A DNA stretch of 64,000 nt, taken from positions 18,492 to 82,491 of the IMG/VR virus record IMGVR_UViG_3300021964_000036. The stretch is one strand, 5' to 3'. Positions 1 to 64,000 of the stretch are shown here, one piece after another. Position 1 is the first letter of the stretch; every line of letters begins with the position of its first letter. Below the pieces are notes generated by a model. That model worked only from the letters and a program-made list of their open reading frames with translations. It searched no databases and had not been told where the DNA came from. The stretch comes from a virus. Both the position numbers and the translations under genes were made by a program.

Positions 1-2
1 AG

Positions 3-788
3 CAAAACCCATTGCAATCTGCCTTATCCAAGATCACAACCGATTCTAAGCTAATTAGCGAATTTATAGAATATTCTCAAAAGGATCTTGACAAGAGTGA
101 TCAACAAGAATTGTTAGCTGATCCGGATTACCTTAAAGACGAATTCGATTATTTTTTAAGTGAAAGAGACCGAGAATATTTTACCCAGGAGGATCTTAAA
201 AAGCTATCTCCAGATTACAAGCCTCCTAAAACAGAGATTATTAAGGATACTGAAATCCTTAAAACTCCAACCCCAACCCCTGCAGCTCAAGAGGTTATCA
301 ATCCTGTAGAAGCTGAACCTGCTGTCAAGAATGAAGAAGTGAAAGCTAAACCTAAGGTTAATTTCAGTCTTGATAAATTAAAGTCCATAACAGCTTTAGG
401 TAAGGAAAAACTCGAAGCTGCAAAGAATGGTACAGGAGTGATTGGACAAGCAGTGAATTCTGTACAGGAATTAAAATCAAAAATGCCAGGTTCCCCTGCA
501 AAGGATGCTGATACTGATTCAGGACCTGGACAATCAGCCAGTGCTATAGAAAGAATAAAGGAGATAGCGGGTAGCTTGAAAAATAATTCTACTACAACAC
601 CAGCACCAGGGGTTGTTAAAAAATCTGAAGCCTCTACTACCAGTGCAGTTACTCCTTCAACTAGTACGATTACATCTAAGGATGCTCAGGAAATTAAATC
701 CTTGCTTGCCTCTATTTACCAGGCACTAAGATCCCCTCTCACAGTTGCAAGCGATATCCCATTTAGGCCTTCGGGAAACAACTTCTAA
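3..788 (+). CDS. 5'-truncated hypothetical protein (low-complexity Thr/Ser/Lys-rich C-terminus; possibly the end of a tape-measure-like protein)
   Basis: The frame is open from position 3, so the start lies upstream of the window. No diagnostic motif. Confidence 0.55.
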   Translation, partial: QNPLQSALSKITTDSKLISEFIEYSQKDLDKSDQQELLADPDYLKDEFDYFLSERDREYFTQEDLKKLSPDYKPPKTEIIKDTEILKTPTPTPAAQEVINPVEAEPAVKNEEVKAKPKVNFSLDKLKSITALGKEKLEAAKNGTGVIGQAVNSVQELKSKMPGSPAKDADTDSGPGQSASAIERIKEIAGSLKNNSTTTPAPGVVKKSEASTTSAVTPSTSTITSKDAQEIKSLLASIYQALRSPLTVASDIPFRPSGNNF

Positions 789-830
789 CAATTGTTTATA
801 ACTTCATTTTTTCCAAACGGTGGAAAATTG

Positions 831-838
831 TATATTTG
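831..838 (+). promoter_or_regulatory. Bacteroidota-type housekeeping sigma -7 element (TAnnTTTG), putative early promoter
   Basis: TATATTTG lies about 30 nt upstream of ATG 871. The same motif class occurs at 15188 and 22281. Confidence 0.55.
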
Positions 839-870
839 TTTCTCAACTACCTTTTAATCCTGAACCGCAA

Positions 871-1431
871 ATGGAAGAAACTTATATTGATCCCTCTAAT
901 TTTTTTAATGACGATAACCTTTCAAGGGGTAATTACTGGATTGCTAGTCCTGCTCTTAATAGGGTATTTTTATCGGAGGATAATTTCAATGAAATAAGCG
1001 AAACCTTTTATACCCTTAAGGATAGGAAGATGGACAGGGTCTATCTAGAAATGGCAAAGGTGTGGGCAACAAACTCATATTGTGAAAGAATGAAAGTTGG
1101 AAGTTTGATAGTCAAAGATAAGTCGATAATATCCGACGGCTACAACGGGGCACCAACTGGATTCCCAAACGTGTGTGAAGATGCTTCTCACGTTACGCTG
1201 CCTCATGTATTACACGCAGAGGCAAATGCTATTACTAAATTGGCTAAGAGTACGCAAAGTTCGGATGGGTCTACACTTTATGTTACCGTCTCTCCATGCT
1301 TCGAGTGTTCTAAACTGATAATCCAAAGTGGAATTAAAAGGTTAGTATTCCAGGAGTTATATAGAAAACTTGAATCGCTCAAATTTTTATTTGACGCTGG
1401 AATTGAACTCATTAGGTTAAATAATAAATAG
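871..1431 (+). CDS. dCMP deaminase
   Basis: HAEANAI and SPCFEC zinc-deaminase motifs, GYNGAP. Start moved from GTG 820 to ATG 871 because the promoter element lies at 831. Confidence 0.92.
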   Translation: MEETYIDPSNFFNDDNLSRGNYWIASPALNRVFLSEDNFNEISETFYTLKDRKMDRVYLEMAKVWATNSYCERMKVGSLIVKDKSIISDGYNGAPTGFPNVCEDASHVTLPHVLHAEANAITKLAKSTQSSDGSTLYVTVSPCFECSKLIIQSGIKRLVFQELYRKLESLKFLFDAGIELIRLNNK

Positions 1432-1465
1432 GAGGTAAAAGGAAATTACTAGGGGAATCAAAAAA

Positions 1466-2083
1466 ATGGCAAAAGAAAAAAACATACAAATTCTAGCTGA
1501 AAGCTTCATTCAGACTAGAGGAGAGAGGGAATTCAAGTACCTCTACGAAAGAGTAAAACCAGGGGTATTAAATCATTGTTACGGTATTTTGAAAGACTTT
1601 GAGCTAGCGGAGGATGCTTTCCTTAATGCTATGTCGAAGGTCTGGCAAAAGATAGAACAATATGATAGCGAGAGAGGGAATTTTTCTACGTGGTGTTACA
1701 ACATTGCTAGAAATGAATCTCTACTTTTGCTAAAAAGCAGAAAAAGATATATTTCTCAATCTTCTGAAGAGATGGAATACACTTCTGCAAAGGCAGAAGA
1801 AAAGAACAGATCATATGACATTGAAGACGATCCTCTTTGGGATTTCCTTTCGGGAGGTAGCGATATAGATGATGTATATGAGCAAGTAATAGACGAAATT
1901 AAGGAACTTCCGGATATCTATCGTGATATAATGATCGATCGTGAAATAAATGGTATGAAATACAAAGATATTGCTATTAAATACGATATAAAGAAGAGAT
2001 CAATTGCTACAAGAATTAGAAGAGCTCGTACTAAGATCAGAAAGAAGATGGAGGATGCTATGGGTAAATCTGATTTCAAATAA
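1466..2083 (+). CDS. ECF-type RNA polymerase sigma factor
   Basis: Region 2 AEDAFLNAMSKVWQKIEQYD..RGNFSTWCYNIARN; region 4 LPDIYRDIM..REINGMKYKDIA....SIATRIRRAR. Confidence 0.92.
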   Translation: MAKEKNIQILAESFIQTRGEREFKYLYERVKPGVLNHCYGILKDFELAEDAFLNAMSKVWQKIEQYDSERGNFSTWCYNIARNESLLLLKSRKRYISQSSEEMEYTSAKAEEKNRSYDIEDDPLWDFLSGGSDIDDVYEQVIDEIKELPDIYRDIMIDREINGMKYKDIAIKYDIKKRSIATRIRRARTKIRKKMEDAMGKSDFK

Positions 2084-2548
2084 ATGATGGGAAGAATTCT
2101 AGCTATTTTTAGGTTATTAAAAATTCTTAAGGAATTAAGGGTTTATTACCAATACAGGATTTCTGTATATGACGAGAGCATTAATTCCCCCATCTGGACA
2201 AGGTTAAGACTCAGGAAGGATTGGTTAAGAAGAATTTATACGGTAGTAAACTTACCTCCTGAGGTTACTATGTCACGTGAATTTCCCGTAGATGCTAGAC
2301 CTGCTTATGTGTTCGAAGAACTTAAGCCCGTAAACGACTATCTCACTAAACTTAATCTGCAGGAGGTTCTTACCCCAGTTCTTAAACCTATACCAGAGAC
2401 TAATGGGGATTCTTATTTAGTTATCTATTATTTCTTTTTTAGGTACCTTTCATGGATATGGATATTTAGATTTATAACAGAGGTAACACTGGTTACTTTA
2501 TGTGTGTTGAACTGGAATGCAATTATAACTTACTTAGGAATTGTTTGA
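2084..2548 (+). CDS. hypothetical membrane protein
   Basis: Abuts the sigma gene; hydrophobic C-terminus. Confidence 0.65.
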   Translation: MMGRILAIFRLLKILKELRVYYQYRISVYDESINSPIWTRLRLRKDWLRRIYTVVNLPPEVTMSREFPVDARPAYVFEELKPVNDYLTKLNLQEVLTPVLKPIPETNGDSYLVIYYFFFRYLSWIWIFRFITEVTLVTLCVLNWNAIITYLGIV

Positions 2549-3347
2549 TTTAGAAAATACAAGGAAGGATTACCAGAAGAAGCTAGATATTTTCAAAGAC
2601 TCGAAGTTTATTTTCAACGAATCTGCTCACACGTATCATTTCGAGGGTATTAAGTATGATTCTGTAACAACATATCTAAAAAAATTCAAAGTTCCCTTTG
2701 ATCGTGAATATTGGTCTAATCGTAAAGCTGAAGAAAGGGGAGTAGATGTTTCGGTTATTAAAGCAGAGTGGCAGGGTAAAGCTGATGTTGCTAATGCTCT
2801 TGGAACTAAAGTACATAAGTGGATTGAAGATTATTGGATGGGATTAGATCCTGAAATGCCAGAGGATCCTGAGGTAAGGAGTAGGGTTGAAAAGTTTATA
2901 TCTCTTAAGGAAGAAAGATTTGGAGAACTTGTTCCTCTTGAATCTGAGCTTAAAGTATTTTCTAATAAATGGAGGCTTGCAGGAACCGTTGACCAACCTT
3001 TCTTAATGTGGGATAAAAAGGAGAAAAAGCTTTTATTCCTTATTGGTGACTGGAAGACAAATAAGGAATTTAAGGACGATAAACACCCTAAGGGTAGGTT
3101 TAAAAAACTTTTACACCCATTTGCGGATCTTTATGAGAACTCACATAATGAGTATTCGATTCAAATCAGCTTATACAGACTTATTATTGAAGAGGAAACG
3201 GGATTAGAGACCCATGGTGGTTTTTTATGTCACATTGGTCCCCAGGAAAAACCTAAGTTATATCCCGTTAAGGATTTGAGGGAAAGGTTAAAGGTATATT
3301 TACAACATAATCGTGAAGATTTTGATGTTTTCAATATCTCTGAATGA
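2541..3347 (+). CDS. PD-(D/E)XK nuclease (phage exonuclease/Cas4-like)
   Basis: SVTT, GTKVH, SE..V, LAGTVD, DWKT and YxxQxxLY motifs. Confidence 0.8.
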   Translation: MFDLENTRKDYQKKLDIFKDSKFIFNESAHTYHFEGIKYDSVTTYLKKFKVPFDREYWSNRKAEERGVDVSVIKAEWQGKADVANALGTKVHKWIEDYWMGLDPEMPEDPEVRSRVEKFISLKEERFGELVPLESELKVFSNKWRLAGTVDQPFLMWDKKEKKLLFLIGDWKTNKEFKDDKHPKGRFKKLLHPFADLYENSHNEYSIQISLYRLIIEEETGLETHGGFLCHIGPQEKPKLYPVKDLRERLKVYLQHNREDFDVFNISE

Positions 3348-3372
3348 AACAATATCGTTTATTAAACTAAAA
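3346..3372 (+). promoter_or_regulatory. putative phage ECF-sigma (middle) promoter
   Basis: GAAAC-N16-CTAAAA; the motif recurs at 9378, 16564, 21343, 35935 and 39943. Confidence 0.6.
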
Positions 3373-3388
3373 AATAAAAAGCAATCAA

Positions 3389-3904
3389 ATGGCAAACAAA
3401 AAGACACAAGGAAAGATGGTAGAGCTTGATGCAAGTGAACTAGTTGATCCAATCGGAGAAGAAGCTCTTTCTAGACTAAACGAAGGTAGAATTAAGGCAG
3501 CAGAGGAAAATCTTGAAAATGCAAAGAAAAGGGTTTCTACCAAAGTATATGCAATTCAGTTTGAATCTATGGACCATATTAACAAATTTGTTGATTTCAT
3601 GGAAAATGAAGCTTCCTGGAAAGAAAAAGAATCCCTGGGTGTTATAGAAATTTGTAAAGTATTGGATAATCTCAAATCTGATGGAATAAAGAACAATATA
3701 CTTTACTTACAAGCTTTGCCTTTGGAGGCAAGTCACTACTTCATCTCAAAACAAAGTGGTAAAGGATTAAAGGAGGCGAAAGAATTTATTTCTCTCTTAA
3801 AGCCTTTTGAGCAAGGATTAGAATCTGCTAAAGCAGATGCCCAAGAAATCCAGGACCTTGAAAGAGAACTCGCAGCAGCTCAGCAGGGCATTGAAATAGC
3901 CTAA
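3389..3904 (+). CDS. hypothetical protein (coiled-coil ends)
   Basis: ATG with A-rich leader, bounded by a promoter and a terminator. Confidence 0.7.
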   Translation: MANKKTQGKMVELDASELVDPIGEEALSRLNEGRIKAAEENLENAKKRVSTKVYAIQFESMDHINKFVDFMENEASWKEKESLGVIEICKVLDNLKSDGIKNNILYLQALPLEASHYFISKQSGKGLKEAKEFISLLKPFEQGLESAKADAQEIQDLERELAAAQQGIEIA

Positions 3905-3928
3905 AAAGGCACAAAACCATTCGAAATG

Positions 3929-3960
3929 AATAGGCTCCATTTGTTTGGGGCCTATTTTTT
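3929..3960 (+). terminator. intrinsic terminator
   Basis: AATAGGCTCCA-loop-TGGGGCCTATT followed by a T run. Confidence 0.85.
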
Positions 3961-3981
3961 AGTGTATATGGAATAAGGTTA

Positions 3982-3989
3982 GATATATA
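3982..3989 (+). promoter_or_regulatory. putative late promoter GATATATA
   Basis: Recurrent 8-mer resembling the T4 late promoter TATAAATA, about 25 nt before ATG 4014. Confidence 0.65.
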
Positions 3990-4013
3990 GTAAAACTAAA
4001 ATTGTAAATAATC

Positions 4014-4307
4014 ATGGTACAAAAAATTAAAGATAACTTTCAATTCATCGTTTTAGGGTTTTTAGTGATTGTCTTTTTCAGACAATGTGGAGTAAATCGC
4101 GATATAGATAGAATTGAAAAGGAGCTTAAAGCTTCTAACGCTGAGCTTAACACTAAATTAGATTCAATCAATACACTAACTAAGGCTGAAATTAGGCACG
4201 AGATGAATCAGGTAATGTTCCAATTCCTTATTTATGAAGATGACTTTGATAAGAAAAGGATTTCTCTGTCTGAGATAAAAAACAAATTAGAAGCAAGTGA
4301 AGAGTAA
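4014..4307 (+). CDS. membrane-anchored or lipoprotein-like coiled-coil protein (spanin-like candidate)
   Basis: N-terminal hydrophobic segment ending RQCG, then a coiled coil. Confidence 0.5.
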   Translation: MVQKIKDNFQFIVLGFLVIVFFRQCGVNRDIDRIEKELKASNAELNTKLDSINTLTKAEIRHEMNQVMFQFLIYEDDFDKKRISLSEIKNKLEASEE

Positions 4308-5091
4308 ATCAAAACTCGTTAATGGCTTTATCATAACCACCTTCGTTTCTTTGTATTTGATGGTGTCTGTGATATCTACCATTCACGTTATTGACTTTTT
4401 TAAACTATCCAACCCCACGTGGTTGGCAATTTCTTTGGCAATAGCTTTTGAGGTTGGTGCTGCAGCATCTCTTGCCTCTTTAATTGTAATGGAAAAAATG
4501 AACAAATCCCTTGTTTGGTTCCTATTTATTCTGTTGACCGCAATGCAAGCCATGGGGAACACATACTATGCATTCGTTAATCTGGGTGACTATACTTCTT
4601 GGTCTGAATTATTTGGATTGATAGAGGAGGAAGAGATATTCCAAAAGAGGATACTCTCAATTGTATCTGGTGCTATTCTTCCTATAGTAGCATTAGGGTT
4701 TATTAAATCACTTGTCGATTATATTAAACCAGATAGCGAGGAAAAACTTCAAAACGAAGATTCTGGTATCGAAATGGAGGATGCTGTAGATCTTGGTGAT
4801 GATATAAGCGAGCCTTTAATCTATGATTCCTCTTATGAAATGAGCAACATTCCTGGTGGAAAAATGGAATTAGAAAATAGCTTAAATGAAAACGACGAAA
4901 TTGTTGAGGATTTTTACGGGTCAGAGTCTATTGTTACAGCAGAAACATCAGGATCTGAAAAAAATGAAGAGACCATAAAACCAATTGCAGATAGCAATGT
5001 TGAGATAGTAAATGCAAACGCAAACAAGAGGATTAGACCAAAAGTTGTTGCTATGCCAGAAAATCCTGACATAAACCCCACTAGACTTTAA
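4297..5091 (+). CDS. multi-pass membrane protein with acidic C-terminal tail
   Basis: Four hydrophobic segments in the first ~140 aa. Confidence 0.65.
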   Translation: MKSKSKLVNGFIITTFVSLYLMVSVISTIHVIDFFKLSNPTWLAISLAIAFEVGAAASLASLIVMEKMNKSLVWFLFILLTAMQAMGNTYYAFVNLGDYTSWSELFGLIEEEEIFQKRILSIVSGAILPIVALGFIKSLVDYIKPDSEEKLQNEDSGIEMEDAVDLGDDISEPLIYDSSYEMSNIPGGKMELENSLNENDEIVEDFYGSESIVTAETSGSEKNEETIKPIADSNVEIVNANANKRIRPKVVAMPENPDINPTRL

Positions 5092-5092
5092 T

Positions 5093-5767
5093 ATGAGCGC
5101 AAACATAGGTGATAACTTGGAGATTTTCGGTGGAGGATCTAGTGTAGGTGGCACAGGATCAGGTACTCCTTTTGGCTATGGCGACAGCAATAGTGCATTG
5201 ACTACTGGACAATCCGGTCCGTTTGACACCAAGTATACCCTAATTGCTAACACCCCTGGTTCTTTGAAGAGGGTAAATCTTACTTTCTCAAATTATAATG
5301 ATCCACACGAGGTAAGAATATTCCAAACCTCTATGAATGTTACATATCAAGCAGACATAGAAGAAAAGCTTGACCTTTCCGAATATTTTCACCCACTACA
5401 GTCTTTTTCTGGTTACCAGAAACAAACTTTTGTAATATCACCGGATTCTTCAATTAACCTTGATCCTGGTGATTATGATACCACTTTGGGAGAAGTGAGC
5501 TTACTACTTGCTAGAGCAAGGTATTATGCAGATGCTGAGGAGGATCAAAGGCTTTTATACTGGCATTATAATAGCGGATTAAGATACGTTATGTCAGATG
5601 TGATGATGCTAACCGGACAAGTTAAACCTGATGCTTCTTGGAAAGGATGGCAAACTTTGCCTGATTTAGAAGATCAGGTTGGATATACAGGAGCAGCTAC
5701 TGGTGGATTTGTATTTTCAAATCCAACTGAATATCCAGTTAAGCTAACAATATTAACAGCAAGCTAA
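5093..5767 (+). CDS. hypothetical (probably virion) protein, paralog of 5767..6312
   Basis: Shares YW.Y...(M/L)M.LTG and GG..FSNP...VKL.I motifs with the next gene. Confidence 0.65.
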   Translation: MSANIGDNLEIFGGGSSVGGTGSGTPFGYGDSNSALTTGQSGPFDTKYTLIANTPGSLKRVNLTFSNYNDPHEVRIFQTSMNVTYQADIEEKLDLSEYFHPLQSFSGYQKQTFVISPDSSINLDPGDYDTTLGEVSLLLARARYYADAEEDQRLLYWHYNSGLRYVMSDVMMLTGQVKPDASWKGWQTLPDLEDQVGYTGAATGGFVFSNPTEYPVKLTILTAS

Positions 5768-6312
5768 TGGCAACCAGACCTATCATATGTCCTCCACAAC
5801 CTATAGATGGATTCCTTTTTAGAAAGGACAAATTCGTGCTTGAGGAAGATTACAACATAACAAATTTCATAGATTTTAGTGATCTCCAGGATGAAGTTAT
5901 ATCATATTCAAGACTTAGAGTAACACTTAAAAGAAATAAAAGTGTAAAGATAAGCCAAACAGACATAGGTGATGAAAATGGATTCGTCAAATGGATAGCA
6001 GTGAAGGTTAAGTATCCTGCACCAAAAGACCCGGTTCTTTTTGGGTCCCAGACACCAATTATACCTGGTGTTCCAACTCCTACCAATGGAACTCCACAGG
6101 TGAAGAAATATATTTATTGGACATATAGGAATAATACCTATAATGTAGGAGAATTAATGATTTTAACCGGTGGAAAGCTAGGTTCCACTGATTCTGAAAA
6201 AACTGGATGGAATCTAAGTGAGGATTTTTTACCTTATGAGGATGGAGGAATCACATTCAGCAACCCACACACCGACATTGACGTAAAGCTTGAAATTATT
6301 ATAGCGAGATAA
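5767..6312 (+). CDS. hypothetical (probably virion) protein, paralog of 5093..5767
   Basis: Shared C-terminal motifs; stop/start overlap with the upstream gene. Confidence 0.65.
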   Translation: MATRPIICPPQPIDGFLFRKDKFVLEEDYNITNFIDFSDLQDEVISYSRLRVTLKRNKSVKISQTDIGDENGFVKWIAVKVKYPAPKDPVLFGSQTPIIPGVPTPTNGTPQVKKYIYWTYRNNTYNVGELMILTGGKLGSTDSEKTGWNLSEDFLPYEDGGITFSNPHTDIDVKLEIIIAR

Positions 6313-6374
6313 TTTTTCCAAAAAACCTGGATTGGTTGGAATATATAATGGAAAAGTTTCAATATCGCAGGTGT

Positions 6375-6382
6375 GATATATA
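6375..6382 (+). promoter_or_regulatory. putative late promoter GATATATA
   Basis: About 25 nt before ATG 6406. Confidence 0.65.
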
Positions 6383-6405
6383 AAAAGCAAAAAAACACAA
6401 GTAGA

Positions 6406-9198
6406 ATGGACTTACTTAATCAATTAAAAACTCTTAGGGAAACAACCACTAATCCTGAGGTTAAATCGATTTGCGAATCCCACATTAATAAAATACAAAA
6501 TGGGGAATCTGTAAATGAATCCGCAATCCTTGAATCTGTTGACCAGGTAGTAAAGGAAAGCGAAGGCGAAACCGCTGCAAACCCTATCGAAATGCTAAGA
6601 CAGCAAGAAATAGAAAGATCTAAATCAGCAGCTCAAAGGCTAATGGAGTCTTGGGGTGGAATTGGATCTAATTCTTCTAGAAATTCAGGATCTTATGTAG
6701 ATGGTAAGAAAGAAGATACTGCGGAGGTTACTAATATTTCAGAGAGTCTTAAAGAGGTAGCAGAAAAGGATCCTTCAGCTAAAGCATTCCTCGATTCACA
6801 GGCAGTTAACAACCTTGGCGTTTATGAGTCTATTCTATCTTTAAAAGGAACAGGTATTTATGAACATCCAAATGTTAAGATACTTTGTGAAAAGTTCACT
6901 CACCTTCTAAAGAATAATAATACCCCTGAATTTTTATTAGCAGAGGCATTTGTCCAAGAACTACAAAACTTCAACTGGGATAACAAAGTAAAAGCTGCTG
7001 TAGAAGCAATTAAGGAAAATATTGCTTCACTTAGACCTGAAATTGAGGTTTCAAAAGCTTTATATTCTATCGAAAAGAACGCTGGTTCTGATTTTTATTC
7101 GCCAGTAACAGAATCTCTGAATAAGTGGTTGATATCAGAGAATAAGTCCGTTGCACTTTTGTCCAAAGAGATCTCAAGATGGTCTTTCAACCCAACGGTA
7201 AGAAATCTTGTGAATACGCTTTCTCTAATGGAATCTTCAGAGTCTAAGCTAAGTATTCCTGTAAACAACGGAAATTCTTCGGTGAGGAAAGTTTATTCTC
7301 CAGTTCATGTTGCTGGTGGCAAAACTGTATTTACTATTGGTAACAACGTATTTGAAGGTAACTCTGAGGGAATCAAGAGACTTTCAAATGTTGAATATGC
7401 TTCTCTACCAGAAGAGTTTAGATCTTTGCTAGAGTCATTCTATTCTCCGATGGTTAAGATAAATGAGAGTGGTTTAAGTTTCTATGTTGGAAACAGCAGC
7501 TTTAAGATAGTGGAAGAGTCTGATTCGGTATCAATATATTCTAGGGATAATAAGATTAACTTTAGTGACAAAACTCAGCTGGCTAAGCAGATAGCTCTAG
7601 AAATATCTGGAAGCTTAGGAGTTAACGAATCAAAAGCGGTTTCTGACATAATTAACCTTTATGAAAACTTCTCAAATGTTGTTGAACTTGATTTTGCTAA
7701 AAGATTAGAGTCTAAAGTTTTCGAAGGTGTAGCAGTAAACTTGATTAAATGGAACTCAAACCTTTACCTCAACAGGATCAATGAAGGTATGAATGAGAAT
7801 TCCTTATTCCAAGTAAACGGTACACAAGCTACTTCGATGGTTAAGGATCTGATGAAATATGATATTTCTGAAGGACTAACGGAGTTCTTGGATGGAGAGA
7901 ACAGGATTAAGTCAATTATGCTTAATGACAGAAAGCAAATTATTGATAACATCGCTATCGTTGAAAACGAGATTAACAAAATCTCACAAGCAATGTCTAC
8001 AAACCCACTTTATGAAAATTCTAAAGAAATGGTAAGAGCTAAGCATATGCTTGAGCAAGAACTATCTTCTCTTAGAAAAAAATGGGCAGCAGTTAATGAA
8101 GAGATCGAAAAAATAGAATCTTCTTCTGTTGAGGTAGAAGAGATAAACGAGGATCAGAAATTCAATGTTGGTGATTACGTAAAAGTTAAAGAGTCTGGAA
8201 ATACTGGAAAGATTATTTCTATGGATAGCACATCTGGATCTTACACTGTTTTGATGGATAATGGAAGAACCGGTGATTTCAGAATGGATGAGATTGTTGA
8301 TATTGAAGAAGCTTTAAAATCTGCTGGTGAAGAAAATCAGGAAGCTGATGAAACCCAGGAAGATGTTAAAGAGAACGAATCACCAATTGAAACTTCTGAG
8401 GAAATTCTAGAGGATACTTTAGAAGAGTCTTCTCATGATATGGCAGTAGCTCCAGAGAACAAAACAGCATCTGAAAAGGATAAAACTCCAGCCGCTACAT
8501 TAAAAGCAAATACCTCTGAGGCACCTTCGTCTAAAGATCAAGACGAAGATGGTAAAAAGGACATTGAAAAGGAAGATCATGCTAATTTGGAAGAAGCACC
8601 TGAAGGAATTGAGAAAGGGACTGATTATAGTGTCAAGCTTAAAGACTCTTTGGTAGATGAGGTCGGATATAACGTAAACGAAAATACCGAAGAAGTTGAG
8701 TCGGCTGACAACGAAATGTCTTCAGCACCTGCGGAAGGAAATTCAGAGTTATCTGAAAGAGACGTTGAAAACACAGATCAGCAATTAGCTGAAGCCCCAG
8801 GCGGAAGATCTCATGCTGATTATGATGTAAAATCTGTTAAAGGTGAAGAGTCAAACCCAGATATGGTAAAAACAGACCCAGATATGGCATCTGCTCCTGG
8901 TGACGGTACAGATAAAGAATTACACCACGAAATTAGTGGAGAGATGGGATATAACCTTGATGAAGCGGATGACGTGGAAAAAACAGACCAGCAATTAGCA
9001 GTTGCTCCTGGTGGTGAGCACAAAGCAGAATATGATGTTGAAGTAGCTAAGGCAGAAAAAGCAGCAGCTGATATCATGAAAACCAACCAGGAATTAGCAG
9101 AAGCACCAGCAGCTGGCACTGATGCTGAAACAGATGTAGAGGTTAACACAGAAATGGGATATAACCTTGACGAAAGCGAAGAGTCAAAAAAAAACTAA
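6406..9198 (+). CDS. large acidic late protein, probable prohead core/head-associated protein with KOW/SH3-like domain and acidic repeats; possible frameshift extension to 9374
   Basis: Many (V/I/L)xES sites, KOW-like FNVGDYVKVKESGNTGKI, coiled coil. Start set at ATG 6406, after the late promoter. Confidence 0.6.
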   Translation: MDLLNQLKTLRETTTNPEVKSICESHINKIQNGESVNESAILESVDQVVKESEGETAANPIEMLRQQEIERSKSAAQRLMESWGGIGSNSSRNSGSYVDGKKEDTAEVTNISESLKEVAEKDPSAKAFLDSQAVNNLGVYESILSLKGTGIYEHPNVKILCEKFTHLLKNNNTPEFLLAEAFVQELQNFNWDNKVKAAVEAIKENIASLRPEIEVSKALYSIEKNAGSDFYSPVTESLNKWLISENKSVALLSKEISRWSFNPTVRNLVNTLSLMESSESKLSIPVNNGNSSVRKVYSPVHVAGGKTVFTIGNNVFEGNSEGIKRLSNVEYASLPEEFRSLLESFYSPMVKINESGLSFYVGNSSFKIVEESDSVSIYSRDNKINFSDKTQLAKQIALEISGSLGVNESKAVSDIINLYENFSNVVELDFAKRLESKVFEGVAVNLIKWNSNLYLNRINEGMNENSLFQVNGTQATSMVKDLMKYDISEGLTEFLDGENRIKSIMLNDRKQIIDNIAIVENEINKISQAMSTNPLYENSKEMVRAKHMLEQELSSLRKKWAAVNEEIEKIESSSVEVEEINEDQKFNVGDYVKVKESGNTGKIISMDSTSGSYTVLMDNGRTGDFRMDEIVDIEEALKSAGEENQEADETQEDVKENESPIETSEEILEDTLEESSHDMAVAPENKTASEKDKTPAATLKANTSEAPSSKDQDEDGKKDIEKEDHANLEEAPEGIEKGTDYSVKLKDSLVDEVGYNVNENTEEVESADNEMSSAPAEGNSELSERDVENTDQQLAEAPGGRSHADYDVKSVKGEESNPDMVKTDPDMASAPGDGTDKELHHEISGEMGYNLDEADDVEKTDQQLAVAPGGEHKAEYDVEVAKAEKAAADIMKTNQELAEAPAAGTDAETDVEVNTEMGYNLDESEESKKN
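8761..9180 (+). repeat. 2 x 210 bp (70 aa) degenerate intragenic duplication
   Basis: DVE.TDQQLA.APGG...EMGYNLDE occurs twice; the GA(G/A)ATGGGATATAACCTTGA copies start at 8941 and 9151. Confidence 0.8.
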
Positions 9199-9374
9199 GA
9201 AAAATACTTAGTAAAGTTTGGGCTTTTGCTCCTACTGGAGAGGAACAATCTGAATCACCAGAGCCTTTCGTTGATAATATCAAAGACAAAATGAGCGTCG
9301 CCCCAGATGGAAAAGAACCTACTGGGGACACGCTCATTTCTTCTGAAGATGGGACCGAAGAGGATAAGGTTTAG
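9186..9374 (+). other. A9C slippery site plus 59-codon -1 frame extension and downstream stem-loop
   Basis: A AAA AAC immediately before TAA. The -1 frame reads LRKILSKVWAFAPTGEEQ...MSVAPDGKEP...EEDKV* and keeps the xAP repeat style. Hairpin at 9289-9339. Confidence 0.65.
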
Positions 9375-9377
9375 ACC

Positions 9378-9405
9378 GAAACTAACCTCGAGGTTTAAAC
9401 TAAAA
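9378..9405 (+). promoter_or_regulatory. putative phage ECF-sigma promoter upstream of the late sigma gene
   Basis: GAAAC-N17-CTAAAA. Confidence 0.65.
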
Positions 9406-9425
9406 ATAATACAAGTGTAAAGGTT

Positions 9426-9785
9426 ATGGCAAAGGCTTACGTAAGAAATAAAGATCTGATGGCTGCAGTATTAGAGTCAAAAGAAAAAGGAGAACTTACT
9501 TCAGAGACTATAGAGATGTTTGGTCTTATGGTTCAGGGTATATCTAAAAAGATGGCATATAGGGATCCCGAAGACAAAGCTGATTGTATGGCTTTTGCAA
9601 TGGAGGATCTTTGCAAATATTGGAATAGATTCAATCCAGAAAAATCAAACAATCCGTTTGCTTACTATACACAAATAGCAAAAAATGGGTTTGCTAAGGG
9701 GTGGAAAAAAATACATCCTCCGAAGGCACCTAAAACAATACCATTTTCATATATCACTGGAGACGACAATACGTATAATGTGTAA
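9426..9785 (+). CDS. gp55: T4 gp55-like late-transcription sigma factor
   Basis: YVRNKDL at the N-terminus and FNPEKSNNPFAYYTQIAKN, typical of gp55. Confidence 0.85.
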   Translation: MAKAYVRNKDLMAAVLESKEKGELTSETIEMFGLMVQGISKKMAYRDPEDKADCMAFAMEDLCKYWNRFNPEKSNNPFAYYTQIAKNGFAKGWKKIHPPKAPKTIPFSYITGDDNTYNV

Positions 9786-9787
9786 GA

Positions 9788-10273
9788 ATGCCAGATATAA
9801 AGAAAATAAAACCCAATGGGGATTATAAATCTGGACTGTATGTACCACAGAACCCAGATAAATATATCGGTGATGTTCACAATATAATATGTAGGTCCTC
9901 TTGGGAATTTAGATTCTGTCGCTATTGTGACAATAACGATCGCATCTTGAAATGGAGCTCAGAGCCAATATCAATTCCTTATTACAACCCTCTTGATAAA
10001 AAAGAGCACCAGTACCATGTTGATTTTTACATGCAAGTGCTAAAGGACGATGAGCAAACTCAGGATTGGATTATTGAGGTAAAACCAGAAAAGCATTTTA
10101 AGAAACCTATTCTTGAGGGTAATAGTACTTTAAAGAAGTTAAAGTCTTATAATCACAAGATGCAAATTTGGATTACCAATCAGGCTAAATTCAAAGCAGC
10201 TCAGAGGTGGGCAGATGCTAGGGGCTATAAATTTGGTGTGGTTGATGAGAATTTTTTATTTAAGAGCAAGTGA
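9788..10273 (+). CDS. gp4: head completion nuclease (T4 gp4-like, TnsA-like fold)
   Basis: P.NPDKY.GD...I..RSSWE..F...CD....ILKWSSE...IPY..P.D...H.Y.VDF...IEVKP...NQAK. Confidence 0.88.
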   Translation: MPDIKKIKPNGDYKSGLYVPQNPDKYIGDVHNIICRSSWEFRFCRYCDNNDRILKWSSEPISIPYYNPLDKKEHQYHVDFYMQVLKDDEQTQDWIIEVKPEKHFKKPILEGNSTLKKLKSYNHKMQIWITNQAKFKAAQRWADARGYKFGVVDENFLFKSK

Positions 10274-10875
10274 AATCCTTTGAAGATCAAATAAAGGATC
10301 TAAGGTCCCAATATTCGTCAATAGCACAACTATCCTCTGAATCCAACACTTACTTCAAAAAAAGGTATGGACCTGGAGGTGAAGGAGGGACTTTGGATTT
10401 TAATGGAAATTTTATACCTGGTAAGATCTATACTTGTGAATATAAAACAAAAACAAGAATATCCGATAAAACCCCTTTTATAGACAGATCTCCGATATTC
10501 ATCTTTATGAAGAAGGAGAGATATAAGGGTTCCGAAATTCTAATATCTGTTGATCTAAATGTTATTCCACCTGATTATAGGGGAAATATTATGTTTAAAC
10601 TATGGGATCAGTACTCCTCATTATTTAAAGACAACTCTAAATTACCATACACATCTCAAATACCTATTACTAACATAACAACTTCTTTTAATAGATTACT
10701 TGCTGGAACTGGGTTTCAAACAGCGTTAACTGGATTCAAAAGGGAATATGCTGATAATATTAAGGTAGTTGACTATAAAGATTGGGTAAGAATTCCATAC
10801 CTTTCTGATTTTATAATAGAGGGTCAATCTACTAACGGGATATATAATGATTATAGATCGAAATTAAATGCTTAA
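10270..10875 (+). CDS. gp2: DNA end protector-like protein (T4 gp2-like)
   Basis: PGKIY...Y..K....PF.D..P...LN.IP motifs; located between gp4 and the portal. Confidence 0.6.
   Translation: MKSFEDQIKDLRSQYSSIAQLSSESNTYFKKRYGPGGEGGTLDFNGNFIPGKIYTCEYKTKTRISDKTPFIDRSPIFIFMKKERYKGSEILISVDLNVIPPDYRGNIMFKLWDQYSSLFKDNSKLPYTSQIPITNITTSFNRLLAGTGFQTALTGFKREYADNIKVVDYKDWVRIPYLSDFIIEGQSTNGIYNDYRSKLNA
10839..10846 (+). promoter_or_regulatory. putative late promoter GATATATA for the portal genes
   Basis: Within the 3' end of the upstream gene, about 65 nt before ATG 10910. Confidence 0.55.
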
Positions 10876-10909
10876 CATTTAGTACAAAAACTAGATTACA
10901 AAATTGTAA

Positions 10910-12529
10910 ATGGCCGGATTTAACGAAAACCAAGAAGGAAGCCCGATATTCCAAAGAATCAGAGAGTCTGTAAAGTCCCTCAGTAACTTTGGTATGCGTT
11001 ATGGCGACATGGTGATTAAGAATTCCCAGGCAATCGGAACTACGGAGGCTGAATTCATGAAGAGGCAATCTGTCGATGACGAAAGTTTGCTATATTCATT
11101 AGGCCGACAAGATACCACAACAAGGCAGTTTATTGGTTATTACGATAAGGATTATGCAGGTAAGAGGGATTATCTTCGAAAGTTTGCACTTAATCCTGAG
11201 ATAGAATACATTCTAGATACTGTTTGTGATGAATCTATAACTTTTGACTCCTATAATTTCTTTGCGTATCCAGCTTTCCTGAACCTTACTGATGTTAAAG
11301 ATAAAGTTAAGGATAGAATACAAGAGAACTATAAGAAGCTTTACGACATGTTTGGCTTCACTGATGATATTACTGCCTGGCAGTATTTCCGCCAATTGAT
11401 GGTAGACGGATTCTTAGCCTTTGAGATTGTTTATGATGATAAGGGTAAGGGAATAATTGGGTTTAAAGAACTTGATGCTACAACACTAATGCCTTCGGTC
11501 GAAAAACAACCTGATGGTACTTATTTAAATGTTTGGTATCAATATCCAAAGGACATCAATAAGAGGAGAATGCTTTATGATTCCCAGATTATTTACATAT
11601 CCTTTGCTAAAGGTAATACGGTTTCAAGAGTTAGCTACGTTGAGAGACTAATAAGACCTTACAACGTACTAAGAATAATTGAATATACCAGGGTTATTTG
11701 GTCTGTAATGAATGCTTCATTTAGAATGAAGATGACTGTTCCTATTGGTTCTAGATCTCCCCAAAAATCTATGCAAACCTTGGGCGAGCTTATGAGCATT
11801 TATAAGGAGGACATTAGATTTAATGATGAAAGTGGTGAATTAACAGTAGATGGTAGACCCAAGATACAATTCTATAAGAATTACCTTATGCCTTCTGGTG
11901 TCAACGGTACACCAACTATAGAGCCCATTAATAATGCTGGTCCTAATTTAAATGATCCGCAGCCGCTTGCTTATTTTTATGATAAACTTGTCCAAGAATC
12001 CAAAGTACCTTTTTCCAGATTCCAAGGTCCTGATGGTGGGTCTATTGGAAACTATTCAAACGGAGCAGAGGGACTTGACAAGGAGGAAATAAGATTTGGT
12101 AAGTTCATAAGTAGACTGAGGTCAATCTTCCAAGATATCCTGGTTAAGCCACTATGGATACAAATGTGTAAGGATTTTCCCGAACTTGAGAAAGATTATC
12201 TATTTAAGAGTCAACTTGGTCTTGAATATGTTTCTGACAATCCTTTCAGAGTCAATCAGGAAATTGAAGCTATGCTTAAGAAAAAGGATCAAATCGATGG
12301 AATGTATGGGTTAATTGACGATTCTGGTGAACCTTTTTTCTCTCTTGCATATCTTATAGAATCTCATTTAGGAATGAATGCTGATGACATTAAAGCTAAT
12401 AGAGAAGCAAGAGAAAAAAGGAAAGAGGAGGAAGCTAAGAAAGCGAAAGAAGAAGGTGCTGAGCCGGAAGAAGAAGGTGCTGAGCCGGAAGAAGAGTCTC
12501 CAGCAGAAGAAACACCCCCTCAAGAATAA
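10910..12529 (+). CDS. gp20: portal protein, copy 1 (T4 gp20-like)
   Basis: PEIE..LD.V.DE, VDG, SYVERLIRPYN.LRI.E, KVPFSR and EEIRF.KFI.RLR motifs. Confidence 0.88.
   Translation: MAGFNENQEGSPIFQRIRESVKSLSNFGMRYGDMVIKNSQAIGTTEAEFMKRQSVDDESLLYSLGRQDTTTRQFIGYYDKDYAGKRDYLRKFALNPEIEYILDTVCDESITFDSYNFFAYPAFLNLTDVKDKVKDRIQENYKKLYDMFGFTDDITAWQYFRQLMVDGFLAFEIVYDDKGKGIIGFKELDATTLMPSVEKQPDGTYLNVWYQYPKDINKRRMLYDSQIIYISFAKGNTVSRVSYVERLIRPYNVLRIIEYTRVIWSVMNASFRMKMTVPIGSRSPQKSMQTLGELMSIYKEDIRFNDESGELTVDGRPKIQFYKNYLMPSGVNGTPTIEPINNAGPNLNDPQPLAYFYDKLVQESKVPFSRFQGPDGGSIGNYSNGAEGLDKEEIRFGKFISRLRSIFQDILVKPLWIQMCKDFPELEKDYLFKSQLGLEYVSDNPFRVNQEIEAMLKKKDQIDGMYGLIDDSGEPFFSLAYLIESHLGMNADDIKANREAREKRKEEEAKKAKEEGAEPEEEGAEPEEESPAEETPPQE
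12449..12490 (+). repeat. 2 x 21 bp tandem repeat (EEGAEPE) in the portal tail
   Basis: GAAGAAGGTGCTGAGCCGGAA occurs twice exactly. Confidence 0.9.
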
Positions 12530-12539
12530 GAAATAGAAG

Positions 12540-14141
12540 ATGGCAGGTTTTTTAGATTACGTACAGGAACGATCCTTTTTAGGCAACCTTTATAAGAATT
12601 TGTCTAAGATAGGCAGATTTGGGATGGAGTACGAGGATATGGTTATTCGTAACTCTCAAGCTGTTGGTGCTACTGAATCTAATTTTTTTAATGAGCAAGG
12701 TACCGGGTTTACCGAGAATAATGCATTCTATTGGACGCTAGGATATCAGGATACAAAGGTAAGAAAATACATTGCTTACTTTGATAAGGACTATTTAGGA
12801 AAAAGAGACTTTCTGAGAAAGTTTTCATTAAATGGTGAGATTGATTTTATTCTCGATACACTAACTGATGATGCTATAAACTTTGATGATAAGAACTTTA
12901 TTGGTTACCCCTCTCTTGCAAACATAGACATCAAGCCAGAGTTGGTTGATAAGATAGATGATGTTTATCGAAATATTTATATGCTTTTTGGCTTTCAGCA
13001 AGGTATAACAGCATGGCAGTATTTTAAGCAATTCCTAGTTGATGGCTTCTTAGCCTTTGAGATAGTGTATTCTACTGATGGAAAGAAAATTGTTGGGTTT
13101 AAAGAACTTGATCCCACATCTTTACAACCCGCTACTGAACCACAGCCAAATGGTGAGTTCCAACAAATTTGGATACAATATCCGGAGGACAATAAGATGA
13201 CTCGAAAACTGAAGAGTGAGCAGGTCATTTATATTTCGTATGCAAAGGGAAATACGATTTCTAGAGTAAGCTATGTTGAAAGGTTGATTAGATCCTATAA
13301 CATTTTAAGGATCATGGAAAATACCAGGGTTATTTGGAATGTGATGAATGCCTCTTACAGACTTAAGTTTGTTATCCCAGTTGGTTCTCAGTCTCAACAA
13401 AAAGCCATGCAAACTCTCGGGCAGCTAATGTCTGTTTATAAGGAAGAGATGGAAATAAACGATTCATCTGGCGAACTAACTGTAAATGGTAGACCAAAGG
13501 TTCAATTCTACAAGAATTATCTTTTCCCGGAAAAGGACGGACAATCCCCACAAATAGAGACGTTAGATCCGAATGGCCCTGATTTCAATGTAATGGACAA
13601 TGTTCTTTACTTCTACAATAAATTAAAACAGGATTCCAAAATTCCTTATGCAAGGTTCGCTAATAGAAATGGAACACCTGCTAATTACCAGATAAGCATA
13701 GATCAATTAGAAAGGGATGAAATAAGGTTTGAAAAATTCCTTACCAGACTTAGATCAATTTTCCAAGAGATATTGGTAAAGCCATTGTATATTCAGATGT
13801 GTCTTGATCACCCGGAGTTAGCTAAGGACAGGAATTTCAAATCCAATCTTGGATTAAGCTACACGAGGGAGAACATGTTTGAAGAATTTATCCAACTTCA
13901 GAACTATACCAAGAGAGTGCAGTTTATAAACGACCTTGGAGAGATGAAGCAGAAAATAGGGGAAGAGGAAGAATCCTATTTCGACAAAGACTTCTTAATA
14001 AAAAGATACCTTGGTTTAACCGTGGACGAGTACAAGAAGAACGAAAAATACAAAGAAATCGAATCTAAAATAGCCGAGGAAAAAGCTAAGAGTCAAGAAT
14101 CTTCAGGTGGTGACGAAGGTGGTGAGTCATTTACCCTCTAA
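12540..14141 (+). CDS. gp20: portal protein, copy 2 (T4 gp20-like)
   Basis: Same motifs as copy 1 (WQYF.Q..VDGFLAFEIVY, SRVSYVERLIR, DEIRFEKFLTRLRSIFQ); full length. Confidence 0.88.
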   Translation: MAGFLDYVQERSFLGNLYKNLSKIGRFGMEYEDMVIRNSQAVGATESNFFNEQGTGFTENNAFYWTLGYQDTKVRKYIAYFDKDYLGKRDFLRKFSLNGEIDFILDTLTDDAINFDDKNFIGYPSLANIDIKPELVDKIDDVYRNIYMLFGFQQGITAWQYFKQFLVDGFLAFEIVYSTDGKKIVGFKELDPTSLQPATEPQPNGEFQQIWIQYPEDNKMTRKLKSEQVIYISYAKGNTISRVSYVERLIRSYNILRIMENTRVIWNVMNASYRLKFVIPVGSQSQQKAMQTLGQLMSVYKEEMEINDSSGELTVNGRPKVQFYKNYLFPEKDGQSPQIETLDPNGPDFNVMDNVLYFYNKLKQDSKIPYARFANRNGTPANYQISIDQLERDEIRFEKFLTRLRSIFQEILVKPLYIQMCLDHPELAKDRNFKSNLGLSYTRENMFEEFIQLQNYTKRVQFINDLGEMKQKIGEEEESYFDKDFLIKRYLGLTVDEYKKNEKYKEIESKIAEEKAKSQESSGGDEGGESFTL

Positions 14142-14152
14142 TTATTAGTTAG

Positions 14153-15160
14153 ATGCATCTAAAAGAAAGATTAGCTTCAAAGACCATATTGGTCGTTGGT
14201 GATATTATTCTGGATCACTACATTTATGGTAAAGTTTATAGGGTTTCCCCAGAAGCTCCAGTTCCTGTTGTCCTTAAGGATAAATCTACATATTGTTTAG
14301 GAGGATCAGCTAATGTTGCCCAAAACATAACATCCTTTGGAGCAAAATGTTATTTACTTGGGGTAGTTGGTGAGGATAGTACTGCTATAAAAATTCATAA
14401 CCTTTTATCTGAGAAAGAGGTCCTACCAATGCTTGTAAAAGACCCTTCGAGACCAAGTACGGAAAAAACAAGAATTATTGGGAATGGTCATCAGATAGTA
14501 AGAATAGATTCTGAAGTTGATGTTAATGTCTCTGAAGAAATATCAGATAAGGTATTTGAAATGTTCATGTCTATAGTGGAAGACCTGGATGGTGTAATTA
14601 TTCAGGATTATGGTAAGGGATTGCTCAGTAGATCTTTGGTTAAAAGGATTTTACAAGAGACTAAGGAAAGAAACATACCAACACTTACTGATCCCAAGGA
14701 TAAAGATTTTTCTAAATATACAGGATCTGATTGGATTAAGCCAAATTTCTTAGAATTTAAGGATTCCCTTGGCATTCCTTCAAACAGATCTTTGGATTCT
14801 TTGGATGTTATAAAGTTAATTGACGAACTTAAGCAAAAATTTAACCTAAGCAGTGTACTTTTGACACTCTCTGAAAATGGGATGATTGCAAGGTCTAAGT
14901 TTGATTTTGAATCTATTGATGGTATCCAGATAGAGGTAACTGATGTTTCCGGTGCTGGTGATACGGTAAGTGCTGTTTTTATGCTTCTTTTATCCAGTAA
15001 TATTTCTCTTAAGGATTGCTTAAGAATATCCAACCTTTCTGGATCTATCGTTTGTCAAACATCTGGGGCTATTCCGATTGACATTAATACCCTATTCTCT
15101 ACCTTGCATAAATACTCTTGGATTGTGAGTGATAAAACGGGGGAACCAGTTCTCCTATAA
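14153..15160 (+). CDS. rfaE1: D-glycero-D-manno-heptose-7-phosphate kinase (RfaE/HldE domain I, PfkB family)
   Basis: ILVVGDIILDHYIYG.V.RVSPEAPVPV, GGSANVA.N, DYGKG, DPK, KPN, DVSGAGDTV. Confidence 0.92.
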   Translation: MHLKERLASKTILVVGDIILDHYIYGKVYRVSPEAPVPVVLKDKSTYCLGGSANVAQNITSFGAKCYLLGVVGEDSTAIKIHNLLSEKEVLPMLVKDPSRPSTEKTRIIGNGHQIVRIDSEVDVNVSEEISDKVFEMFMSIVEDLDGVIIQDYGKGLLSRSLVKRILQETKERNIPTLTDPKDKDFSKYTGSDWIKPNFLEFKDSLGIPSNRSLDSLDVIKLIDELKQKFNLSSVLLTLSENGMIARSKFDFESIDGIQIEVTDVSGAGDTVSAVFMLLLSSNISLKDCLRISNLSGSIVCQTSGAIPIDINTLFSTLHKYSWIVSDKTGEPVLL

Positions 15161-15187
15161 TTATTTTTTTAGTACGTTCCATTTAGT

Positions 15188-15195
15188 TATATTTG
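15188..15195 (+). promoter_or_regulatory. Bacteroidota-type -7 element (TAnnTTTG)
   Basis: TATATTTG 17 nt before the ligase ATG. Confidence 0.55.
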
Positions 15196-15212
15196 TAGTA
15201 TAATCATATAAT

Positions 15213-16559
15213 ATGAAAAAGGAACTCGAGATTTTTATCCAAATAGAGAGCCAATCTGGAAACGGATCTCAAAAGATAAAGCAGGATTTAATATCTGACA
15301 ATTTGTCGGAAAAAATGGAATATCTGTTGGATGTTTGTTTTAATCCATTTGTTACTACAAAGCTTCATAAGATTAATCTAATAGAATATACTCCAGGAAG
15401 AAAGTATTCAAAGGATCCTGATGAATTTTGGAATACGTTTAAGGATTTGGTCGAAGAACTTAAGCAAGCACCAGCAGCTAATGATTCTCTTAGACAAAGG
15501 GCGGAAGATTTGATAGATCATACTTTTTCGCCGGATACTGAGGAGGATATGGGAATTAGAAAGATGCTTATGAAAGTCCTTACAAAAAGGATGAACATTG
15601 GTCTTGGAGCTAAATTAATTAATAAAGCTGTTGGCAGGGAATTGGTCCCAGATCCTTCGTTAATGCTAGCCACTGATAAACAAGAGGAAATTGAAAAGTG
15701 GGATAAAATTTATTGTGAAGAGAAATATGATGGGGTTCGTGTTATTGCAATGATGAATCCTGACACCTCATTTTCATTTTACACCCGTGCATTCAACGAA
15801 CTTGACTCATCGAAGCTTAGTAACATTTCTAGGGATTTGTCTGCTATTTCAAAGAAAGCTGGCCACAGTTCTATTTTTTACGATGGAGAGCTAACTGACT
15901 TAAATAGAAAGTCTGTCTCTGGAAAAGTGACACAGATTCTTAAAGGCACAGCCCCAGACGATATAGATGCAAACTTCCTTTTTAATGTGTTTGATTTAGA
16001 GGATAGCTCAACACTTGAAAAGGGTAGGGGCTCTGTCCTTTATACGGAGAGAAGGAAGAGATTGGCTGAAACCTTAGATCTTCTCCCACCAGTATCAAAC
16101 ATAAAACTAGGCCAGATGTGGGAGGTTGGTTCTATGGAGGATACTTTGGTTATCTACAAGGATATTGTTAACCAGGGTGGTGAGGGTGTTATATGTAAGA
16201 ACGATCATCTTTATGAGTGTAAAAGAAGCAAAAGTTGGATAAAGCTTAAAGAGGTTAATGATTGCGATCTCGAGGTTGTTGGCTGGTATCCAGGTGAGGG
16301 AAAAAGAGAAGGTTTTATAGGTGGGTTAGTATGTACTGATAAATCTAAAACCCTCAACGTAAAAATTGGTGCTGGATTTACTGACAAGGATCTAGAAATA
16401 CTAAGTGCAAACCCAGATGACCTGGTAGGTAAGATTGCAGCTGTACAGTATAACGTAACAATTACTGACAAGTATGAAAATCGAAGTTTATTCCTTCCAA
16501 GATTCATAGAAATAAGGAACGATAAATCTGACCCAGACGACATGTCTAACTTGTTCTAA
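15213..16559 (+). CDS. lig: ATP-dependent DNA ligase (T4 gp30-like)
   Basis: EEKYDGVR (motif I), DGEL, FNVFD, EGVICK, WIKLK, and SLFLPRF..IR.DK. Confidence 0.95.
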   Translation: MKKELEIFIQIESQSGNGSQKIKQDLISDNLSEKMEYLLDVCFNPFVTTKLHKINLIEYTPGRKYSKDPDEFWNTFKDLVEELKQAPAANDSLRQRAEDLIDHTFSPDTEEDMGIRKMLMKVLTKRMNIGLGAKLINKAVGRELVPDPSLMLATDKQEEIEKWDKIYCEEKYDGVRVIAMMNPDTSFSFYTRAFNELDSSKLSNISRDLSAISKKAGHSSIFYDGELTDLNRKSVSGKVTQILKGTAPDDIDANFLFNVFDLEDSSTLEKGRGSVLYTERRKRLAETLDLLPPVSNIKLGQMWEVGSMEDTLVIYKDIVNQGGEGVICKNDHLYECKRSKSWIKLKEVNDCDLEVVGWYPGEGKREGFIGGLVCTDKSKTLNVKIGAGFTDKDLEILSANPDDLVGKIAAVQYNVTITDKYENRSLFLPRFIEIRNDKSDPDDMSNLF

Positions 16560-16563
16560 ATGG

Positions 16564-16591
16564 GAAACTTAAGGCTCTTTTTTCTGTACAA
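16564..16591 (+). promoter_or_regulatory. putative phage ECF-sigma promoter
   Basis: GAAAC-N17-GTACAA before the clamp loader gene. Confidence 0.5.
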
Positions 16592-16608
16592 GAATAAAGA
16601 GCTTTTTT

Positions 16609-17556
16609 ATGATAGACCAACTCCTTACTGAGAAGTTAAGACCTAAAGAAATCAGGCATATGATCTTACCCGATAGGATCAGGTCTTTGTTTGATAATAA
16701 AGGATTAAACCACAATGTTTTATTGGCTGGATCCCCAGGGTGTGGTAAGACAACCTTAGCTAAGATTCTTTCTAATGATCTCCCACACATTTTTATCAAC
16801 GTTTCTGATGAGAGTTCAGTAGATACCATCAGGACTAAGATAAATGACTTTTGTTCTACCATGAGCATCATGGATGGTAAGTCTTCTAAAAAAGTCGTTG
16901 TCCTTGATGAGTTCGATGGAGCGTCTGACCAATTCTACAAAGCTCTTCGGGGAACAATTGAAAAGTTTGCTTCCAACACTAGATTCATAGCTACCTGTAA
17001 CTGGCTTAACAAAGTACCAGATGCTATTCAGAGCAGGTTCGAGGTAATTAACTTTGATCCAATAAATCAGTCTGAAGAAGAGAAAATTAGGACAGAGTGG
17101 AGATCTCGCATCAAGCTTATTCTAGGAAAGCTTTCTATTTCAATAGACGATGCTTCTCTTGATGAGTTTGAGAAGGAGTACTTCCCAGATCTTAGATCCT
17201 CCCTTAACCGGATCCAATCGTGGGTAATTGAAGGAGTTAAAGAGATCGACATTTCGAGGGTTCGTGATTCTGGATGGTCTTATGAGGATCTATACAATAT
17301 GATATTTACTTCTAAAGACCCAATAGGCAACTACCAAGTTATAGTTGGACAATATTCATCTAAAGTTGATGACGTAATGGCAGCGCTTGGTGAAGAGTTT
17401 GTCCAGTGGATAATGAAGAATAAATCATCCCACGCAAACATCATACCTGCAGTGGTAGTAGAAGTTGCTCATCATCAAGCCCAAAGACAATTGGTAATTG
17501 ATCCCGTTGTTAGCTTGCTTTCTTTAATTTTTAAAATACAAAAACTTATAGACTAA
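16609..17556 (+). CDS. gp44: clamp loader large subunit (T4 gp44/RFC-like AAA+)
   Basis: EKLRP, GSPGCGKTT, INVSDE, VVLDEFD, ALRG.IE, FIATCN, QSRF, PDLR. Confidence 0.93.
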   Translation: MIDQLLTEKLRPKEIRHMILPDRIRSLFDNKGLNHNVLLAGSPGCGKTTLAKILSNDLPHIFINVSDESSVDTIRTKINDFCSTMSIMDGKSSKKVVVLDEFDGASDQFYKALRGTIEKFASNTRFIATCNWLNKVPDAIQSRFEVINFDPINQSEEEKIRTEWRSRIKLILGKLSISIDDASLDEFEKEYFPDLRSSLNRIQSWVIEGVKEIDISRVRDSGWSYEDLYNMIFTSKDPIGNYQVIVGQYSSKVDDVMAALGEEFVQWIMKNKSSHANIIPAVVVEVAHHQAQRQLVIDPVVSLLSLIFKIQKLID

Positions 17557-17846
17557 TGGACTTATTACCAGAAGAGATTAGAAAAAACACATACCTCTAT
17601 AAGTTTTATAAAAGAGGTGAAAAAGCAATGATGTACGAGCAAATAGAACCTGATACTGGTATCACTGTTGCTTATGAAGTGTTTAAGAGAAAAATAGATA
17701 AGCCAAAGGTCGTTTTTGGAATCGAATTAAACGAGAGAGAAATCTTTCCTGGTAATGAGGATTTTGGAAAATGGGCTTGGGCCATTTCTGACGAGCAGAG
17801 AGCATTGAAAAGGTTTGATGCTATAGAGAATCAAGTTGATGAATAG
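17556..17846 (+). CDS. hypothetical protein
   Basis: Coupled to the upstream stop; FPGNEDFG.WAW motif. Confidence 0.7.
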   Translation: MDLLPEEIRKNTYLYKFYKRGEKAMMYEQIEPDTGITVAYEVFKRKIDKPKVVFGIELNEREIFPGNEDFGKWAWAISDEQRALKRFDAIENQVDE

Positions 17847-18183
17847 ACAAGGATTAATATTTTTTCTGATTATTGCATTAGCACAGTCCGGTGCATGGTT
17901 TCAGCAATTTTCCCAAATAAGATGGGTGTGGTTTAAAAACAACACCTGGTTTAATATTGGTGTTCTAGGAATTCTACTTTCTATCTTATTTGTTTATGGA
18001 GCTAAAATAGGATACACTGCATGGGAAAGTGTGTGGAAGGTTAGATTAATACAATTTTCAATAGGTGCTTTCGTAGTATCTTTTTGGAGCTGGATCATTC
18101 TTGGAGAGGGGGTAAACTTAAAAACTTTTGTCTGCTTGCTTCTTGCATTAATGATTATACTTATTCAGGTTTTTTGGAAGTAA
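17836..18183 (+). CDS. small 4-TM membrane protein (DMT/SMR-like)
   Basis: Four hydrophobic helices; ILGEGVNLKT resembles the DMT loop. Confidence 0.55.
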   Translation: MMNRQGLIFFLIIALAQSGAWFQQFSQIRWVWFKNNTWFNIGVLGILLSILFVYGAKIGYTAWESVWKVRLIQFSIGAFVVSFWSWIILGEGVNLKTFVCLLLALMIILIQVFWK

Positions 18184-18184
18184 T

Positions 18185-18706
18185 ATGAAAAGGCTTATAA
18201 TTATAGGAAAGGGCGGGTCTGGTAAGGATCATCTAAGGAAGATTTTGCAAGATAGGGGTTTTAAATACTGTGTTTCCCACACTACCAGACCACCTAGAGA
18301 TGGAGAGGTAAACGGTAAAGATTACCATTTCATTTCTGTTGATGCAGCTAATCACGAGTTTATACGTGCTGGAAATTTTTACGAGTATGTAATTTTTAAT
18401 GGATGGATTTATTGTACATCCCTTAAAGAATTTCACTCGAGTAATCTTTTTATTATGACACCTTCCGGTCTTCTTTCTATGAAGCCTGCAGACAGGAAAG
18501 AATCTATTGTGTTATACCTGGATATTGATGAGAGAACAAGAAGATCTAGACTATCCAAAAGAAACGATGCTGATAAACTTGAAAGAAGGTTAGAAGCTGA
18601 TTATAATGATTTCAAGGACTTTAAGGATTACGATTTTAGAATCACAGACCCTTTCTTCAAGGACCTGGGTGAATGGGGAAATTTAAATTTTTATCAAAAT
18701 GATTAA
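18185..18706 (+). CDS. gmk: guanylate kinase-like protein
   Basis: GKGGSGKD, VSHTTRPPRDGEVNGKDYHF. Confidence 0.9.
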   Translation: MKRLIIIGKGGSGKDHLRKILQDRGFKYCVSHTTRPPRDGEVNGKDYHFISVDAANHEFIRAGNFYEYVIFNGWIYCTSLKEFHSSNLFIMTPSGLLSMKPADRKESIVLYLDIDERTRRSRLSKRNDADKLERRLEADYNDFKDFKDYDFRITDPFFKDLGEWGNLNFYQND

Positions 18707-19835
18707 CGTACTTATAGACGGAAATTACATATTCCACAAAACATTTGGGGTATTTGGTGGATATGGAAACAAAAATCCAATGGATATTCTTGGTACAGAA
18801 AGTGAACAATCCATGTTTATCCGTAAAATTTCTACGGACCTTACTTCATCTTTAAGATCTATTCCTACTGGGGGTAGGCTAGTCTTTACAGTAGATAGCA
18901 GAAGTTGGAGGAAGGATGTTGAGATCGAGGGTGGAGGATATAAATCCAATAGAGTTAGGGATGATGAGGTTGATTGGAGCGTATTTTTTAACCTCTTAAA
19001 TTCTTATGGCGAACATTTAGAAGACATGGGATTTGTATTTTCTAAGGTCAATGGAGCTGAGGGTGATGACCTTCTTTACTTCTGGGCTGATTATTTAAAC
19101 ACAAAGGGAGAAAATTGCATTATAATATCTGGTGATAAGGATTTACACCAACTTGCCAGGTGGAATAAAAATAACTGGACAATTGTCTGGAATGCTAATT
19201 CGAAAAACAATATTCTCTCCGTTCCGCGGGGGTGGGAAGATAAGTGGTTAAATAAATCATCGGAGGCTTCTATTTTTGATATGGGGAGCGTAATGGATCC
19301 GGATAAGGAGAAACTTAAGGAATTCAGTAAGAAGGTAGAAGTCAATGAGATTATCCCTAGGGATTTTGTGTTTATAAAAATGTTGGTTGGTGATAAAGGT
19401 GATGCTGTCCCTGGAATTTGGGAAGTCCAAAGTGGATCAAGGACTCAAAGAATTACACCGAAAAAAGCAGAGTCCGTTTTAGAATCCCTACAAACAACTG
19501 AATGGGCAACTTTGCCATTTTCGGATTTAATAGAAAATAATGATTTCTTAGAATGGACAGCAGGATATTGCCTAAGATTACTCAAGGACATTGATAATAA
19601 GGAAAATAGGGAAAAGGCTGCTAGTAATTTAAAAAGAAACTATCAGCTAATGTGGCTTGATAAAACAGTAATACCGACAGGAGTAATAGAAGGAACTTTG
19701 GAGGAATTAAAGAGAGGAATATCTCTGCCAAAAAAATCTATAACTCTTGATAGGGTAAAAATTATAGAGGGCACCAGCTGGGTAAGCTCACAAGGTGCTC
19801 CTAGTCAATTTGACCCATTTAAAGATTTTAACTAA
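18699..19835 (+). CDS. rnh: 5'-3' exonuclease / T4 RNase H-like flap nuclease
   Basis: LIDGN, SWRK, YK.NR, AEGDD, ISGDKDL.QL, L.GDKGD.VPG. Confidence 0.9.
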   Translation: MINVLIDGNYIFHKTFGVFGGYGNKNPMDILGTESEQSMFIRKISTDLTSSLRSIPTGGRLVFTVDSRSWRKDVEIEGGGYKSNRVRDDEVDWSVFFNLLNSYGEHLEDMGFVFSKVNGAEGDDLLYFWADYLNTKGENCIIISGDKDLHQLARWNKNNWTIVWNANSKNNILSVPRGWEDKWLNKSSEASIFDMGSVMDPDKEKLKEFSKKVEVNEIIPRDFVFIKMLVGDKGDAVPGIWEVQSGSRTQRITPKKAESVLESLQTTEWATLPFSDLIENNDFLEWTAGYCLRLLKDIDNKENREKAASNLKRNYQLMWLDKTVIPTGVIEGTLEELKRGISLPKKSITLDRVKIIEGTSWVSSQGAPSQFDPFKDFN

Positions 19836-20260
19836 TGGAGCTATTTGACGTAATAAAAACAATATTCAAAAAGGATAAGGATTGGGACAAGGTTTCAAGG
19901 AATGATAAGGTAAGGAACTTTTTCATGATTAATAGAATCATGTCCGTGCAATTTCCAATTCAAGCACAACAATTTAATCACACAAAAGTTTTACCTAGAC
20001 CTGTTGTAGATTGGTGGCATGCTACCCTAAGCAAGCATTACACAAAGATGCCAGGATGGATTTTTACAAAAACTAAAAAATCCAAGAACAATACTGTTTC
20101 CACATTAGATTATGAAGCAGATCCCCTGGTTGAAAGATTCATACTCAATAGATTTGAAATCTCGAAGAGGGAGCTTTCTGACCTTAAGAAATTTTATCCT
20201 GAAAAATATAAGGAGTGGGTAGAATCCATTAAGGAGCAAATTGATATGACAAAGAAGTAA
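19835..20260 (+). CDS. possible clamp loader small subunit (gp62-like)
   Basis: LFD..K.I and FMINRIMS resemble gp62 family motifs. Confidence 0.45.
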   Translation: MELFDVIKTIFKKDKDWDKVSRNDKVRNFFMINRIMSVQFPIQAQQFNHTKVLPRPVVDWWHATLSKHYTKMPGWIFTKTKKSKNNTVSTLDYEADPLVERFILNRFEISKRELSDLKKFYPEKYKEWVESIKEQIDMTKK

Positions 20261-20264
20261 GCTT

Positions 20265-20272
20265 GATATATA
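20265..20272 (+). promoter_or_regulatory. putative late promoter in a hairpin loop
   Basis: GATATATA flanked by TAAGCT and AGCTTA. Confidence 0.6.
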
Positions 20273-20299
20273 GCTTATACTTTCCCTAATTGATTTAAT

Positions 20300-20842
20300 A
20301 TGAGACAAGACTTTAGAAAGCTTATAGACAAGGTACTTCAAAGCTTAGATTGGGATACAATTTACGAAATACACAAAACATTCAAATTCGGTATTGGTGA
20401 AGGAAGTGAGGTAATTCCAGGTTTAAAAAGAAAGATATACAGTGAACAACTCACTAAAAATGACGTCAAGAACGAGCTTAAAGCCCTTTTAAGGTTCGTC
20501 ATAAACAATGACATTTCTAAATTTTCTTACGGGCCTTGGATGCTGCTTTGGTTTAATCAGGACTGGGACATTATTTTTGAGGATCCTGAAATGGATGAGA
20601 TGACAGAGGCAGAGATGGACGAATTCAAGGTAGACTCTAAATTGGAGGTTTTATTTGCCCCTCAGAGAATATGTTTAAGTGTTGACGCAAGGCCTGAACA
20701 GAAAGGGGATGAGCTCTCAAATGAGGAAATGATACTAACCAAGATGCTGAAGAAAGCTTTGAAGTCAGAAAATTACGAGCTTGCTGGTAAAATACAGGAG
20801 GTGCTGGATTCAAATAATTCTGAGTCCACTACAGATAAATAG
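20300..20842 (+). CDS. hypothetical protein with C-terminal UvrB/UvrC (UVR) coiled-coil motif
   Basis: LKKALKSENYELAGKIQEVL. Confidence 0.65.
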   Translation: MRQDFRKLIDKVLQSLDWDTIYEIHKTFKFGIGEGSEVIPGLKRKIYSEQLTKNDVKNELKALLRFVINNDISKFSYGPWMLLWFNQDWDIIFEDPEMDEMTEAEMDEFKVDSKLEVLFAPQRICLSVDARPEQKGDELSNEEMILTKMLKKALKSENYELAGKIQEVLDSNNSESTTDK

Positions 20843-20860
20843 ATAAAATAAATCCTTCTT

Positions 20861-21343
20861 TTGAGGTATATTAAAACCATAAACGAATTTTTTGATACTG
20901 GGGTATTTGGCGATACCTATGGATATGGTGGTGCTAATGGTATCTTCAAGGTCCAATATAAACCATATAAAGACCTTTCTGTGTCAGTGGGACCAGATCC
21001 TAATCAAAAAAGAACGGTAAGAGGTTCCCAGTTTCAGGTTGGTGATATTGTGATCGGGGTTCCAGTAGATTCAAAGGAAAAGGTAGCAGGAATGATAGTT
21101 CGTACTGAAAGAACCCCCGATAACAAGTCATATAAGTATTTTGCACAAGTGCATTCTAAGGGGAAGGATACTGAGGAAGTTTTAGAGCTAATTCCAGATA
21201 CCGTGGAATTTGCAGATAATGGTGATAAAGGTCATAAGCAAATTATATCTCATTTCAAGCTAGATACTATGCCTTCGGGTGTTTATAATTCACCAACAGT
21301 TTATAATAATACCAAACTTGGTATAGAAGCAATAGGAAGTTAG
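20861..21343 (+). CDS. putative head-internal protein with capsid-targeting-like leader and SH3/KOW-like domain
   Basis: N-terminus MRYIKTINEF; FQVGDIV; GATAAATA at 20834. Confidence 0.55.
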   Translation: MRYIKTINEFFDTGVFGDTYGYGGANGIFKVQYKPYKDLSVSVGPDPNQKRTVRGSQFQVGDIVIGVPVDSKEKVAGMIVRTERTPDNKSYKYFAQVHSKGKDTEEVLELIPDTVEFADNGDKGHKQIISHFKLDTMPSGVYNSPTVYNNTKLGIEAIGS

Positions 21344-21370
21344 AAACTTTCACCTCTTTGCCTGCTAAAA
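21343..21370 (+). promoter_or_regulatory. putative phage ECF-sigma promoter
   Basis: GAAAC-N17-CTAAAA. Confidence 0.6.
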
Positions 21371-21374
21371 CATA

Positions 21375-22256
21375 TTGATGATACTAGGCAGGAATCTTAA
21401 TCAAATAGGATATGTTAATCGAGAATCCTCTTCAACTGCGGAGGGGACTTTTCTTTTTGCACAGGGTGTACTAGATCTCATGAAGGATAATCATGAAAAG
21501 GGAATACCCGTTACCTGCATTGAAATTCCCCAAAATTTTAATAAATTGGATTTTTCTAGTATCGAGGAGGAAAGTAGGGAATCTGATGTTATTTGGTCAA
21601 CGTTCCAGTTTATAAAGTCTAATAGACATAGACTATTTTTCTTTCTCCCTAATTACTTCTTCCTTGGAAGTCAAATTGAGGGGGTGGTAGAAGAAAGTAA
21701 ATCTGTGATTACCGAACTCTCTACTTTTTTAGATCAAATTGGTGTAAAAGAAACTTCTATAATTCTTAGGATAGGTAGCGCATACGGAGCTAGGAAAACT
21801 ACGATGGAAAGGTTTTGTAAGGAGGTTAAGTCTCTTGGTGATACTGTTGTAGAGAAGCTTTCTGTTTGCAATGACGAGAAACCAAGTCTTTTCTCGGTGA
21901 CAGATCTTTTAAGCGGTGTTTTCTATTCTGCTGGCTTGCCAATAGTTTTCAGATTTCTACCTCACCAGTTTAACAGTGGTGGACTTTCCACAAGGGAAGC
22001 TTACTTCTTGGCTGTGTCTACGTGGGTTAAAGGGAAGGTACCTATCTTTATTCATTCTGAATCACGTGAAGTTGACGAAAATGGGGTTTCCCTCTCGCCG
22101 GTACCCTCAGATACATTGTTACATAGAATACCCACTTTTGGGTTAGAAATAGATGTTATCTTAGATATACCAAGTGGTCTTCAGGGATGCTTAGTTTATC
22201 TTGCTAATTATATTTCTCTCAGACCAATGGTAATCAATAAAGTTGGCAGAAAATAA
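21375..22256 (+). CDS. UvsE/UVDE-like TIM-barrel protein, apparently degenerate
   Basis: NDEK..FSV.DLL, LPIVF, GGLS..EA..LA..TW and HSES match UvsE, but the metal-binding His/Glu/Asp residues are substituted. Confidence 0.65.
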   Translation: MMILGRNLNQIGYVNRESSSTAEGTFLFAQGVLDLMKDNHEKGIPVTCIEIPQNFNKLDFSSIEEESRESDVIWSTFQFIKSNRHRLFFFLPNYFFLGSQIEGVVEESKSVITELSTFLDQIGVKETSIILRIGSAYGARKTTMERFCKEVKSLGDTVVEKLSVCNDEKPSLFSVTDLLSGVFYSAGLPIVFRFLPHQFNSGGLSTREAYFLAVSTWVKGKVPIFIHSESREVDENGVSLSPVPSDTLLHRIPTFGLEIDVILDIPSGLQGCLVYLANYISLRPMVINKVGRK

Positions 22257-22280
22257 TTTTTATTCAACGGCCTCTTTCCT

Positions 22281-22288
22281 TAGTTTTG
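22281..22288 (+). promoter_or_regulatory. Bacteroidota-type -7 element (TAnnTTTG)
   Basis: TAGTTTTG 14 nt before ATG 22303. Confidence 0.5.
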
Positions 22289-22302
22289 TATAAAATCTAA
22301 TT

Positions 22303-23097
22303 ATGCCAGAATTAGCGGAATTAAAGCTTACCTCTGACTATGTAAATGGAATATCGGAGGGAAAGGTATTTACACACATAAGTAAAAACCCAGATCACAA
22401 GTGGAAGGATGTAGATTTCGGTGGGTGTTTTACAATAAGATCGTTCAGCAGAGGAAAGGAGATAAAATTAGTTCTTTCTAGTACTGAATCAAACAGGTCC
22501 GATAATTTGATGATGACAATGGGTATGGGTGGTAACTTCCAGTGGGCTTCCAAGGGAGAAAGTATAAAGCACACACACTTATTTTTTCATTGCTTAGATG
22601 GTGGTCATTTAGCTTTTGTAGATATTAGAAGGTTTGGCAAATGGAAATGGGGAGACTGGAATAAGGATAGAGGTCCAGACCCAACAACCGAATACTTTCT
22701 ATTCTGTAATAATATTCTACAGAATCTGCACAAGCGTGCTTTTGATCGTCCCATTTATGAGGTTTTAATGAACCAGCGATATTTTAATGGAATTGGAAAT
22801 TATCTAAGGGCTGAGATTTTATTTAGGATACCTGACGAGAATCCTTTTGTTTCTGCACGAGATTACATTGAAAAAAACAAATGGAGGCTTTTTGAACTTT
22901 GCAGGAATATTCCTATAAAGGTTTATGAAATTGGTGGTGGTACTATAAAGGATTGGAAAAACCCATTTGGGGAAGTATCCTCCGTTTCTGATCTTATGTT
23001 GTGTTACGGAAATCCTTACATGCTAAAGATTGAGGACAGAGGGGGGAGAATGTTCTGGTATGACCCAAAATGGAAAAAAATAGAATATGATAGATAA
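22303..23097 (+). CDS. nei: Fpg/Nei family DNA glycosylase, NEIL1-like (zincless finger)
   Basis: N-terminal MPE, RGKE, FVDIRRFG.W, H2TH LMNQRYFNGIGNYLRAEIL; no Cys4 zinc finger. Confidence 0.92.
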   Translation: MPELAELKLTSDYVNGISEGKVFTHISKNPDHKWKDVDFGGCFTIRSFSRGKEIKLVLSSTESNRSDNLMMTMGMGGNFQWASKGESIKHTHLFFHCLDGGHLAFVDIRRFGKWKWGDWNKDRGPDPTTEYFLFCNNILQNLHKRAFDRPIYEVLMNQRYFNGIGNYLRAEILFRIPDENPFVSARDYIEKNKWRLFELCRNIPIKVYEIGGGTIKDWKNPFGEVSSVSDLMLCYGNPYMLKIEDRGGRMFWYDPKWKKIEYDR

Positions 23098-23794
23098 AAG
23101 AATTTTAGAGAATTGTCTCTTTTTAGATGTTGAGACTGCAACTGGCTGCCCTGATTTTGAAACCTTGTCCGAGGTGGATCCAAGATTAGCGGAACTTTGG
23201 AAAAAGAGGGCAAAATATTACAGAACTGCATACGAGGATATGAACGGTCTTGCTACTTCTGAAATTTATAAAGAAAAGGCAACCCTGGAGCCGGAATTTT
23301 CAAAGGTCGTTTGTGTGTCCTTTGGTGTTCAGCAGGAGAATGGACAGGTTCGTATGACTTCCTTTTATGGTGAGGACGAGGAAGATATTCTAAATAAGAC
23401 TGTCAAGGTCTTTAATAATGCTCTTGTTAAGAACATGAAGCTTGCTGGACATAACATAAAGGGGTTTGATATTCCCTGTCTCGGTAAGAGAATGATTTAC
23501 AAACTGAGTTCACCAGTTCTCCCACAAAATCTAGTTATTTGGGACAAAAAGCCATGGGAGATTCCTTATTTGGATACATCGGAGGTTTTCTCATTTGGTA
23601 GTTGGTCGCATCAAAAGTACCTTTCACTAGATCTTCTTGCTTGCTCTTTAGGAGTTGACTCTCCTAAGGGTGATATGGACGGATCTAAAGTTAGTGAAGC
23701 CTATTGGAATGATAGGGATTTTGAAAAGATTAAAGAATATTGTGAAAGGGATGTTCAAACTGTAATAGACGTCCTAAACAAAGTAGCAACATAG
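23087..23794 (+). CDS. PolB-related DEDD 3'-5' exonuclease
   Basis: LFLDVET, HNIKGFDIP, KPWE...DT, SPK.D.DGS.V, YCERDV. Confidence 0.88.
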   Translation: MIDKRILENCLFLDVETATGCPDFETLSEVDPRLAELWKKRAKYYRTAYEDMNGLATSEIYKEKATLEPEFSKVVCVSFGVQQENGQVRMTSFYGEDEEDILNKTVKVFNNALVKNMKLAGHNIKGFDIPCLGKRMIYKLSSPVLPQNLVIWDKKPWEIPYLDTSEVFSFGSWSHQKYLSLDLLACSLGVDSPKGDMDGSKVSEAYWNDRDFEKIKEYCERDVQTVIDVLNKVAT

Positions 23795-23818
23795 AATTTC
23801 CTTTTTCTATTTCCTTCT

Positions 23819-23859
23819 GGGATTGTTTGGATATATAAAGTCCAAATAATCCCTTTTTT
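23819..23859 (+). terminator. intrinsic terminator with late promoter GATATATA (23830-23837) at its loop
   Basis: GGGATTGTTTGGA / TCCAAATAATCCC stem plus T6, directly followed by the GTG start at 23860. Confidence 0.8.
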
Positions 23860-24651
23860 GTGGGCGCAGTTTTAGATTTTAGTAGATTTGTTTTAAACGA
23901 GGATAAGATTGGTTCTTTCTATAACGATGAACTAAATCCAAAGTTCTGGGACAAATACAAAAACAAGAATGGTGAAACCCAATGGGTCTTTGATAGGCTA
24001 GTAAGAAAAAAGTTGCTTAAGATAGCCGAAGACTTTTACGAAAAATATAGCGATCTATTAGGAGATCTTCCGATTGAGGATATACAACTCACTGGATCAT
24101 TAGCTAATTTTAACTATACTGATAAGTCGGATCTTGACGTTCATGTGCTCGTTGACTTCAATAAGGTAAAGTCAAAACCAGAAATGGTAAAAGCAGCAGT
24201 TGATGGAATTAGGTTTGTTTGGAATCTAAGACATGACGTTGTTATCAGAAATCATGATGTTGAGCTTTATCTCCAGAACATACACGAGCCACATACAGCT
24301 TCTGGTCTTTATTCTCTACTTAATGATAAGTGGATAAGAAAACCAAAGTTTGATCCGCCAGAGGTAGACGAACAAGATGTAAGAAAGAAGTTTGATGGAT
24401 TAGCATCTGAAATTAACCAAATGGAATCCAAACTTGTTACTTCTTCATCCCTTCCCAAGGATGCAAAGGAGATGTATAAAAGGCTTATTCGGTTAAAAGA
24501 AAAGATACAGAAAATGAGAAAAGACGGACTTTCCAAGGACGGAGAATTCTCGATAGGTAACCTCGCCTTCAAAATGCTGAGAAATGAGGGATATATAAGT
24601 AAGCTCATAGATTTAATTTCAAAAGCTTACGCTAGAATTTACTCGGAGTAA
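23860..24651 (+). CDS. Pol-beta superfamily nucleotidyltransferase with capsid-targeting-like leader
   Basis: LTGSLANFNYT.KSDLDVH (hG[GS]..DxD), third acid in DVELY; leader VLDFSRFVLNE. Confidence 0.8.
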   Translation: MGAVLDFSRFVLNEDKIGSFYNDELNPKFWDKYKNKNGETQWVFDRLVRKKLLKIAEDFYEKYSDLLGDLPIEDIQLTGSLANFNYTDKSDLDVHVLVDFNKVKSKPEMVKAAVDGIRFVWNLRHDVVIRNHDVELYLQNIHEPHTASGLYSLLNDKWIRKPKFDPPEVDEQDVRKKFDGLASEINQMESKLVTSSSLPKDAKEMYKRLIRLKEKIQKMRKDGLSKDGEFSIGNLAFKMLRNEGYISKLIDLISKAYARIYSE

Positions 24652-24668
24652 AAACTTTAATTGAAAAT

Positions 24669-27362
24669 ATGTTACTAGTATTTAGAAAAGGACTGGACTA
24701 TAAAGGAAGCATGAACGGCCTTCCTGAAAACCAGGACGAGAACATTTTTCCCATAATGTCAATTCCACTTGATTTAGAGGGTGAAGAAACTGATCTTAAT
24801 GATTTCCAATGGTGGGCTTATACTGACAAGTGGAAGAAATGGTTGGATGCAAATCCAAGAGAATGGAAAGCTGAATCCCACGATGTTAGGTTTGATAAAG
24901 CTGAGCAAATTTTAGAGGCCATAGTAACTTCTAAAAATCCAGTTACTGAATATGTTTCTCATCAAGCTAAATCCTTATGGAACGAGGGTCAAGTTTCTTC
25001 GTTTGCGGATTATGTAAAAATATTGGAAGCAGAAGATTCTTCTGGGTCAAGAGAAGCAACAAAAAAGTTTATAAAACTAGGATATGCTATCGAAAAGCTT
25101 GCAAAAGAAGGCAAGCTTAAGGACATCTTAAATATGGATGATCTGGAGGAAGGTAAACAATATGCTGTAGTTGTTGACCCGATGACCGAGGAGGGAGATC
25201 CAGTTCAAGAGGCAAGGCAAGCTTTAAGACTAAAGAAAATTAGCGAGTCAACTGGTATCGTTGTAGCTGAGGTTGACTATAGCATTCCGTTAGGCGATGT
25301 GGAAGATACTAAGGATTTTATGGACAAGGTCGCAGAATTTGCTAAAGATGTAGCAATAGGCGGTGCAAGCCTTGCTGCTCTGTATGGTGTAGCTCAAGTG
25401 GCTGGAAGTCTTTACTTAGGATGGAGACTTTTAAAAGGAGCACGCGGTATTTATAGAAATTTTGGTAGAGCTAGGAGAATCCACGGAGCTATTTCAAGTG
25501 TAAGAGGTACAGCAGCACCTGCTTGGAACTCTGTCAGACAGTTTGCTACAAGAGCTTTTACTAGGAGAGCAGGGGCACAAGCAGTTGCAAATGCTGCTAG
25601 AATTACTTTGCCTTCTGGTGCATTTGTTGAGGGTGGATTAGCTTATTCTACAAGGGCAACTGGAAATGTATTATTAAAAGGTGCAGCAGCACAATCTACT
25701 AAAGCAGCAGCACAAAGACTAGTAGCTCAAGGTGGGGCAAGAGCGGCAACAGCAGTAGCCGGTAGAGCTGCTACAGCAGCTGGTGCAAGTTCACTCGTTG
25801 CTGCTGAAGCTTCTAATCCGGTTGGTTGGATTATAGCAGCAGCATCTGTAATAGGTTCTGGAATTAATCAACTATGGAATTGGTATAGTGATAAACAAGC
25901 ACCTAGGTACGGTGAAGTTGAGGACTTTGCGTATGGTAGTTTTAATCCTAAAAATATACCGGTTGGAAAATCGATCACTGTTTGTTGGACAAGCGACGGT
26001 GGAGGTGGCGGATGGGGATTCGTTATGGATCTGTTGACTTTTTCTAAGGATGATACTAGGACAACTATGGAATTAGTCAAGCTTGGTGAGTTTAATGATA
26101 GATCGGTCTTTGTGATGCTTCAGGTAAACTCTGAAATGTTTGAAAAGACAATGAAGGATAATGACCTTATACTTCTTTCCTTTGCCAACAACGATTCTTT
26201 TGAAAGAGGAACATTTGATAACGATGATTTGGAATTCCAAACTATTATTATACCAGATGTGTCTGAACTTACAATTGCTACATCATTTGTGGGTTATTCA
26301 ACATGGGATGAAATGAAAGAGGCATATAAAGCAAGTCCAGACAGTCCTATTTACGTACCAAGCGGAGCAAGAAAGGACTACCAATTCCACTACACCGATG
26401 CGGACGGAAACGACGTAAATGTAACAGGAACACTCGTAAATGAAAATGAAATAAGCGATACAGTCTTACAGGATTTAGTTCCAGGTGCAGCTGGTGCTGT
26501 TGATGAATCTGCTACTTCTGGTCTAGATTACTCACACTTAGTAAACGAAAGTAAGGTCCTATCATTCAAGGACTTCTCAATTAGAACTAATCCTATAATG
26601 GAAGAAGACGCTGCCAATGCGGAGGATGCTGAAAATACAGAAAATGCAGAGGGTGCTGAATCTGCAGAAGAGAATACTTATGAGGACGATTTACTAACCT
26701 CTGTTTCTGCTGCATCTGCTTTGGAGGCAGAGTACAGTCAAATCCCAGTGTTAGCATATAGGGTTAATACAATAAGTTTTGTTGACCCAACTGTTAATGA
26801 GAACGTTGATCAATTCAACTACTTTATAATTGGTGAGCAAAGTATGGATCCTAAGATAAATCAGCCAATCTTAGTTGAATCCGCTTCCGAAGCTGGTATT
26901 GAAGATCCAAGATTTGGTTTAAAAACTTATGTCCCACCTGCACCCGAAGAGGATGATAAGGATGAAGAAGCCCCAGAGGTTGAAGACACTGAAGTAATCG
27001 ACATTGAAGGGGTGGATGAGCCATCTTCAAAATCTGTACAAACTGCTAGGGGTGATGTCCAGATCAAAAGTAAAACAGGTTCTTTAACAATTAAAGATAG
27101 AGATATGGAAGGTGGCATAAACATCTTTGATGAATTTGCTACAAGTGATCTTAAGAAAGACCTAAACATAGGAGATTGGAAAAACATCACTAGTGTGAGA
27201 GTCAGATACGATAAAGACGAGGAACCAATTAAGGTAGTGCTTAAAAATAGGTTCGCTAAAGCTGGTGATAAAAGAAGGGTAATCAGAAAAGGAGAGCAAG
27301 GATTTGATTCAGCTCTAAGTTTTGCTGAAACCGTAGAAGGGGGTATATCTTTCTCCGGATAA
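24669..27362 (+). CDS. large late protein with Ala/Gly-rich hydrophobic core (putative ejected or membrane-inserting head protein)
   Basis: GATATATA at 24590; hydrophobic GGASLAALYGVAQVAG and SNPVGWIIAAASVIGSGI segments; internal SFxD(F/Y) motifs. Confidence 0.55.
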   Translation: MLLVFRKGLDYKGSMNGLPENQDENIFPIMSIPLDLEGEETDLNDFQWWAYTDKWKKWLDANPREWKAESHDVRFDKAEQILEAIVTSKNPVTEYVSHQAKSLWNEGQVSSFADYVKILEAEDSSGSREATKKFIKLGYAIEKLAKEGKLKDILNMDDLEEGKQYAVVVDPMTEEGDPVQEARQALRLKKISESTGIVVAEVDYSIPLGDVEDTKDFMDKVAEFAKDVAIGGASLAALYGVAQVAGSLYLGWRLLKGARGIYRNFGRARRIHGAISSVRGTAAPAWNSVRQFATRAFTRRAGAQAVANAARITLPSGAFVEGGLAYSTRATGNVLLKGAAAQSTKAAAQRLVAQGGARAATAVAGRAATAAGASSLVAAEASNPVGWIIAAASVIGSGINQLWNWYSDKQAPRYGEVEDFAYGSFNPKNIPVGKSITVCWTSDGGGGGWGFVMDLLTFSKDDTRTTMELVKLGEFNDRSVFVMLQVNSEMFEKTMKDNDLILLSFANNDSFERGTFDNDDLEFQTIIIPDVSELTIATSFVGYSTWDEMKEAYKASPDSPIYVPSGARKDYQFHYTDADGNDVNVTGTLVNENEISDTVLQDLVPGAAGAVDESATSGLDYSHLVNESKVLSFKDFSIRTNPIMEEDAANAEDAENTENAEGAESAEENTYEDDLLTSVSAASALEAEYSQIPVLAYRVNTISFVDPTVNENVDQFNYFIIGEQSMDPKINQPILVESASEAGIEDPRFGLKTYVPPAPEEDDKDEEAPEVEDTEVIDIEGVDEPSSKSVQTARGDVQIKSKTGSLTIKDRDMEGGINIFDEFATSDLKKDLNIGDWKNITSVRVRYDKDEEPIKVVLKNRFAKAGDKRRVIRKGEQGFDSALSFAETVEGGISFSG

Positions 27363-27393
27363 AAAAACGTCAAATTTTCTGAAAAAGAAAATC

Positions 27394-27406
27394 GATATAT
27401 AAAGTT
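27394..27406 (+). promoter_or_regulatory. putative late promoter GATATATA(AAGTT)
   Basis: Upstream of the protease gene; an identical 13-mer occurs at 28051. Confidence 0.7.
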
Positions 27407-27427
27407 AAATAATAGTAAAGTCAAGAA

Positions 27428-29434
27428 ATGAACGAGTCTTTATTGAATGAAAATCTCCTCTTTATCCTTGAAAAGCAAGATAATAGTCTTTCTGTCAACG
27501 ATAAAAACGAAGATGGCTATGTACTCAAAGGTATAGCAGCACAATTTGGAAAGGAGAATAATAATAACAGAATCTATGAGGAAGGTGAATACCTACCCCA
27601 TTTGGAGTACCTAAAAGATAAGATAGGTCAGAAAAGATTGGTTGGTGAATTAGACCATCCTGAAAAATTCGATGTTTCTCTTAAGAACATTTCTCACGTT
27701 GTTGAAGACCTTGTTTATGATAAAGACGGAAGAGTATTAAATATTAAGGTTCGTTTGCTTGACACACCAGCTGGACAAATTGCTAAGAAGCTAGTTGATG
27801 CTGGTATCCCTCTTTCTATTTCATCTAGAGCAGCTGGAAATGTTGGTCCTGATAAGAAGGTCCAAATCAAAAAAATCTTTACATACGATCTAGTAGCAGA
27901 TCCTGGTTTTCAGGATGCTCAACTTGAAAGAGTTTACGAGAGTGCTGGTTTTGATGCTTTTGAATTTCAAGAAAGGTCAAAGAAGTCAATCGTAAACAAC
28001 TTAGAGTGTGTAAACGAATCGCTAGGTTTAGAAAATGAATCTGGAGTGAAGATATATAAAGTTGAAAATAGCGAAGAATTCGAAAAAATCCTTAATCAAG
28101 ACAAAAATAAATCCAACATTATGGAGGCCAACAAAGAATATGTTACTGCTGACGAGCTTAATAAGTATTCTATCTTTTTGAAAAATAAGATGGATGAGCT
28201 TGAAACGCAGATTTCTGAAATGAAACAACAAGAAACTCAAGTTTCTGAAAGTGAAAACGACAGTGTAGACTGTAAAGCGCTCGAGGAAAGGGTTGCTAAA
28301 TTAGAGAAGTACTCCGAGTATCTTGCTGAAAATCTAGAAAGCGCTATCAAGTACGGCGAGTATTTGGCAGAAAATCTAGATAGCAGCATTACTTATTCTA
28401 AGTATCTTGCTGAGAATTTAGACAAGACTATCTCTTATTCAAAGTATTTGGCCGAAAATGTTGATAAGGGTATTTCTTATACCGAATATGTAGCTGAGAA
28501 TGTTGATAAGTCTATTGATTATTCTAAGTATTTAGCAGAAAAACTAGACGATGGTATTCAATACACAGAATACGTGGCTGAAAATCTTGATAAGAATATA
28601 GCTTACTCTGAGTATCTAGCAGAAAATGTTGATAAGAACATTGCTTATTCTGAGTATTTGGCAGAGAATCTTGATAAGGGTATTTCTTACTCTGAATATC
28701 TTGCAGAGAACTTGGATAAAGGAATCGCTTATTCTGAGTACATCGCAGAAAAATTAGATCAAGGCATTAATTACACAGAGTATCTTGCTGAAAATCTAAA
28801 CAAAGGTATCGCTTATTCCGATTACCTAGCTGAAAAGCTCAATGGCAATATTGCTAACACTGAAGCTCTTCACGAAAGCGCAAAGACAGAAAAAACTCCA
28901 ACACTAAACGAAAGTGCTAGAGAAAATGCTGAAAGCGCATCTAAAACTGAATTGGTTGAATCAGGATTTGCTGGAGATTATGAAAATCTCGGAAGCAAAA
29001 TTGATTCTCTAATTGAATCAGTCAAAACACAAAAGACTGAGGAAAATATAAACGAGGCACAAACGAAAGTTATGCCGACTGCTCAAACACAAAAAGCAGA
29101 TGAGGCAATCAACGAAGCCAAAGAAGAAAAATTGGTAGAGTCATCAGGTCACAAGTTTATTGATGAAATGCCAGAAGATTACGCTCCGTTATGGGAGTCA
29201 CTAAATGAAAGCCAAAAGCAATCAGTGATTGCACAATCAGCTTTCTATAACTTAGAGACTACATATCAGATCAAGAATTTCTGGTCAACACGTCAGCTTG
29301 GTGCTAAACCAGTGGGACTTCAGAAACTTCAAGAGAGCCAAGAAACACCAGAGCCTAAGACGGCTACAGCCCCTCAGGGGTATTCAAATGATTACCTTAA
29401 TTGGGTCGCTAAGTCGCTCGAAGGTAAGTTTTAA
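27428..29434 (+). CDS. gp21: prohead protease (gp21-like) fused to scaffolding/core domain
   Basis: N.NNRIY, GELDHP, SH, LLDTPAG, ISSRAAG, YDLVADPGF; C-terminal repeat and coiled-coil region; precedes the capsid gene. Confidence 0.9.
   Translation: MNESLLNENLLFILEKQDNSLSVNDKNEDGYVLKGIAAQFGKENNNNRIYEEGEYLPHLEYLKDKIGQKRLVGELDHPEKFDVSLKNISHVVEDLVYDKDGRVLNIKVRLLDTPAGQIAKKLVDAGIPLSISSRAAGNVGPDKKVQIKKIFTYDLVADPGFQDAQLERVYESAGFDAFEFQERSKKSIVNNLECVNESLGLENESGVKIYKVENSEEFEKILNQDKNKSNIMEANKEYVTADELNKYSIFLKNKMDELETQISEMKQQETQVSESENDSVDCKALEERVAKLEKYSEYLAENLESAIKYGEYLAENLDSSITYSKYLAENLDKTISYSKYLAENVDKGISYTEYVAENVDKSIDYSKYLAEKLDDGIQYTEYVAENLDKNIAYSEYLAENVDKNIAYSEYLAENLDKGISYSEYLAENLDKGIAYSEYIAEKLDQGINYTEYLAENLNKGIAYSDYLAEKLNGNIANTEALHESAKTEKTPTLNESARENAESASKTELVESGFAGDYENLGSKIDSLIESVKTQKTEENINEAQTKVMPTAQTQKADEAINEAKEEKLVESSGHKFIDEMPEDYAPLWESLNESQKQSVIAQSAFYNLETTYQIKNFWSTRQLGAKPVGLQKLQESQETPEPKTATAPQGYSNDYLNWVAKSLEGKF
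28051..28063 (+). promoter_or_regulatory. internal late promoter for nested scaffold
   Basis: GATATATAAAGTT begins 70 nt upstream of the in-frame ATG 28121, which has an A-rich leader. Confidence 0.6.
28121..29434 (+). CDS. putative nested in-frame scaffolding protein (gp22-equivalent)
   Basis: In-frame ATG after the protease domain, internal promoter, leader AAAAATAAATCCAACATT. Confidence 0.5.
   Translation: MEANKEYVTADELNKYSIFLKNKMDELETQISEMKQQETQVSESENDSVDCKALEERVAKLEKYSEYLAENLESAIKYGEYLAENLDSSITYSKYLAENLDKTISYSKYLAENVDKGISYTEYVAENVDKSIDYSKYLAEKLDDGIQYTEYVAENLDKNIAYSEYLAENVDKNIAYSEYLAENLDKGISYSEYLAENLDKGIAYSEYIAEKLDQGINYTEYLAENLNKGIAYSDYLAEKLNGNIANTEALHESAKTEKTPTLNESARENAESASKTELVESGFAGDYENLGSKIDSLIESVKTQKTEENINEAQTKVMPTAQTQKADEAINEAKEEKLVESSGHKFIDEMPEDYAPLWESLNESQKQSVIAQSAFYNLETTYQIKNFWSTRQLGAKPVGLQKLQESQETPEPKTATAPQGYSNDYLNWVAKSLEGKF
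28310..28855 (+). repeat. 13 x 42 bp degenerate coding repeat (YSEYLAENLDKGIx)
   Basis: 13 contiguous 14-aa units counted in the translation. Confidence 0.92.
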
Positions 29435-29459
29435 AAAACCTAAAAAAAATTAGTAAAAA

Positions 29460-31181
29460 ATGAAACTAATCAACGAAGCAGAAATCTTCGAAACCTGGTC
29501 TCCTATCATCGAGCAGAAGGCTGGAATTCAAGATGCTGAGAAAAAAGGATGGTTGAGCAAGTACTGCCACTACCATTCATTAAACGAGTCTGCTGGTGCA
29601 TATCAGTCACTAGCAACTGTAAACGGTATGGGTGCCGTAGCTCCACCCGCATACCCAGGTGGGTATAACTCCACTGGTTCTGCAGTAGGTACGCAAGCAA
29701 ACGCTGCTTTCTACAACGCTGCTAACCAAGGTTCAGGAGATAAGTTTCCTTCACTTCTTCCTTTGGCAATTCAGGTTGCTGCGAAGACAGTTGGATTCGA
29801 TATCGTTCCTGTAATTCCTATGTCAGGTCCTACTGGCGTACTTTCTTACCTAGATTACGTATACTCAGGTGGTAAAATCAGTCCTGCATCTGCTGGCGCA
29901 TCTGCTGCTGAAGCCCTTGCAACTGCACCTTCTATGATCAAGGTAGAATTGACAAACGCTGCAGCAGGATATCCTGGTAACTTTGCAGTAGGTACTACTT
30001 ACTACATCACTAACGCTTCTTCAGCTGGTGCTTACATCACAACTGAATTTGTTGGTCTTTCTAGAATCGATGGTTTCCCAATCTTCAGAATCGTTGGATT
30101 AACAGCTGGTGAAACTGTTTCTGCAGTTCTTGATGGCGGTGCTACTAAAATTGGTACTGCAGTAGATGGAAACCAAGCTGGTACTACAACTGCAAGAGCA
30201 GAATTGGTTAAAGCTCTTGAGGATCACATCCAAGGATTCTCTGGTGCTGGTTTTAACAACGACCAAGACTGGCAAGGACCATTCGTAGATGGTACTAAGA
30301 CTTACAACCCAATGCTAAGAGGTGTAGGTGAAAGCACTTACTACCAATCAATGGGTCTATCAACGTTCACTAAGTTCGTTGAAGCTGATACTTTCCAAGT
30401 AGCTGCTTCAGTAACTACTGAACAGATCCAAGACCTTAACAAGCAATTCGGTATCGACGTAATTTCTATGATCGAGAACGCATTGGTTAATGAGGTATCT
30501 CAAGCTATTAACAAGCACATCCTATCTAGAGCATTCGCTCTTGGTTGGTCTAACCACGATGAATTCTTGACTACAGAAGGTCAGAACTTGAACCTAAACC
30601 TCGTTATCGGTGGTACTGCTGGTTCATACACTATTCCTTCTTACGTAGGTAAGTCTGACACTGGTATCTCTATCGCTTCTGTTGCAGGTCCTGCTTCAGG
30701 TGGATACGAGAACTTGTCAACTCTACAGAGAAGACTATTCTCTAGAATTCTAGCTGGTGCTAACGTAGTAGCTAACAGAGGAAGAAGAGGTCCTGCTAAC
30801 TTCATCGTTACTAACGCTAACGTTGCAAGTGCATTGCAAGACATCTCTCAGTTCACTTTTGCACCTTTCTCTAACACACTAACTCAAAACAACGGTACAC
30901 TTTACCCAGTAGGTTCGCTTGCAGGTATGACTGTTTATGTTGATCAGAACATGAAGTTCGGTGATAACAGAGTATTAGTTGGTAGAAAAGGTGGTGACGA
31001 CGAACCAGGACTTAAGTTCATGCCTTACATGATGGCTGAGTCTATCCAAACAATCTCTGAGGGTACTATGTCACCTAAGATTGCGGTTAAGTCTCGTTAC
31101 GCTCTAGTAGAAGCTGGTTTCCACCCAGAAACTATGTACTTCTGTTTCCACGTGAACGTTCCTGCTGGAGGTCTATCCTAA
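29460..31181 (+). CDS. gp23: major capsid protein (T4 gp23-like)
   Basis: V.PMSGPTG, T.EQIQDL..QFGID, L.NE....INK, RRG.ANF, G..FMPY, PKIAVKSRY. Confidence 0.95.
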   Translation: MKLINEAEIFETWSPIIEQKAGIQDAEKKGWLSKYCHYHSLNESAGAYQSLATVNGMGAVAPPAYPGGYNSTGSAVGTQANAAFYNAANQGSGDKFPSLLPLAIQVAAKTVGFDIVPVIPMSGPTGVLSYLDYVYSGGKISPASAGASAAEALATAPSMIKVELTNAAAGYPGNFAVGTTYYITNASSAGAYITTEFVGLSRIDGFPIFRIVGLTAGETVSAVLDGGATKIGTAVDGNQAGTTTARAELVKALEDHIQGFSGAGFNNDQDWQGPFVDGTKTYNPMLRGVGESTYYQSMGLSTFTKFVEADTFQVAASVTTEQIQDLNKQFGIDVISMIENALVNEVSQAINKHILSRAFALGWSNHDEFLTTEGQNLNLNLVIGGTAGSYTIPSYVGKSDTGISIASVAGPASGGYENLSTLQRRLFSRILAGANVVANRGRRGPANFIVTNANVASALQDISQFTFAPFSNTLTQNNGTLYPVGSLAGMTVYVDQNMKFGDNRVLVGRKGGDDEPGLKFMPYMMAESIQTISEGTMSPKIAVKSRYALVEAGFHPETMYFCFHVNVPAGGLS

Positions 31182-31206
31182 TCAGTAGTTAGTACACACT
31201 AATATT

Positions 31207-31236
31207 AAACCCCAGGTTTTTGCCTGGGGTTTTTTT
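31207..31236 (+). terminator. intrinsic terminator after the capsid gene
   Basis: AAACCCCAGG-loop-CCTGGGGTTT plus T run. Confidence 0.9.
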
Positions 31237-31246
31237 GTGATCTGTT

Positions 31247-31254
31247 GATATATA
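31247..31254 (+). promoter_or_regulatory. putative late promoter GATATATA
   Basis: Just after the terminator, before ATG 31277. Confidence 0.65.
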
Positions 31255-31276
31255 GAATAAATGTGATTACTGTATA

Positions 31277-32377
31277 ATGAGGAAATTGAACTCACATAAG
31301 CAATTCCTTTTGGAAAGGGACCTTTCTATTGAGGTGGATCAGGTAGTATTAACGGAAATGCTCCTTGACTATTATGATATTAATGAAGGAAAGGCTTTGG
31401 ATACTATTAAAAATTCTGTCTCTAAGGCTTTATTTGGCCCCTTTTCTAGATTATCAGTAATAGATACCATAAGGAAGGGAAATTTAGACATCCAGAAAGA
31501 AATCATCACCAAAAGATATGATCTGGAGGATGAGATATTGGATTTAGATGGAAAAATAGAAGACTTAAGAAGAAGTGGTTCTTCAAGAAACGAAATCTCA
31601 AGAATACAAACACAAATTGATCGTAAAAGGAGAGAATACAAATCTTTTGTTCAAATGAAAAAAGAACAAACGAATAAGGGTATGAAGCTTCTTGAAAAAA
31701 CCATAGGTAAAAATCCTAGGAGAAAGGAATATTACGAAGCTGGTTTTTTAGACGATAAGTATGAATTAGCAAAATTTGAATATGAACTTGCGCAAAAGAA
31801 ATCTGCTGATCCTGGGGATGTAAAAGAACTAAAGAAAGATCTTGAGGATGCATCAAAGAAAGCAGAATCTTTCGTTGCCAACATTAAAAGCTCAGCTCAG
31901 ACCAAAACTAGAATAAAGGACTCAGAGCTTGAGGATATATCAGCTCTTAGAAAAAAGATAAGTGCAAAGGATACTGGGGTAATTGTTTCTTTAAGGGAGA
32001 AATCTAAAGAACGTGTAAATGAATTAAAATCACAAATGGGGAAGACGCTCCAGAATATGAAATCTTTTATGTCAAAATCCCCATCGTATGATGAAGTAAA
32101 ATCCTCTGGCAAAATATCTAATGGCATAAAAGATTTAGAATCAAAAGCCAATGAGGTGGATGCTTTAGAGAATCTTGTTAAAGTATATTCAGATTCGATA
32201 GCATCTAAGGATAAATCTCTTTCCAGCGAATCCGCATTAACCAATCTTTTTAGCAAGATAAATTCAGCTATTGCTGATGGCAATGATGCTGGGTCTGGTA
32301 TAACTAAAGATATTATAGATATGAAATCTGATATTACACTTAAAAAGATCAGTAACCTAATAAAAAAATTAGTCTAA
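31277..32377 (+). CDS. coiled-coil putative head-internal protein
   Basis: Leader MRKLNSHKQFLLE and INE site; Lys-rich and helical. Confidence 0.6.
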   Translation: MRKLNSHKQFLLERDLSIEVDQVVLTEMLLDYYDINEGKALDTIKNSVSKALFGPFSRLSVIDTIRKGNLDIQKEIITKRYDLEDEILDLDGKIEDLRRSGSSRNEISRIQTQIDRKRREYKSFVQMKKEQTNKGMKLLEKTIGKNPRRKEYYEAGFLDDKYELAKFEYELAQKKSADPGDVKELKKDLEDASKKAESFVANIKSSAQTKTRIKDSELEDISALRKKISAKDTGVIVSLREKSKERVNELKSQMGKTLQNMKSFMSKSPSYDEVKSSGKISNGIKDLESKANEVDALENLVKVYSDSIASKDKSLSSESALTNLFSKINSAIADGNDAGSGITKDIIDMKSDITLKKISNLIKKLV

Positions 32378-32378
32378 C

Positions 32379-33272
32379 ATGCTTCTGAAATTTAAAGAGT
32401 GGGAATCACACAATATTAATGAAAAAGATGCCAGCATTGATAAGATCATGAACTGGCTAAGTTCCAATTTTGGTGGTACTATATCAAAGATAGATAGTTT
32501 GCTCGCAGACATTAATTCTATTGAATCACAATATTCAAAAGATTGGAATGATATTCAAACTGACATAGATGCACTGGAAATAAAGAAAGCTCAAACAAAA
32601 AGTGATCCTGCAGAATCTAAAAAGCTAGAAAGGATGATTGATAGAAATCAAAAACTAGTTGTTGCTTTGAATAAAAAGAGAAAAGCTGATATTGATAAGA
32701 TTGATAATAAGGTCGAAAAGCTTACTAAGGGTAAGCAAAGACTAGTATCATATTGGAACCTTAAAAAATCTGAATTGGAAGCTGATCTTGCTGAGAAGAT
32801 GTATAAGATGGCAAAAGATTTAACAGATGAATCCATTGCAGACGATCTTTATGACAAATATAAGGAGGCAGCTCTCCAAGCAAAAGCTAAGGATGAGAAA
32901 TTTAGGGAAAAGTTTGGTAAACTGGAATTAGCTAAACCGTCTACATTAAAACAAGATGCTGAAACTAAAGCCATATCTGGTTCTAATTTTTCAATGGATC
33001 CTATCTTCTCCATGAATGCTCCACAGTTTACTAAGTTTGTACAAGACCTTGAAAAAAGTCAAGTTAGTGCTTTAATTAAAGCAATGCAGTCTGAAAGGAA
33101 TGAAAGATATGCAACTTTAGATACCGAAAGAGATAGACTAGAGGCGCAAGCAAAAAAGAAAGGCCTTTCTTCGGATAGCGTCAAAAAGGACCTTTCGGAC
33201 CTCAGAGAAACCTTGATGAGGCAGATAAGAGATTTAAGAACTAAAATAACTATTGCTAGAAGGTATGCATAA
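32379..33272 (+). CDS. coiled-coil putative head-internal protein (distant paralog of 31277..32377)
   Basis: Leader MLLKFKEW...INE; similar domain layout. Confidence 0.6.
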   Translation: MLLKFKEWESHNINEKDASIDKIMNWLSSNFGGTISKIDSLLADINSIESQYSKDWNDIQTDIDALEIKKAQTKSDPAESKKLERMIDRNQKLVVALNKKRKADIDKIDNKVEKLTKGKQRLVSYWNLKKSELEADLAEKMYKMAKDLTDESIADDLYDKYKEAALQAKAKDEKFREKFGKLELAKPSTLKQDAETKAISGSNFSMDPIFSMNAPQFTKFVQDLEKSQVSALIKAMQSERNERYATLDTERDRLEAQAKKKGLSSDSVKKDLSDLRETLMRQIRDLRTKITIARRYA

Positions 33273-33534
33273 TCACATCAAGAGCTTAAACGATTTCCCC
33301 CTTTTTGAAGGTGTGAACGAGGACCTTGTAAAAGCAAAGGCTGACGTTAATGCTAAGCAAGCAGAAATTGCTGAAGAGATAGCTAAGCAAAAAGAAACAA
33401 CTGATCTAAAGGAAAAAGCGGCAAGCATTAGAAACCAGGCAAGATTAACAGGACAGATGCCAGGTCTATTAAATGCTTTAGCAAACGCTATGGACGCAAA
33501 GGCTGATTCCGGAGATACAACAAATATTTACTAA
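33265..33534 (+). CDS. small putative head-internal protein
   Basis: Leader MHNHIKSLNDFPLFE; start at ATG 33265. Confidence 0.6.
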   Translation: MHNHIKSLNDFPLFEGVNEDLVKAKADVNAKQAEIAEEIAKQKETTDLKEKAASIRNQARLTGQMPGLLNALANAMDAKADSGDTTNIY

Positions 33535-33536
33535 AG

Positions 33537-35930
33537 ATGGCAAATAATTATCTTAAAAGAAACCCAGTAGCAAATCAGATGTCAATTGAGACATTTAGAT
33601 TGTTCGAAAATCAAGATGTTGATAAGGCTTTAGAGATATCTGTAAATACCCTATTAAGTCTATATAAGAAACTTACGTTCGATTTAGCCTCTGATAGGAA
33701 CAGAACTTTTGACTCCTTTTCTAAGAAGTTAATAACTGTTAGTGATGCTTCTTCAATTAAGTCATTAGTTGCTAACATTAAGGATGTCTGCGAAGACGTT
33801 GATCTTTCTGATAGTGTTCTTGCACCATTAAAGAAAAGGTATTTAGATTCTATTGATATGGTAGGGGATGCTATTAAGAGAATGATAGAATTAGATCCTT
33901 CGTTAGAAGCAAAGGCTATTGAATATTTTAAGAAGTCGAGTAAGGTCTTAATGGAAACAATTAAAAGGGTAGCAGACCAATACAAAGAGAAACTTAACGA
34001 GTCTACTGCAATTGGTGTACCTGGAAGAATGGAGAGGTTAAAGAGAATCCTTTTAAACCATATTGTTGATTCGAAGGGAAAGGATGCTAAGTCAGGATAT
34101 GGTAGGGACTGGCATCGCTTGTTCTCAACATTAGAGCAGAAGCTTTCTGCAATTAATAGTGATAAGGCAACATTTTCTGATGCTGATAGAAAAAACTTGT
34201 CGGAGCTTGAAAAAAAGACTGATAGTCTTGTACAGGAGTATAATCAATATAAGGTTAGAGCTGTTGAGACAATGATGTCCAAGATATTAAAGGACTCTGA
34301 TCTGGAAGCTAAGTTTTCTGATTTTATTGAAATAATGACAAATGCCCTAGATGGAGTTACAAAATCTAACACTGAAGAAGGGTTAATTGAGGTAAAGGTT
34401 AGAGAGAACCTTGATGACAAAGAAACTAGGATGCAAGATAGAGTATTCCCATTAAAGGCGGGTGATAAAGACAATGATGCTAAGCTAAAGGGGTCGGGGT
34501 TAATCCAGGCTATTCAAAAGTCTCTAATTGATGCATTTGTACCTATCAAAAATCTTTTAGATCCAAGAGGAGGTGCAAACGGAAACTTTGATACCTCCAT
34601 GGGAGTTGCTGTCAAATCTATTCAGGCTTCACTGGGTAATAAGGATGTAAGTGGTAAATTAGATAAGCCACTCTTAGATGTTATCCTCAAGTTGGACCAA
34701 GTATCGTCTGAAAACAAGGACTCTATTAAGGAAGCTATTGGAAAACTTAGGGTTTCATATTCTACTCTTAGTGAATCCGGTAATGCGTTAAGTGTTAGCG
34801 AGTTTATGAGATTGATGGAAGCAATGACCTATATTGATCCGAATGAAATTGAGGATAAGATTAAGCTTTATAGTGAAGAAATAACGGAGGATGATGAATC
34901 AATGTCACAGCCGACTACTTCTGATTATTCTATGGCAGAGGCATTAGCAAAACTTCTTAGAACAAAGAACTACAATAAGAATGCAGAAGCAGAAGATTTC
35001 CTTAAAGAAGACGGTACACTAAAAGGATCTTGTCCTCACGATTTTGTTAGTGGTTGGACAAAAGCTATCTCTGGGGATAAGCCAGTTTCGTTCTTCTTTA
35101 TAGAGGACGAGGAAGGCGGATCCCTTTACCCAACAAAGAGAATTTCTGGTAATGTAAACAAGCCATGTAACTGGAAAAGATATAAATCCATATCTGGAGA
35201 CGAAACGGAAGACATCCACAAGTTTGGAAAGTGGTATACCACATACTGGAAAAACTTTGGTGGCGTTGGCTCCGAAATCAAAGGAAAGGTACTTGATGAT
35301 GTAATGAAATCAAATTGCTCTTTAGCAAAGGAGGAAAAATTGGATGACGTTGTTACAATTTATGAGGAGCTAGAAAATTCTTTTATGCCACATAAGGAAG
35401 AAATTTGTCATGGCTACCTTAGACCTGAATCAATGAAAGGCATATGCTCCAGCGTAAAAGGAATGATGGGTAATGACGGAATAGATAATTTAAGCCCTAG
35501 CGAACTTAGATCTCTTTATAACACTGTGGTCGTAACATCCCCTCTTATTACATTTGACAAAGAAAATGACGAATGGGTTCCTGCTTTAAATATGTTATGT
35601 AAGAATTTGAATATATCTGAAGACGAGCTAATTTCTGGCATTAAGAAGAACGGATCCCTAGGGAAATCTGGAAAGATGAGTGCTGAAAAAATTGCTTACC
35701 TGGACACAAGACCTAACCAAGACTCCAACAACAATGAGATTCTAAAGTCTACAATTCTGGGAAGTACAGAGGACCCTGAGAAGGTTGCAAATATGAAGTC
35801 TACCTTGGATAAGATTAAATCGATAACAAAGAGTCTTTCCAAACACACAAAAAGAATTGGAATCTCCAAAAGCGATGACATAAGTCCGGATGTTTCGGAT
35901 TCTATGGTTATCATTACGATGGAGAGGTAA
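33537..35930 (+). CDS. large putative head-internal protein with peptidoglycan-binding-like domain
   Basis: FPLKAGD...IQAIQKSL...NGNFDTSM..AVKSIQ...SGKLD resembles a PG-binding domain; LFE, LNES and LSES sites. Confidence 0.55.
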   Translation: MANNYLKRNPVANQMSIETFRLFENQDVDKALEISVNTLLSLYKKLTFDLASDRNRTFDSFSKKLITVSDASSIKSLVANIKDVCEDVDLSDSVLAPLKKRYLDSIDMVGDAIKRMIELDPSLEAKAIEYFKKSSKVLMETIKRVADQYKEKLNESTAIGVPGRMERLKRILLNHIVDSKGKDAKSGYGRDWHRLFSTLEQKLSAINSDKATFSDADRKNLSELEKKTDSLVQEYNQYKVRAVETMMSKILKDSDLEAKFSDFIEIMTNALDGVTKSNTEEGLIEVKVRENLDDKETRMQDRVFPLKAGDKDNDAKLKGSGLIQAIQKSLIDAFVPIKNLLDPRGGANGNFDTSMGVAVKSIQASLGNKDVSGKLDKPLLDVILKLDQVSSENKDSIKEAIGKLRVSYSTLSESGNALSVSEFMRLMEAMTYIDPNEIEDKIKLYSEEITEDDESMSQPTTSDYSMAEALAKLLRTKNYNKNAEAEDFLKEDGTLKGSCPHDFVSGWTKAISGDKPVSFFFIEDEEGGSLYPTKRISGNVNKPCNWKRYKSISGDETEDIHKFGKWYTTYWKNFGGVGSEIKGKVLDDVMKSNCSLAKEEKLDDVVTIYEELENSFMPHKEEICHGYLRPESMKGICSSVKGMMGNDGIDNLSPSELRSLYNTVVVTSPLITFDKENDEWVPALNMLCKNLNISEDELISGIKKNGSLGKSGKMSAEKIAYLDTRPNQDSNNNEILKSTILGSTEDPEKVANMKSTLDKIKSITKSLSKHTKRIGISKSDDISPDVSDSMVIITMER

Positions 35931-35934
35931 ACCA

Positions 35935-35962
35935 GAAACTTATTTCTTATTGCTCCCTATAA
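35935..35962 (+). promoter_or_regulatory. putative phage ECF-sigma promoter
   Basis: GAAAC-N17-CTATAA. Confidence 0.6.
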
Positions 35963-35981
35963 TTCGTGTAAATTAATTTAG

Positions 35982-36914
35982 GTGGGTAGTAGAGGAAAGC
36001 TATATTTATTGAGTTTTTGTAGTGAGGGACCTCCTGCTGATTCTGGTGAGGATCTTTCCGGTAATGTGAATAATATAAAAACTCTACTAAGCGATTTTTT
36101 CGATGATATTTTCATTTATAGCCCATCCTCTCTAAAAGAGTGCGACGGTAGCCAAGATTTTTGCAACGTACAGGAGGGGGTATTTCCACTAAATCCTGGA
36201 ATACACGCTAATGGATGTGGTGATTTTAAATCATTCCTGATAGATAGGAAGCTTTCCGAGATGGATGAGGGAGATATACTGTTTTATCACGACTGTAATT
36301 TTCATAAATATCCACAGTACTGGCAAACTGATTGGGGTAATTTAAGGGATATGGTAGATTTTTTGTTGACAGAAAACAATTCAGATATCTTTATACCCTT
36401 TGAGCATGATGCATTTGGTGTCAAGCCCCAAGTTAGAATGCACGGAAAAAGGTACACCACAGATATTATTATAAAGGATCCGAAGGAGTCTAAAATCGTA
36501 TCCCAGTGTTGGGAAATAGCATCCAGCAGGATGGTTATTAAGAACACTGAATTCTCTAGACACTTTTTTAAGGAATATAAGGAACTTTGCAGAAGGAAGG
36601 ATCTGCTAACAAAATACCCAAATCCAAACCCATATCCGGAATTTACCCACAGTTGTCCAGAGCAGCATGTTTTAAATTGTTTAATTTACAGGTATATTCT
36701 CGAAGGTAAGCTGGATAAGCATTTCCCAAGATATTCCTTTCCTGAAAGAAAACTTATACTCAATAAAAATGTTGAGTATAGGATAAATGAGGAACTATCG
36801 AAATATATGTCAGTCAAAACCATAAAAGAATTTGAAAATACTCATAGGAATGGGAGGAAAGATAAAAATATTCGAAGGGCCAAGAAATTCGGGCAAGACA
36901 TTTTTGGCACGTAA
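35982..36914 (+). CDS. putative GT-A fold glycosyltransferase
   Basis: FKSFLI...L....EGDILFYHDC (DxD-like) and H..EQ.VLN motifs. Confidence 0.5.
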   Translation: MGSRGKLYLLSFCSEGPPADSGEDLSGNVNNIKTLLSDFFDDIFIYSPSSLKECDGSQDFCNVQEGVFPLNPGIHANGCGDFKSFLIDRKLSEMDEGDILFYHDCNFHKYPQYWQTDWGNLRDMVDFLLTENNSDIFIPFEHDAFGVKPQVRMHGKRYTTDIIIKDPKESKIVSQCWEIASSRMVIKNTEFSRHFFKEYKELCRRKDLLTKYPNPNPYPEFTHSCPEQHVLNCLIYRYILEGKLDKHFPRYSFPERKLILNKNVEYRINEELSKYMSVKTIKEFENTHRNGRKDKNIRRAKKFGQDIFGT

Positions 36915-37398
36915 GTATTCTGAAGTGCACAACCTCCCGATTTATAAGTTTGATTTCGTTGGGTGGTTTAATAGGTTCCAATTAGATAATGAATCTCGGG
37001 AAACACACTCATTTGCTCTTGGTAAGGAACTAATGTTGTTGCAACTTTCAAGGGACGGGCTATTGCCAGATTTTATTCTCGACAGAGGAATTATAACGGT
37101 TTTATCATGGGGAATATTGTCTAATAGGATAACTGAAGAATTTGCTCACAATCAACTTAAAATGATTGCTGAGCAGGGGTTGCTTGATAATTGTGAGATC
37201 TACTTTGTAACCGGCGATAATCCAGACAAGTCACCAAGGAATAAAGATAACTGGGATTTTACAGAGCAAGACAACAAGGAGCTAGAGATAGTTGAAAATC
37301 TTATTGGTTGCATACAGAGTCAACCTTACAATGTTTACGTGCATAGGGTTTTTAACAGCTTCACCAACAAGACAATAAATGATTTAAAGCATATCTAA
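36850..37398 (+). CDS. P-loop nucleoside monophosphate kinase (thymidylate kinase-like)
   Basis: IFEGPRNSGKT and ILDRG; start at ATG 36850. Confidence 0.75.
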   Translation: MGGKIKIFEGPRNSGKTFLARKYSEVHNLPIYKFDFVGWFNRFQLDNESRETHSFALGKELMLLQLSRDGLLPDFILDRGIITVLSWGILSNRITEEFAHNQLKMIAEQGLLDNCEIYFVTGDNPDKSPRNKDNWDFTEQDNKELEIVENLIGCIQSQPYNVYVHRVFNSFTNKTINDLKHI

Positions 37399-38799
37399 AT
37401 GTGTGGAATAGTAATAACAAAAAACCTAGAAGAGGAAGTAATTGACTCTATCAAACATAGGGGAATCGAAAAAACCGTTATCTCAAAGAATGGGCTTAAT
37501 CTATGTCACCACAGGCTTCCTATTCAAACTGCCGATGGTGATGATTGGAACCAGCCAATAGAGGTATCAGACGGCATCTATTTGCTGTTTAACGGGGAGA
37601 TTTTTAACTATGATACAGATAGGTTTGGTTCTGATATAGAATATCTAACAAATTTATTTTCTAGGTACCGTGGGGGAAGCTTCGAGATGTTTTGCTCACT
37701 TTTTGTGCCAACCATACAGACTTGGGATGGTTTCTGGGCGATTACTATTTATGATTCTTCAACCAATGAGGTAATTGCTTTTACGGATCCTCTTGGCAGA
37801 AAGTGTCTTTATTATAATTCATTAGGAGATATTGCTTCTGAGATAAAGCCTTTGGTATATGATAATTCTCAGATTGATGAATCTTTTATTAGTACCGTAA
37901 GAAAATGGGGATACAACACTGACGATAGAACTGCTTTTGGCGATGTTAAAAGAATACTTCCAAATAATATCTATTCTTTTAACATGGATTCACCGGAGTT
38001 TAAGAACGTTTATAAGACATATTATAAGGGGTTCGATTACCCCATTCAGGAGCTGGTTGGTAAGGGGTATGAAGAACATATGGAGTGGCTTTGGTCCAAA
38101 ATGTTTGAATCTGTAAGAAATAGACTTGTTTCAAAGGATTATCCAATATCTCTTCTTATTTCTGGTGGTTTGGATTCTTCGATAATTGCATCTATACTTA
38201 ATGAAATGGGCGCCGATGTTAGGTGGTTCAGTATTGAAAACGGTGAAAAGGAATTTGTAGATATTCTTGCAAATAAACTCGGTAAATCTGTTTCATTCCT
38301 TGATTATTCTATGGATGAATCGATGAATGAAGAAATTTATAAAAAATGGAACGAGTCTCCTATAGATCTTGGATCTGTTATACCACAATACCATCTTTTT
38401 GATGCAGTTAAGAGATTTGGAGGATATCGAATAGTACTTTCTGGTGATGGTGCTGATGAATTGTTTGGTGGATATAAAAGAATTCATGAATACGATTCAC
38501 AAAAGTCAGATGTTTTTGACGAGCTCTCATATTATCACCTACCTAGATTGGACAAGATGTCGATGGCACACACTCTGGAGTTAAGAAGTCCTTTTTTGAA
38601 TCTAGATCTTGTAAGGTTTGCTTTACATCTTCCTTTAGAATGGAGAAAGGATAAGAAAATCCTTAAAGACACATTTGCTCCATTACTTCCTGATGAGATA
38701 GTAAATCGTAAAAAAGCACCGCTCAAGAATCCTAAAATCAAGGAGGATAAAATTGCTTACCGATATAAGGCGGTAGATCTTTTCTTGGGGAATAGATAA
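37399..38799 (+). CDS. asnB: asparagine synthase (glutamine-hydrolysing)-like amidotransferase
   Basis: MCGI, HRL, FNGEIFNY, SGGLDSS, LSGDGADELFGGY, RLDKMSMAH.LE.RSPFL. Confidence 0.92.
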   Translation: MCGIVITKNLEEEVIDSIKHRGIEKTVISKNGLNLCHHRLPIQTADGDDWNQPIEVSDGIYLLFNGEIFNYDTDRFGSDIEYLTNLFSRYRGGSFEMFCSLFVPTIQTWDGFWAITIYDSSTNEVIAFTDPLGRKCLYYNSLGDIASEIKPLVYDNSQIDESFISTVRKWGYNTDDRTAFGDVKRILPNNIYSFNMDSPEFKNVYKTYYKGFDYPIQELVGKGYEEHMEWLWSKMFESVRNRLVSKDYPISLLISGGLDSSIIASILNEMGADVRWFSIENGEKEFVDILANKLGKSVSFLDYSMDESMNEEIYKKWNESPIDLGSVIPQYHLFDAVKRFGGYRIVLSGDGADELFGGYKRIHEYDSQKSDVFDELSYYHLPRLDKMSMAHTLELRSPFLNLDLVRFALHLPLEWRKDKKILKDTFAPLLPDEIVNRKKAPLKNPKIKEDKIAYRYKAVDLFLGNR

Positions 38800-38808
38800 A
38801 TTGTGTTC

Positions 38809-38837
38809 TGGAGCGATATATAAAGAAAAACGCTCCA
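38809..38837 (+). promoter_or_regulatory. late promoter GATATATA inside a hairpin abutting the start codon
   Basis: TGGAGCG / CGCTCCA stem; ATG at 38840. Confidence 0.65.
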
Positions 38838-38839
38838 TA

Positions 38840-39520
38840 ATGGCTAATAATATTAAATCATTTAGTGATTTTAAATCTGCTAGCGTTTCTGATGTGAACG
38901 AGAACTGGGTTTCTGATCTTTTGGGATACGCTGGTGGAGCATTCAGTGACGTACTTAAAGGAAAAGCTTCTGCTTATCTAATGAGTTTTTTCGGCATTGG
39001 TGAACAATCTATATTTAGTAAGCTTGTACAAAACTTTGTAGAACAAATTCCAATTGCAGATCTTACTAAAATCATATTTGCTGGTAAGGCTAATTCAGCT
39101 TATTTAGCTCCTAAGATGGCAGATGCAACTATAGAATTCCTATCAGAAAAAGGTTTGGATGGTATTGCACAGGATCTTCATATCGACCCTTCAGGTTGGA
39201 TATACAGGACCCTTTCAGAAATCGTAAGCAACCAAGCAAGAAGAGAAAACTTTAGAGAGCAATTGGTCGGATTTTATTTACAAGCATTTAATGGATTTGA
39301 AAGCCCAGATATGGATGAGTTTAAAAATTCGTTATCCCCAATGGAAACAAGAAGCCTGGAAAAAGGTTTAGAGGATGTTGCTAGAAGGTCTGGAGGAGAT
39401 ATAAACATTACACCAAGCGAAGGTGGTGCAGATTTAGTCACTAACTTTTTAAGTGGATTAGTTGGAAATGGACAATCAATGCAATCACTGGGGCTTAGCA
39501 CTGGGGGAACAATTCAATAA
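38840..39520 (+). CDS. putative head-internal protein
   Basis: Leader MANNIKSFSDF...VNE; start at ATG 38840. Confidence 0.6.
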   Translation: MANNIKSFSDFKSASVSDVNENWVSDLLGYAGGAFSDVLKGKASAYLMSFFGIGEQSIFSKLVQNFVEQIPIADLTKIIFAGKANSAYLAPKMADATIEFLSEKGLDGIAQDLHIDPSGWIYRTLSEIVSNQARRENFREQLVGFYLQAFNGFESPDMDEFKNSLSPMETRSLEKGLEDVARRSGGDINITPSEGGADLVTNFLSGLVGNGQSMQSLGLSTGGTIQ

Positions 39521-39532
39521 AATATTTAGACC

Positions 39533-39901
39533 ATGAATATAAATGACGTATCAAAGAGAGAAGTTTTAGACTTTGATCAGTTTAAAAAGAAGGTTCACGA
39601 CGAAACCTACAAACCATTCTCAGCTGAGAATCAGGAAAGCGGTGAAGGAAAGACCGGATTACATAAGATAAAAAGAGAGCCTGCTTATGATTGGGTTGGC
39701 TATGCTGATGCAGTATTTAGCCCAGAAAAAGCAGGAATTGAGGTTCCTGGATATAATGCTGATGGCGATAGAGAGTACAATATAGCAAACGCGGGTCCTT
39801 CTATTGTAAATGCTCCAAATTCAGCACAGACGCTTTCAAGCGCACTTGGGGAATCTGCTGTAAACGAGTCATTCTCTATCAAAAGGTTAGAGGACTTCTA
39901 A
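39533..39901 (+). CDS. small putative head-internal protein
   Basis: VLDFDQF near the N-terminus and VNES.SIKRLEDF at the C-terminus. Confidence 0.55.
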   Translation: MNINDVSKREVLDFDQFKKKVHDETYKPFSAENQESGEGKTGLHKIKREPAYDWVGYADAVFSPEKAGIEVPGYNADGDREYNIANAGPSIVNAPNSAQTLSSALGESAVNESFSIKRLEDF

Positions 39902-39925
39902 AATTCTAGCTATTACATTACATTT

Positions 39926-39958
39926 AAAGACAAGTTTCTTTTGAAACTTGTCTTTTTT
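39926..39958 (+). terminator. intrinsic terminator overlapping an ECF promoter -35 element
   Basis: AAAGACAAGTTTC-TTTT-GAAACTTGTCTTT plus T run. Confidence 0.85.
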
Positions 39959-39969
39959 GTTTGCTATAA
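39943..39969 (+). promoter_or_regulatory. putative phage ECF-sigma promoter
   Basis: GAAAC-N16-CTATAA. Confidence 0.55.
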
Positions 39970-39987
39970 ATCATATAAGCAAATCTG

Positions 39988-40656
39988 ATGAATATAAAAT
40001 TAGTTCACATTTTGACAGAGCCAGATACTAGGAGGGAAGTTTCATCTATAGGGTCTTTGTCTCCTTTGGGAGAATTGGGTTTAGAATACATCCAACAAAT
40101 AAATCAACGGTATGTAGGTGATGCCTGGAAATCAACCCCAGCTTTAAGTCAATCACCTGCTACAAACCACGGTCCAGGACATTATGGAGCTTTCCAGTCT
40201 TTTAAGAAAGCAATGCTAGATAATTTTACTGAGGATCTGGATGCTTTGGTTCTTTGTGAATGTGATTGTGTACTAGAATGCTCGCCCGAGGAATTCATGT
40301 TTACGCTGAGAAGGGGCATAGATTTTTGCAAAGATAATGATCTTAAGTACCTATCATTAGGATCTAGGTTTGTAAACGGGGTTTTACAATCCCCAGAGAC
40401 TGGTTCTGATGCTAATTTTCCGGACTTTTATGTTACAAACAAGGTTATTTTAGCACACTGTATTGTGTTACCAGCATCTTCTAGGGACCTTATTCTTGGT
40501 GCAATTGATAAATTTAGCTGGGATAGCCCAGATATTTGGTTTAATGAAGCACTTTGGAGGTCTGGTGTTAATAGATTTGGTATAGTTAAGGAAAGACTTG
40601 CAAGACAACACGAGGGGATATCCCTAATCGATAACGTCTGGAAAGAATCTCAATAA
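39988..40656 (+). CDS. GT25-like glycosyltransferase
   Basis: GHYGAFQS...LVLCECDCV aligns with the GT25 GCxxSH...LILEDD pattern; also AHC and D.W. Confidence 0.55.
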   Translation: MNIKLVHILTEPDTRREVSSIGSLSPLGELGLEYIQQINQRYVGDAWKSTPALSQSPATNHGPGHYGAFQSFKKAMLDNFTEDLDALVLCECDCVLECSPEEFMFTLRRGIDFCKDNDLKYLSLGSRFVNGVLQSPETGSDANFPDFYVTNKVILAHCIVLPASSRDLILGAIDKFSWDSPDIWFNEALWRSGVNRFGIVKERLARQHEGISLIDNVWKESQ

Positions 40657-40657
40657 T

Positions 40658-41386
40658 TTATTTCCTTTCTCTTTCTTCTTTGCTTATCTCCCTAATAAAT
40701 AGCTCTTTAGCTATTTTGAGTGTTACCGATTCTTCATTAAAATCCTCGTAAATTTCCATCACATTTACTGCTGGATCAATTGAATGTTCTAGATTCATTA
40801 TCTCTATTATCTCGTGAACGATGAATTCGTATGACATCGAGAAGTAAGAATTTCTAAGGAAGACTCTTTTCATAAGCGTACCTGCTGATCCCCTTCCCAT
40901 TTTTCCATTTTGCCACCAGTATGCGATAATTTGATCGCTTGACATATTTCTAAATATAAGTATGCCTTGATCTTTTTTAAGTGCATCCCCAAATCTTTCG
41001 AGACTGAAAGATTTTATTCTGCTCTCTATATTTTTCCAAAGATCCATACCAAGGTCAGCGTACTTATAGAGTATGTTAAGTGAGTTTTCTATAATTTTCT
41101 TAACTTCCTCCCTCTCAAATTCTTCTAACCTTGAAGTCTCGTAATATTCAACTAGATTTTTTATATGTGTTGGAAGATCTTTTGGTATATCCTTGAATTC
41201 CTTTTCAATCCAAATTTTCACAGAGCTTAGTTCCTTAATCATGGAGAAAATCTTTTTTATTGGATAATAAATATCCTCCTCCCTAATGTCTTTATTGACA
41301 GTTGATAGGAAATCTAATAAAACGTATTGTTTGTATTCTTGATCGATTGGATGTTCGATGAACCATGTGGGTTGAATGTCTTTCAT
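40658..41386 (-). CDS. hypothetical protein (only credible minus-strand gene)
   Basis: 242-aa ORF filling the gap between + strand genes; WF.E.PID.EYKQY.LL motif. Confidence 0.75.
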   Translation of the reverse strand: MKDIQPTWFIEHPIDQEYKQYVLLDFLSTVNKDIREEDIYYPIKKIFSMIKELSSVKIWIEKEFKDIPKDLPTHIKNLVEYYETSRLEEFEREEVKKIIENSLNILYKYADLGMDLWKNIESRIKSFSLERFGDALKKDQGILIFRNMSSDQIIAYWWQNGKMGRGSAGTLMKRVFLRNSYFSMSYEFIVHEIIEIMNLEHSIDPAVNVMEIYEDFNEESVTLKIAKELFIREISKEERERK

Positions 41387-41467
41387 GGTGGAAGAATTAT
41401 GTTTGTTACTCTATATATTGTCCCCTGGGTATACTTCTTGACTTTAAAAGAACCTGTTTAGTTGCGT

Positions 41468-41475
41468 GATATATA
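41468..41475 (+). promoter_or_regulatory. putative late promoter GATATATA
   Basis: Intergenic, before ATG 41500. Confidence 0.65.
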
Positions 41476-41499
41476 ATACATAAAAAAAGTGGTCACAGT

Positions 41500-41937
41500 A
41501 TGCCAAGGATAGACGATTATATTTCATTTAGCTCTAGTAAGAAAAACAACGTTTCTAGCGAGTTTTCTTTCTCCAAAGAATTAGGTATGCTGGATGTCCA
41601 AATTGTAAACAGACCACCAGAAATTTCAGACGTAGATTCTCTTGAACTTGAAATAGAATACAAGGTTTCAATTGCAAGAAGAAAGGACGGTATACAGGAT
41701 TTGGATTTTATGGTTGAAAGTATGGAACTTGAAATAAAAGTCGATGATTACCCTAACGAGCAAAAGGAATTTGAGTTTGATATTGTTCCTGATGTTAATA
41801 TTGCAATACCTTCTGTTGTGATCCAAAAGGGTTCAAGACTAGTTCCAACAGATCCAACATTTGCAAGAATTGATATGAGAAAATCAATGAACCCAAAAGA
41901 CTTCAGAATACAAATACTCTTTGGCAGTAATGAATAA
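41500..41937 (+). CDS. hypothetical late protein
   Basis: ORF after a late promoter; leader MPRIDDYISF. Confidence 0.65.
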   Translation: MPRIDDYISFSSSKKNNVSSEFSFSKELGMLDVQIVNRPPEISDVDSLELEIEYKVSIARRKDGIQDLDFMVESMELEIKVDDYPNEQKEFEFDIVPDVNIAIPSVVIQKGSRLVPTDPTFARIDMRKSMNPKDFRIQILFGSNE

Positions 41938-42847
41938 GGCTTTGAACTTTGCCCAGTTTGGTAAAATAAACGAATCACTCTCAATATCAAAAAAAGATGT
42001 TGGGTTAATTGGTCCCAATATGGATGGGGAAATTAAGCTGAGAATTCCTAATCCTGGCATAACTTTAAAAAGAATAGATGACGGGGAGAATTACGTCTTT
42101 GAGATAGGAGAAAAATCTTGTTCGGTCCCTAAAAAATTCATTTCATTATCAACCCAACCCGGTTATGACATTGTTTCGTTTAATACTAACACTAATTGGT
42201 TTAAACAGGAAAATAATTCGGAAAGAATCTCTGATGTGATTGAAGAATTCCTCACATCTCAGTATAAAAGTCTGTCTAAAAGTAGCGACCCAATTAAGGA
42301 TGACGTTAACATTATTTTGGATGCTTTTGGTATTGAGGATGATGTTACAGCATTCAATTCCAATTCACCATTACAAATGGATGGACAGACACAAAACGGG
42401 ATGGAGTTTGAGATAGAGAAAGAAACTTCGGAGGATCTCTTTAAAAAGTTTTTTTTGTATAAGGATATTGACTCAATACATCCCATGATTTCTATTAAGA
42501 GGAAGGGAGCAAGATTCAATTGTATCTATAGAACACCAAAGGGAAACTTTGAATGTAAGCATGATTCTATTGATGAGATGCTAAATAGCCCAACTGATAA
42601 GTATCTTATGTCAGTTTGCATTGGGAATGAATCGGAGGAAAATCAAAGAAACCTTGTGGATCACTTGATGAGGCTTTTCAAATATCATTCCTGGGATAAA
42701 GCAGATTCGAAAGCGAAAGCAAGCAAAAATGCAGAGGAGAGGAAAGAGATTAAGAAGATAATGAATATTCTCAAAAACACTATCTCCGAGGACCATATTG
42801 GGGAGATGTACTCTGATGCAAGGTCTAAATTCATGGGTAACAGGTAA
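41930..42847 (+). CDS. putative head-internal protein
   Basis: Leader MNKALNFAQFGKINES; start at ATG 41930. Confidence 0.6.
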   Translation: MNKALNFAQFGKINESLSISKKDVGLIGPNMDGEIKLRIPNPGITLKRIDDGENYVFEIGEKSCSVPKKFISLSTQPGYDIVSFNTNTNWFKQENNSERISDVIEEFLTSQYKSLSKSSDPIKDDVNIILDAFGIEDDVTAFNSNSPLQMDGQTQNGMEFEIEKETSEDLFKKFFLYKDIDSIHPMISIKRKGARFNCIYRTPKGNFECKHDSIDEMLNSPTDKYLMSVCIGNESEENQRNLVDHLMRLFKYHSWDKADSKAKASKNAEERKEIKKIMNILKNTISEDHIGEMYSDARSKFMGNR

Positions 42848-42966
42848 AGCCCGGAACACTTTTGCACATTCACCATATAACAATTAAATCCAGCAATGCT
42901 GCCCGGTGAATTGTTTTTACACAAATATTTTCAAGTTTCGGTTAAACTCCTAACAATTGGAATCAA

Positions 42967-43641
42967 ATGGGATGGCTGAGTCGATTATTTAAGAAAGAAA
43001 AGAAGATGGATCTTAAAGAAAAAACTTTACCAGAGATTAGGGAAGAATTATCCAAAGTTGACTTCCAATGGATAAAAGGTGATAAAGCAGGAAATGTCGA
43101 AAAATTCGACGACGTTTTAAGCGATGAATCTACAGGGATGACCTTTGTTAGCTTTAAAGGTGGTGGGAGAATCAATATAGAATTACTTGGTGAATATCTT
43201 GATACTTTCCCCGCTTCAAAGGTTGACTTTAATAGTGTAGCTGTAGATAATCCACCTATTCCTAATGTTTTAAGTGAAGCAACGGGACAAGATAAAAAGT
43301 CAGCAGCACCTGTCCGCAGAAATACTGTTTCATCCATCGAGCTTGAAGAATCTCCGATATATAAACTATTAAAACAGCAGAAGGAAAATTGGGTAAGCGT
43401 GAATATTTCGCTTAAGCTTAATTTACCTCCTAAAAATCTGTACAATGTTTTAATTACTTCCTTTGATGGGGCAAACGAGGAGATTGTTGATTATGTAACT
43501 GAGGGAATTGACATAGAGGATATAAGAGCTGCTCTGGCAGAATCTATTTTAGCATACTATAATGTAACCCAAAAGTCAACTAGCCAGAGATCAAAGAAGA
43601 ACATTGAAGAAAATAAATCCGTTGAGGATGGAGAAGAATAA
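42967..43641 (+). CDS. hypothetical protein
   Basis: Long ATG ORF in operon context. Confidence 0.7.
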   Translation: MGWLSRLFKKEKKMDLKEKTLPEIREELSKVDFQWIKGDKAGNVEKFDDVLSDESTGMTFVSFKGGGRINIELLGEYLDTFPASKVDFNSVAVDNPPIPNVLSEATGQDKKSAAPVRRNTVSSIELEESPIYKLLKQQKENWVSVNISLKLNLPPKNLYNVLITSFDGANEEIVDYVTEGIDIEDIRAALAESILAYYNVTQKSTSQRSKKNIEENKSVEDGEE

Positions 43642-44203
43642 AATATTATACGAAACGCCAGGTTTGCATCTTGTAGAAAGGGATGGAAGAATTGGGGTTG
43701 TACCCACTTTTATGAATGTTGTGGTTATGCCTTTTATCTCTGATGAACAGGGTCTTCCTCTAGCAGTTGGAGTACTTAAAGAACCAAACCCTTTTAGGGA
43801 GGGTGGAATGACTATCTCTTTGATTACTGGAACAAGCGATGACGAGGACCCAGATTTGCTCACAACCGCTAAGAGAGAATTATTAGAGGAAAGCGGATTT
43901 CAGGCTGACGGAAACGAAAGATGGTACTATTTAGGATCTGTCACTTCATCAAAGTTCGTAGATCACGAACAACCTTGTTTTGCCGTAGATGTTACTGGAT
44001 TAGAAAGAGGTGAACCAATTACTGATGGTAGCCCAGAAGAGCAAGAGATGGAATTTAAATTCATTCCTGCTAATGACGTGGTAAAAGCTAAAGATATTTT
44101 TATTCCCGGACTTTTCCTCAAGCTCTTCAAATATGTTCTTGGCATAGATATACAGGGAACTGGTGAGGAATCTAAAGGCGTGGATTTAAATCTTAAACAA
44201 TGA
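43628..44203 (+). CDS. NUDIX hydrolase
   Basis: Nudix box GTSDDEDPDLLTTAKRELLEESG; start at ATG 43628. Confidence 0.85.
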   Translation: MEKNKILYETPGLHLVERDGRIGVVPTFMNVVVMPFISDEQGLPLAVGVLKEPNPFREGGMTISLITGTSDDEDPDLLTTAKRELLEESGFQADGNERWYYLGSVTSSKFVDHEQPCFAVDVTGLERGEPITDGSPEEQEMEFKFIPANDVVKAKDIFIPGLFLKLFKYVLGIDIQGTGEESKGVDLNLKQ

Positions 44204-44541
44204 GTCAATCTAGAAGACAAAGAAGACAAATGGCCAAACATTTCGGCTTTTTGGGAAAAAAGGAATCATTTGATGAAATGAGGGAAAGGATAAGAAGATC
44301 CCAACAAATGGGTAAGCAGATCCACCTCAAGAACATGGAAAACATCAAGAACAATCAAATTGAAACCCAAAAGGAAAGGGATATTGCTTTGCAAGAGGAT
44401 CTTATAAAGGAGACCATTTCTGAAAATGGGATTAGTTCCAACGAAAGTATTGAATTAAATACTGGATCTTTCGATTTCTTGAATGATATAAAAGATGGAC
44501 CTCAGGCTTCTGGTGAAAAAGAAACCGAAGATAATGCCTAA
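44200..44541 (+). CDS. hypothetical protein (basic N-terminus, acidic C-terminus)
   Basis: ATGA overlap; MSQSRRQRR. Confidence 0.65.
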   Translation: MSQSRRQRRQMAKHFGFLGKKESFDEMRERIRRSQQMGKQIHLKNMENIKNNQIETQKERDIALQEDLIKETISENGISSNESIELNTGSFDFLNDIKDGPQASGEKETEDNA

Positions 44542-44869
44542 GGAAATACCAGATACAAGATTCGTTTTAACGTCAAGGTCCCTCAAAGAGGCCAAAAGAA
44601 AATACTGCTCTGATAAAACCTATTACATAGTTGACATAGGTAAAATTATTAGGGAGCTCGGCTATGATACTGATGAGCTTTCGCCAGAGTCAGAGTTTGT
44701 AATCAATTACGCGGTTCAGAAGAAAATAACACAAGGAATATATAGTACAAGATGTAATGACATCTTGGTAGTGTATAAGAACATCTCTCAGAGATTTGCA
44801 GAAAATCTACACCATTTTCTCCAGGAAGAAATGGAAGAGGAGTTCGAATTCACTATCGAGGTAGAATGA
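44534..44869 (+). CDS. hypothetical protein
   Basis: Start at ATG 44534, overlapping the upstream stop. Confidence 0.6.
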   Translation: MPKEIPDTRFVLTSRSLKEAKRKYCSDKTYYIVDIGKIIRELGYDTDELSPESEFVINYAVQKKITQGIYSTRCNDILVVYKNISQRFAENLHHFLQEEMEEEFEFTIEVE

Positions 44870-44890
44870 AAAAAAATCTTGGCTATATAA

Positions 44891-46861
44891 ATGGGGAATC
44901 CTCAAAATTCAAGTACTGGATCTAGATCTGCTACCGAAGCTTATTTTAATAGGGCTTCAAAATTTAAATTTGGTAATTCTTCTGGGAGTCCAACTACCGC
45001 TGCAAATAGTGCTATCCATGGATCAAGAGAGGCACAACTTGACAGTGCATCCGCACAAACAACGTCAAGAATGTCCAACTTGGGGTCAGTTAACCCTAAC
45101 AAAGGACCATCACCTAGGACTTTATTTTACAATGGCGGTTTTTATTCATCGGATGATGCAAAGTACGGTCAATTTTTATTTTACTCTTTTGGTAATAATG
45201 AAAATACTTTTATCCAAGAGTATTACAAATCTGAAAATCGGGAATTTAATTCCAGAATTTCCCCCGTTTCGACTATTACCGGAAGTGGTGCAAGCAAAAA
45301 TCCTTCAGCTGGACAACTTGTTAGAATAACACAACAACTTAGAAATGAAGCTGATCCTTCCGTCGGAACTGATTCACAGGATTCGGGTGGAAGCTTTGGG
45401 ACAAGGACAAATAAATCGCTTATAATTGGTGGTTTATCTGCTCCATATGATTGGAAGGATTTTCTATACTGCAAGTATTATGGAAGTATTCCAAATAACT
45501 ACATGATTACTCTCAGGAGATTTCCTGCCCCAATGCGAGATAACTTGTCAATTCCAGACCAGCTTTTAGCAACAGATCTTTATAAAAAACAGGGAGCTGG
45601 TAGACCTGTTGCTCAAGCTGTAACTTGGTGGGGCGGAAATACGGATAACTCCCTAAATGAGGTCATAGGGTTTAGTGCAGGTTTAAATTGGGACCAAAAA
45701 ACCCAGGATGATGTAAAATACCAAAAGGGGATTGATCAAGGGTTTTTTAAAAGTGTTTTGGGAAGAGCATTCGCGGGAGCAGCTGCAGGAGCAGGAGCAG
45801 GAGAATTATTGGCAACACTAGGTGATGTTGCTAACTTAGCTGTTGCAGCTACTGATGGTGGTAGAGATGAGGTGACAACTCCAAAAATAAATTTTGCTCT
45901 AAGGGACAAAATGATATCTGATGGAGGACCTTTATCTGATTTTATATTTGTTTCTGTAGATACAGTAGATAAAACTTGGGTCAGGGGAAGAGGTTTAACC
46001 TTCAGTGAGGCACCAATAAAATTAAAGTTTCACTATGAGCTTACTTCTTTGGGTGAGGTAAATACCAAAGCTGCCATGGTTGACATTATAGGTAATTTGC
46101 TTTCAATTGGTACAAATTACGGTAATTTTTTAACCCCAGATATTAGATATGATAATTCTTTCCCTGCTATTGGATTCCCGGGAGGCGACGAGGGTTTAAG
46201 GTCTTTTTATTCAGATCCGATTAAATGGACTAAAACAGCAATTAAATATCTTTCTGATCCAGATGCTTCTACAATGAATGACCCGCAAGCCCAGCAATTT
46301 AAGGAGTCTGGTGATGCGGTTCAAAAAGCTGTAAACGAGCTTCAAAGTGTTGTAAAGCAACTTGCAACAAGTGATATGCAAGCACTTAACGAACTTGTAG
46401 AATCCGATGCAGCTGTTGGTAATATAATTGCCTTTGCACTTGCTGATGATTTTATACAAAATGTACAGCTTCCAGTTGCTCTTCAAACAGGAGCACCTAC
46501 TGGTGAATGGCATATGGTAGTGGGAAACCCTATGAATCCTATAGCAATGGTAGGTAATCTAGTTTGCCAGGGGGTTGAAATAGAATTTAGTGATGTGTTA
46601 GGTCCTGATGATTTTCCTACTGAAATTACAGCTACCTTTACTATGCTACACGGGAGAGATCGAGAAAGGGGAGAAATAGAAAGTATGTTTAACAGAGGTG
46701 ACGGAAGACTTTATCAAAGCACAATTCCAACTTACGCAAACAACCAGTCCATATACAACCAAGGTCTTTCCGACGGAAGCATTGTTCAAACTTCTAGTGA
46801 TAACACAACTATTATTAATCCTTCGGATACTGTGGCTCAAACTGGTGGACAACCAAATTAA
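44891..46861 (+). CDS. baseplate/tail-tube-fold structural protein (gp48/gp54-like)
   Basis: First gene of the baseplate cluster; C-terminal GNLVC..VEIEF...GPDDFPTEI..TFT tube-like strands. Confidence 0.45.
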   Translation: MGNPQNSSTGSRSATEAYFNRASKFKFGNSSGSPTTAANSAIHGSREAQLDSASAQTTSRMSNLGSVNPNKGPSPRTLFYNGGFYSSDDAKYGQFLFYSFGNNENTFIQEYYKSENREFNSRISPVSTITGSGASKNPSAGQLVRITQQLRNEADPSVGTDSQDSGGSFGTRTNKSLIIGGLSAPYDWKDFLYCKYYGSIPNNYMITLRRFPAPMRDNLSIPDQLLATDLYKKQGAGRPVAQAVTWWGGNTDNSLNEVIGFSAGLNWDQKTQDDVKYQKGIDQGFFKSVLGRAFAGAAAGAGAGELLATLGDVANLAVAATDGGRDEVTTPKINFALRDKMISDGGPLSDFIFVSVDTVDKTWVRGRGLTFSEAPIKLKFHYELTSLGEVNTKAAMVDIIGNLLSIGTNYGNFLTPDIRYDNSFPAIGFPGGDEGLRSFYSDPIKWTKTAIKYLSDPDASTMNDPQAQQFKESGDAVQKAVNELQSVVKQLATSDMQALNELVESDAAVGNIIAFALADDFIQNVQLPVALQTGAPTGEWHMVVGNPMNPIAMVGNLVCQGVEIEFSDVLGPDDFPTEITATFTMLHGRDRERGEIESMFNRGDGRLYQSTIPTYANNQSIYNQGLSDGSIVQTSSDNTTIINPSDTVAQTGGQPN

Positions 46862-46872
46862 AATTTTAGATT

Positions 46873-47529
46873 ATGCTTGAGATTGATGTACTATCAAGAA
46901 ATAAAAACATTTTTAACCCCAATAACCAGGACCAGAAAAGGAATTATGGCATTTGGGATCTGACTAGGTCAAGTATTTCTTATGTAAATGTTGATGTTAG
47001 ATTTAAAAAGTATTTCGTTGTAAAGGAGGATGAGCAGATGAGGCCAGATTTGATGGCTTATAGAATGTATGGATCTATGTCAAATACTGGTTCACTTCTT
47101 AAGTTAAATGGTGTATCAAACCCATTTGCAATAGATGTTGGTGAAGTTTTTGCTGCACCAACCACAAAGTCTCTGGATAGTATGTTTTCAACAAGGGCTT
47201 CTCTTTTGCAAAGTGATGAAGCAAATAACAACCCAAACTCTGAATTTAGAAAATCACAAGAGCAAAGAAGGTTTAAGGTAAGCGATTCTAGAAAGGATTT
47301 CTTGGAAAGAAGATCAAGGGCTAAAAATTCAACTCAACAAATATTACCTCCTAATTTACTGCAAGACGGTGAAAGACAAACAGTAAGAACTGACCTGGTT
47401 ATTGGTCTGGGTCCAGACGCTAGTAATGGCGTACAAGGTGGACAAGGTGGACAAGGTGGAGTACAAAGGACTAACTCTGTTATTGGCTTATCGTCGGATA
47501 CTTTACAAAATCCAAATGCTAACACTTAA
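46873..47529 (+). CDS. baseplate wedge protein, gp53/LysM-like
   Basis: V..DE.MRPDL.AY..YGS....LLK.NG.SNPF. Confidence 0.75.
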   Translation: MLEIDVLSRNKNIFNPNNQDQKRNYGIWDLTRSSISYVNVDVRFKKYFVVKEDEQMRPDLMAYRMYGSMSNTGSLLKLNGVSNPFAIDVGEVFAAPTTKSLDSMFSTRASLLQSDEANNNPNSEFRKSQEQRRFKVSDSRKDFLERRSRAKNSTQQILPPNLLQDGERQTVRTDLVIGLGPDASNGVQGGQGGQGGVQRTNSVIGLSSDTLQNPNANT

Positions 47530-47534
47530 TCCAT

Positions 47535-49028
47535 ATGGCTTCAGACCAAATTATAATAAACAATTATTCCAAAACCGGGATTCTGCTTGACGAATTGGTC
47601 GTTCCGAATAGAAGCGGAGATATTGTACCCGGAAATACACTAGCAAGTGATGCTGATGATAAATCTTGGGGAGCATACAGACCAGTTGTGTTTATTAATG
47701 GTTATTACGTAGACCAGTATATGGATTACTTTGAATTTTCCCAGATTGATTTTTTGCCTATTGTAAGATTTAGCTTCACCGCTGATGATCCGATGTTTAT
47801 TAGCGTGAATTACCCAAAGGATGGTGACATAGCTTCGGTTTATATAAGATCAAGAGAGGACATTTATAAACCTATAAGGATGGATTTTAATATTTTAAAT
47901 GTTAGATCCTCACAATCAAGAGATCCCGAGGGAAGTAAAATTAGATTTACCGTGCTTGGTGAAACACGCATACCTGGTTTATACACTGAGGTTTCTAAAG
48001 CTTTTAGGGATATGACTTCTTATGATACCCTTTTCGAAATTTCGCAGGATTTAGATTTAGGATTTTCTTCAAACGATAGCGAATTAGACGATGTAATGAC
48101 ATGGATATGTCCCAATTTTTCTTATTACAAGTTTATGCACGAGGTTTCGGAGAGGTCATATAAGAATGATGAAAGCTACTTCAAACTTTGGATTGATCCG
48201 TATTATAATTTGACATTTGTTAACCTAAATAATCAACTAACTGCTGAAGATTATGTACAGCAAGTAAAAGTTATTATTGGTAATGACACTGCTAATGACA
48301 CCTTTATTCCTGGTACTCAATTGGACTCTCAGGAAATGCCGTTGGTCCTAACTAACCAAAAGGGTTCTGGTGATTTGCCTTTCTTTGTGAATAGTTTTAC
48401 CCTTCTTTCGAGATCTGGAAATACTGCAAACAAATATGGCTACATCCAGGAGGTTCAGTTTTATGATGAATCCGTAAATGTTCAGAATTCTTTCGCCGAA
48501 AAGTACGTTAAATATACAATTGAAACAAGTACCTCTGAGAATGTAGGAGAGAATCAAATACTCCAAAAGGGAAGGGTCCGAGAGGATTTATATAAGACTG
48601 AAGTTAGGAAAGCATGGTATGGTTCCCTTAATAATAGCGTAGGCGGTGTCCATGATAATTTTATTCAGGCGCTAATACAAAATGAATTTAACCTAGGCGA
48701 TCTTGAAAAATTTACTCTTAGGGTAGAATTAAGTGGATATTATGCGGGTATCTATAGAGGTCAAGCAGTACCAGTTCTTTTATACGCTAACAAACAAGGA
48801 AAGAGAAAAGAAAACACCGGTGTGTCTAGCGATCAAAAACCAGAGAGTGATATTGATCCGGTTTTGGATAGATTCCTTTCTGGTGTTTATATAGTGACTT
48901 CTATGGAGGTTAAATATGAGACTATAAGAGGTATGTACCAAGTGCTCTACCTAAATAAGAGGGAGTGGACACTAAATAGTGCTGGCTCATTCCCTAAATC
49001 TTTCCCAATAAATCTTCTGACCGGATAA
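47535..49028 (+). CDS. baseplate hub protein (gp27-like)
   Basis: Position between the gp53- and gp5-like genes; C-terminal FLSGVYIV..M.V.Y....Q.L.L.KR. Confidence 0.55.
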   Translation: MASDQIIINNYSKTGILLDELVVPNRSGDIVPGNTLASDADDKSWGAYRPVVFINGYYVDQYMDYFEFSQIDFLPIVRFSFTADDPMFISVNYPKDGDIASVYIRSREDIYKPIRMDFNILNVRSSQSRDPEGSKIRFTVLGETRIPGLYTEVSKAFRDMTSYDTLFEISQDLDLGFSSNDSELDDVMTWICPNFSYYKFMHEVSERSYKNDESYFKLWIDPYYNLTFVNLNNQLTAEDYVQQVKVIIGNDTANDTFIPGTQLDSQEMPLVLTNQKGSGDLPFFVNSFTLLSRSGNTANKYGYIQEVQFYDESVNVQNSFAEKYVKYTIETSTSENVGENQILQKGRVREDLYKTEVRKAWYGSLNNSVGGVHDNFIQALIQNEFNLGDLEKFTLRVELSGYYAGIYRGQAVPVLLYANKQGKRKENTGVSSDQKPESDIDPVLDRFLSGVYIVTSMEVKYETIRGMYQVLYLNKREWTLNSAGSFPKSFPINLLTG

Positions 49029-49052
49029 ATATAGTAAAATAAATAGACCCTT

Positions 49053-51308
49053 ATGGGAATTAGAGCAACAGATAAGAATAGGAATTTATTTTTAAAGGGT
49101 TTTAAATTATCCGATTCCGGACAAAACGAAGACCCAACCTATTTGGGTTTTAAAATAGTTTTCGACCCCGGAATTCTTCCAATCAACCCCGACTATGGGT
49201 GGGCGCCAAGTCCTTTGTTAAGGGCACAAAACTACACAGAAGCAAACGGTGCTGGTGCTGCAACCAACCTGGGTAATCCTTTTGGTCAACCCCAATACGA
49301 AAGAAGGCAAAGTGATGTTATCTATTATTCTGCCTATAACTATTTACTGGAGAGGGAAGCCAATTTTCCTGGCGGGGACACACAAAGAAGAGCACAAGCT
49401 CTAAGGCAGTTCCAGAAGCTTTTGCAGGAAATTAATACAAATTCCCCGTGGTTTTTCCAATCAATAGAAGGATTAAATACTTTGGATAAGGTGTCTAAAA
49501 GTGGGTTTCAAGATCAAGATGGTATAGATTTTTTCGACAATCAAAGAACTAGAGATAAAACTCTAACCATTAATTGCTTGGAGTCTCTGAATTTAAGGAT
49601 AAGTGCATTAGCAGATCTTTATAATCAAGCAACATTTGATGCCGACAATATGAGGTATTTAGTTCCAAGAAATTTAAGAAAGTTCACAATGTGGATTTTT
49701 GTTACTGAAATTAGGAACTTTTTCAAAACAAGCAGATTAACTGCATCCAGTACCGCACTTACTGCTATTGACAATCTTAGCTCTTTACTTACAACAAACA
49801 ATAATCCGGGATCCTCTGTTGTTTCTCAAGGAAATGGTCAGTATAACGTAGATGGGTTTAATCTTGGTGCTGAAAGGCCTCAAGCTGGTGGAGCTGGTGG
49901 TGCTTTCAAATCTTTTGTCAATAACGTTTTTAGCGGATCTGGTCTGCAAAATGATTTACAAGCTTTTACTAACCAGCAGGACCAGAGTGGAATTAAGCCC
50001 GTTTTAATTTACGAATGTAGCCAATGTGAATTTGACTTTAGTAATAGCACTCCTGTAAAAAGCACTATAGACATGGGATCTAGCACGGCAGAACCTGAAG
50101 ACCAGTCTTTTCAAATACACGTTGGTAAAGTAAGGATGAAAAATCAATATCCTAATATAAGACAAGATAAGAAGCCATTGGTACTTGCTGATGGGTGGGA
50201 CCAAAACAGGTCCAGTTACCAGTTTCTTGGAGATGATACCTTATCACTAGAGAGCCTGTTAGGTCTTGGTCAACAAGCATTAACTAATGTGGTTTCTAAT
50301 GCGGTATCCGATTTAGTTAATGAAGGCATAAATCAATTTATAGATCCTGCCTTGAGCGGTATAGACCAATCCTTATTAGGAAACATATATTCATTTAATC
50401 CAACGCAGCTTTCAAGAATGACAAGCCAAAACGGATCATTTGGATTCAATAATCTGGAAAACTTTTTGAACGGTGCTGCTGAAACTGGTATAGATAATAT
50501 TTTTAAAGGTAATCTACCAACTCCACAAACAATGGGGGAGGGAGGACCAACCGAAAGGGTTTATCCTCCGGTTCCACCAGCAGATGTTTATGCTGGTGTA
50601 CCTGGGGAGGATCTTGGGGTTCCAGATAGGGTTTATCCCGGAGTAAAATCTGATGTCTACGAGAATGTTCCTGGTTCAGATCTTGGGGTTCCTGATAGAG
50701 TTTACCCGCAGGTAAGTGATGATGTTTATGAAAATGTTCCGGGATCGGATTTAGGATCTCCAGATAGAGTTTATGCACAACCTTCTGGCGATGCTTATGA
50801 TAATGTTCCTGGGGAAGATCTTGGAGTGCCTGATAGAGTTTATGCACAACCTTCTGGCGATGCTTATGATAATGTTCCAGGAGAAGATCTTGGTGTACCC
50901 GATAGAAGGTATGATTTTAATAGGGCTGGTGATGTTTACGCAAATAATCCAGGATCTGACCTGGGTGTGCCTGATAGAAACTATTCGCCACAACTAAGTG
51001 ATGATGTTTATACTGATTCTAATTTTACAACAGACTCTTTGGGTAAAAGTAAGGTTTACAGTGAAACCTCACAAGTATCATCAAGAGGAGAATTAAGATC
51101 TCCAGAAAGCAATTTTACAGAGCCTCCTGGTAGGGTTTATTCCCCATTAAGGAAAAACCAATCTTCTGGTGAAATCGGGAACGTATACCCAGTAACATCT
51201 GGGGATTTTATTATAGAGGATCCGCTCAATTTGGGGAACTCAAAACCATCTGATAAATATAATGTCAGTCTTGGTGATTATAACCCAGATGATTACGAAG
51301 AGCAATAA
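49053..51308 (+). CDS. tail/baseplate structural protein with C-terminal 23-aa repeats
   Basis: GATAAATA at 49024; baseplate context; repeats. Confidence 0.55.
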   Translation: MGIRATDKNRNLFLKGFKLSDSGQNEDPTYLGFKIVFDPGILPINPDYGWAPSPLLRAQNYTEANGAGAATNLGNPFGQPQYERRQSDVIYYSAYNYLLEREANFPGGDTQRRAQALRQFQKLLQEINTNSPWFFQSIEGLNTLDKVSKSGFQDQDGIDFFDNQRTRDKTLTINCLESLNLRISALADLYNQATFDADNMRYLVPRNLRKFTMWIFVTEIRNFFKTSRLTASSTALTAIDNLSSLLTTNNNPGSSVVSQGNGQYNVDGFNLGAERPQAGGAGGAFKSFVNNVFSGSGLQNDLQAFTNQQDQSGIKPVLIYECSQCEFDFSNSTPVKSTIDMGSSTAEPEDQSFQIHVGKVRMKNQYPNIRQDKKPLVLADGWDQNRSSYQFLGDDTLSLESLLGLGQQALTNVVSNAVSDLVNEGINQFIDPALSGIDQSLLGNIYSFNPTQLSRMTSQNGSFGFNNLENFLNGAAETGIDNIFKGNLPTPQTMGEGGPTERVYPPVPPADVYAGVPGEDLGVPDRVYPGVKSDVYENVPGSDLGVPDRVYPQVSDDVYENVPGSDLGSPDRVYAQPSGDAYDNVPGEDLGVPDRVYAQPSGDAYDNVPGEDLGVPDRRYDFNRAGDVYANNPGSDLGVPDRNYSPQLSDDVYTDSNFTTDSLGKSKVYSETSQVSSRGELRSPESNFTEPPGRVYSPLRKNQSSGEIGNVYPVTSGDFIIEDPLNLGNSKPSDKYNVSLGDYNPDDYEEQ
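50550..51012 (+). repeat. about 6 x 69 bp coding repeat (PG[ES]DLGVPDRVY....D[VA]Y.NV)
   Basis: Six DLG(V/S)PDR units; GATAGAGTTTATGCACAACCTTCTGGCGATGC at 50763 and 50832. Confidence 0.9.
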
Positions 51309-51319
51309 AACCTTTAATA

Positions 51320-51994
51320 ATGCCTTATAATCCACCTAAAATATACCTTGGTGAAATAGTAGATATCGAAGACCCTCTGAAGCAAGGAAGGGCCAAGATA
51401 AGGGTGTTTGGTCTTTTTGACGAGCTTGAGATTGAGGATATTCCTTGGGCAAGTCAAGTTAATGGTATTTCGTTCGGAGGTAGCGGAAACGGTAGACTTT
51501 CAATACCAAGGTTAGGAGCTGTAGTTGCTGTTGAATTTGATGGACAGAATTATTACAGGATGGTATACTACGGGGAGTGGGAAAGTTCCCCAGAAATGCT
51601 CGCAGAGATTAGTGATTCTTATGAAGGAGCTCATTCATTTGCGTATGACGTTGGGGCTGAACCCGGGCCATTAAAAATCTTTTACACACAAAAGAAGGGG
51701 TTAAATCTTATACTTGGTGATGCTAAAGTGCAACTTGATACACAAGATGGCGGACAGCTTCGCGTTGTAATCGAGATGGGCAGAGATCAGATTAGGATGG
51801 AAAACAATAAGGTAATTGTAAATTCCAATAACATAGAACTAGGGGAGGCAGCAATTGAATCTGTAATAAAAGGAAACACATTCCAAACATATTTTAACAG
51901 TCATACCCATATAGGTAACCTGGGTGGACCAACATCTCCCCCAGTAATTCCTTCAGACCCTACTCATTTGTCCAATGTCTCTAAAACAAAATAA
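51320..51994 (+). CDS. baseplate central spike (gp5 OB-fold / gpV-like)
   Basis: G.IVD.EDPL..GR.KIRVFG...IPWA...IP..G..V.V.F; C-terminal HTH (HxH) metal-tip motif. Confidence 0.82.
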   Translation: MPYNPPKIYLGEIVDIEDPLKQGRAKIRVFGLFDELEIEDIPWASQVNGISFGGSGNGRLSIPRLGAVVAVEFDGQNYYRMVYYGEWESSPEMLAEISDSYEGAHSFAYDVGAEPGPLKIFYTQKKGLNLILGDAKVQLDTQDGGQLRVVIEMGRDQIRMENNKVIVNSNNIELGEAAIESVIKGNTFQTYFNSHTHIGNLGGPTSPPVIPSDPTHLSNVSKTK

Positions 51995-51997
51995 TCT

Positions 51998-54805
51998 ATG
52001 CCTTTTTTACCGGACAAAATATTAGAGGAATATGAAATAGAGGCATTCAACAAAAGAGTAAACGATTCTGCTGAAGGTATAATAAGTGACTCCAAGTTTA
52101 AATTAACAACATCCAATATTCCTGGATTATCCCTTCTAATCAAAATTATGATTAGAACTTTTGAGAAGAGTATCTCTGCTTCTCTCTTCCCTTTATTTAT
52201 AGGAAAAAAAGCACTTTCCGAGGGATTTCGAGGGATAAAGGAAGCTATTGAAAGTTTATTTAACATATTTAAGAATCCTTTACAGTTTTTATTGGATGAG
52301 GGAATCAATAATGTGTTGGGTGACTTTCCATTTCCAATTAGATTTGAACTAGGGGTACGCTCAGATGAACCTTTAAATTTACCACAGAGTGACGGTAGAA
52401 ATTTTACTTCTTTTTTTGATTACAGCTATATTGGTGTTTTTGGATCTAATGATTTCCCCTTACAGGGTCAATATACTACCCCGCAGGCATCAATACCCGA
52501 AATTTCGGAGGTTATAATAAACACCTCTACAAATGGTGGTATTGACAACCCATTACTTAGGAATTTGGCTAGTGGTGATGAAATACAAATTTCAGATGAA
52601 TCATTTTCTGGAACCTATATAGTAAACAGTTCTTCTTTCTTAGAGGAAGAGCAAAGTGTAAGGTTAGATGTTACTGTTAAGGCTGTAAAGAATTTACAAA
52701 GTGGAACTGGAGAAACCTCCATCCCAGGATTTCCTAATTCCAGCTTAGCCCTAAATGAATGTCAGCTAGCAATTAGACCTTACATACAGCCTGATGGGAC
52801 CTTAAGGGTTTCTCTCAAGTCCTTAGGAGTTGACATTCCTTTGTTATCCAATCTTTCCCTTGTTATAGGAGACTTCAGTAGTGTACAAGATTCTTCCCCA
52901 TCAAAACAATACATCGATAGGTTATCTGAAGAAACCGGTGTTGAATTTCAGGAGTTGCTAGGTGGTATACTTAATGGCAAATTTCCATCTTTAGATTTTG
53001 CTAAAATCCAGGAGGAGACTGAGAATGATATAGATGTATCCAGTGAACAAAATAAGGAAGATCTTATCGTTTTTGCTAGAATTCTTGAAATTGCTGCTAC
53101 CAATCCCTGTTTTATGATTGGTATAATAATTAATTATTTAAAGCTCCTTTTGATCCCTATCCGTATAGCTGGTGGAGTACTCAAAGGACTTGGTGAGGAA
53201 ATTACTGGTCCAATCAAACTTATTAAAACTGTAATAAGGGGATTAACAGACCCTATTGGTTTAATCTGTGACCTTATAGCTAAGGGTTTTTTGGAGTCAA
53301 TGAAACCCTATATACAAGTTCCACTCCAAGTTGCTAATATAACCTGGGAGGAAGCACTAAACGACCCAAAAGATTCGAAAAGAGGCTTGCAACCTATGGT
53401 TTCCGATATGGTTTGTGGAGACTTTGCAAGAAAGCTAAAAAATTACAAACCAAACCCTGCTTTCTTTGAAGAGCTAGCCGGTACATTAGGTTCCCGTGGT
53501 GGAGATGGAGCTGGTCCACAGATTACATACGATTTAACTACAATTGGAAATGCACCAAAAGAGGGTCAGGTGTTAGTTAATTCCGATAAAACATCACAGA
53601 TAACGAATTTTAAAGTATCAACTTTTTCAAATACTGTTGAAAACGCTTTACCATATCTAGCTTATCTTTCTCCAGGCGACGAGTTTGATTTTAGGTTTGC
53701 TGATCAGTTTGGGAGATATAGAGTAAGTGCAAAGGTTTTTGTGAATGACGGGAATTTCCCCTATTTTAATATAGATGTTTTGCAGGTCAAAAGTTTGTTC
53801 GAACAGGCAGAAGAAAAATCTATTGGTGAGCTTATGTTAGATGGAGCAAACCCAGATACTTTGAAATCAAGCCTGAACGTAGAGAATCCTGATGCGATTT
53901 TCTTGTTTATAATTGAAAGATATCTTCCTGAAAAGGTAGTAGCTGTATGGGAAGCTATAAAAGGCCTGATTGCTATTTTTGGTGGGTTAGCACTGCAAGT
54001 GCCGTCTTTAATTCCAGCTATACTAAGAAGTATATTGGGCTTGAATGTTGGGAAAAGCAGGGCTGAAATTGAAAGTATGCTTGATGATGATTTCAACTTT
54101 CCTAATGTTTCGGTAGAATCTGTAATTGAAGTTGTTAATCTACTATTTAAGCCTAATGCTAATTCCCTACTTGTTGAGGGTACAAACAGGGATCCTAGTG
54201 GACTCCTTGTAATCCTAGACAGAAATGCTAGAGCTACAGCTTCTGATATTATTCAAAATTCCAAAAATAATACAGAACCTGGGATTGAAGATTTTTTTTA
54301 CGATCTTTATGACTCGTTGGAAGCTTCTGGAAAAGATACTGCTATCTACAAGTCAAAGCTTTCCCCTCTACCAGGCAAGCCAACTATAGGTAACAGATAT
54401 CTAAATAGATCTGAGGGTATTTTCGGGTATAAATATCCAGAGTTAGCCCTTAGCAAGAAAGATTTCTATTGGGGTGCATACAATATTAGGGAACTTGGGG
54501 ATAGCGTTAAAATAAGATCCCAAATTATGCTTTCAATTACCAACACATACTACTTTTCTCTTCTGATTACAAATATGATTAACCTCGAGAAAAGAAAGAT
54601 TAAAATTTATGGTAACAGCTACGAGGGTGAAGAGGTTTCTAGGAGGGTAATATACGATGGATCTGTTCTTGATGCTTTAAATAAGTACAAGCTCACAAAT
54701 ATTTCTTATAACAAGAAAGAAACTTACTATGACTTAAGAATTAAGATAAACAGGGAAATGGATTTCGTTCTTAATTATGCCTTGCCTTCTCTTCTTGAAA
54801 GCTAA
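51998..54805 (+). CDS. large hypothetical baseplate-region protein
   Basis: 935-aa ORF following the spike gene. Confidence 0.6.
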   Translation: MPFLPDKILEEYEIEAFNKRVNDSAEGIISDSKFKLTTSNIPGLSLLIKIMIRTFEKSISASLFPLFIGKKALSEGFRGIKEAIESLFNIFKNPLQFLLDEGINNVLGDFPFPIRFELGVRSDEPLNLPQSDGRNFTSFFDYSYIGVFGSNDFPLQGQYTTPQASIPEISEVIINTSTNGGIDNPLLRNLASGDEIQISDESFSGTYIVNSSSFLEEEQSVRLDVTVKAVKNLQSGTGETSIPGFPNSSLALNECQLAIRPYIQPDGTLRVSLKSLGVDIPLLSNLSLVIGDFSSVQDSSPSKQYIDRLSEETGVEFQELLGGILNGKFPSLDFAKIQEETENDIDVSSEQNKEDLIVFARILEIAATNPCFMIGIIINYLKLLLIPIRIAGGVLKGLGEEITGPIKLIKTVIRGLTDPIGLICDLIAKGFLESMKPYIQVPLQVANITWEEALNDPKDSKRGLQPMVSDMVCGDFARKLKNYKPNPAFFEELAGTLGSRGGDGAGPQITYDLTTIGNAPKEGQVLVNSDKTSQITNFKVSTFSNTVENALPYLAYLSPGDEFDFRFADQFGRYRVSAKVFVNDGNFPYFNIDVLQVKSLFEQAEEKSIGELMLDGANPDTLKSSLNVENPDAIFLFIIERYLPEKVVAVWEAIKGLIAIFGGLALQVPSLIPAILRSILGLNVGKSRAEIESMLDDDFNFPNVSVESVIEVVNLLFKPNANSLLVEGTNRDPSGLLVILDRNARATASDIIQNSKNNTEPGIEDFFYDLYDSLEASGKDTAIYKSKLSPLPGKPTIGNRYLNRSEGIFGYKYPELALSKKDFYWGAYNIRELGDSVKIRSQIMLSITNTYYFSLLITNMINLEKRKIKIYGNSYEGEEVSRRVIYDGSVLDALNKYKLTNISYNKKETYYDLRIKINREMDFVLNYALPSLLES

Positions 54806-54816
54806 TAATTAGAGTG

Positions 54817-54824
54817 GATATATA
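54817..54824 (+). promoter_or_regulatory. putative late promoter GATATATA
   Basis: Enclosed by a TAATTAGA / TCTAATTA inverted repeat, before ATG 54854. Confidence 0.65.
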
Positions 54825-54853
54825 CAGTAATTAACTTTCTAATTAAAAAATAA

Positions 54854-56020
54854 ATGAACACACCCGAAACCAAAGATCATCTCCAAGAGGAGTTTAACTG
54901 GAACATCCCAAACAGAAGAACAATAAACAGAAACGTTGAAGTTTTTGACGATTCTAGAGTTTACTGCCAGGAGGATTATGCGCAATCCCTTTATTATCAA
55001 ATGGCAGAAAGTCTAAAGGGAGTTAATTCTTCTAAAGATCTTAAAACCGGTAATGCTTATGATAGCACTATTACAGCAGTAACAGAAAAGTATGCTATAG
55101 CACAAACTTATGAGGGACAATCAATCTATATAGACCTTATAAAGGAAAGAAAGGATGCTGAAAAACTTGGCATTGGTGGAATTTCTTTCGAACCTGGTGC
55201 TGAAATCCAAACCATTGTAAGGAATGTTAATGATACCTATTATGGATCGGTCATTGACTGTTTTATTGAAAATACAAAGCAAGAATTTTTTGAGCAGATT
55301 AAAAAGGAAACTCTTGCATACGAAGCAAGGATAGAATCAATCAACAACGGTGGATATCTCGTTGATGTTCACGGAATTAAATGTTTCCTTCCAGGATCAC
55401 TTGCAGCTGCTAATAAAATAACTGACTTCGAATCTTATTTAGGCAAGAAAGTTTATGTAATGATTGACGGGTATGTTCAAAAGAAAGACATATTCGTTGT
55501 TTCTTACAAAAAGTATTTGAGTAAGATCATGGATGAAAAGATTCAGGAACTTGATCTTACTAAGAAATATAAGGGTCATGTTACTGGAACTTCTAGCTTT
55601 GGTGTGTTTGTTGAGTGGGAAGACATTTACACTGGGCTTATTCACAAAACTGAATTTGATAATCAGAAGGTTCAAGGATTTACTGCAGGAGACGAGATAG
55701 AGTTTTATGTTAAGGAGGTTAAAGACGATAACAGACTTACACTAACATTTGGAGAGCCTGTTGATAAGACATTAAAGATCTATGAGTTAAAGAAAGAAAT
55801 CGACGAAGGTTCCAATCCCATTTCTAATGCAAAAGTCAAGCACAAGAGAAAAAATGGAGCTTTGGTGGAACTACCAGAAATGGGATTGATGGCTATGATT
55901 CCCCAAGGAAGACTTAGCAGAAATCATAAAGGATTAAAAACTGGTGATCAGGTATTGGTATCAGTTTATGAAGTTGACCCGGTAATGGGAAAAATATTTG
56001 TAGAACCCCTAAATGAGTAA
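54854..56020 (+). CDS. ribosomal protein S1-like multi-S1-domain protein
   Basis: NNGGYLVDVHGIKCFLPGSL (bS1 D2-like), VTGTSSFGVFVE...GLIHKTE (D3-like); about 4 OB repeats. Confidence 0.82.
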   Translation: MNTPETKDHLQEEFNWNIPNRRTINRNVEVFDDSRVYCQEDYAQSLYYQMAESLKGVNSSKDLKTGNAYDSTITAVTEKYAIAQTYEGQSIYIDLIKERKDAEKLGIGGISFEPGAEIQTIVRNVNDTYYGSVIDCFIENTKQEFFEQIKKETLAYEARIESINNGGYLVDVHGIKCFLPGSLAAANKITDFESYLGKKVYVMIDGYVQKKDIFVVSYKKYLSKIMDEKIQELDLTKKYKGHVTGTSSFGVFVEWEDIYTGLIHKTEFDNQKVQGFTAGDEIEFYVKEVKDDNRLTLTFGEPVDKTLKIYELKKEIDEGSNPISNAKVKHKRKNGALVELPEMGLMAMIPQGRLSRNHKGLKTGDQVLVSVYEVDPVMGKIFVEPLNE

Positions 56021-57410
56021 TTATACCCACTTTGATAAAAGACAGCTACTTTCCTCCGCCGTTTTAGGATTTGAATTCGAATTCTTTTCTGAAATGGTGA
56101 GGGGAAGAATTGTCGAGTCTTTATCAAAGCTTTTGGGTAAGAAGGTTATTCTTTCAAACAAATATCATTCTAAGGATCCAGTAAATGCTGATACGTTTAA
56201 GTTAGAACCAGATTATTCTGGGGGTGGCAAAATGAACGAGCTAGTGACTGGCCCTCTTCCGTATGCTGAAGCTATCCCCGTCCTTATAAAAGTACTTAGG
56301 TGGATAGATGAAAATGGATGGACTACAGACAAATGTGCTTTCCAATTTTCTCTAAGTTTTGATAAAGGTGATAGATCTCTGAAAAGGATGGAAGAATTGG
56401 ACAGGCTTAAGTTTATTCTTGGTATAGATGAAGGTTTGATCTATTCTAAATTTGGCAACAGGAAAAATAACGTTTATGCCAGATCCATAAAAAAAATAGT
56501 TCCTAGAAATAGATTTTCGATTTTAGAGAATGTATCACATATAGATCCAAAACTTTTTAAGATTCCTGAGGAAAAATATTACGGGGCAAACTTTAGCAAA
56601 ATACCAAAGGGGTATGTTGAGATAAGGTATCTTGGTGGACGAGACTATCAGAAGAAAATTGGTGCAATAAGGGATGTGATAGATTATGTAATTCTTTATA
56701 CACACGATATACTTTCTGGCAGGTCAGTTTATGACAAAAACGATCTTGAGAACCTTAGGAAAATGATGAAGGAATATACTAAGGTTGTTAGAAGTTTTTC
56801 TAACCCAGAGAGCTTTTTTACTAACTTTCCAGATTTTCACCTTCTTGTAGATCTTAAGGGATATGAGGAAAATATTAAAACATATTTTCCGTATATCAGG
56901 GAAAAGATTTTTGATTTGATTGTTGAGGGTAATGTTAGAAGTGGATTTTTCAACTATGATACCACAAATGGCAGATTCCAGCTTAAGGATGCTAAAATAA
57001 AGAATGCATCGTTCCTAGATAACATGGACCTTGTGAACTGTAAAATAAGGTCTGCTAAACTAGATAATTGTAGAATATTTGGCTGTGATATTAGAAACAG
57101 TGAAATCTCCAATTCTGAAATAACGAATGTTAATAAGGTAGAAAAATCTAAACTTAAAAACTGTAGTGCGGACTATGGTAATAAACTCATTGAATGCTAT
57201 ATTGATTGTCCGGAAAAGATGATTGATTGTGAAGTTACTGGTGGCGTGCTTAGAAAAGCAGACTTAGGTAGGAATGCACAAGTTAGCAAGGAAACTGAAA
57301 AAGCGAAAGACTTTAACGAAATAAGAAATGGTAGGTTCATAACAGATTCTAGGCTTAAGAATTTAAATGACCCAATTTCTAGGATAAAGTTTAAAAATCA
57401 GAACTACTAA
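56013..57410 (+). CDS. putative amidoligase (COOH-NH2 ligase fold) with C-terminal beta-helix-like repeats
   Basis: GFEFEF, D.S, ELVT.P, KY...N, VEIRY; C-terminal I.N(S/C).I repeats. Confidence 0.65.
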   Translation: MSNYTHFDKRQLLSSAVLGFEFEFFSEMVRGRIVESLSKLLGKKVILSNKYHSKDPVNADTFKLEPDYSGGGKMNELVTGPLPYAEAIPVLIKVLRWIDENGWTTDKCAFQFSLSFDKGDRSLKRMEELDRLKFILGIDEGLIYSKFGNRKNNVYARSIKKIVPRNRFSILENVSHIDPKLFKIPEEKYYGANFSKIPKGYVEIRYLGGRDYQKKIGAIRDVIDYVILYTHDILSGRSVYDKNDLENLRKMMKEYTKVVRSFSNPESFFTNFPDFHLLVDLKGYEENIKTYFPYIREKIFDLIVEGNVRSGFFNYDTTNGRFQLKDAKIKNASFLDNMDLVNCKIRSAKLDNCRIFGCDIRNSEISNSEITNVNKVEKSKLKNCSADYGNKLIECYIDCPEKMIDCEVTGGVLRKADLGRNAQVSKETEKAKDFNEIRNGRFITDSRLKNLNDPISRIKFKNQNY

Positions 57411-57411
57411 A

Positions 57412-58188
57412 ATGACTTTAGAAGAATTAGTACAGGAAATAAAGGACGATCTATCAGCAAGTTGTTCTTTGCCTTATAATTTGAATGATGATGAGATTCA
57501 TAGGATTATAAGAAGGGCAAAGTTGTATATGTATGACAACTACCAATATGCTGCAGAAGAAAGGGTCTTCGTCCTGGCTAACAATCTTTTTGGTCATGAG
57601 GAGTTTAGGAGAACCCGACAAATAAAGCTTCCTGAAAAAATAGTAAGTGTTTATGATGTTAGGGAGGTAAACGGAATGGGAATAGCAGGAACCCCGGATA
57701 GAGATTTTGGAGATTCTAAGTTGCTTGGGTCTGAGCTGTTACTATCACCCTTTACTGGAGATAACCTAGTTTATAGGACGGTGATGTATTCTTACTTTGA
57801 CCTTGCACAAGCTTATTTGCTACCAACATTTGCCTTTAAATTCAATAAGAATAATAAGAAGCTTACAATATTGGGAAGAGATCCAAATAGATCTGGGTCT
57901 GGTGGAGTTGGTACTGGCTACAACCAAAATGGAATGGATGTTGCAGTAAGATGCTTCATAGCTATTGATGATTATGAGCTATACGATGACGAGTTATTTG
58001 TAAGGTATTGCTTAGCTAAGTCTAAAATATCACTTTCAAGGGTACTTAGTGCATTTGATTATAACCTACCTGGTGGGGTAAGAGTAAACACATCAGAACT
58101 TAGGTCTGATGGTGAAAGAGAACTCCAAGAAGTGATGGATATGATCAACGGAGAGAACACTCCTTCCTATTTCTTACAGTGGAACTAA
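57412..58188 (+). CDS. neck protein (T4 gp13-like)
   Basis: Y.LA..K......F.Y.LPGGV.VN......G..E motif. Confidence 0.7.
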   Translation: MTLEELVQEIKDDLSASCSLPYNLNDDEIHRIIRRAKLYMYDNYQYAAEERVFVLANNLFGHEEFRRTRQIKLPEKIVSVYDVREVNGMGIAGTPDRDFGDSKLLGSELLLSPFTGDNLVYRTVMYSYFDLAQAYLLPTFAFKFNKNNKKLTILGRDPNRSGSGGVGTGYNQNGMDVAVRCFIAIDDYELYDDELFVRYCLAKSKISLSRVLSAFDYNLPGGVRVNTSELRSDGERELQEVMDMINGENTPSYFLQWN

Positions 58189-58192
58189 TCTT

Positions 58193-58222
58193 GATATATA
58201 TGGGGAATTAAAATTTCCCATG
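58193..58222 (+). promoter_or_regulatory. late promoter GATATATA plus hairpin occluding the start codon
   Basis: ATGGGGAA / TTTCCCAT stem includes the AT of ATG 58220. Confidence 0.6.
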
Positions 58223-58591
58223 ATAGAGATTTATAACAGAGATCCGTCGGACCCAAATTACAAAGAGAACATTGTTGAGATAACTCAACCGGTCGAGATT
58301 TGTGTTGGCCAACTTAAAATGCTTTTGTTAACAAACAAGGGTGAGGTTTTAGGGGATCCTAAATTTGGTTTGAATTTGGAGGATCTTGTTTTTAGCTTAG
58401 AACTTTCAGAGAAAACATTAAGGGATGAGATTGACAAGGGTTTACGATTTTATGTACCCTTATTTGCTCAGTTAGGTGGATATTTTGATTTGAAATTTTA
58501 TCAGGGAACTGAAAGGGATATTTGTTTGCTTGACTTCTATATTCCTTCGTCAGGGAATGAAAGCCCAACAATATCATTGAAAGTAAGTTAA
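58220..58591 (+). CDS. gp25: baseplate wedge subunit, gp25-like
   Basis: LLLTNKGEVLGDPKFG.NL..LVF. Confidence 0.82.
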   Translation: MIEIYNRDPSDPNYKENIVEITQPVEICVGQLKMLLLTNKGEVLGDPKFGLNLEDLVFSLELSEKTLRDEIDKGLRFYVPLFAQLGGYFDLKFYQGTERDICLLDFYIPSSGNESPTISLKVS

Positions 58592-58595
58592 CAAG

Positions 58596-60371
58596 ATGGC
58601 TAATAATATTTTTAGGAAGAATAACATTCTAATAAAGGGTCTTTTGTCAGATTCTTTTGAATTCCTGCAAAGGACATACAACCAAACAAGAAATGTCTTT
58701 ACAGTTTCTTCTGCTTGGGGTCAAATACTTTTTGTATTAGAAAACTTATCACAGCTTATCCTCTATTTTATCGAGGATTCCATTACAGAGCTAAACATGC
58801 AAGAAGCAACCAGAAGCTACTCAATTAAAAGTTTAGCTAGAATTGCTGGATACGATCCAGCTAGAGGTATGTCTGCTCAGGGAGAAGCATCAGTAGCATG
58901 GAACCTTAGGGAAGACGATGCTGGCGGAGGAGCAGTTATTTTGAGTAACAACCCAAAATTACAAAGTATTCAAAATGGATTACCATATACTCTTATATTA
59001 AATTCCCCATCTATAAAGATTCCGCTGGCCAGGGGAAGATCATTTAACTTTAAGATAGTTCAGGGTTCGTTTTCGTCCACCTCGTTTACCGGAACTGGAA
59101 GGTCCTTACAAAGTTTTAATCTACCGTCAAAAGCTGGTGCTTATATCGATCAATTTTATGTAAATGTATACATAAATGGGTCTCCATGGGAAAGATATGA
59201 ATCTCTTTATGACATTCCTTATGAGGCTGAAGGTTATTTAGTAAAGACAGGTATTGGCGAGGGGATTGACATATACTTTGGTAATTCAAACTTCGGAAAA
59301 ATCCCTCAAGCAGGAAGTATAATAACTGTTGAGTATCTACAAACCTCCGGTTTTAGCGGAAATCTTCAGTCGAGATCTGATTCAACTTTAACCTATAAAT
59401 TCTTAGATAGCGGGACTGACCTTTTCGGCAATGATGTTAACTTAAATAACTATCTGAGTGTCACTGGGGTTTTGGATCCTAGTTTTGGTGCTGATCCAGA
59501 GCCAGTAGAACTTACTAGATTAGTTGCACCTAAAACAAGTAGGTCGTATGTCTTTGCAAATGCGGAAAATTACGAGATCTACTTGCAAAAGCTAAATATA
59601 TTTTCTCAAATTCAGGCATTCTCAACTTTCGACGATGAATACCTGGATGACGATAACGTTGTTTATATTTTCTTGGTACCCGATGTAACCATATCGATGA
59701 CATCGAACCAAGATTACTTTAACATCTCCCAGAGCCAATTTTTATTAACACAGTCTCAAAAGATTTCTTTGCTTGATTTAATAGAAGATTCTGGTAGAAT
59801 GATCGCAACAACTGTTGTTAAGATACTGGATGCTGAAATTAAAAGATATGTTGGTAACGTTTCAATGTCAATATTCGAAGGCTACGATCCAGAGGTTTTA
59901 AAAGACATTGTTAGAGAAAGGATCTCGGATTATATGCTAAATCTAAAAAGGCGGGATAGAATTCCAAAATCCGATATTATAGCTATTATAGAAGGAATAG
60001 ATGGTGTTGATTCGGTGGCATTCTCATTCGTAGGGGAGGCCAACGAGAGATACCACGAAACTGTCGACAACCTTTCAAATGCTTCTTCTGCACAACTAGA
60101 TCGTCAAATAGGACTTGATGATTTTGGTGACGTAATTATAGGAAGGGGCGAGTTAATACTTATGAGAGGTGGATGGACTGATAGATATGGTAACATTTAT
60201 GAGGAAGGCATCGTTCAAGGTAAGCCCTCTGCTTTAAATATTTCAATCACTAGCATTAACCCAAGAAATTTCTTGAATGAGCTTAATGCTAAAGCCAAAG
60301 AGAATATTGTAAACAGGGACAGAAATTCTGTTAGTTCTTCAATGTCAAATTCAACAACTTCAATGCGATGA
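58596..60371 (+). CDS. gp6: baseplate wedge subunit, gp6-like
   Basis: A....SI..LARIAGY.P, IYFGN..FGKIP..G..I.VEYL, FGADPE, ENYE. Confidence 0.82.
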   Translation: MANNIFRKNNILIKGLLSDSFEFLQRTYNQTRNVFTVSSAWGQILFVLENLSQLILYFIEDSITELNMQEATRSYSIKSLARIAGYDPARGMSAQGEASVAWNLREDDAGGGAVILSNNPKLQSIQNGLPYTLILNSPSIKIPLARGRSFNFKIVQGSFSSTSFTGTGRSLQSFNLPSKAGAYIDQFYVNVYINGSPWERYESLYDIPYEAEGYLVKTGIGEGIDIYFGNSNFGKIPQAGSIITVEYLQTSGFSGNLQSRSDSTLTYKFLDSGTDLFGNDVNLNNYLSVTGVLDPSFGADPEPVELTRLVAPKTSRSYVFANAENYEIYLQKLNIFSQIQAFSTFDDEYLDDDNVVYIFLVPDVTISMTSNQDYFNISQSQFLLTQSQKISLLDLIEDSGRMIATTVVKILDAEIKRYVGNVSMSIFEGYDPEVLKDIVRERISDYMLNLKRRDRIPKSDIIAIIEGIDGVDSVAFSFVGEANERYHETVDNLSNASSAQLDRQIGLDDFGDVIIGRGELILMRGGWTDRYGNIYEEGIVQGKPSALNISITSINPRNFLNELNAKAKENIVNRDRNSVSSSMSNSTTSMR

Positions 60372-60898
60372 GAAGAAGAAATTACACGCCATATTTACCC
60401 CCAGTAGAACAAGCTTACACAGTTAACGGCATTAAATTCAGAACCTACACCAGTGATTTTGAGACTGAAGATGACCTTTACAAATCAAAAGATGAAGCAG
60501 AGGAAAGAGCATATAATATAGGTTGTGCTGGATACCGAAAAGTTATAACGGATGCACTGGGAAGTCAGCTTTATGGCCCTTGTTCGGACTTGAATACATA
60601 TACAAATATTACAAAGAGTATTAAACCAAATTCGATGTCTAGAAAATATTATCAATTTGATCCTACTGAGAATATTTACGATGTTAGGGACTCGATAAAC
60701 GATACAGCAAAAAGTGGGTTTGATTATAAGAACCAAATTTTTGAAAAGACTCTTTCAAACGTGATGTTCAGGGATCCTCAAAAAACCGCAATTCTTGCTA
60801 ATATGCAGAGGGTAGTTTTTGCTTTAATCGAATCTGTGAAGCAGATAAAGAATTTCTTTAACTATACGGTTCCATTTAATAATAAAAGGGTATTCTAA
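60368..60898 (+). CDS. hypothetical baseplate-region protein
   Basis: ATGA overlap with the gp6-like gene. Confidence 0.6.
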   Translation: MRRRNYTPYLPPVEQAYTVNGIKFRTYTSDFETEDDLYKSKDEAEERAYNIGCAGYRKVITDALGSQLYGPCSDLNTYTNITKSIKPNSMSRKYYQFDPTENIYDVRDSINDTAKSGFDYKNQIFEKTLSNVMFRDPQKTAILANMQRVVFALIESVKQIKNFFNYTVPFNNKRVF

Positions 60899-60901
60899 AA
60901 A

Positions 60902-63900
60902 ATGGCTAACAGGCATTTAAAATTTTATAATAAACAAGGAAATCCTTTAAACTTTGAGTACATTGGAGCAAATGCTGAAGTTCCATTAACTTACACGTTT
61001 AATTACGAAACAGCATCAGGAAGTGTTGCCCCGATTGATGGAAAAATATCTTTCATAGATATTTCAAGTAATATTATTTACTTGAATGTTCTGGACATGA
61101 ACGGGTTTAATATCAGTAATTGGGCACAGAGTGTTAATCAAAATATACAAAAAGGTGCTAAGATAAAAATTAAGTTTAGCATCCAACCAGCCAATGTAGT
61201 TGTCGCTACAATATCTTCGACTTCTATTGCTTCCGGAATTGTAACTTTGAACCTTAGTGGATTTACTGGGCCTACTGCAATATCCAACAGTAATATAGTA
61301 TATTGTGAAACACTACCCCAAGATCTGCCAGGGGGTCATTTCAGTGGAAGTATGTTCTTCGAACCTGTTTCTTCGGGTCTGTATGAGAATGAACAAATAT
61401 TCGTTCTTCAGGAGTTCAAGGATTCTGTAAGTGGATCTAATTTTGTTGGGTTCCCGCATACTACAGCTACTGGAGCAACTGCTTCCCCCCTATGGAGATC
61501 AAGGTGGGAAAATGACTCATATGGTGATGTAGATGTTTCCAACATCATATTTACTTATAAGATAACTGAAAATGATCCGGATCTTTCGGGAGATCCTACG
61601 ATCACTAATTATCAGAATATTGCATTTGAGGTCATAAAAAACCCCTTGGATTCATATTCCAATGGGTATGTTTCCACCCCAGAGGTTTCAACTCCATCAA
61701 GAGCTTTACAGGTAAATGTTGCTATTAATGCTCCAGATCAAGGAGCAGAGGTTTATCAGAGGAAGCTGATCCTAGAAGACATAACTTCTGGTACCCCAGA
61801 AAAAGTTGCTGAAATTGAATTCTATGGACAAATAGTGGGGTCCGATGAAAGGCTTGATGTCTTAACTAGAAATCTTGGACGTGCTTTTGTTGGGGAGGAT
61901 TCTACAATACTTCGAAATCATGATCCTAATGAACCACTTCCCGACTATATTGAAATTAATGAGAAGAGGAAGGAGCTTATGGTTGCTGGGGAGGAGATTT
62001 TCCCTTACATAGGAAGTTATAAAGGTCTTATTGGTGCTCTTAAGTTTTTTGGCTATCAGGACTTAAGAATTAAAGAATACTGGCTCAATCTAAATTACCA
62101 AAGAGTAAACCTTACCCCACTTCAGGAGAATCAGATATTCTTAGATAATTACAATAATACTAAGACTCCAAACCAAACGGTTTTAATAGCGGATGTCTTA
62201 GATAATGAAAACACTGGAAAGTATAGGCTAGAGCAAACATATGGACCCAATTCTGATGGTGAATATGTGCTTGATGTTTCTTCTGAGAACACTCTAGTTC
62301 CTTCAAGAACTTACAAAAAAACATCACTCTTCGGTCTTTATTACGATATAAATACAACCTCCTCTACTGTTGATCCGTATGGATATCCAGTAACTCCGGA
62401 AGCTTTTTCTTTTACCCAGGAGGAGGTACTTGTTAAACTTTTTGCCCTTAAGCAAAGATTGAAGGAAAGCTATCTTCCGCTAAACGCAAGAATTGTAGAC
62501 ATTACTGGTGAGGGGGTATATTATAATGTTTATAACACAAAAGCTTGGACAGATACACTTGAAAGAGACGAGATAGATTCTGGAAATAATATTAAGTTTA
62601 TTTCCAACCCAGATTTTGGGTTTATAGAAGATCTTAGAGCATTTGGTATAAGAACTGACGCTAAGTCTATCCAAGCCCCTATGAACTACAATAATGTGGT
62701 TGACATAGATGTGCAAGTTATAGGACCTTCCGGAGATGCTTTTAGGTTCTCCACAACAAATACGTTAAACCCAACCATCTCGATACAAAGAGGTAAGGAA
62801 TACAATTTCAATCTGATTACAAGTGGATTTGATCTTTACTTTACTACGGATGCTTCTTTAGCTCAGGTAGATCCTGTTGGAGTTTCAAATAATGGTGCAA
62901 CAGGTGGTGTTGTTAGTATAGATGTTAATCCTAATGCAACAGGACCATATTACTACTATTCTTCTATCAACCCTTCTAAGATGAATGGATCGGTGATAAT
63001 TACGGATTCTCCGGTTTCTGATTTTGGTAATGTAGTTAAGCCCCTTCATAATAACCAAAGGTATACCGCAAGTCAAAATGCAAGCCTTTTAACTGCTATT
63101 TCTAATTTCTACACCAAGAAAATGAATGGTGAGATTAAGAATCTTGGCGATAATATTTCGACGTCATTACCGGTTGAAGATTGTGGCGTTGATATAGGAA
63201 TGCCTGTGGTTCTTGAATTGCTTCCTGACACTTGGGATTGGGATGAAATGGGCATGTCTTGGGATTCCTTAGAGCTTCCTGCTTTTACTTTGAGTGATAG
63301 TAGGTCACTTACTTGGAGAACAATAGATTTCTCAGCTTATAACGAGATAGAATGGGTAATAAACAAGTCCCAAAACCAGGTTGGTTCTGGTTATAATTTT
63401 TCATATAGGGGCTATGCAGTTGATTTTTATAAGTTAGCTCACTTTTTACCATATACCGGCGAGTATGATGTTACCTGTTATCTCTATGATGCTTTTAACT
63501 TTAAGAATAGGAAGATCGTTAAATCCTCAATCACAGTTTCCCCTAGGACAACATTGTTGGATGGGTGGACAAGGTATAGAGAGAATGAAAAATATTCTTG
63601 GGATTTAACCATAAGAGATTGGAATAGCTATGATTCTATCTGGGAATATCCAGCGGAAGGCAAAACTGAGAGCGAACTTAAAAGGGAGATTCCGGAACAG
63701 ATTTTAGATTTTGCTGTTTATGGCAACAATGCAATAGATGGTCAGATATTTAAGGTTGGTAGAGATGTACCTTCAGTTGGTGCGTCTGGTGATATCAAGA
63801 TAACTCAAACCATATTAGATGTTTCTAAAGTTTATTCCCTTCTCATCTCTGGAAGCCAATATGGATTTGCTAACGTATTTACAACCCAGCCGCACAACTT

Positions 63901-64000
63901 TATTGATGGCTCTGATGTTTTCATTACTGGCAGTATAGATGATCTCAACAAGTCGTGGAAAATAACTATACCTCCAGGATCAACTGGGTATTCTTTCCAA
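60902..64000 (+). CDS. large baseplate wedge/structural protein (gp7-like), 3'-truncated by the window
   Basis: ATG at 60902 (MANRHLKFYNKQGNPLNF...); absent from the ORF track, consistent with no stop before the window end; contains PYIGSYKGLIGALKFFGY..L.IKEYW. Confidence 0.7.
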   Translation, partial: MANRHLKFYNKQGNPLNFEYIGANAEVPLTYTFNYETASGSVAPIDGKISFIDISSNIIYLNVLDMNGFNISNWAQSVNQNIQKGAKIKIKFSIQPANVVVATISSTSIASGIVTLNLSGFTGPTAISNSNIVYCETLPQDLPGGHFSGSMFFEPVSSGLYENEQIFVLQEFKDSVSGSNFVGFPHTTATGATASPLWRSRWENDSYGDVDVSNIIFTYKITENDPDLSGDPTITNYQNIAFEVIKNPLDSYSNGYVSTPEVSTPSRALQVNVAINAPDQGAEVYQRKLILEDITSGTPEKVAEIEFYGQIVGSDERLDVLTRNLGRAFVGEDSTILRNHDPNEPLPDYIEINEKRKELMVAGEEIFPYIGSYKGLIGALKFFGYQDLRIKEYWLNLNYQRVNLTPLQENQIFLDNYNNTKTPNQTVLIADVLDNENTGKYRLEQTYGPNSDGEYVLDVSSENTLVPSRTYKKTSLFGLYYDINTTSSTVDPYGYPVTPEAFSFTQEEVLVKLFALKQRLKESYLPLNARIVDITGEGVYYNVYNTKAWTDTLERDEIDSGNNIKFISNPDFGFIEDLRAFGIRTDAKSIQAPMNYNNVVDIDVQVIGPSGDAFRFSTTNTLNPTISIQRGKEYNFNLITSGFDLYFTTDASLAQVDPVGVSNNGATGGVVSIDVNPNATGPYYYYSSINPSKMNGSVIITDSPVSDFGNVVKPLHNNQRYTASQNASLLTAISNFYTKKMNGEIKNLGDNISTSLPVEDCGVDIGMPVVLELLPDTWDWDEMGMSWDSLELPAFTLSDSRSLTWRTIDFSAYNEIEWVINKSQNQVGSGYNFSYRGYAVDFYKLAHFLPYTGEYDVTCYLYDAFNFKNRKIVKSSITVSPRTTLLDGWTRYRENEKYSWDLTIRDWNSYDSIWEYPAEGKTESELKREIPEQILDFAVYGNNAIDGQIFKVGRDVPSVGASGDIKITQTILDVSKVYSLLISGSQYGFANVFTTQPHNFIDGSDVFITGSIDDLNKSWKITIPPGSTGYSFQ

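What the first reader, a model, noticed from the sequence alone, without database searches (positions are those of the whole stretch)
831..9785. Three-tier sigma cascade readable in the DNA: host sigma, then phage ECF sigma, then gp55-like late sigma
Seen: three distinct upstream motifs. (a) TAnnTTTG at 831, 15188 and 22281; the first precedes the dCMP deaminase-ECF sigma operon. (b) GAAAC-N16/17-(C/G)TA(A/T/C)AA at 3346, 9378, 16564, 21343, 35935 and 39943, before replication, repair and sugar genes and directly before the gp55-like gene. (c) GATATATA at 3982, 6375, 10839, 20265, 23830, 24590, 27394, 28051, 31247, 38815, 41468, 54817 and 58193, mostly before structural genes. Known: TAnnTTTG is the Bacteroidota housekeeping -7 element, ECF -35 boxes contain AAC, T4 gp55 reads TATAAATA, and T4 middle genes use MotA/AsiA rather than a sigma. 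Inference: this T4-like phage uses an SPO1-style sigma relay for middle transcription and has a changed late consensus.
Basis: partly seen in the sequence, partly recalled or inferred. Interest (0 to 1): 0.8.

Follow-up and report, generated by a model that had tools for sequence, protein, structure and literature searches.

The report
Three promoter classes, phage sigma relay
A fragment of an uncultured giant phage of Bacteroidota carries three conserved promoter types wired so that a host-type promoter drives a phage ECF sigma gene, an ECF-type promoter drives a small T4 gp55-like sigma gene, and a GATATATA box precedes the virion genes.

Summary

GATATATA occurs 18 times on the + strand and 0 times on the - strand of the 82.5-kb contig, against 3.1±1.9 in shuffles. 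The GAAAC-N16/17-(C/G)TA(A/T/C)AA pattern occurs 8 times on + and 0 on -, against 0.7 in shuffles. Bare TAnnTTTG is not enriched (48/40, against 48 in shuffles).

All three classes are conserved in place in IMG/VR relatives:
- The host-type box lies before the dcd-ECF sigma operon in 38 of 52 distinct relatives.
- The ECF-type promoter lies before the gp55-like gene in 42 of 50.
- The late box lies before structural genes in 9/12 to 51/51.

The relay wiring is therefore supported in silico. Which sigma reads which motif is inferred; no expression data could be found.

Three qualifications apply:
- The contig is about 29% of a jumbo genome.
- A complete 373-kb relative also encodes a third, RpoD-like sigma behind a host-type promoter.
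- The gp55-like protein is a conserved 119-aa version that lacks the C-terminal third of T4 gp55.

I rate this a new variant of known phage sigma cascades, of moderate interest. The scan had already noted this stretch once (e1-6128435).

The parts
807..838 (+). Class a promoter (T-tract, CG, N11, TATATTTG) before the dcd-ECF sigma operon
   Evidence: A TAnnTTTG box lies upstream of dcd in 38 of 52 distinct relatives (25 with CG-N11). It lies 560-700 nt before the ECF start in 52 of 65.
871..1431 (+). dCMP deaminase gene. The true start is probably ATG 871, not GTG 820.
   Evidence: Pfam dCMP_cyt_deam_1 1e-23; start position; found upstream of the ECF sigma gene in 132 loci.
1466..2083 (+). Phage ECF-type sigma factor, 205 aa
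   Evidence: Sigma70_r2 1.2e-13 and r4_2 7.4e-10. TIGR02937 67.9 bits against cut-off 42.9; the best subfamily, TIGR02985 (Bacteroides expansion), is below its cut-off. Matches SigW structure 5wuq at 6e-9. 207 relatives in IMG/VR.
2084..2548 (+). Conserved membrane-anchored protein of 154 aa directly after the sigma gene; an anti-sigma role is only a guess
   Evidence: No family hit. Conserved after the ECF gene in relatives at 140-160 aa, with a hydrophobic C-terminus.
3346..3372 (+). Class b promoter before 3389-3904 (unknown function)
   Evidence: b-type motif in 22 of 28 distinct orthologous upstream regions.
3982..3989 (+). Class c (late) box, 32 nt before 4014, following a terminator-like hairpin
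   Evidence: 30 of 30 distinct relatives; alignment.
6340..6382 (+). Two tandem late boxes (AATATATA at 6340, GATATATA at 6375) before the 930-aa gene, which starts at ATG 6406
   Evidence: late box in 51 of 51 distinct relatives.
9378..9405 (+). Class b promoter 48 nt before the gp55-like gene; its spacer holds the 12-bp palindrome AACCTCGAGGTT (9384-9395)
   Evidence: b motif in 42 of 50 distinct relatives, with no a box and no c box in any of the 50.
9426..9785 (+). gp55-like mini sigma, 119 aa
   Evidence: phrog_234 1.2e-13. Aligns to residues 10-123 of the 185 of T4 gp55 (7d7c_F, E 4e-4). All 45 distinct family members are 119 aa and share the conserved tail TIPFSYITGxDNxYN.
10839..10888 (+). 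Late box (10839) followed by a conserved b-like element (CGAAAT at 10859 … GTACAA) before portal gene A
   Evidence: c box in 42 of 42 and b-like element in 34 of 42 distinct relatives.
15164..15195 (+). Class a promoter before the DNA ligase gene (15213)
   Evidence: TAnnTTTG in 28 of 36 distinct relatives, 26 of them with CG-N11; ligase identified by Pfam.
16564..16591 (+). Class b promoter before the clamp-loader (gp44-like) operon; a hairpin at 16573-16602 overlaps it
   Evidence: b motif in 31 of 37 distinct relatives; AAA / DNA_pol3_delta2 domains.
20265..20272 (+). Late box before 20300
   Evidence: 9 of 12 distinct relatives.
21343..21370 (+). Class b promoter before the UvdE-like endonuclease gene (21375)
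   Evidence: Pfam UvdE 1e-12.
22257..22288 (+). Class a promoter (TAGTTTTG) before the glycosylase and 3'-5' exonuclease genes
Evidence: exonuclease phrog_25228.
23830..31254 (+). Late boxes at 23830, 24590, 27394, 28051 (inside the protease-scaffold gene) and 31247, before the head genes (protease 27428, major capsid protein 29460)
   Evidence: phrog_207 protease and phrog_138 major head protein.
35935..35962 (+). Class b promoter before 35982 and the operon that includes asparagine synthase
   Evidence: Pfam Asn_synthase 1e-39.
38815..38822 (+). Late box 25 nt before ATG 38840
39943..39969 (+). Class b promoter before 39988 (unknown function)
41468..58200 (+). Late boxes at 41468, 43356 (inside a gene), 54817 and 58193, within the long tail/baseplate gene run
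   Evidence: Most genes here have no family hit.

Best explanation
The window is part of a jumbo, T4-related phage of a Bacteroidota host. It times its genes with a relay of sigma factors.

Step 1 (inferred). Host RNA polymerase with the host housekeeping sigma starts at class a promoters: a TAnnTTTG -7 box with a T-tract and a CG upstream. These drive DNA ligase, repair genes and the dCMP deaminase-ECF sigma operon.

Step 2 (inferred). The phage ECF sigma directs host core polymerase to class b promoters: -35 GAAAC, a 16-17 nt gap, then -10 cTAnAA. These drive clamp-loader, repair and metabolic operons and the gp55-like gene.

Step 3 (inferred). The 119-aa gp55-like protein directs core polymerase to a single -10-type box, GATATATA. 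That box sits about 30 nt before the start codons of head, neck, tail and packaging genes.

What is shown here: the motifs, their strand bias, their positions, their conservation, the identities of the genes, and which promoter class precedes which sigma gene.

What is not shown: which protein reads which motif, and the timing.
For: Statistics on the contig:
- Class c is 18 on + and 0 on -, against 3.1 in shuffles. Class b is 8/0 against 0.7.

Family-wide strand bias:
- 532/2 for class c and 214/3 for class b.

Anchored profiles:
- Class c carries no information upstream of the box, as T4 late promoters do (PMC7892883, passages read).
- Class b has two elements. The last position of its -10 carries no information, unlike a group-1 -10 box.
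- The -35 GAAAC matches the tgaAAC of B. subtilis ECF promoters (PMC5758882, passages read).

Wiring conserved in relatives:
- Class a before dcd-ECF in 38 of 52 and 52 of 65.
- Class b before gp55-like in 42 of 50, with 0 a boxes and 0 c boxes.
- The same wiring holds in the complete 373-kb relative G004.

Functional split:
- Class c precedes sheath, terminase operon, portal, protease and major capsid protein.
- Class b precedes clamp loader, UvdE, Asn synthase and glycosyltransferases.
- Class a precedes ligase, exonuclease and deaminase.

Host phylum:
- The TAnnTTTG box.
- GGAG in 1 and AGGA in 2 of 77 leader regions, with A-rich leaders. Bacteroidetes lack Shine-Dalgarno sequences (PMC6847099, passages read).
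- The nearest named relatives are Prevotella Lak, Tenacibaculum, Flavobacterium and Chryseobacterium phages.

Link between ECF sigma and class b:
- Tenacibaculum phage PTm1 has no Sigma70_r2 match and no class b enrichment (1/0 against control 5/1). G004 has the ECF sigma and scores 13/2 against control 3/1.
Against: - There is no transcript or biochemical evidence. No RNA run was listed.
- The contig is only about 29% of the genome.
- Complete relatives carry a third, RpoD/RpoS-like sigma. It could read class a or class b promoters.
- The class b -10 (cTAnAA) is not the CGT-type -10 of well-studied ECF sigmas.
- The ECF operon is not preceded by its own class b promoter, unlike most ECF sigmas (3 of 52).
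- The portal gene carries both a c box and a b-like box.
- The gp55-like protein lacks T4 residues 124-185. No sliding clamp was detected with the Pfam gp45 models (no positive control), and gp33 was not searched for.
- I saw no clear co-variation between ECF sigma clade and the -35 pentamer.
- The more distant phage LR756500 has an ECF homologue (31% identity) but no class b enrichment.
- The PTm1 contrast is a single genome.
Confidence: 0.55

Rival explanations
1. The relay has a fourth player. A phage RpoD-like sigma, seen in complete relatives, reads the class a promoters or the class b promoters. In that case the host sigma or the ECF sigma has a narrower job than proposed, for example only the first minutes of infection or only a few genes.
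For: - G004 (373,485 bp, terminal repeats, 100% complete) has three Sigma70_r2 genes, one in a 298-aa RpoD/RpoS-like protein.
- A 42-43% identical copy is present in two other large contigs.
- Class a carries a conserved T-tract and a CG at fixed spacing, which are not part of the published host consensus.
- The more distant phage LR756500 has five Sigma70_r2-like genes.
Against: - The RpoD-like gene itself lies behind a class a promoter, so some other holoenzyme must read class a first.
- TAnnTTTG is the signature of the Bacteroidota housekeeping sigma, and F. johnsoniae promoters also show AT-rich elements upstream of it (PMC6847099, passages read).
- The class b -10 lacks a conserved last T, which argues against a group-1 sigma.
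- Whether this lineage has the gene is unknown: the 39%-complete close relatives show only two sigma genes.
Confidence: 0.25
2. Class b promoters are read by a host sigma (a host ECF or the housekeeping sigma) with a phage activator. The phage ECF sigma instead reprograms host genes.
For: - The best subfamily matches of the ECF sigma are Bacteroidota families (TIGR02985, NF058625), which suggests host origin.
- No direct link between the protein and the motif was shown.
Against: - The sigma gene and the class b motif co-occur across the whole family.
- The motif is absent from PTm1, which lacks the sigma.
- No MotA or AsiA domain was found (no positive control).
Confidence: 0.1
3. GATATATA is not a promoter but an RNA processing, translation or packaging signal.
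For: - It lies at a fixed distance of about 30 nt from start codons.
- Earlier notes say it often sits in hairpins (e1-6128449, not tested here).
Against: - It follows terminator-like hairpins and opens operons.
- It is an AT-rich 8-mer resembling the T4 late box, with no partner element.
- It co-occurs with a gp55 homologue.
- Variants GATAAATA and TATAAATA replace it in relatives.
- Two copies lie well inside genes (28051, 43356), far from the next start codon.
Confidence: 0.05

Closest known systems
Bacillus phage SPO1 sigma cascade (host sigma A, then gp28, then gp33/34)
   Same: A relay in which each tier's promoter drives the next tier's phage sigma gene, all using host core polymerase. 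PMC13401047 (abstract as listed in the search) states that SPO1 switches from host sigma A to phage sigma factors. The gene numbers are recalled.
   Different: - The late factor here is a T4 gp55 homologue and the middle factor is an ECF-type sigma.
- The host is Bacteroidota.
- Relatives have a further RpoD-like sigma.
Phage T4 late transcription (gp55, gp33, gp45 clamp; late box TATAAATA, recalled)
   Same: - A gp55 homologue.
- A single -10-type 8-bp AT-rich box with no -35 element (PMC7892883).
- Virion genes lie downstream.
   Different: - The box is GATATATA; the T4 box shows no strand bias here (105/101).
- The protein is 119 aa and lacks T4 residues 124-185.
- The gp45 Pfam models found nothing; gp33 was not searched for.
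- The middle mode is not MotA/AsiA.
ECF sigma promoters of B. subtilis (sigma W/M/X/V: tgaAAC … CGTA or CGTC; PMC5758882)
   Same: - -35 GAAAC.
- Two-element architecture with a 16-17 nt gap.
- The sigma has regions 2 and 4 only.
   Different: - The -10 is cTAnAA, not CGTA.
- There is no autoregulatory promoter (3 of 52).
- It is phage-encoded and driven by a host-type promoter.
Bacteroidota housekeeping promoters (-33 TTTG, -7 TAnnTTTG; F. johnsoniae TAHHTTTG with AT-rich elements at -18 and -28; PMC6847099)
   Same: - The -7 box is present at all three class a sites.
- There is AT-rich sequence near -18 and a T-tract near -30 to -37.
   Different: - There is no TTTG at 19-21 nt.
- A conserved CG sits exactly 11 nt upstream of the box.
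- One site has G at -10 (TAGTTTTG).
Group 2 (T4-like) jumbo phages that encode both a minimal sigma and a fuller sigma (PMC7824862, passages read); 'moraphages', aquatic Bacteroidota jumbo phages with a core sigma gene (PMC12619734, passages read)
   Same: T4-like jumbo phages that carry more than one sigma gene, with Bacteroidota hosts predicted.
   Different: In the passages I read, those papers list the genes only, with no promoter classes or wiring. I did not test whether this contig is a moraphage.
phiEco32-type coliphages with an ECF-family sigma
   Same: A phage-encoded ECF-like sigma that redirects host polymerase. This is recalled; PMC4281155 appeared in a search listing but I did not read it.
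   Different: Those are podoviruses without gp55, and one phage sigma serves both middle and late genes.

Membership tests
ECF (group 4) sigma-70 family | Regions 2 and 4 only, about 200 aa, passes the family model | tested here: met
   Pfam r2 and r4_2, 205 aa; TIGR02937 at 67.9 bits against cut-off 42.9.
ECF (group 4) sigma-70 family | Membership of a named subfamily (TIGR02985 Bacteroides expansion; NF058625) | tested here: not met
   82.4 bits against cut-off 126.4, and 72.3 against 130.
ECF (group 4) sigma-70 family | Co-transcribed anti-sigma factor | tested here: inconclusive
   A conserved 140-160 aa membrane-anchored protein follows the sigma gene in relatives, but it matches no family.
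ECF (group 4) sigma-70 family | Autoregulation from its own promoter type | tested here: not met
   Upstream of the operon, a class a box is in 38 of 52 distinct relatives and a class b motif in 3 of 52. The GAAAC-like site at 775 is not conserved.
T4 gp55 late sigma family | Homology to the gp55 sigma region-2-like core | tested here: met
   phrog_234 1.2e-13; 7d7c_F gp55 E 4e-4, query residues 5-106 aligned to T4 residues 10-123.
T4 gp55 late sigma family | C-terminal part of T4 gp55 (conserved segment 141-156 and linker; PMC2988020) | tested here: not met
   The protein ends 13 residues after the aligned core. All 45 distinct homologues are 119 aa.
T4 gp55 late sigma family | Hydrophobic-acidic C-terminal sliding-clamp epitope | tested here: inconclusive
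   The conserved tail TIPFSYITGxDNxYN is hydrophobic then acidic. No binding evidence exists.
T4 gp55 late sigma family | Promoter made of one -10-type box with no -35 element | tested here: met
   The anchored profile of 268 distinct sites shows information only in G-ATATATA.
T4 gp55 late sigma family | Partner proteins gp33 and gp45 | tested here: inconclusive
   Pfam gp45 models found nothing in G000 or in the complete G004, but nothing rang in controls either. gp33 was not searched. A clamp loader is present.
Bacteroidota housekeeping promoter | -7 box TAnnTTTG | tested here: met
   Present at three sites. Conserved before dcd (38/52) and before ligase (28/36).
Bacteroidota housekeeping promoter | -33 TTTG at 19-21 nt | tested here: not met
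   TTTG-N18-22-TAnnTTTG is 2 on + and 5 on - in the contig, against 1.6 in shuffles. The class a sites have a T-tract and a CG instead.
Phage sigma cascade (SPO1 type) | Each tier's promoter drives the next tier's sigma gene | tested here: met
   Class a before ECF and class b before gp55-like, conserved in relatives and in G004.
Phage sigma cascade (SPO1 type) | Sequential expression, and dependence of each class on its sigma | not testable with these tools
   No RNA holder was listed.
T4 MotA/AsiA middle mode | AsiA and MotA genes present | tested here: not met
   PF09010 and PF09158 found nothing in G000 or G004. There was no positive control, and G000 is a fragment.

The most novel reading that the evidence does not exclude
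A whole lineage of Bacteroidota jumbo phages (hundreds of IMG/VR contigs, with Lak megaphages as distant kin) may run its programme on its own set of three or more sigma factors.

In this reading, an ECF sigma paired with a tail-anchored membrane anti-sigma gates the early-to-middle switch. A 119-aa minimal gp55 has lost the clamp-coupling domains, so late transcription is no longer tied to DNA replication as it is in T4.
Probability: 0.2. Interest if true: 0.75.

Novelty: new variant of a known kind. Interest (0 to 1): 0.55.

Why it matters
Nothing is known from experiment about how T4-related phages of Bacteroidota time their genes. Their hosts use an unusual housekeeping sigma and lack Shine-Dalgarno sites.

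Here the regulatory circuit can be read from sequence and is conserved across hundreds of environmental contigs. It gives three defined promoter types and two small proteins that can be tested directly with Flavobacterium core polymerase or reporters.

It also supplies working late, middle and early promoter models for annotating uncultured jumbo phages.

It points to a hybrid between the SPO1 and T4 strategies. An ECF sigma stands in place of MotA/AsiA, and a shortened gp55 raises the question of whether clamp-coupled late transcription is universal in T4-like phages.

Tried and rejected
- Close annotated relatives: megablast of 20 kb against the phage collection found none.
- Expression data: none was listed. 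No RNA holder was listed for window 700-10600.
- A GAAAC-N18-TATAAC site at 775 before dcd looked like ECF autoregulation. It is not conserved, so I rejected it.
- Co-variation between ECF clade and the -35 pentamer gave no clear signal.
- A fourth motif class was sought in 141 unclassified upstream regions of G004. I found only weak variants: AACTAAAA 8/0 and TATAAATA 7/0.
- In LR756500 and PTm1, GATATATA is not strand-biased. PTm1 upstream regions instead repeatedly show ATACATA, seen by eye only.
- The gp45, AsiA and MotA Pfam searches found nothing, but had no positive control.
- Supplements of the cited papers were not opened. Promoter tables in them could bear on the host consensus.
- My own error: the dcd query was translated from 872 instead of 871, one base out of frame. 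I discard the dcd rows of those calls. One search repeats the analysis in the right frame. The ECF-anchored counts were not affected.
- One pattern (TT[TG]-N17-23-TAnnTTTG) over-counted through overlapping matches and is ignored.
- Literature searches that found no description of this circuit or of the GATATATA box.


Full report
What the DNA is.
The window is bases 18492-82491 of a single 82,491-bp virus record. CheckV rates that record about 29% complete. Nearly all genes are on the + strand.

Family searches show T4-type core genes:
- two portal paralogues, a gp4-like and a gp2-like gene, a clamp loader and DNA ligase;
- prohead protease and major capsid protein;
- tail sheath and large terminase, upstream of the window.

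The nearest named relatives by capsid and gp55-like protein are Prevotella Lak megaphages, huge uncultured phages (LR756500 and others), Tenacibaculum PTm1/PTm5, Flavobacterium MaF61 and Chryseobacterium MA9V. All of these are phages of Bacteroidota.

IMG/VR holds 265 relatives of the gp55-like protein and 207 of the ECF sigma, usually on the same contigs. Close relatives of 106-107 kb are rated 39% complete. One relative, G004, is 373,485 bp with terminal repeats and is rated complete. The phage is therefore a jumbo phage and the window shows under a third of it.

The two sigma genes.
- 1466-2083 has Sigma70 region 2 and region 4_2. It passes the ECF superfamily model TIGR02937 (67.9 bits against 42.9). 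Its best subfamily matches are Bacteroidota families, below their cut-offs. It resembles SigW among solved structures.
- 9426-9785 matches PHROG 234, 'late sigma transcription factor', and T4 gp55 chain 7d7c_F (E 4e-4). The alignment covers T4 residues 10-123 of 185.
- All 45 distinct family homologues of the gp55-like protein are 119 aa and share a strongly conserved C-terminal tail. This is a genuine short form, not a truncation.

The motifs in this contig.

Class c (GATATATA):
- It occurs 18 times on + and never on -, against 3.1±1.9 in 100 dinucleotide shuffles.
- It is the top 8-mer in upstream zones.
- Twelve of 18 copies lie 25-37 nt before a start codon, once two over-long ORF starts are corrected.

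Class b:
- Every copy lies 32-73 nt before a start.

Class a:
- Bare TAnnTTTG is at chance level (48/40 against 48).
- The three quoted sites share a longer composite: T-tract, 4-5 nt, CG, exactly 11 nt, TAnnTTTG.
- They are the only intergenic + strand sites of this kind in the contig.

Conservation.
Across 159 partly overlapping related loci (2.45 Mb), strand counts are 532/2 for GATATATA, 214/3 for class b, 1428/1404 for TAnnTTTG and 105/101 for the T4 box TATAAATA.

In 602 distinct intergenic regions, 201 hold only a late box, 95 only a class b motif and 2 hold both. Among the remaining 304, TATATTTG is in 43 and its reverse complement in 1. GATAAATA is in 30 and its reverse complement in 0.

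Profiles anchored on the motifs show:
- no information upstream of the late box;
- two elements for class b, with no information at the sixth -10 position;
- the T-tract/CG composite for class a.

Footprints at orthologous genes, as distinct upstream sequences carrying the motif:
- class b before the gp55-like gene, 42 of 50, with no a or c box in any of the 50;
- class b before 3389, 22 of 28, and before the clamp loader, 31 of 37;
- late box before 4014, 30 of 30; before 6406, 51 of 51; before the portal, 42 of 42; before 20300, 9 of 12;
- class a before ligase, 28 of 36; before dcd, 38 of 52; and 560-700 nt before the ECF start, 52 of 65.

One clade at about 73% ECF identity lacks the class a box there.

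Wiring and function.
- Class a precedes the dcd-ECF operon, ligase, and a repair glycosylase plus 3'-5' exonuclease.
- Class b precedes the gp55-like gene, the clamp-loader operon, UvdE, an operon with asparagine synthase and, upstream of the window, a DUF6445/glycosyltransferase operon.
- Class c precedes sheath, the terminase operon, portal, protease and capsid, and the long tail gene run.

In the complete relative G004 the same wiring holds: class a before dcd-ECF, class b before gp55-like. About 40 class a promoters cluster in regions of small ORFs, as expected for early genes.

Why the sigma assignments are plausible but unproven.
- T4 late promoters are a single -10-like element with nothing conserved at -35, read by gp55 (PMC7892883, passages). 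Class c has that architecture.
- ECF promoters of B. subtilis have -35 tgaAAC and a short -10 (PMC5758882, passages). Class b shares the -35 and the spacing, but has cTAnAA as its -10.
- The Bacteroidota housekeeping sigma reads TAnnTTTG. In F. johnsoniae the -33 element is weak, and AT-rich elements at -18 and -28 are more evident (PMC6847099, passages). Class a fits this, apart from its fixed CG.
- The leaders lack Shine-Dalgarno motifs: GGAG in 1 and AGGA in 2 of 77.
- PTm1 has no Sigma70_r2 match and no class b enrichment. G004 has both the sigma and the enrichment. That is one contrast only.

Complications.
- G004 has a third sigma, a 298-aa RpoD/RpoS-like protein, itself behind a class a promoter. 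Two other large contigs have 42-43% identical copies. LR756500 has five Sigma70_r2-like genes. Whether this lineage has such a gene cannot be told from a 29% fragment.
- The portal gene has both a late box and a conserved b-like element.
- The ECF operon is not autoregulated.
- The Pfam models for gp45, AsiA and MotA found nothing, but without positive controls. gp33 was not searched for.
- No RNA data could be found.

Literature.
Six searches found no description of this circuit or of a GATATATA late box.
- PMC7824862 (passages read) notes that T4-like jumbo phages encode a minimal sigma and a fuller sigma.
- PMC12619734 (passages read) describes aquatic Bacteroidota 'moraphages' with a core sigma gene.
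- Neither gives promoters in the passages I read. Supplements were not opened.

Verdict.
The scheme may lack a sigma. I rate it a new variant of known phage sigma cascades.

Noticed in passing
window 9384-9395: A perfect 12-bp palindrome, AACCTCGAGGTT, fills the spacer of the class b promoter of the gp55-like gene. Relatives keep it palindromic through paired changes, for example AACCCCGGGGTT. It could be an operator for a dimeric regulator of the late switch.
   Followed up: partly
window 2084-2548: A conserved 140-160 aa protein with a hydrophobic C-terminus directly follows the ECF sigma gene in most relatives, often overlapping its stop codon. It matches no family. An anti-sigma role is a guess.
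   Followed up: partly
G004:C1:311094-311990 (- strand; L163 6094-6990): A complete 373-kb relative encodes a third sigma, a 298-aa RpoD/RpoS-like protein, behind a class a promoter. Copies at 42-43% identity lie in two other large contigs.
   Followed up: partly
window 10839-10888: Portal gene A has a late box followed 20 nt later by a strongly conserved TCGAAATTAA … (G/C)TAnAA element (34 of 42 relatives). This suggests two promoters of different classes.
   Followed up: partly
window 6340-6382: Two late boxes stand in tandem (AATATATA and GATATATA, 35 nt apart) before the 930-aa gene. Both are conserved in relatives.
   Followed up: partly
window 16573-16602: A hairpin (GGCTCTTT…AAAGAGC) spans the -10 of the clamp-loader promoter and ends just before the start codon. 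Relatives keep the pairing with different sequences.
   Followed up: no
window 820, 6373, 38801: The longest-ORF starts are probably wrong. ATG 871, ATG 6406 and ATG 38840 place the promoters at the usual distance.
   Followed up: yes
window 10910-14141: Two full-length T4-type portal genes lie side by side (Pfam Portal_T4 2e-58 and 1e-63).
   Followed up: no
window 28051 and 43356: Two GATATATA boxes lie inside genes.
   Followed up: no
L162 (Tenacibaculum phage PTm1, AP019524.1 174681-224680): Upstream regions of PTm1 head and neck genes repeatedly show ATACATA (for example GATACATATACAAAAGG). Several small genes show TATATTTG boxes. This may be a different late box in a related Bacteroidota phage. 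It was seen by eye only and not counted.
   Followed up: no
related loci, intergenic regions: GATAAATA (30 distinct regions, against 0 for its reverse complement) and, in G004, TATAAATA (7 against 0) replace GATATATA at some genes. The family's late box is closer to (G/T)ATA(T/A)ATA.
   Followed up: partly

Follow-up and report, generated by a model that had tools for sequence, protein, structure and literature searches.

An uncultured aquatic jumbo myophage carries two full-length portal genes of the T4 gp20 type in tandem. The pair is old, has been kept in two deep clades, and is equally constrained in both copies, which suggests a DNA-entry ring made of two kinds of subunit. Among the machines of tailed phages and herpesviruses, none is more conserved than the portal, which has roles in head nucleation, the packaging motor, DNA gating, and tail joining. 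To our knowledge, T4 and every other characterized tailed phage have a single portal gene whose product forms a homododecamer, and in every studied case the portal consists of twelve copies of one protein.

The genes come from an 82,491-base record, a fragment of the phage genome, within which we analyzed a stretch of 64,000 nt (the window). The portal pair and its neighbors are as follows:

9426-9785, plus strand: gp55-like late sigma gene
9788-10273, plus strand: gp4-like head closure gene
10270-10875, plus strand: gp2-like DNA end protector, directly upstream of the portal pair
10910-12529, plus strand: portal paralog A, T4 gp20 type (ORF of 539 aa; PF07230, 198.7 bits, E 1.8e-58)
12540-14141, plus strand: portal paralog B, T4 gp20 type (ORF of 533 aa; PF07230, 215.8 bits, E 1.2e-63)
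14153-15160, plus strand: pfkB-family sugar kinase (PF00294, E 1.2e-27), starting 11 nt past portal B
27428-29434, plus strand: prohead protease of the head module
29460-31181, plus strand: gp23-type major capsid protein of the head module

The gp2-like, gp4-like, and gp55-like genes were assigned from phrog_429, phrog_218, and phrog_234, and the protease and gp23-type capsid protein from phrog_207, PF03420, and PF07068 (E 9.6e-41). The last two genes lie 13-17 kb downstream of the portal pair, while those for the large terminase, sheath, and tube are upstream in the record. With a large terminase, a prohead protease, and a gp23-type capsid protein, the portals have a head-morphogenesis setting, and the T4-like head and neck set around them comprises gp2-, gp4-, gp17-, gp18-, gp19-, gp21-, and gp23-like genes. 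The tail-tube gene is also duplicated in the same genomes, where two tube-fold copies that are 55% identical adjoin the sheath gene. We found no tRNA genes in the 64,000-nt window.

Both portal ORFs are free of internal stops, and their products are colinear from end to end, with 268 of 536 positions identical by BLASTP (50%) and 12 gaps. Scores for both are far above the 22.9-bit threshold of the PF07230 (Portal_T4) model, both match the phrog_213 portal protein (E 6e-58 for A, 1e-60 for B), and no other portal match occurs anywhere in the 82,491-base record. A close known counterpart is the portal protein gp20 of bacteriophage T4 (PDB 3JA7, 6UZC, 9MKB, and 9LU6/9LU7). A profile of A and B aligns with the solved portals 9LU6, 3JA7, and 6UZC over chain residues 78-523 (E ~3e-23), and single-sequence matches to solved T4-type chains are of low identity (E ~1e-10). 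Domains were assigned by sequence-profile alignment, using limits from PMC4493910; by this assignment, wing, stem, clip, tunnel loop, and crown all appear to be present in both proteins and colinear with the solved portals.

The original prediction of two full-length, diverged, tandem portal genes is borne out by these two intact ORFs set 10 nt apart, as is its claim that this is no assembly duplicate. Three other public runs have contigs that span the A/B junction without differences (X7, 12466-13069; X8, 12427-12652; X11, 12324-13035), and the A-then-B pair was found on 163 other contigs from many samples. Over this stretch the other runs were compared as contigs only, and depth is uninformative. 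One further run, X6, has an odd joint (1904 letters skipped, 268 others between; side 21, depth 5.5), which we take as a piece of a related organism.

The usual state of one portal gene does not hold in this lineage, where the phage studied here and 163 related contigs have two and the nearest outgroups have one. Among 199 related IMG/VR contigs surveyed, both genes are intact and in the order A then B on 160. One copy is broken on 3 (3 of the 163 pairs that are fully covered), the contig end cuts the pair on 33, and a single portal occurs on 3, all of them outgroup. No covered contig in either deep clade lacked one copy. Furthermore, each of two genomes with a completeness rating of 100% (319 and 290 kb) gave two portal matches and no more. 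The broken copies have a 1-nt deletion in an A5 run (L050), a TAG at codon 201 (L081), and a split first copy (L205). They could be errors or real losses, and the homopolymer deletion in L050 has the look of a typical sequencing error. Absence or decay of one copy in relatives would have spoken against the original prediction; what we found were 160 intact pairs and three with one broken copy.

Outside the surveyed contigs, the closest phages in GenBank are uncultured huge phages and Lak phages, which are 35-46% identical and have one portal each. Protein matches among GenBank phages do not exceed 46% identity, which leaves no cultured relative with virion data to draw on, and a nucleotide search of phage records gave one weak partial match only. 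Two candidates for unusual portals among relatives were rejected. The supposed second portal of LR756501 is a 101-aa open frame that matches profile positions 374-431 at 22.4 bits, and P0144 (1059 aa) is not a fusion of two portals, giving a single alignment along B (93-346 and 352-527) around an insert of about 450 aa.

Phylogenetic analysis placed A and B in separate clades of 62 rows each, both with an SH-aLRT value of 100 and with topologies that mirror one another. In a second clade of 80 contigs, first copies group with A (98) and second copies with B (95). By this topology, the pair is the product of one old duplication that is earlier than the split of the two deep clades. Divergence since then has been symmetric, with stem branch lengths of 0.50 and 0.55 for the A and B clades. 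Median dN/dS was 0.023 for A and 0.014 for B (43 of 1891 pairs per copy, those with unsaturated dS), and the dN of A tracked the dN of B across the same genome pairs (r 0.96, slope 0.98). Purifying selection is strong and equal on both copies, with a dN/dS of ~0.02. The phylogeny and dN/dS that had been proposed as a check on both copies have accordingly returned one old duplication under equal, strong constraint. Taken together, trees, dN/dS, and retention identify a ring-subunit duplication in which both paralogs have been kept under purifying selection. Rates of A and B covaried across the 40 of 62 genomes that had all five genes compared (rho 0.74, 0.53-0.86; gp2-A 0.65, gp2-B 0.63); the A-B value did not exceed the best control in 25% of 1000 bootstraps, and the excess over gp2 is not significant.

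The two copies have diverged unevenly along their length. The elements concerned are the following:

11747-11767, plus strand: clip tip of A (aa 280-286), aligned with T4 gp20 N291-K296
11885-12082, plus strand: inner clip loop, channel loop, stem helix alpha7, and tunnel loop of A (aa 326-391)
13521-13715, plus strand: inner clip loop, channel loop, alpha7, and tunnel loop of B (aa 328-392)
12410-12526, plus strand: acidic, Pro/Ala-rich tail of A, without a hydrophobic tip, ending in PPQE
14130-14138, plus strand: C-terminal hydrophobic tip of B, F-T-L-COOH

Comparison of the A and B clades gave 163 aligned columns that are conserved with the same residue in both and 29 that are conserved with a different residue in each, in keeping with the earlier description of copies that share core motifs and differ throughout. 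The fixed differences concentrate in the stem and channel-lining loops, with 16 of the 29 in A 326-400, a region picked after the data had been viewed. Compared with outgroups, 10 are A-like, 10 are B-like, and 9 are ambiguous, so that neither copy looks ancestral. Only 5 survive in both clades, which makes most of the 29 particular to clade 1. Across aa 326-391 of A, identity is 0.26-0.45 between A and B versus 0.79-0.88 inside the A clade; the corresponding segment of B is likewise paralog specific and conserved among B copies. In clade 1, only B keeps the ancestral K-D-G of the inner clip loop. Mean net charge is -0.5 in A and +1.1 in B for the tunnel loop, and -0.8 and -2.4, respectively, for the inner clip loop. 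The least conserved region is the crown, where A-B identity is 0.26.

Other regions have been held in common. None of the 58 aligned sequences, whether A, B, or single copy, varies at the clip-tip residues G280, S283, Q285, and K286, and the clip-tip Q-K of both copies aligns with R295-K296 of T4 gp20. PMC4493910 describes the T4 clip tip (N291-K296) as docking the terminase and neck, and the N-terminal region of the T4 portal as required for head initiation. That N-terminal region is conserved in both copies, with an identity of 0.75 inside each clade.

The C-terminal tails tell the copies apart in another way. Nearly all unique B copies (61/62) end in [FVI]T[LI], a scoring pattern chosen after viewing the data. 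In the subclade to which the window belongs, the tip occurs in 0 of 46 unique A copies, and B alone carries it in all 46 pairs. In the sister clade, the A lineage alone has it in 44/46 pairs, and in basal genomes both copies have it in 12/16. Overall, at least one copy has the tip in 106 of 108 unique pairs, and it was never clearly lost from both. Evidently the tip can be supplied by either paralog, which is what membership of both in one assembly would predict. Some basal genomes have A and B genes whose final 27-45 nt hardly differ (27/27 in L126, 26/27 in L114, 41/45 in L121), even though the proteins are otherwise only about 50% identical; this suggests that the tails undergo gene conversion there and points to a common partner. 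No gene conversion was seen in the body of the portal genes; only the low-complexity ends stand out.

The transcription signals around the pair are these:

10839-10847, plus strand: GATATATAA motif, a candidate core of a gp55-type late promoter, 62 nt upstream of the A start
12530-12539: A-B spacer of 10 nt from the stop of A to the ATG of B, too short to hold a promoter
15139-15156, plus strand: terminator-like hairpin and T-rich tail where the kinase gene ends

The window has nine copies of GATATATAA, all on the plus strand, where 1.49 are expected, and 0 of 100 shuffles reached nine. None lies between A and B in the window. The copy upstream of A sits inside the 3' end of the gp2-like gene, and its core GATATATA recurs upstream of A in relatives, although this conservation is inseparable from coding constraint because the site lies in coding sequence. 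Sigma-70-type promoters were fewer than expected by chance. In 95 relatives the A-B spacer is 2-23 nt, and the start of B is always ATG. Most likely, A and B are transcribed late as a single unit and translated in similar amounts. In this genome the unit is probably closed by the pfkB kinase, an inconstant neighbor with an orthologue in the flanks of at least 25 of 62 unique clade-1 genomes, a minimum given that some flanks may be truncated. The terminator-like hairpin is a consensus match only, of a kind that occurs 3 times in the region versus 4.8 expected.

With a confidence that stands at an even balance, we propose that A and B are two subunit kinds of one mixed portal ring. As old T4-type portal paralogs that would both be needed, they may co-assemble at the unique capsid vertex, most simply as alternating subunits (A6B6). 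Both subunit types would retain the clip tip for terminase and neck docking, together with the capsid-facing wing. The DNA-channel and inner-barrel elements (stem helix, inner clip, channel and tunnel loops) would come in two fixed versions, and a flexible acidic tail with a hydrophobic tip, pointing into the capsid, would be needed on one subunit type only. An A6B6 ring would line the channel with two kinds of loop and have a true six-fold symmetry, not a twelve-fold one, matching that of the tail, and the tube might likewise be mixed, an extension that we consider somewhat short of an even chance. Of the original proposal of a hetero-oligomeric portal, the hetero-oligomer holds up as the best fit to the symmetric divergence, the reciprocity of the tip, the conversion of the tails, and the invariant clip tip; co-transcription, co-assembly, the stoichiometry (6+6 in that proposal), and the role of the tip are what we infer from such sequence patterns. 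Such patterns may reflect a complementary partition (reciprocal tip, ancestral states of 10:10:9, K-D-G in B only in clade 1), although they were defined post hoc.

Equal constraint and retention are also expected if each copy makes its own essential ring, that is, a true portal and a second coaxial or accessory ring, which could be stacked on the portal inside the head, anchor the inner core, or act in prohead assembly only. Co-transcription would fit such separate homo-oligomeric rings as well, and the channel-lining loops are paralog specific and conserved in each copy, as they would be for two different channels. The poorly conserved crown is in line with this, and the duplicated tail tube means that extra ring-forming parts may be a theme of the lineage. 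Yet both copies keep the invariant clip tip and the N-terminal region, to which PMC4493910 gives roles in T4, and divergence has been symmetric, leaving neither an ancestral nor a derived copy. That A dropped the tip in one clade and B in another is hard to square with fixed, different roles. In some genomes, the tails have also been homogenized by gene conversion. We see separate rings as a minority prospect, unlikely but deserving serious weight. The original proposal also named two specialized vertices or particle types. The suggestion that the copies are alternative portals, for two kinds of particle or for use under different conditions or hosts, gains from the complete and apparently functional state of both. 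However, independent regulation is unlikely since only 2-23 nt, free of promoter-like motifs, separate the genes, loss of the tip (46/46 and 44/46 pairs) would cripple one particle type if the tip is always needed, and partly redundant copies should sometimes vanish, whereas no covered contig lacks one. Alternative portals are improbable on these grounds.

It is very improbable that one copy acts outside the virion, as a chaperone of assembly, as a regulator, or as a decoy for portal-sensing host immunity. Host sensors of portal proteins do exist, namely, NLR proteins of the Avs type, and in each clade one copy is without the C-terminal tip. But constraint is equal over the whole length, including clip tip, stem, and wing, and the clades differ in whether A or B is the tipless copy, even though the genes are orthologous across clades. 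A second portal fold would also be expected to leave a host system that senses this fold with more to detect rather than less. An assembly artifact, or a recent redundant duplicate heading for loss, could claim only the 3 of 163 covered pairs with one broken copy. Against it stand 50% identity with saturated synonymous sites, a gene order shared by 163 contigs, three runs that bridge the junction, and a dN/dS of ~0.02 in both copies; retention, tree, dN/dS, and junction-bridging contigs have already refuted it, and we give it almost no credence.

If the mixed ring is correct, it would be the first heteromeric portal in tailed phages or herpesviruses, and a naturally occurring example of a viral ring made more complex by duplication and complementary loss. 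We know of no virus with a heteromeric portal, and our literature searches are consistent with this. The portion of a freshwater metaHi-C preprint available to us (bioRxiv 10.64898/2026.02.18.706586) mentions second portal copies in passing, in a clade that is possibly different, and reports diversifying selection on one copy, whereas here selection is purifying on both; that portion does not analyze a tandem pair, how old or how conserved it is, or a mixed ring. A jumbo-phage review (PMC7824862) handles the portal as one gene in its accessible text. Full-text searches of the literature, subscription journals and supplements aside, turned up no paper devoted to paralogous or heteromeric portal genes; where portal copies were mentioned, the 12 subunits were meant.

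A portal pair kept for so long bears on whether the ring must be homomeric, on how mismatches among a 12-fold portal, a 5-fold vertex, and a 6-fold tail are handled, and on which channel loops matter for packaging and retaining very large genomes. It is also a clean natural example of a symmetric machine gaining parts. Several cellular rings became heteromeric by subunit duplication, including the fungal V-ATPase proteolipid ring (Vma3/Vma11/Vma16), the alpha and beta rings of the eukaryotic proteasome, CCT, and MCM2-7. The portal pair is like all of these in that a ring subunit was duplicated, both copies were kept under purifying selection, and losses seem complementary, which in the portals would be the reciprocal loss of the tip and the 10:10 split of ancestral states. 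It differs in that their co-assembly and fixed positions are established by experiment, whereas co-assembly of the portal pair is our reading of its sequences. Within T4, gp23 and gp24 are a capsid protein and its vertex-specialized paralog, both kept, at different places in one shell. There, gp24 is derived in role and position, but the portal copies have diverged symmetrically and belong to a ring rather than a shell. Tube paralogs are known from contractile systems (Afp1/Afp5, Pvc1/Pvc5, and T4 gp19 with gp48, gp54, and gp3), where they are far diverged and occupy distinct places. The tail-tube pair of this phage resembles them in having two tube-fold genes, but its members, at 55% identity, are closer to each other.

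Our analysis confirms that two intact portal genes lie in tandem in this phage, as originally predicted. The genes, A and B, are separated by 10 nt:

10910-12529, + strand: portal A, open reading frame of 539 aa
12540-14141, + strand: portal B, open reading frame of 533 aa

The two proteins share 50% identity across an alignment of 536 residues that has 12 gaps and is colinear from a common N-terminus (M-A-G-F) through to the acidic tails. Both match phrog_213 and the Pfam family PF07230 (Portal_T4, gp20), scoring 198.7 bits for A and 215.8 bits for B against a cut-off of 22.9 bits. In addition, the A+B profile aligns to the solved T4-type portals 9LU6, 3JA7, and 6UZC across chain residues 78-523, a span that takes in the wing, stem, clip, tunnel loop, and crown, following the limits set for gp20 in PMC4493910. 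Judged from sequence, this is a T4-type portal, present as a conserved pair. The whole 82,491-base record holds no third portal match besides A and B. In GenBank, the closest phages are uncultured huge ones (LR756500, 45-46% portal identity) and Lak phages (about 36%), followed by phages of Sphingomonas, Tenacibaculum, and Chryseobacterium.

Several observations bear on whether the pair is real. Near-identical DNA is present in estuary and marine metagenomes from several studies, and the A/B junction is spanned, with no differences, by contigs of three runs besides the likely source. The pair also recurs across relatives, which upholds the claim that it is not an assembly duplicate. Searching IMG/VR with A and B yielded 119 distinct contigs, 95 of which carry both genes intact, always in the order A then B on one strand, with a spacer of 2-23 nt. 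On 13 contigs both genes are seen, one of them cut by the contig end; 6 have a single gene at the contig end; 3 (L145-L147) have a single portal, 47-49% identical to A and B alike, with no second copy in the 6-kb flanks; and 2 have one broken copy. In one of these (L050), B is broken by a 1-nt deletion in an A5 run. In the other (L081:6001-7620), an otherwise conserved portal A has one in-frame TAG, at codon 201, which may reflect a sequencing error, a genuine nonsense mutation, or stop-codon recoding.

The paired arrangement extends beyond the window's clade (clade 1). When 1.84 billion representative proteins were searched with a profile, 286 relatives came up at an E value of 1e-30 or better, among them P0001, which branches as sister to the A clade. 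The IMG/VR contigs akin to this protein make up a second clade, in which two adjacent portal frames were found in 80 of the 80 loci kept: both frames are full length in 65, the contig end cuts one in 14, and the first copy is split in 1. Two records with a completeness rating of 100% (319 and 290 kb) contain two portal matches each and no more; the 462-kb LR756500 has one. The original prediction had named a copy missing or decaying in relatives as evidence against itself; the first of these outcomes fails on the intact pairs, 95 in clade 1 and 65 in the second clade.

Phylogeny and dN/dS across relatives had been proposed as a check, and they reveal one old duplication with strong and equal constraint on both copies. 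Trees were quick IQ-TREE runs (LG+G4) with SH-aLRT support only. The main tree combines 62 unique pairs with five single-copy outgroup rows; in it, A forms one clade and B another (SH-aLRT 100 each). The two are sisters (SH-aLRT 82) with mirrored internal branching, on stem branches of 0.50 and 0.55. When 18 second-clade pairs were added, first copies grouped with A (98) and second copies with B (95), which implies a single duplication older than both clades. Synonymous sites are saturated in most comparisons, and even relatives at 92-95% protein identity give a dS that is >2 or undefined. Nei-Gojobori dN/dS was taken from the orthologue pairs with dS of 0.05-1.5 (43 of 1891 for each copy); its median was 0.023 for A and 0.014 for B, and neither copy is decaying. 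Across the same genome pairs, dN of A and dN of B are correlated (r 0.96, slope 0.98), and neither copy evolves faster. The duplication is thus old and retained, with equal constraint on both copies, and these findings rule out both an assembly artefact and a decaying copy.

The differences between A and B are concentrated in particular parts of the portal. Among the alignment columns, 163 are conserved and identical between the A and B clades, 85 are conserved in A only, 92 in B only, and 29 are fixed differently, that is, conserved within each clade and unlike between them. Of these fixed differences, 21 fall within residues 251-275 and 326-400 of A (odds ratio 14, Fisher p 1e-10, for a region picked post hoc), which by profile alignment match two gp20 stem helices, alpha5 and alpha7, and three loops, namely the inner clip, channel, and tunnel loops. 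In these three loops, A-B identity is 0.26-0.35 versus 0.79-0.89 within each protein's own clade. At the inner clip loop, B keeps the ancestral K-D-G, aligned with T4 R339-D340-G341, and A has G-V-N-G; the mean net charge of the tunnel loop is -0.5 in A and +1.1 in B. Outgroup states at the 29 positions are A-like in 10, B-like in 10, and ambiguous in 9. Only 5 fixed differences hold over both clade 1 and the second clade, 4 of them in residues 327-390. At the clip tip, A residues G280, S283, Q285, and K286 do not vary across the 58 aligned sequences; Q285-K286 align with T4 R295-K296, described in PMC4493910 as the docking site for terminase and neck.

The tails of A and B are low-complexity, acidic, and rich in Gly, Pro, and Ala, and 61 of the 62 unique B copies close with [FVI]-T-[LI], which reads F-T-L in the window. 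Single-copy outgroups likewise have an aromatic or hydrophobic end residue after a low-complexity linker. We scored this short hydrophobic tip with an end pattern, [FVILM][TKNEGS][LI], that was defined post hoc from the data.

Copies carrying the C-terminal tip, by group of unique pairs
Basal part of clade 1, 16 pairs: both 12, B only 3, A only 1, neither 0
Window's subclade, 46 pairs: both 0, B only 46, A only 0, neither 0
Second clade, 46 pairs: both 0, B only 0, A only 44, neither 2

The tip is thus on at least one copy in 106 of 108 pairs, and the carrier copy differs by clade. In L241, one of the two pairs scored as neither, the two copies have one identical variant end. Furthermore, in some basal genomes A and B are near-identical over their final 27-45 nt (27/27 in L126, 26/27 in L114, 41/45 in L121), while the rest of the genes is saturated, which indicates gene conversion of the tails in these genomes.

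We favor, at about even odds, the interpretation that A and B are subunits of one mixed portal ring. The clip tip, stem, wing, and N-terminal region, which are required of a portal subunit at the vertex, are retained in both copies; divergence is symmetric, with ancestral states shared out between A and B; the tip can be supplied by either copy, with no clear loss from both; and tails are homogenised within genomes. Heteromers are a common fate of duplicated homo-oligomer subunits, as in the V-ATPase proteolipid ring, the proteasome, CCT, and MCM, and a ring of A and B may have arisen alike. Nevertheless, two separate essential rings, one of A and one of B, are a serious rival, since every conservation argument is compatible with them and paralogue specificity is striking in the channel loops. 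Rate covariation of A and B did not separate the two models.

Full-text literature searches turned up no study that analyses portal genes as paralogues or as parts of a heteromer. One 2026 preprint (10.64898/2026.02.18.706586) notes that genes such as the portal occur in a second copy in some freshwater phages, genomes of 260 and 414 kb among them, and takes the matter no further. Our study adds the reciprocal tip pattern across clades, the gene conversion of tails, and the comparison of rate covariation.

The window spans bases 18492-82491 of its source, an IMG/VR virus record. This record (82,491 bases, CheckV completeness 29%) has a T4-like gene set around the portals:

farther upstream, in the record: large terminase, tail sheath, two tail-tube-like genes
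directly upstream of A: gp55-like late sigma, gp4-like head closure, gp2-like end protector
downstream of B, in the window: pfkB kinase, DNA ligase, clamp-loader-like gene
downstream, beyond the ligase and clamp-loader-like genes: prohead protease, gp23-type capsid protein

The motif GATATATAA occurs nine times in the window, on the + strand only (6375, 10839, 23830, 24590, 27394, 28051, 38815, 41468, and 43356), versus 1.5 expected by chance. Most copies lie shortly upstream of start codons of structural-looking genes, one of them 62 nt upstream of A and others just ahead of the protease and other late-looking genes, making it a candidate for the late promoter core used by the gp55-like sigma. 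The window has no copy between A and B. A pfkB-family sugar kinase gene (14153-15160) begins 11 nt past B and is followed by a terminator-like hairpin. This arrangement fits a single late transcript of A, B, and, in the window's genome, the kinase. A kinase orthologue adjoins the portal pair in at least 25 of 62 unique genomes, suggesting a variable passenger of the operon.

The two tail-tube-like genes immediately follow the sheath gene, in the part of the record outside the window (G000:C1 15397-15951 and 15968-16546, locus L150). They encode proteins of 184 and 192 aa that are 55% identical and match phrog_32623 and phrog_45. All 8 two-portal records tested, which represent both clades, have an adjacent tube gene pair, and the single-portal LR756500 has one tube gene, so the portal and tube duplications have a common distribution.

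Upstream of the late sigma gene, a 941-aa protein (6373-9198) has acidic repeats with A-P-x-G motifs as its C-terminal half; its family matches are limited to a weak SH3-like one. The gp4-like head-closure protein (9788-10273) has a second match, to PF08722 (TnsA-like endonuclease N-terminal domain; E 4e-18), which agrees with reports that T4 gp4-type proteins are nucleases. Finally, P0144, a distant portal relative of 1059 aa in the representative library (27% identity), carries roughly 450 aa of inserted sequence close to the channel loop, splitting the parts aligned to B 93-346 and 352-527.

Follow-up and report, generated by a model that had tools for sequence, protein, structure and literature searches.

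A predicted T4-like load-and-cut tag on about eight unrelated late proteins of an uncultured giant phage

T4-type and phiKZ-type head processing compared with this locus

Phage T4 marks its internal proteins IPI-III and Alt with a capsid targeting sequence, MKTYQEFIAE (PMC8442874), which is removed by gp21 (Mullaney and Black 1996, as cited in PMC9026906, PMC8442874, PMC3012670 and PMC5694885). In the account of IPIII given in PMC9026906, targeting needs residues 4 and 7 (Y and F) and processing needs residues 8 and 10 (I and E); an Asp at position 10 stops cutting and leaves targeting unaffected. In the phages phiKZ, 201phi2-1 and SPN3US, head proteins are processed by S80 proteases (Thomas et al.; Ali et al. 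2017, PMC5694885).

The DNA considered here, from an uncultured giant phage of Bacteroidota, is known from its sequence. The window is a stretch of 64,000 nucleotides (positions 18,492 to 82,491 of IMG/VR record IMGVR_UViG_3300021964_000036); genes are named by their start positions within it, and an arrow (↓) marks a predicted cut. About eight unrelated late proteins appear to bear a short load-and-cut tag like that of T4, from which packing into the head and cutting there are predicted. In the full, two-part leader, h-x-x-Ar-x-x-Ar is followed, after a spacer of 0-12 residues, by (L/I/V)-(N/F/L)-E. Its halves match the T4 determinants of targeting and of cutting, and we think it probable that they act as a signal of the T4 type for capsid targeting and cleavage, which the phage's own gp21-like prohead protease-scaffold would read. 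If so, the tag would predict which proteins the phage packs alongside its DNA.

Set against the T4 sequence as the cited papers describe it, the leaders agree in being short N-terminal tags (9-24 residues here, 10-19 or 10-20 in T4), in placing an aromatic pair three residues apart ahead of (L/I)-x-E, and in marking unrelated late proteins encoded alongside a gp21-family protease and a gp23-family capsid protein. They differ in the distance from aromatic pair to cut site, which varies from 0 to 12 residues here, whereas the T4 halves abut (a fixed 0); in the preferred site, LNE with S, G, A or N after it; and in the occurrence of internal tag copies and of a protease fused to its scaffold. The phiKZ group, as described in the same sources, resembles this phage in other respects: these are giant phages in which many head proteins carry a three-residue motif and are cut after Glu (a cut that is predicted here), with multiple sites per protein, self-processing of the protease, and ejection proteins that include one with a hydrophobic segment. 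Their motif, however, is A/S/G-x-E, whereas L, I or V stands two residues before Glu in 91% of the sites here (L 0.56, I 0.26, V 0.09, family-weighted over seven families; the residue before Glu is N 0.47, F 0.14, L 0.13 and the first position past the cut S 0.22, N 0.17, G 0.14). Their propeptides also mostly exceed 100 residues, whereas the leaders here are short, the only long one being the 120-residue N-terminal part of 24669. On this comparison, the leaders resemble both T4 capsid targeting sequences and the substrates of a head protease of the gp21 type.

The predicted protease, capsid protein and a second site-rich protein are as follows:

27428..29434, + strand: prohead protease (S77/S80) and scaffold in one fused protein; LNE-8 and ILE-15 at the N-terminus
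29460..31181, + strand: gp23-type major capsid protein (PF07068, 9.6e-41)
6406..9198, + strand, outside the range 20861 to 42847: acidic late protein of 930 aa with many h-x-E↓(S/G/A/N) sites

By its matches to PF03420 (7.6e-7; 29.3 bits, cut-off 27), PF20034 (1.5e-5) and phrog_207 (1.3e-32), the product of 27428 is recognizable as a T4 gp21-type (S77) prohead protease encoded in the head module; T4 gp21 begins with LIE-9 in the description of PMC9026906, where this protease has LNE-8 and ILE-15. In the scaffold part a unit of 14 residues, Y-x-x-Y-(L/V/I)-A-E↓N, is repeated 13 times in tandem (28310-28834), its Glu being conserved at 0.94-1.00 in 51 orthologues. T4 gp22, gp67 and gp68 are similarly riddled with (L/I)-x-E, often then S, and gp22 begins MLKEQLIAE and contains EWLAEN, near the YSEYLAEN repeat found here. 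Unlike gp22, the scaffold here forms the C-terminal portion of the protease gene product and is built of regular repeats, and unlike the T4 scaffold and core, it is accompanied by a separate site-rich protein of 930 aa. That protein (6406; start set by a promoter at 6375) matches no Pfam or PHROG family and has about 38 sites conserved among 39 orthologues, with mostly S or G after E; it is a candidate for a second degradable core or scaffold protein. The capsid propeptide (29460-29588) contains INE-6, F-E-T-W-S-P-IIE-18 and SLNE↓S-43 and is collinear with the T4 gp23 N-terminus, ..AELLNKWKPLLE..; its end, SLNE↓S, where the cut is predicted, is conserved at 0.97 in 65 sequences. Sites of the form h-x-E followed by S, G, A or N exceed shuffles at z >= 3 in only four of the 75 listed proteins: the protease-scaffold (26 observed, 5.9 expected, z 8.7), 6406 (34 and 9.6, z 8.1), the capsid protein (8 and 2.4) and 24669 (13 and 5.8, z 3.1).

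Proteins carrying the leader

Seven unrelated families keep the two-part leader. One, 33537, is described with the multi-fragment proteins below; the others are:

23860..24651, + strand: 263-aa putative Pol-beta-type nucleotidyltransferase; 14-residue two-part leader 23860-23901, ..VLDFSRFVLNE↓D
31277..32377, + strand: 366-aa protein, mature part basic (pI 9.4); leader MRKLNSHKQFLLE, 31277-31315
32379..33272, + strand: 297-aa protein, mature part basic (pI 9.2); leader MLLKFKEWESHNINE, 32379-32423
33265..33534, + strand: 89-aa protein, mature part 74 aa; leader MHNHIKSLNDFPLFE, 33265-33309
38840..39520, + strand: 226-aa protein; leader MANNIKSFSDFKSASVSDVNE, 38840-38902
41930..42847, + strand: 305-aa protein; leader MNKALNFAQFGKINE↓S, 41930-41974

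Two further proteins carry one half each:

20861..21343, + strand: 160-aa late protein; MRYIKTINE (20861-20887), the cut-site half only, INE↓F
39533..39901, + strand: 122-aa protein; the aromatic half only (..REVLDFDQF..), then a conserved V-(H/M)-D

The first-pass annotation had listed all nine N-termini, together with internal copies, as instances of one leader on unrelated proteins. Every string proved to be at its reported position when checked against the sequence, and no BLASTP cross match at E <= 0.01 was found among 11 mature parts, in keeping with the claim that the proteins are unrelated. As a list of complete leaders it stands for the seven two-part families, whereas 20861 has only a cut site and 39533 only the aromatic half with h-x-D. 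The leaders measure 9, 14, 13, 15, 15, 24, 21 and 15 residues, and each ends in h-x-E. The true starts of 33265, 38840 and 41930 are M5 of ORF 33253, M14 of ORF 38801 and M4 of ORF 41921, all fitting orthologue starts and promoter spacing; a promoter at 38815 fixes that of 38840. Every leader gene lies in a late operon behind GATAWATA, a sequence with 18 occurrences on the + strand and none on the - strand. Four of the genes (20861, 23860, 31277 and 38840) lie directly behind it, at 25-35 nt (GATAAATA sits 27 nt upstream of 20861, and the promoter of 31277 lies 30 nt upstream), and the other five are further along the same operons.

The cut-site half of 20861 is found in all of its orthologues, as h-x-E in 100% of 40 N-termini and, at residue 9, as INE/h-x-E in each of 49 aligned sequences (100%), with no Ar-x-x-Ar ahead of it. 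Orthologues of 39533 have Ar-x-x-F then h-x-D in 35 of 35 cases and h-x-E in 2 of 35; by analogy with the Asp variant of IPIII, 39533 is possibly targeted yet uncut.

Internal copies occur in two large proteins:

24669..27362, + strand: 897 aa; leader modules at two internal places, a single hydrophobic segment (residues 228-246) and a region rich in Ala, Gly and Arg
24993..25028, within 24669: first module, VSSFADYVKILE↓A, predicted cut after E120
26541..26603, within 24669: second module, VNE↓SKVLSFKDF..IME↓E
33537..35930, + strand: 797-aa protein with LFE↓N-24 (leader 33537-33608), KLNE↓S-155 (ends 34001) and RLME↓A-428 (ends 34820)

These copies had been taken to imply polyprotein-like processing, and they are conserved well enough for such cutting to be expected. 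In 24669 the two-part KILE-120 is present in 43 of 43 orthologues amid poorly conserved flanks (0.16), and ILE-83 is conserved at 0.95. The module at residues 625-645 retains its core and its downstream h-x-E in 43 of 43 and its upstream h-x-E in 35 of 43. The protein was never seen as two separate genes in 56 loci. In 33537 the Glu residues of the three sites are conserved at 0.98, 1.00 and 1.00 in 46 orthologues, which predicts fragments of 131, 273 and 369 aa; at its N-terminus the two-part pattern is matched in 73% of 44 orthologues and h-x-E in 100%. Its site KLNE↓S-155 was absent from the earlier list.

One cargo candidate is 23860. It matches phrog_36119 at 1.5e-37, and its cyanophage homologues are annotated as nucleotidyltransferases. 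It has T-G79-S80 and S90-D-L-D93, of which G79 is invariant and D93 is kept by 90% or more of the orthologues. The Pfam NTP_transf_2 score is 19.3 bits, under the cut-off of 21, and Foldseek against the PDB finds AAD(9) (6xz0, E 5.8e-4), then CdnE, ANT and TENT5, all at a TM of about 0.22. On its model, 23860 is a credible candidate for a packaged enzyme with a putative Pol-beta-type nucleotidyltransferase fold. AF2 models the leader with low confidence, as an extension that stops where the fold starts (pLDDT < 50 over residues 1-16 of 23860, whose fold begins at 16, and over residues 1-17 of 41930), low pLDDT being common at the termini of any protein. A fold search with the predicted structure of 41930 gave no fold match.

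Conservation of the two halves

Within the single genome, N-termini are not enriched in the motif: a loose pattern matches 9 of 78 N-termini and 75 of 643 internal 35-residue windows, and a strict one 11 of 78 and 49 of 466. Comparison with 190 related loci, which yielded 59 protein families with at least 6 distinct orthologue N-termini, indicates that the motif is real. In 10 of the 59 families, 90% or more of the orthologues have the two-part form. Six of these had been listed at first pass: 23860 (100% of 45 orthologue N-termini, 10 spacer lengths), 31277 (97% of 33), 32379 (100% of 46, 8 spacer lengths), 33265 (100% of 22), 38840 (92% of 36, 10 spacer lengths) and 41930 (94% of 17, down to 22% identity). 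The remaining four are the capsid protein, 2541, 5767 and 58220. We rejected the last three as leader families, their matches lying inside rigid, indel-free conserved N-terminal domains; the two-part pattern by itself is nonspecific. Across the seven leader families 73-100% of orthologues retain it, even with indels and at identities as low as 22-27%, and since the residues between the halves vary, with up to 10 spacer lengths, it is the two halves that are conserved and not the spacer. Families of identified enzymes keep the motif in only 0-35% of orthologues (5'-3' exonuclease 7%, UvdE 15%, Fpg/Nei 13%, PolB-like exonuclease 35%, Asn synthase 0%, AAA 0%, PfkB 4%).

The leader Glu is conserved at 0.96-1.00 where it can be aligned. 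In 23860, E14 is the sole invariant residue ahead of L25; in 32379, N14 and E15 are invariant and F5 and W8 are conserved in at least 90%; in 33265, LFE↓G has E at 0.96, and diverged copies in relatives bear MLKFKEF(I/V)VNE. In 31277 a second site, INE↓G-37 (to 31387), keeps its E in all 40 sequences (100%). Within the window, the mature parts contain 2 cut sites where 8.7 are expected, a depletion that was not upheld over orthologue families.

A stricter form (M within 15 residues, Ar-x-x-Ar, then hNE) is restricted to the families of the head module, occurring in 146 of 479 ORFs of the leader families and capsid protein, as opposed to 3 of 2453 ORFs of all other families. In the related loci it also marks 29 of 420 + strand ORFs without a BLAST match to window proteins, as opposed to 2 of 2016 ORFs on the minus strand. 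From those 29 tagged ORFs, the tag appears to be portable between proteins.

How the leader may be used

By analogy with T4, we suggest the following course of events for this phage. Late in infection, the amphipathic h-x-x-Ar-x-x-Ar of the tagged proteins would dock onto the scaffold core, whose own 13 repeats bear the same Y-x-x-Y-L-A-E signature, and the capsid shell would close around them. The activated protease would then cut (L/I/V)-x-E after its Glu, with a preference for LNE ahead of S, G, A or N. Scaffold and 6406 should be chopped into small pieces, whereas the tagged proteins would lose only a leader of 9-24 residues and remain in the head, with 24669 and 33537 split into two or three fragments. 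The retained proteins would likely exit with the DNA; this set would include the putative nucleotidyltransferase, two basic proteins and the large protein with the hydrophobic segment.

The suggestion that these proteins form a large repertoire of effectors fares less well. T4 IPI-III, as the cited papers portray them, are small, highly basic and variable, whereas the mature parts here span 74-777 aa and are mostly acidic, syntenic and conserved across the clade. Only three are basic (31277, 32379 and, at pI 8.4, 23860), the others ranging from 4.5 to 6.8. Among 80 capsid-centred loci, many of them short, 23860 is found in 55, 31277 in 67, 32379 in 64, 33537 in 61 and 38801 in 50. Because the leader genes are conserved and their products often acidic, several may be parts of the head core or ejection apparatus, and not variable anti-host effectors.

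The same conservation, synteny and acidity would suit a different explanation, in which the cut site alone matters: the leader proteins would be structural proteins of the head, core or scaffold, built in through their folded parts, the aromatic pair would be no address, and nothing would be delivered. Such an arrangement has parallels in T4, where gp24, gp67, gp68 and gp22 begin with h-x-E within 6-10 residues and are not cargo, and 20861 with its lone cut site would fit it. We nevertheless consider it unlikely. The aromatic pair is as conserved as Glu in the seven unrelated families, it is retained where the cut site is missing (in 39533 and at the N-terminus of 41500), and it coincides with the two T4 targeting residues reported in PMC9026906; moreover, a putative enzyme, 23860, and further unrelated ORFs in relatives are tagged.

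The N-terminus could instead be an amphipathic element for oligomerization, chaperone binding or membrane contact, with h-x-E incidental. The cyanophage homologues of 23860 sit among replication genes and begin MNLQEFVDKK, without h-x-E, so the aromatic helix may be ancestral to that family and not an added tag; these and the LR745206 homologues keep L/F-x-x-F without a clean h-x-E, and the flat single-genome counts would also agree with this idea. It is nonetheless improbable, given that every family has an invariant or almost invariant Glu, often the sole invariant residue among the first 20, that the same tripeptide ends the capsid propeptide and saturates the scaffold, and that the module also includes a gene for an S77 protease.

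If the pattern were due to chance, or to some nucleotide-level signal at late-gene starts (for translation, say), the lack of enrichment in the single genome would be accounted for. Such a reading is very improbable, being already contradicted by the strict-motif counts, by the conservation of internal copies far from any start, and by synonymous codons that vary freely at every motif position (GAA and GAG, 26 and 19 in 23860; both Asn codons; at least six Leu/Ile codons), which places the conservation at the level of protein.

Conservation of a two-part leader

Several late proteins of this phage begin with an element of two parts, h-x-x-Ar-x-x-Ar (h, hydrophobic; Ar, aromatic) and, beyond a spacer, (L/I/V)-(N/F/L)-E, with a predicted cut (↓) after the Glu. 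Proteins are named here by the window coordinate at which they start, and three of them have an ORF that opens upstream of the true start (33253/33265, 38801/38840 and 41921/41930). The first-pass annotation proposed that about ten unrelated late proteins share a T4-like capsid-targeting and cleavage leader of this kind, and the strings it quoted are all present at their positions. Seven families have the two-part leader (23860, 31277, 32379, 33265, 33537, 38840 and 41930), and two, 20861 and 39533, have it in part.

Within this single genome the motif is not enriched at N-termini: a loose regular expression matched 9 of 78 N-termini and 75 of 643 internal windows, and a strict one 11 of 78 and 49 of 466. 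Since this comparison was flat, we replaced it with a test of orthologue conservation, in which 190 related loci were compared (80 around the capsid gene, 80 around the portal gene, 24 around a baseplate gene and 6 around 41921; the capsid-centred set is 80 of 181 relatives, with 72-100% capsid identity). For each of the 59 families with at least six distinct orthologue N-termini, we asked whether the motif had been kept despite divergence, the pattern being [hydrophobic]-x-x-[FYW], 0-12 residues, and [LIVMFT]-x-E, within the first 45 residues. Ten of the 59 retain it in at least 90% of orthologues. Six of the ten had been listed by the first-pass annotation, namely 23860 (100%, n = 45), 31277 (97%, n = 33), 32379 (100%, n = 46), 33253 (100%, n = 22), 38801 (92%, n = 36) and 41921 (94%, n = 17), and one more is the capsid protein. 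The orthologues of 33537 match the pattern in 73% of cases and h-x-E in 100%. The pattern is found in 0-35% of orthologues of the 5'-3' exonuclease, UvdE, Fpg/Nei, the PolB-like exonuclease, asparagine synthase, the AAA ATPase and the PfkB kinase.

In the true leader families both halves are kept while the stretch between them varies in sequence and in length, with up to 10 spacer lengths. The 23860 family, for example, includes VLDFSRFVLNE, VLHFSDFLKNKGISLNE and VLDYISFNSGINE, and E14 is the sole invariant residue of its alignment before position 25; in the first 30 residues of the 32379 alignment only N14 and E15 are invariant, and F5 and W8 reach at least 90% conservation. A strict form of the leader demands a Met within 15 residues, an Ar-x-x-Ar and after it hNE; 146 of 479 ORFs from the leader families and capsid protein have it, against 3 of 2453 ORFs from the remaining families. 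Codons at the motif positions alternate (GAA/GAG, AAC/AAT, six or more Leu/Ile codons), and selection therefore acts on the protein. The strict leader is also found, in the relatives, in 29 of 420 + strand ORFs without a match to window proteins, against 2 of 2016 minus-strand ORFs, and several of these strict-leader families are not present in this window.

Some other N-termini were considered and not counted. In 2541, 5767 and 58220, which make up the rest of the ten families at 90% or above, the pattern lies only inside rigid, indel-free conserved N-terminal domains; 2541 has a weak PD-(D/E)XK match. The second portal paralogue, 12540 (FLDYVQE), has the strict motif in just 12% of 32 orthologues, and 3389 (SRLNEG) has hNE in just 26% of 26. 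The 181-aa protein 5767 (5767-6312, + strand) carries a conserved GF(L/I/V)F-x-K-D-K-F-V-L-E-E near its N-terminus, which matches the leader expression in 92% of orthologues in a region without indels, and may yet prove to be a leader.

The head module and its predicted cut sites

The window covers 64 kb of an 82.5-kb contig; almost all of its coding lies on the + strand, and head, tail and replication genes are present. The following features concern us here.

6406-9198, + strand: 930-aa acidic late protein adjoining the portal genes, with 34 h-x-E[SGAN] sites against 9.6 expected (z 8.1)
27428-29434, + strand: prohead protease, T4 gp21 / phiKZ gp175 type, carrying a long extension at its C-terminus (PF03420, PF20034, phrog_207)
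28310-28834, + strand: scaffold repeats in the protease gene, 13 in tandem, each of 14 residues, Y-x-x-Y-(L/V/I)-A-E↓N
29460-31181, + strand: gp23-family major capsid protein (PF07068 at 9.6e-41)
41500-41937, + strand: late protein of 145 aa, whose gene precedes 41930

The protease matches PF03420 at 7.6e-7 (above the cut-off), PF20034 at 1.5e-5 and phrog_207 at 1.3e-32. Among deposited phages the closest capsid proteins are those of uncultured huge phages and Prevotella Lak megaphages (44-46% identity), with Tenacibaculum phage PTm1 at 31%; a megablast comparison of the head module with phage records gave no nucleotide-level match.

The sequence GATAWATA occurs 18 times on the + strand of the window and never on the - strand. 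It stands 25-37 nt 5' of 20861, 23860, 27428, 31277, 38840 and 41500, and likewise of tail and baseplate genes, and its position sets the starts at 6406 and 38840. Those leader genes that have no GATAWATA of their own lie further along the same operons. Late expression of this kind agrees with head assembly without marking out the leader set.

In the seven leader families, L, I or V occupies the position two before the Glu at 91% of sites, N (47%), F or L the position directly before it, and S, N, G, A or D the position that follows the cut. The capsid propeptide ends in a matching tripeptide, SLNE↓S-43, conserved at 0.97 in 65 sequences, and the protease N-terminus has the tripeptide too (LNE-8, ILE-15). 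When sites of the form h-x-E[SGAN] were counted against 300 shuffles per protein, z exceeded 3 in only 4 of the 75 proteins listed: the protease-scaffold (26 sites against 5.9 expected, z 8.7), protein 6406, the capsid protein (z 3.8) and 24669 (z 3.1). Orthologues of protein 6406 conserve about 38 sites, and close to its C-terminus there are three GYN(L/V)(D/N)E units; the protein matches no Pfam or PHROG family, and we regard it as a candidate for a second head-core or scaffold protein of the degradable kind.

The unit of the scaffold repeats is the two-part leader with zero spacer, and each of its Glu residues is conserved at 0.94-1.00 in 51 orthologues. The repeats are YSEYLAENLDKGI-like, and a 13-mer, GATATATAAAGTT, occurs both at 27394, before the protease gene, and at 28051, inside it. 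A complex prediction pairing the 32379 leader (residues 1-45) with the scaffold repeats (27428, residues 285-485) scored 0.00 in a run without controls, a result that speaks neither for nor against docking. Mature parts in the window contain 2 cut sites against 8.7 expected, and all other proteins 109 against 92.6; the ratios calculated for orthologue families overlap those of controls.

A gp2-like DNA end protector is encoded at 10270-10875 on the + strand (phrog_429, 6.3e-6). Its N-terminus, MKSFEDQIKD, has a T4-tag-like layout, with residues 8-10 being I-K-(D/E) or I-I-E among orthologues, and from its sequence it may be another head-resident protein with a related N-terminus.

The tagged proteins and their internal copies

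The tagged proteins are unrelated, as had been claimed: their mature parts have no BLASTP similarity to one another. Their genes are syntenic core genes but diverge quickly, with lowest identities of 22-27% where the capsid protein has 72%. Of the mature parts, those of 31277 and 32379 are basic (pI 9.4 and 9.2) and the others acidic. PHROG and Pfam returned no family for 20861, 32379, 33537, 38801, 39533, 41921 or 6373, and for 31277 none besides a weak Phosducin match; the protein atlas gave nothing usable for 20861. The model of 41930 (pLDDT 79, residues 1-17 disordered) has no PDB match at E <= 0.001.

Protein 23860 is modeled as a two-domain nucleotidyltransferase (mean pLDDT 83, residues 1-16 below 50) in which the G-S and D-x-D signature is conserved; the PDB structures closest to it are those of aminoglycoside nucleotidyltransferases and CD-NTases, with a best E of 5.8e-4 and a TM of only about 0.22. 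A homologue in a cyanophage lies among replication genes and lacks the cut site. This homologue, in Synechococcus phage DSL-LC02 (2959-3711 of the locus compared), sits between regA-like, clamp-loader and DNA-polymerase genes and begins MNLQEFVDKK, which is T4-tag-like with the Glu missing; it bears on gain versus loss of the tag in this enzyme family. The N-termini of the homologues in Maribacter phages, LR745206 and Lak-B5 differ, that of Prevotella phage Lak-B5 (8917-9897 of its locus) beginning MELNEV in a frame with several in-frame stops under table 11.

The internal copies reported in 24669 and 33537 are present and conserved. In all 43 orthologues of 24669 the site VSSFADYVKILE↓A (Glu 120) has both parts, and it is surrounded by poor conservation (flank conservation 0.16); ILE-83 is likewise conserved. 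Its second copy is a complete internal leader, VNE↓S-K-V-L-S-F-K-D-F-...-I-M-E↓E, of which all 43 orthologues have the aromatic core and the downstream h-x-E, and 35 the upstream h-x-E; no form of 24669 split at this leader was found among 56 loci. Protein 24669 further contains a single hydrophobic segment, and its Ala/Gly/Arg-rich region is weakly matched by a tape-measure PHROG. The conserved sites of 33537 are LFE↓N-24, KLNE↓S-155 and RLME↓A-428, where 46 sequences conserve the E at 0.98-1.00; site 155 is an addition to those first noticed. For 33537 two weak, sub-threshold PG_binding_1 leads fall at about residues 344-381, in the middle fragment (34002-34820, + strand): the protein atlas gave 0.83, and Pfam on that fragment gave E 0.11 and 13.1 bits against a cut-off of 23. 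A profile search of PDB sequences brought up no peptidoglycan-binding protein. A peptidoglycan-binding domain here is a lead only, though one that, should it hold, would suit an ejected protein working in the cell envelope.

Probable targeting and cleavage, and the relation to T4

We consider it probable that the leaders are capsid targeting and cleavage signals of the T4 type. The T4 tag is given as MKTYQEFIAE (PMC8442874), with a length of 10-19 or 10-20 residues (PMC5694885). For T4 IPIII, targeting is attributed mainly to residues 4 and 7 and processing to residues 8 and 10, and Asp at position 10 is described as blocking processing while leaving targeting intact (PMC9026906). T4 positions 4, 7, 8 and 10 are Y, F, I and E, that is, Ar-x-x-Ar and then h-x-E, the layout found in this phage. 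In the T4 record the gp23 N-terminus ..AELLNKWKPLLE.. is collinear with this phage's ..AEIFETWSPIIE.., the N-termini of gp24, gp21 and Alt are MAKINELLRE, MNEPQLLIE and MELITELFDE, and gp22, which begins MLKEQLIAE, contains EWLAEN and 16 (L/I)-x-E sites, many followed by S. For phiKZ-type giant phages, A/S/G-x-E sites and propeptides mostly of >100 residues are described (PMC5694885); layout and sites thus indicate that this phage follows the rules of T4, not those of phiKZ, despite being giant.

By such a scheme the aromatic element would dock the precursor onto the scaffold core, the protease would then cut the leader off after Glu, the scaffold and protein 6406 would be degraded, and the tagged proteins, or fragments of 24669 and 33537, would be retained in the head. 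Injection and effector action, which the first-pass annotation had also proposed, are suggested by analogy only. Because the set is conserved and mostly acidic, it can be argued that several members are parts of the core or ejection apparatus and not a variable arsenal.

The main rival explanation, that the motif is a cut site only, carried by structural proteins with no addressing role, seems to us unlikely. Among the partial members, 20861 lacks the aromatic pair; what it keeps is M-K-x-I-K-x-I-N-E↓F, and h-x-E is present in 100% of its orthologues. In 39533, R-E-(V/I)-L-D-F-x-x-F is found in 35 of 35 orthologues and is followed by V-(H/M)-D, with h-x-E in only 2 of 35, and the N-terminus of 41500, M-x-R-I-x-D-Y-x-x-(F/Y), conserved in all orthologues, resembles the aromatic half of the leader without a cut site.

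Targeting and cleavage could be organized as a modular address, a reading we offer tentatively, in which the two-part leader copies the scaffold repeat (Y-x-x-Y-L-A-E), the aromatic pair docks the cargo in the lattice of the scaffold and a separable cut site decides its release. Such an address might have natural switch settings, namely the cut h-x-E, an uncuttable h-x-D (39533), which parallels the engineered Asp-10 of T4, and a site-less form (41500). We would also speculate, with similar reserve, that internal copies make 24669 and 33537 polyproteins delivering several fragments, and that a nucleotidyltransferase is packaged and delivered as well.

As a sequence rule, h-x-x-Ar-x-x-Ar, a short spacer, (L/I/V)-(N/F/L)-E and then S, G, A or N would predict which proteins lie inside the heads of giant Bacteroidota phages from a clade that is widespread and uncultured, and would tell those that probably undergo degradation (the scaffold, protein 6406) from those that are probably retained and delivered. 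It would carry the logic of T4 targeting, with the roles mapped to positions 4, 7, 8 and 10 of the tag, over to a distant lineage, and it makes 23860, as a putative packaged nucleotidyltransferase, a candidate early-acting enzyme. If a relative were cultured, the tag could load foreign proteins into the phage head. The T4 system and giant-phage head processing are already in print; what is instructive here is the variable spacer, the scaffold repeats with the leader signature, the internal tag copies, the natural h-x-D and site-less variants, and the tagged putative nucleotidyltransferase. A literature search, judged mostly without full text, found nothing on such leaders in uncultured Bacteroidota giant phages.

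Leader-like N-termini also stand beside the 23860 homologue in the unrelated 635-kb phage LR745206, and judging from these sequences the tag style seems to extend past this clade to other huge-phage clades. ORFs near head or nucleotidyltransferase genes start MKHLTQFFDYIKES, MIYLKKFNES and MKFLETYENHIEES in LR745206.1 (10744-11878) and LR756500.1 (24492-25280). The cultured relative PTm1 would be a practical system for proteomics; its locus, at 10228-13842, encodes a protease-scaffold fusion with repeated ..F-T-K-E-L-S-E-G-I-E-K-W.. units and a capsid propeptide that carries IINE↓S.
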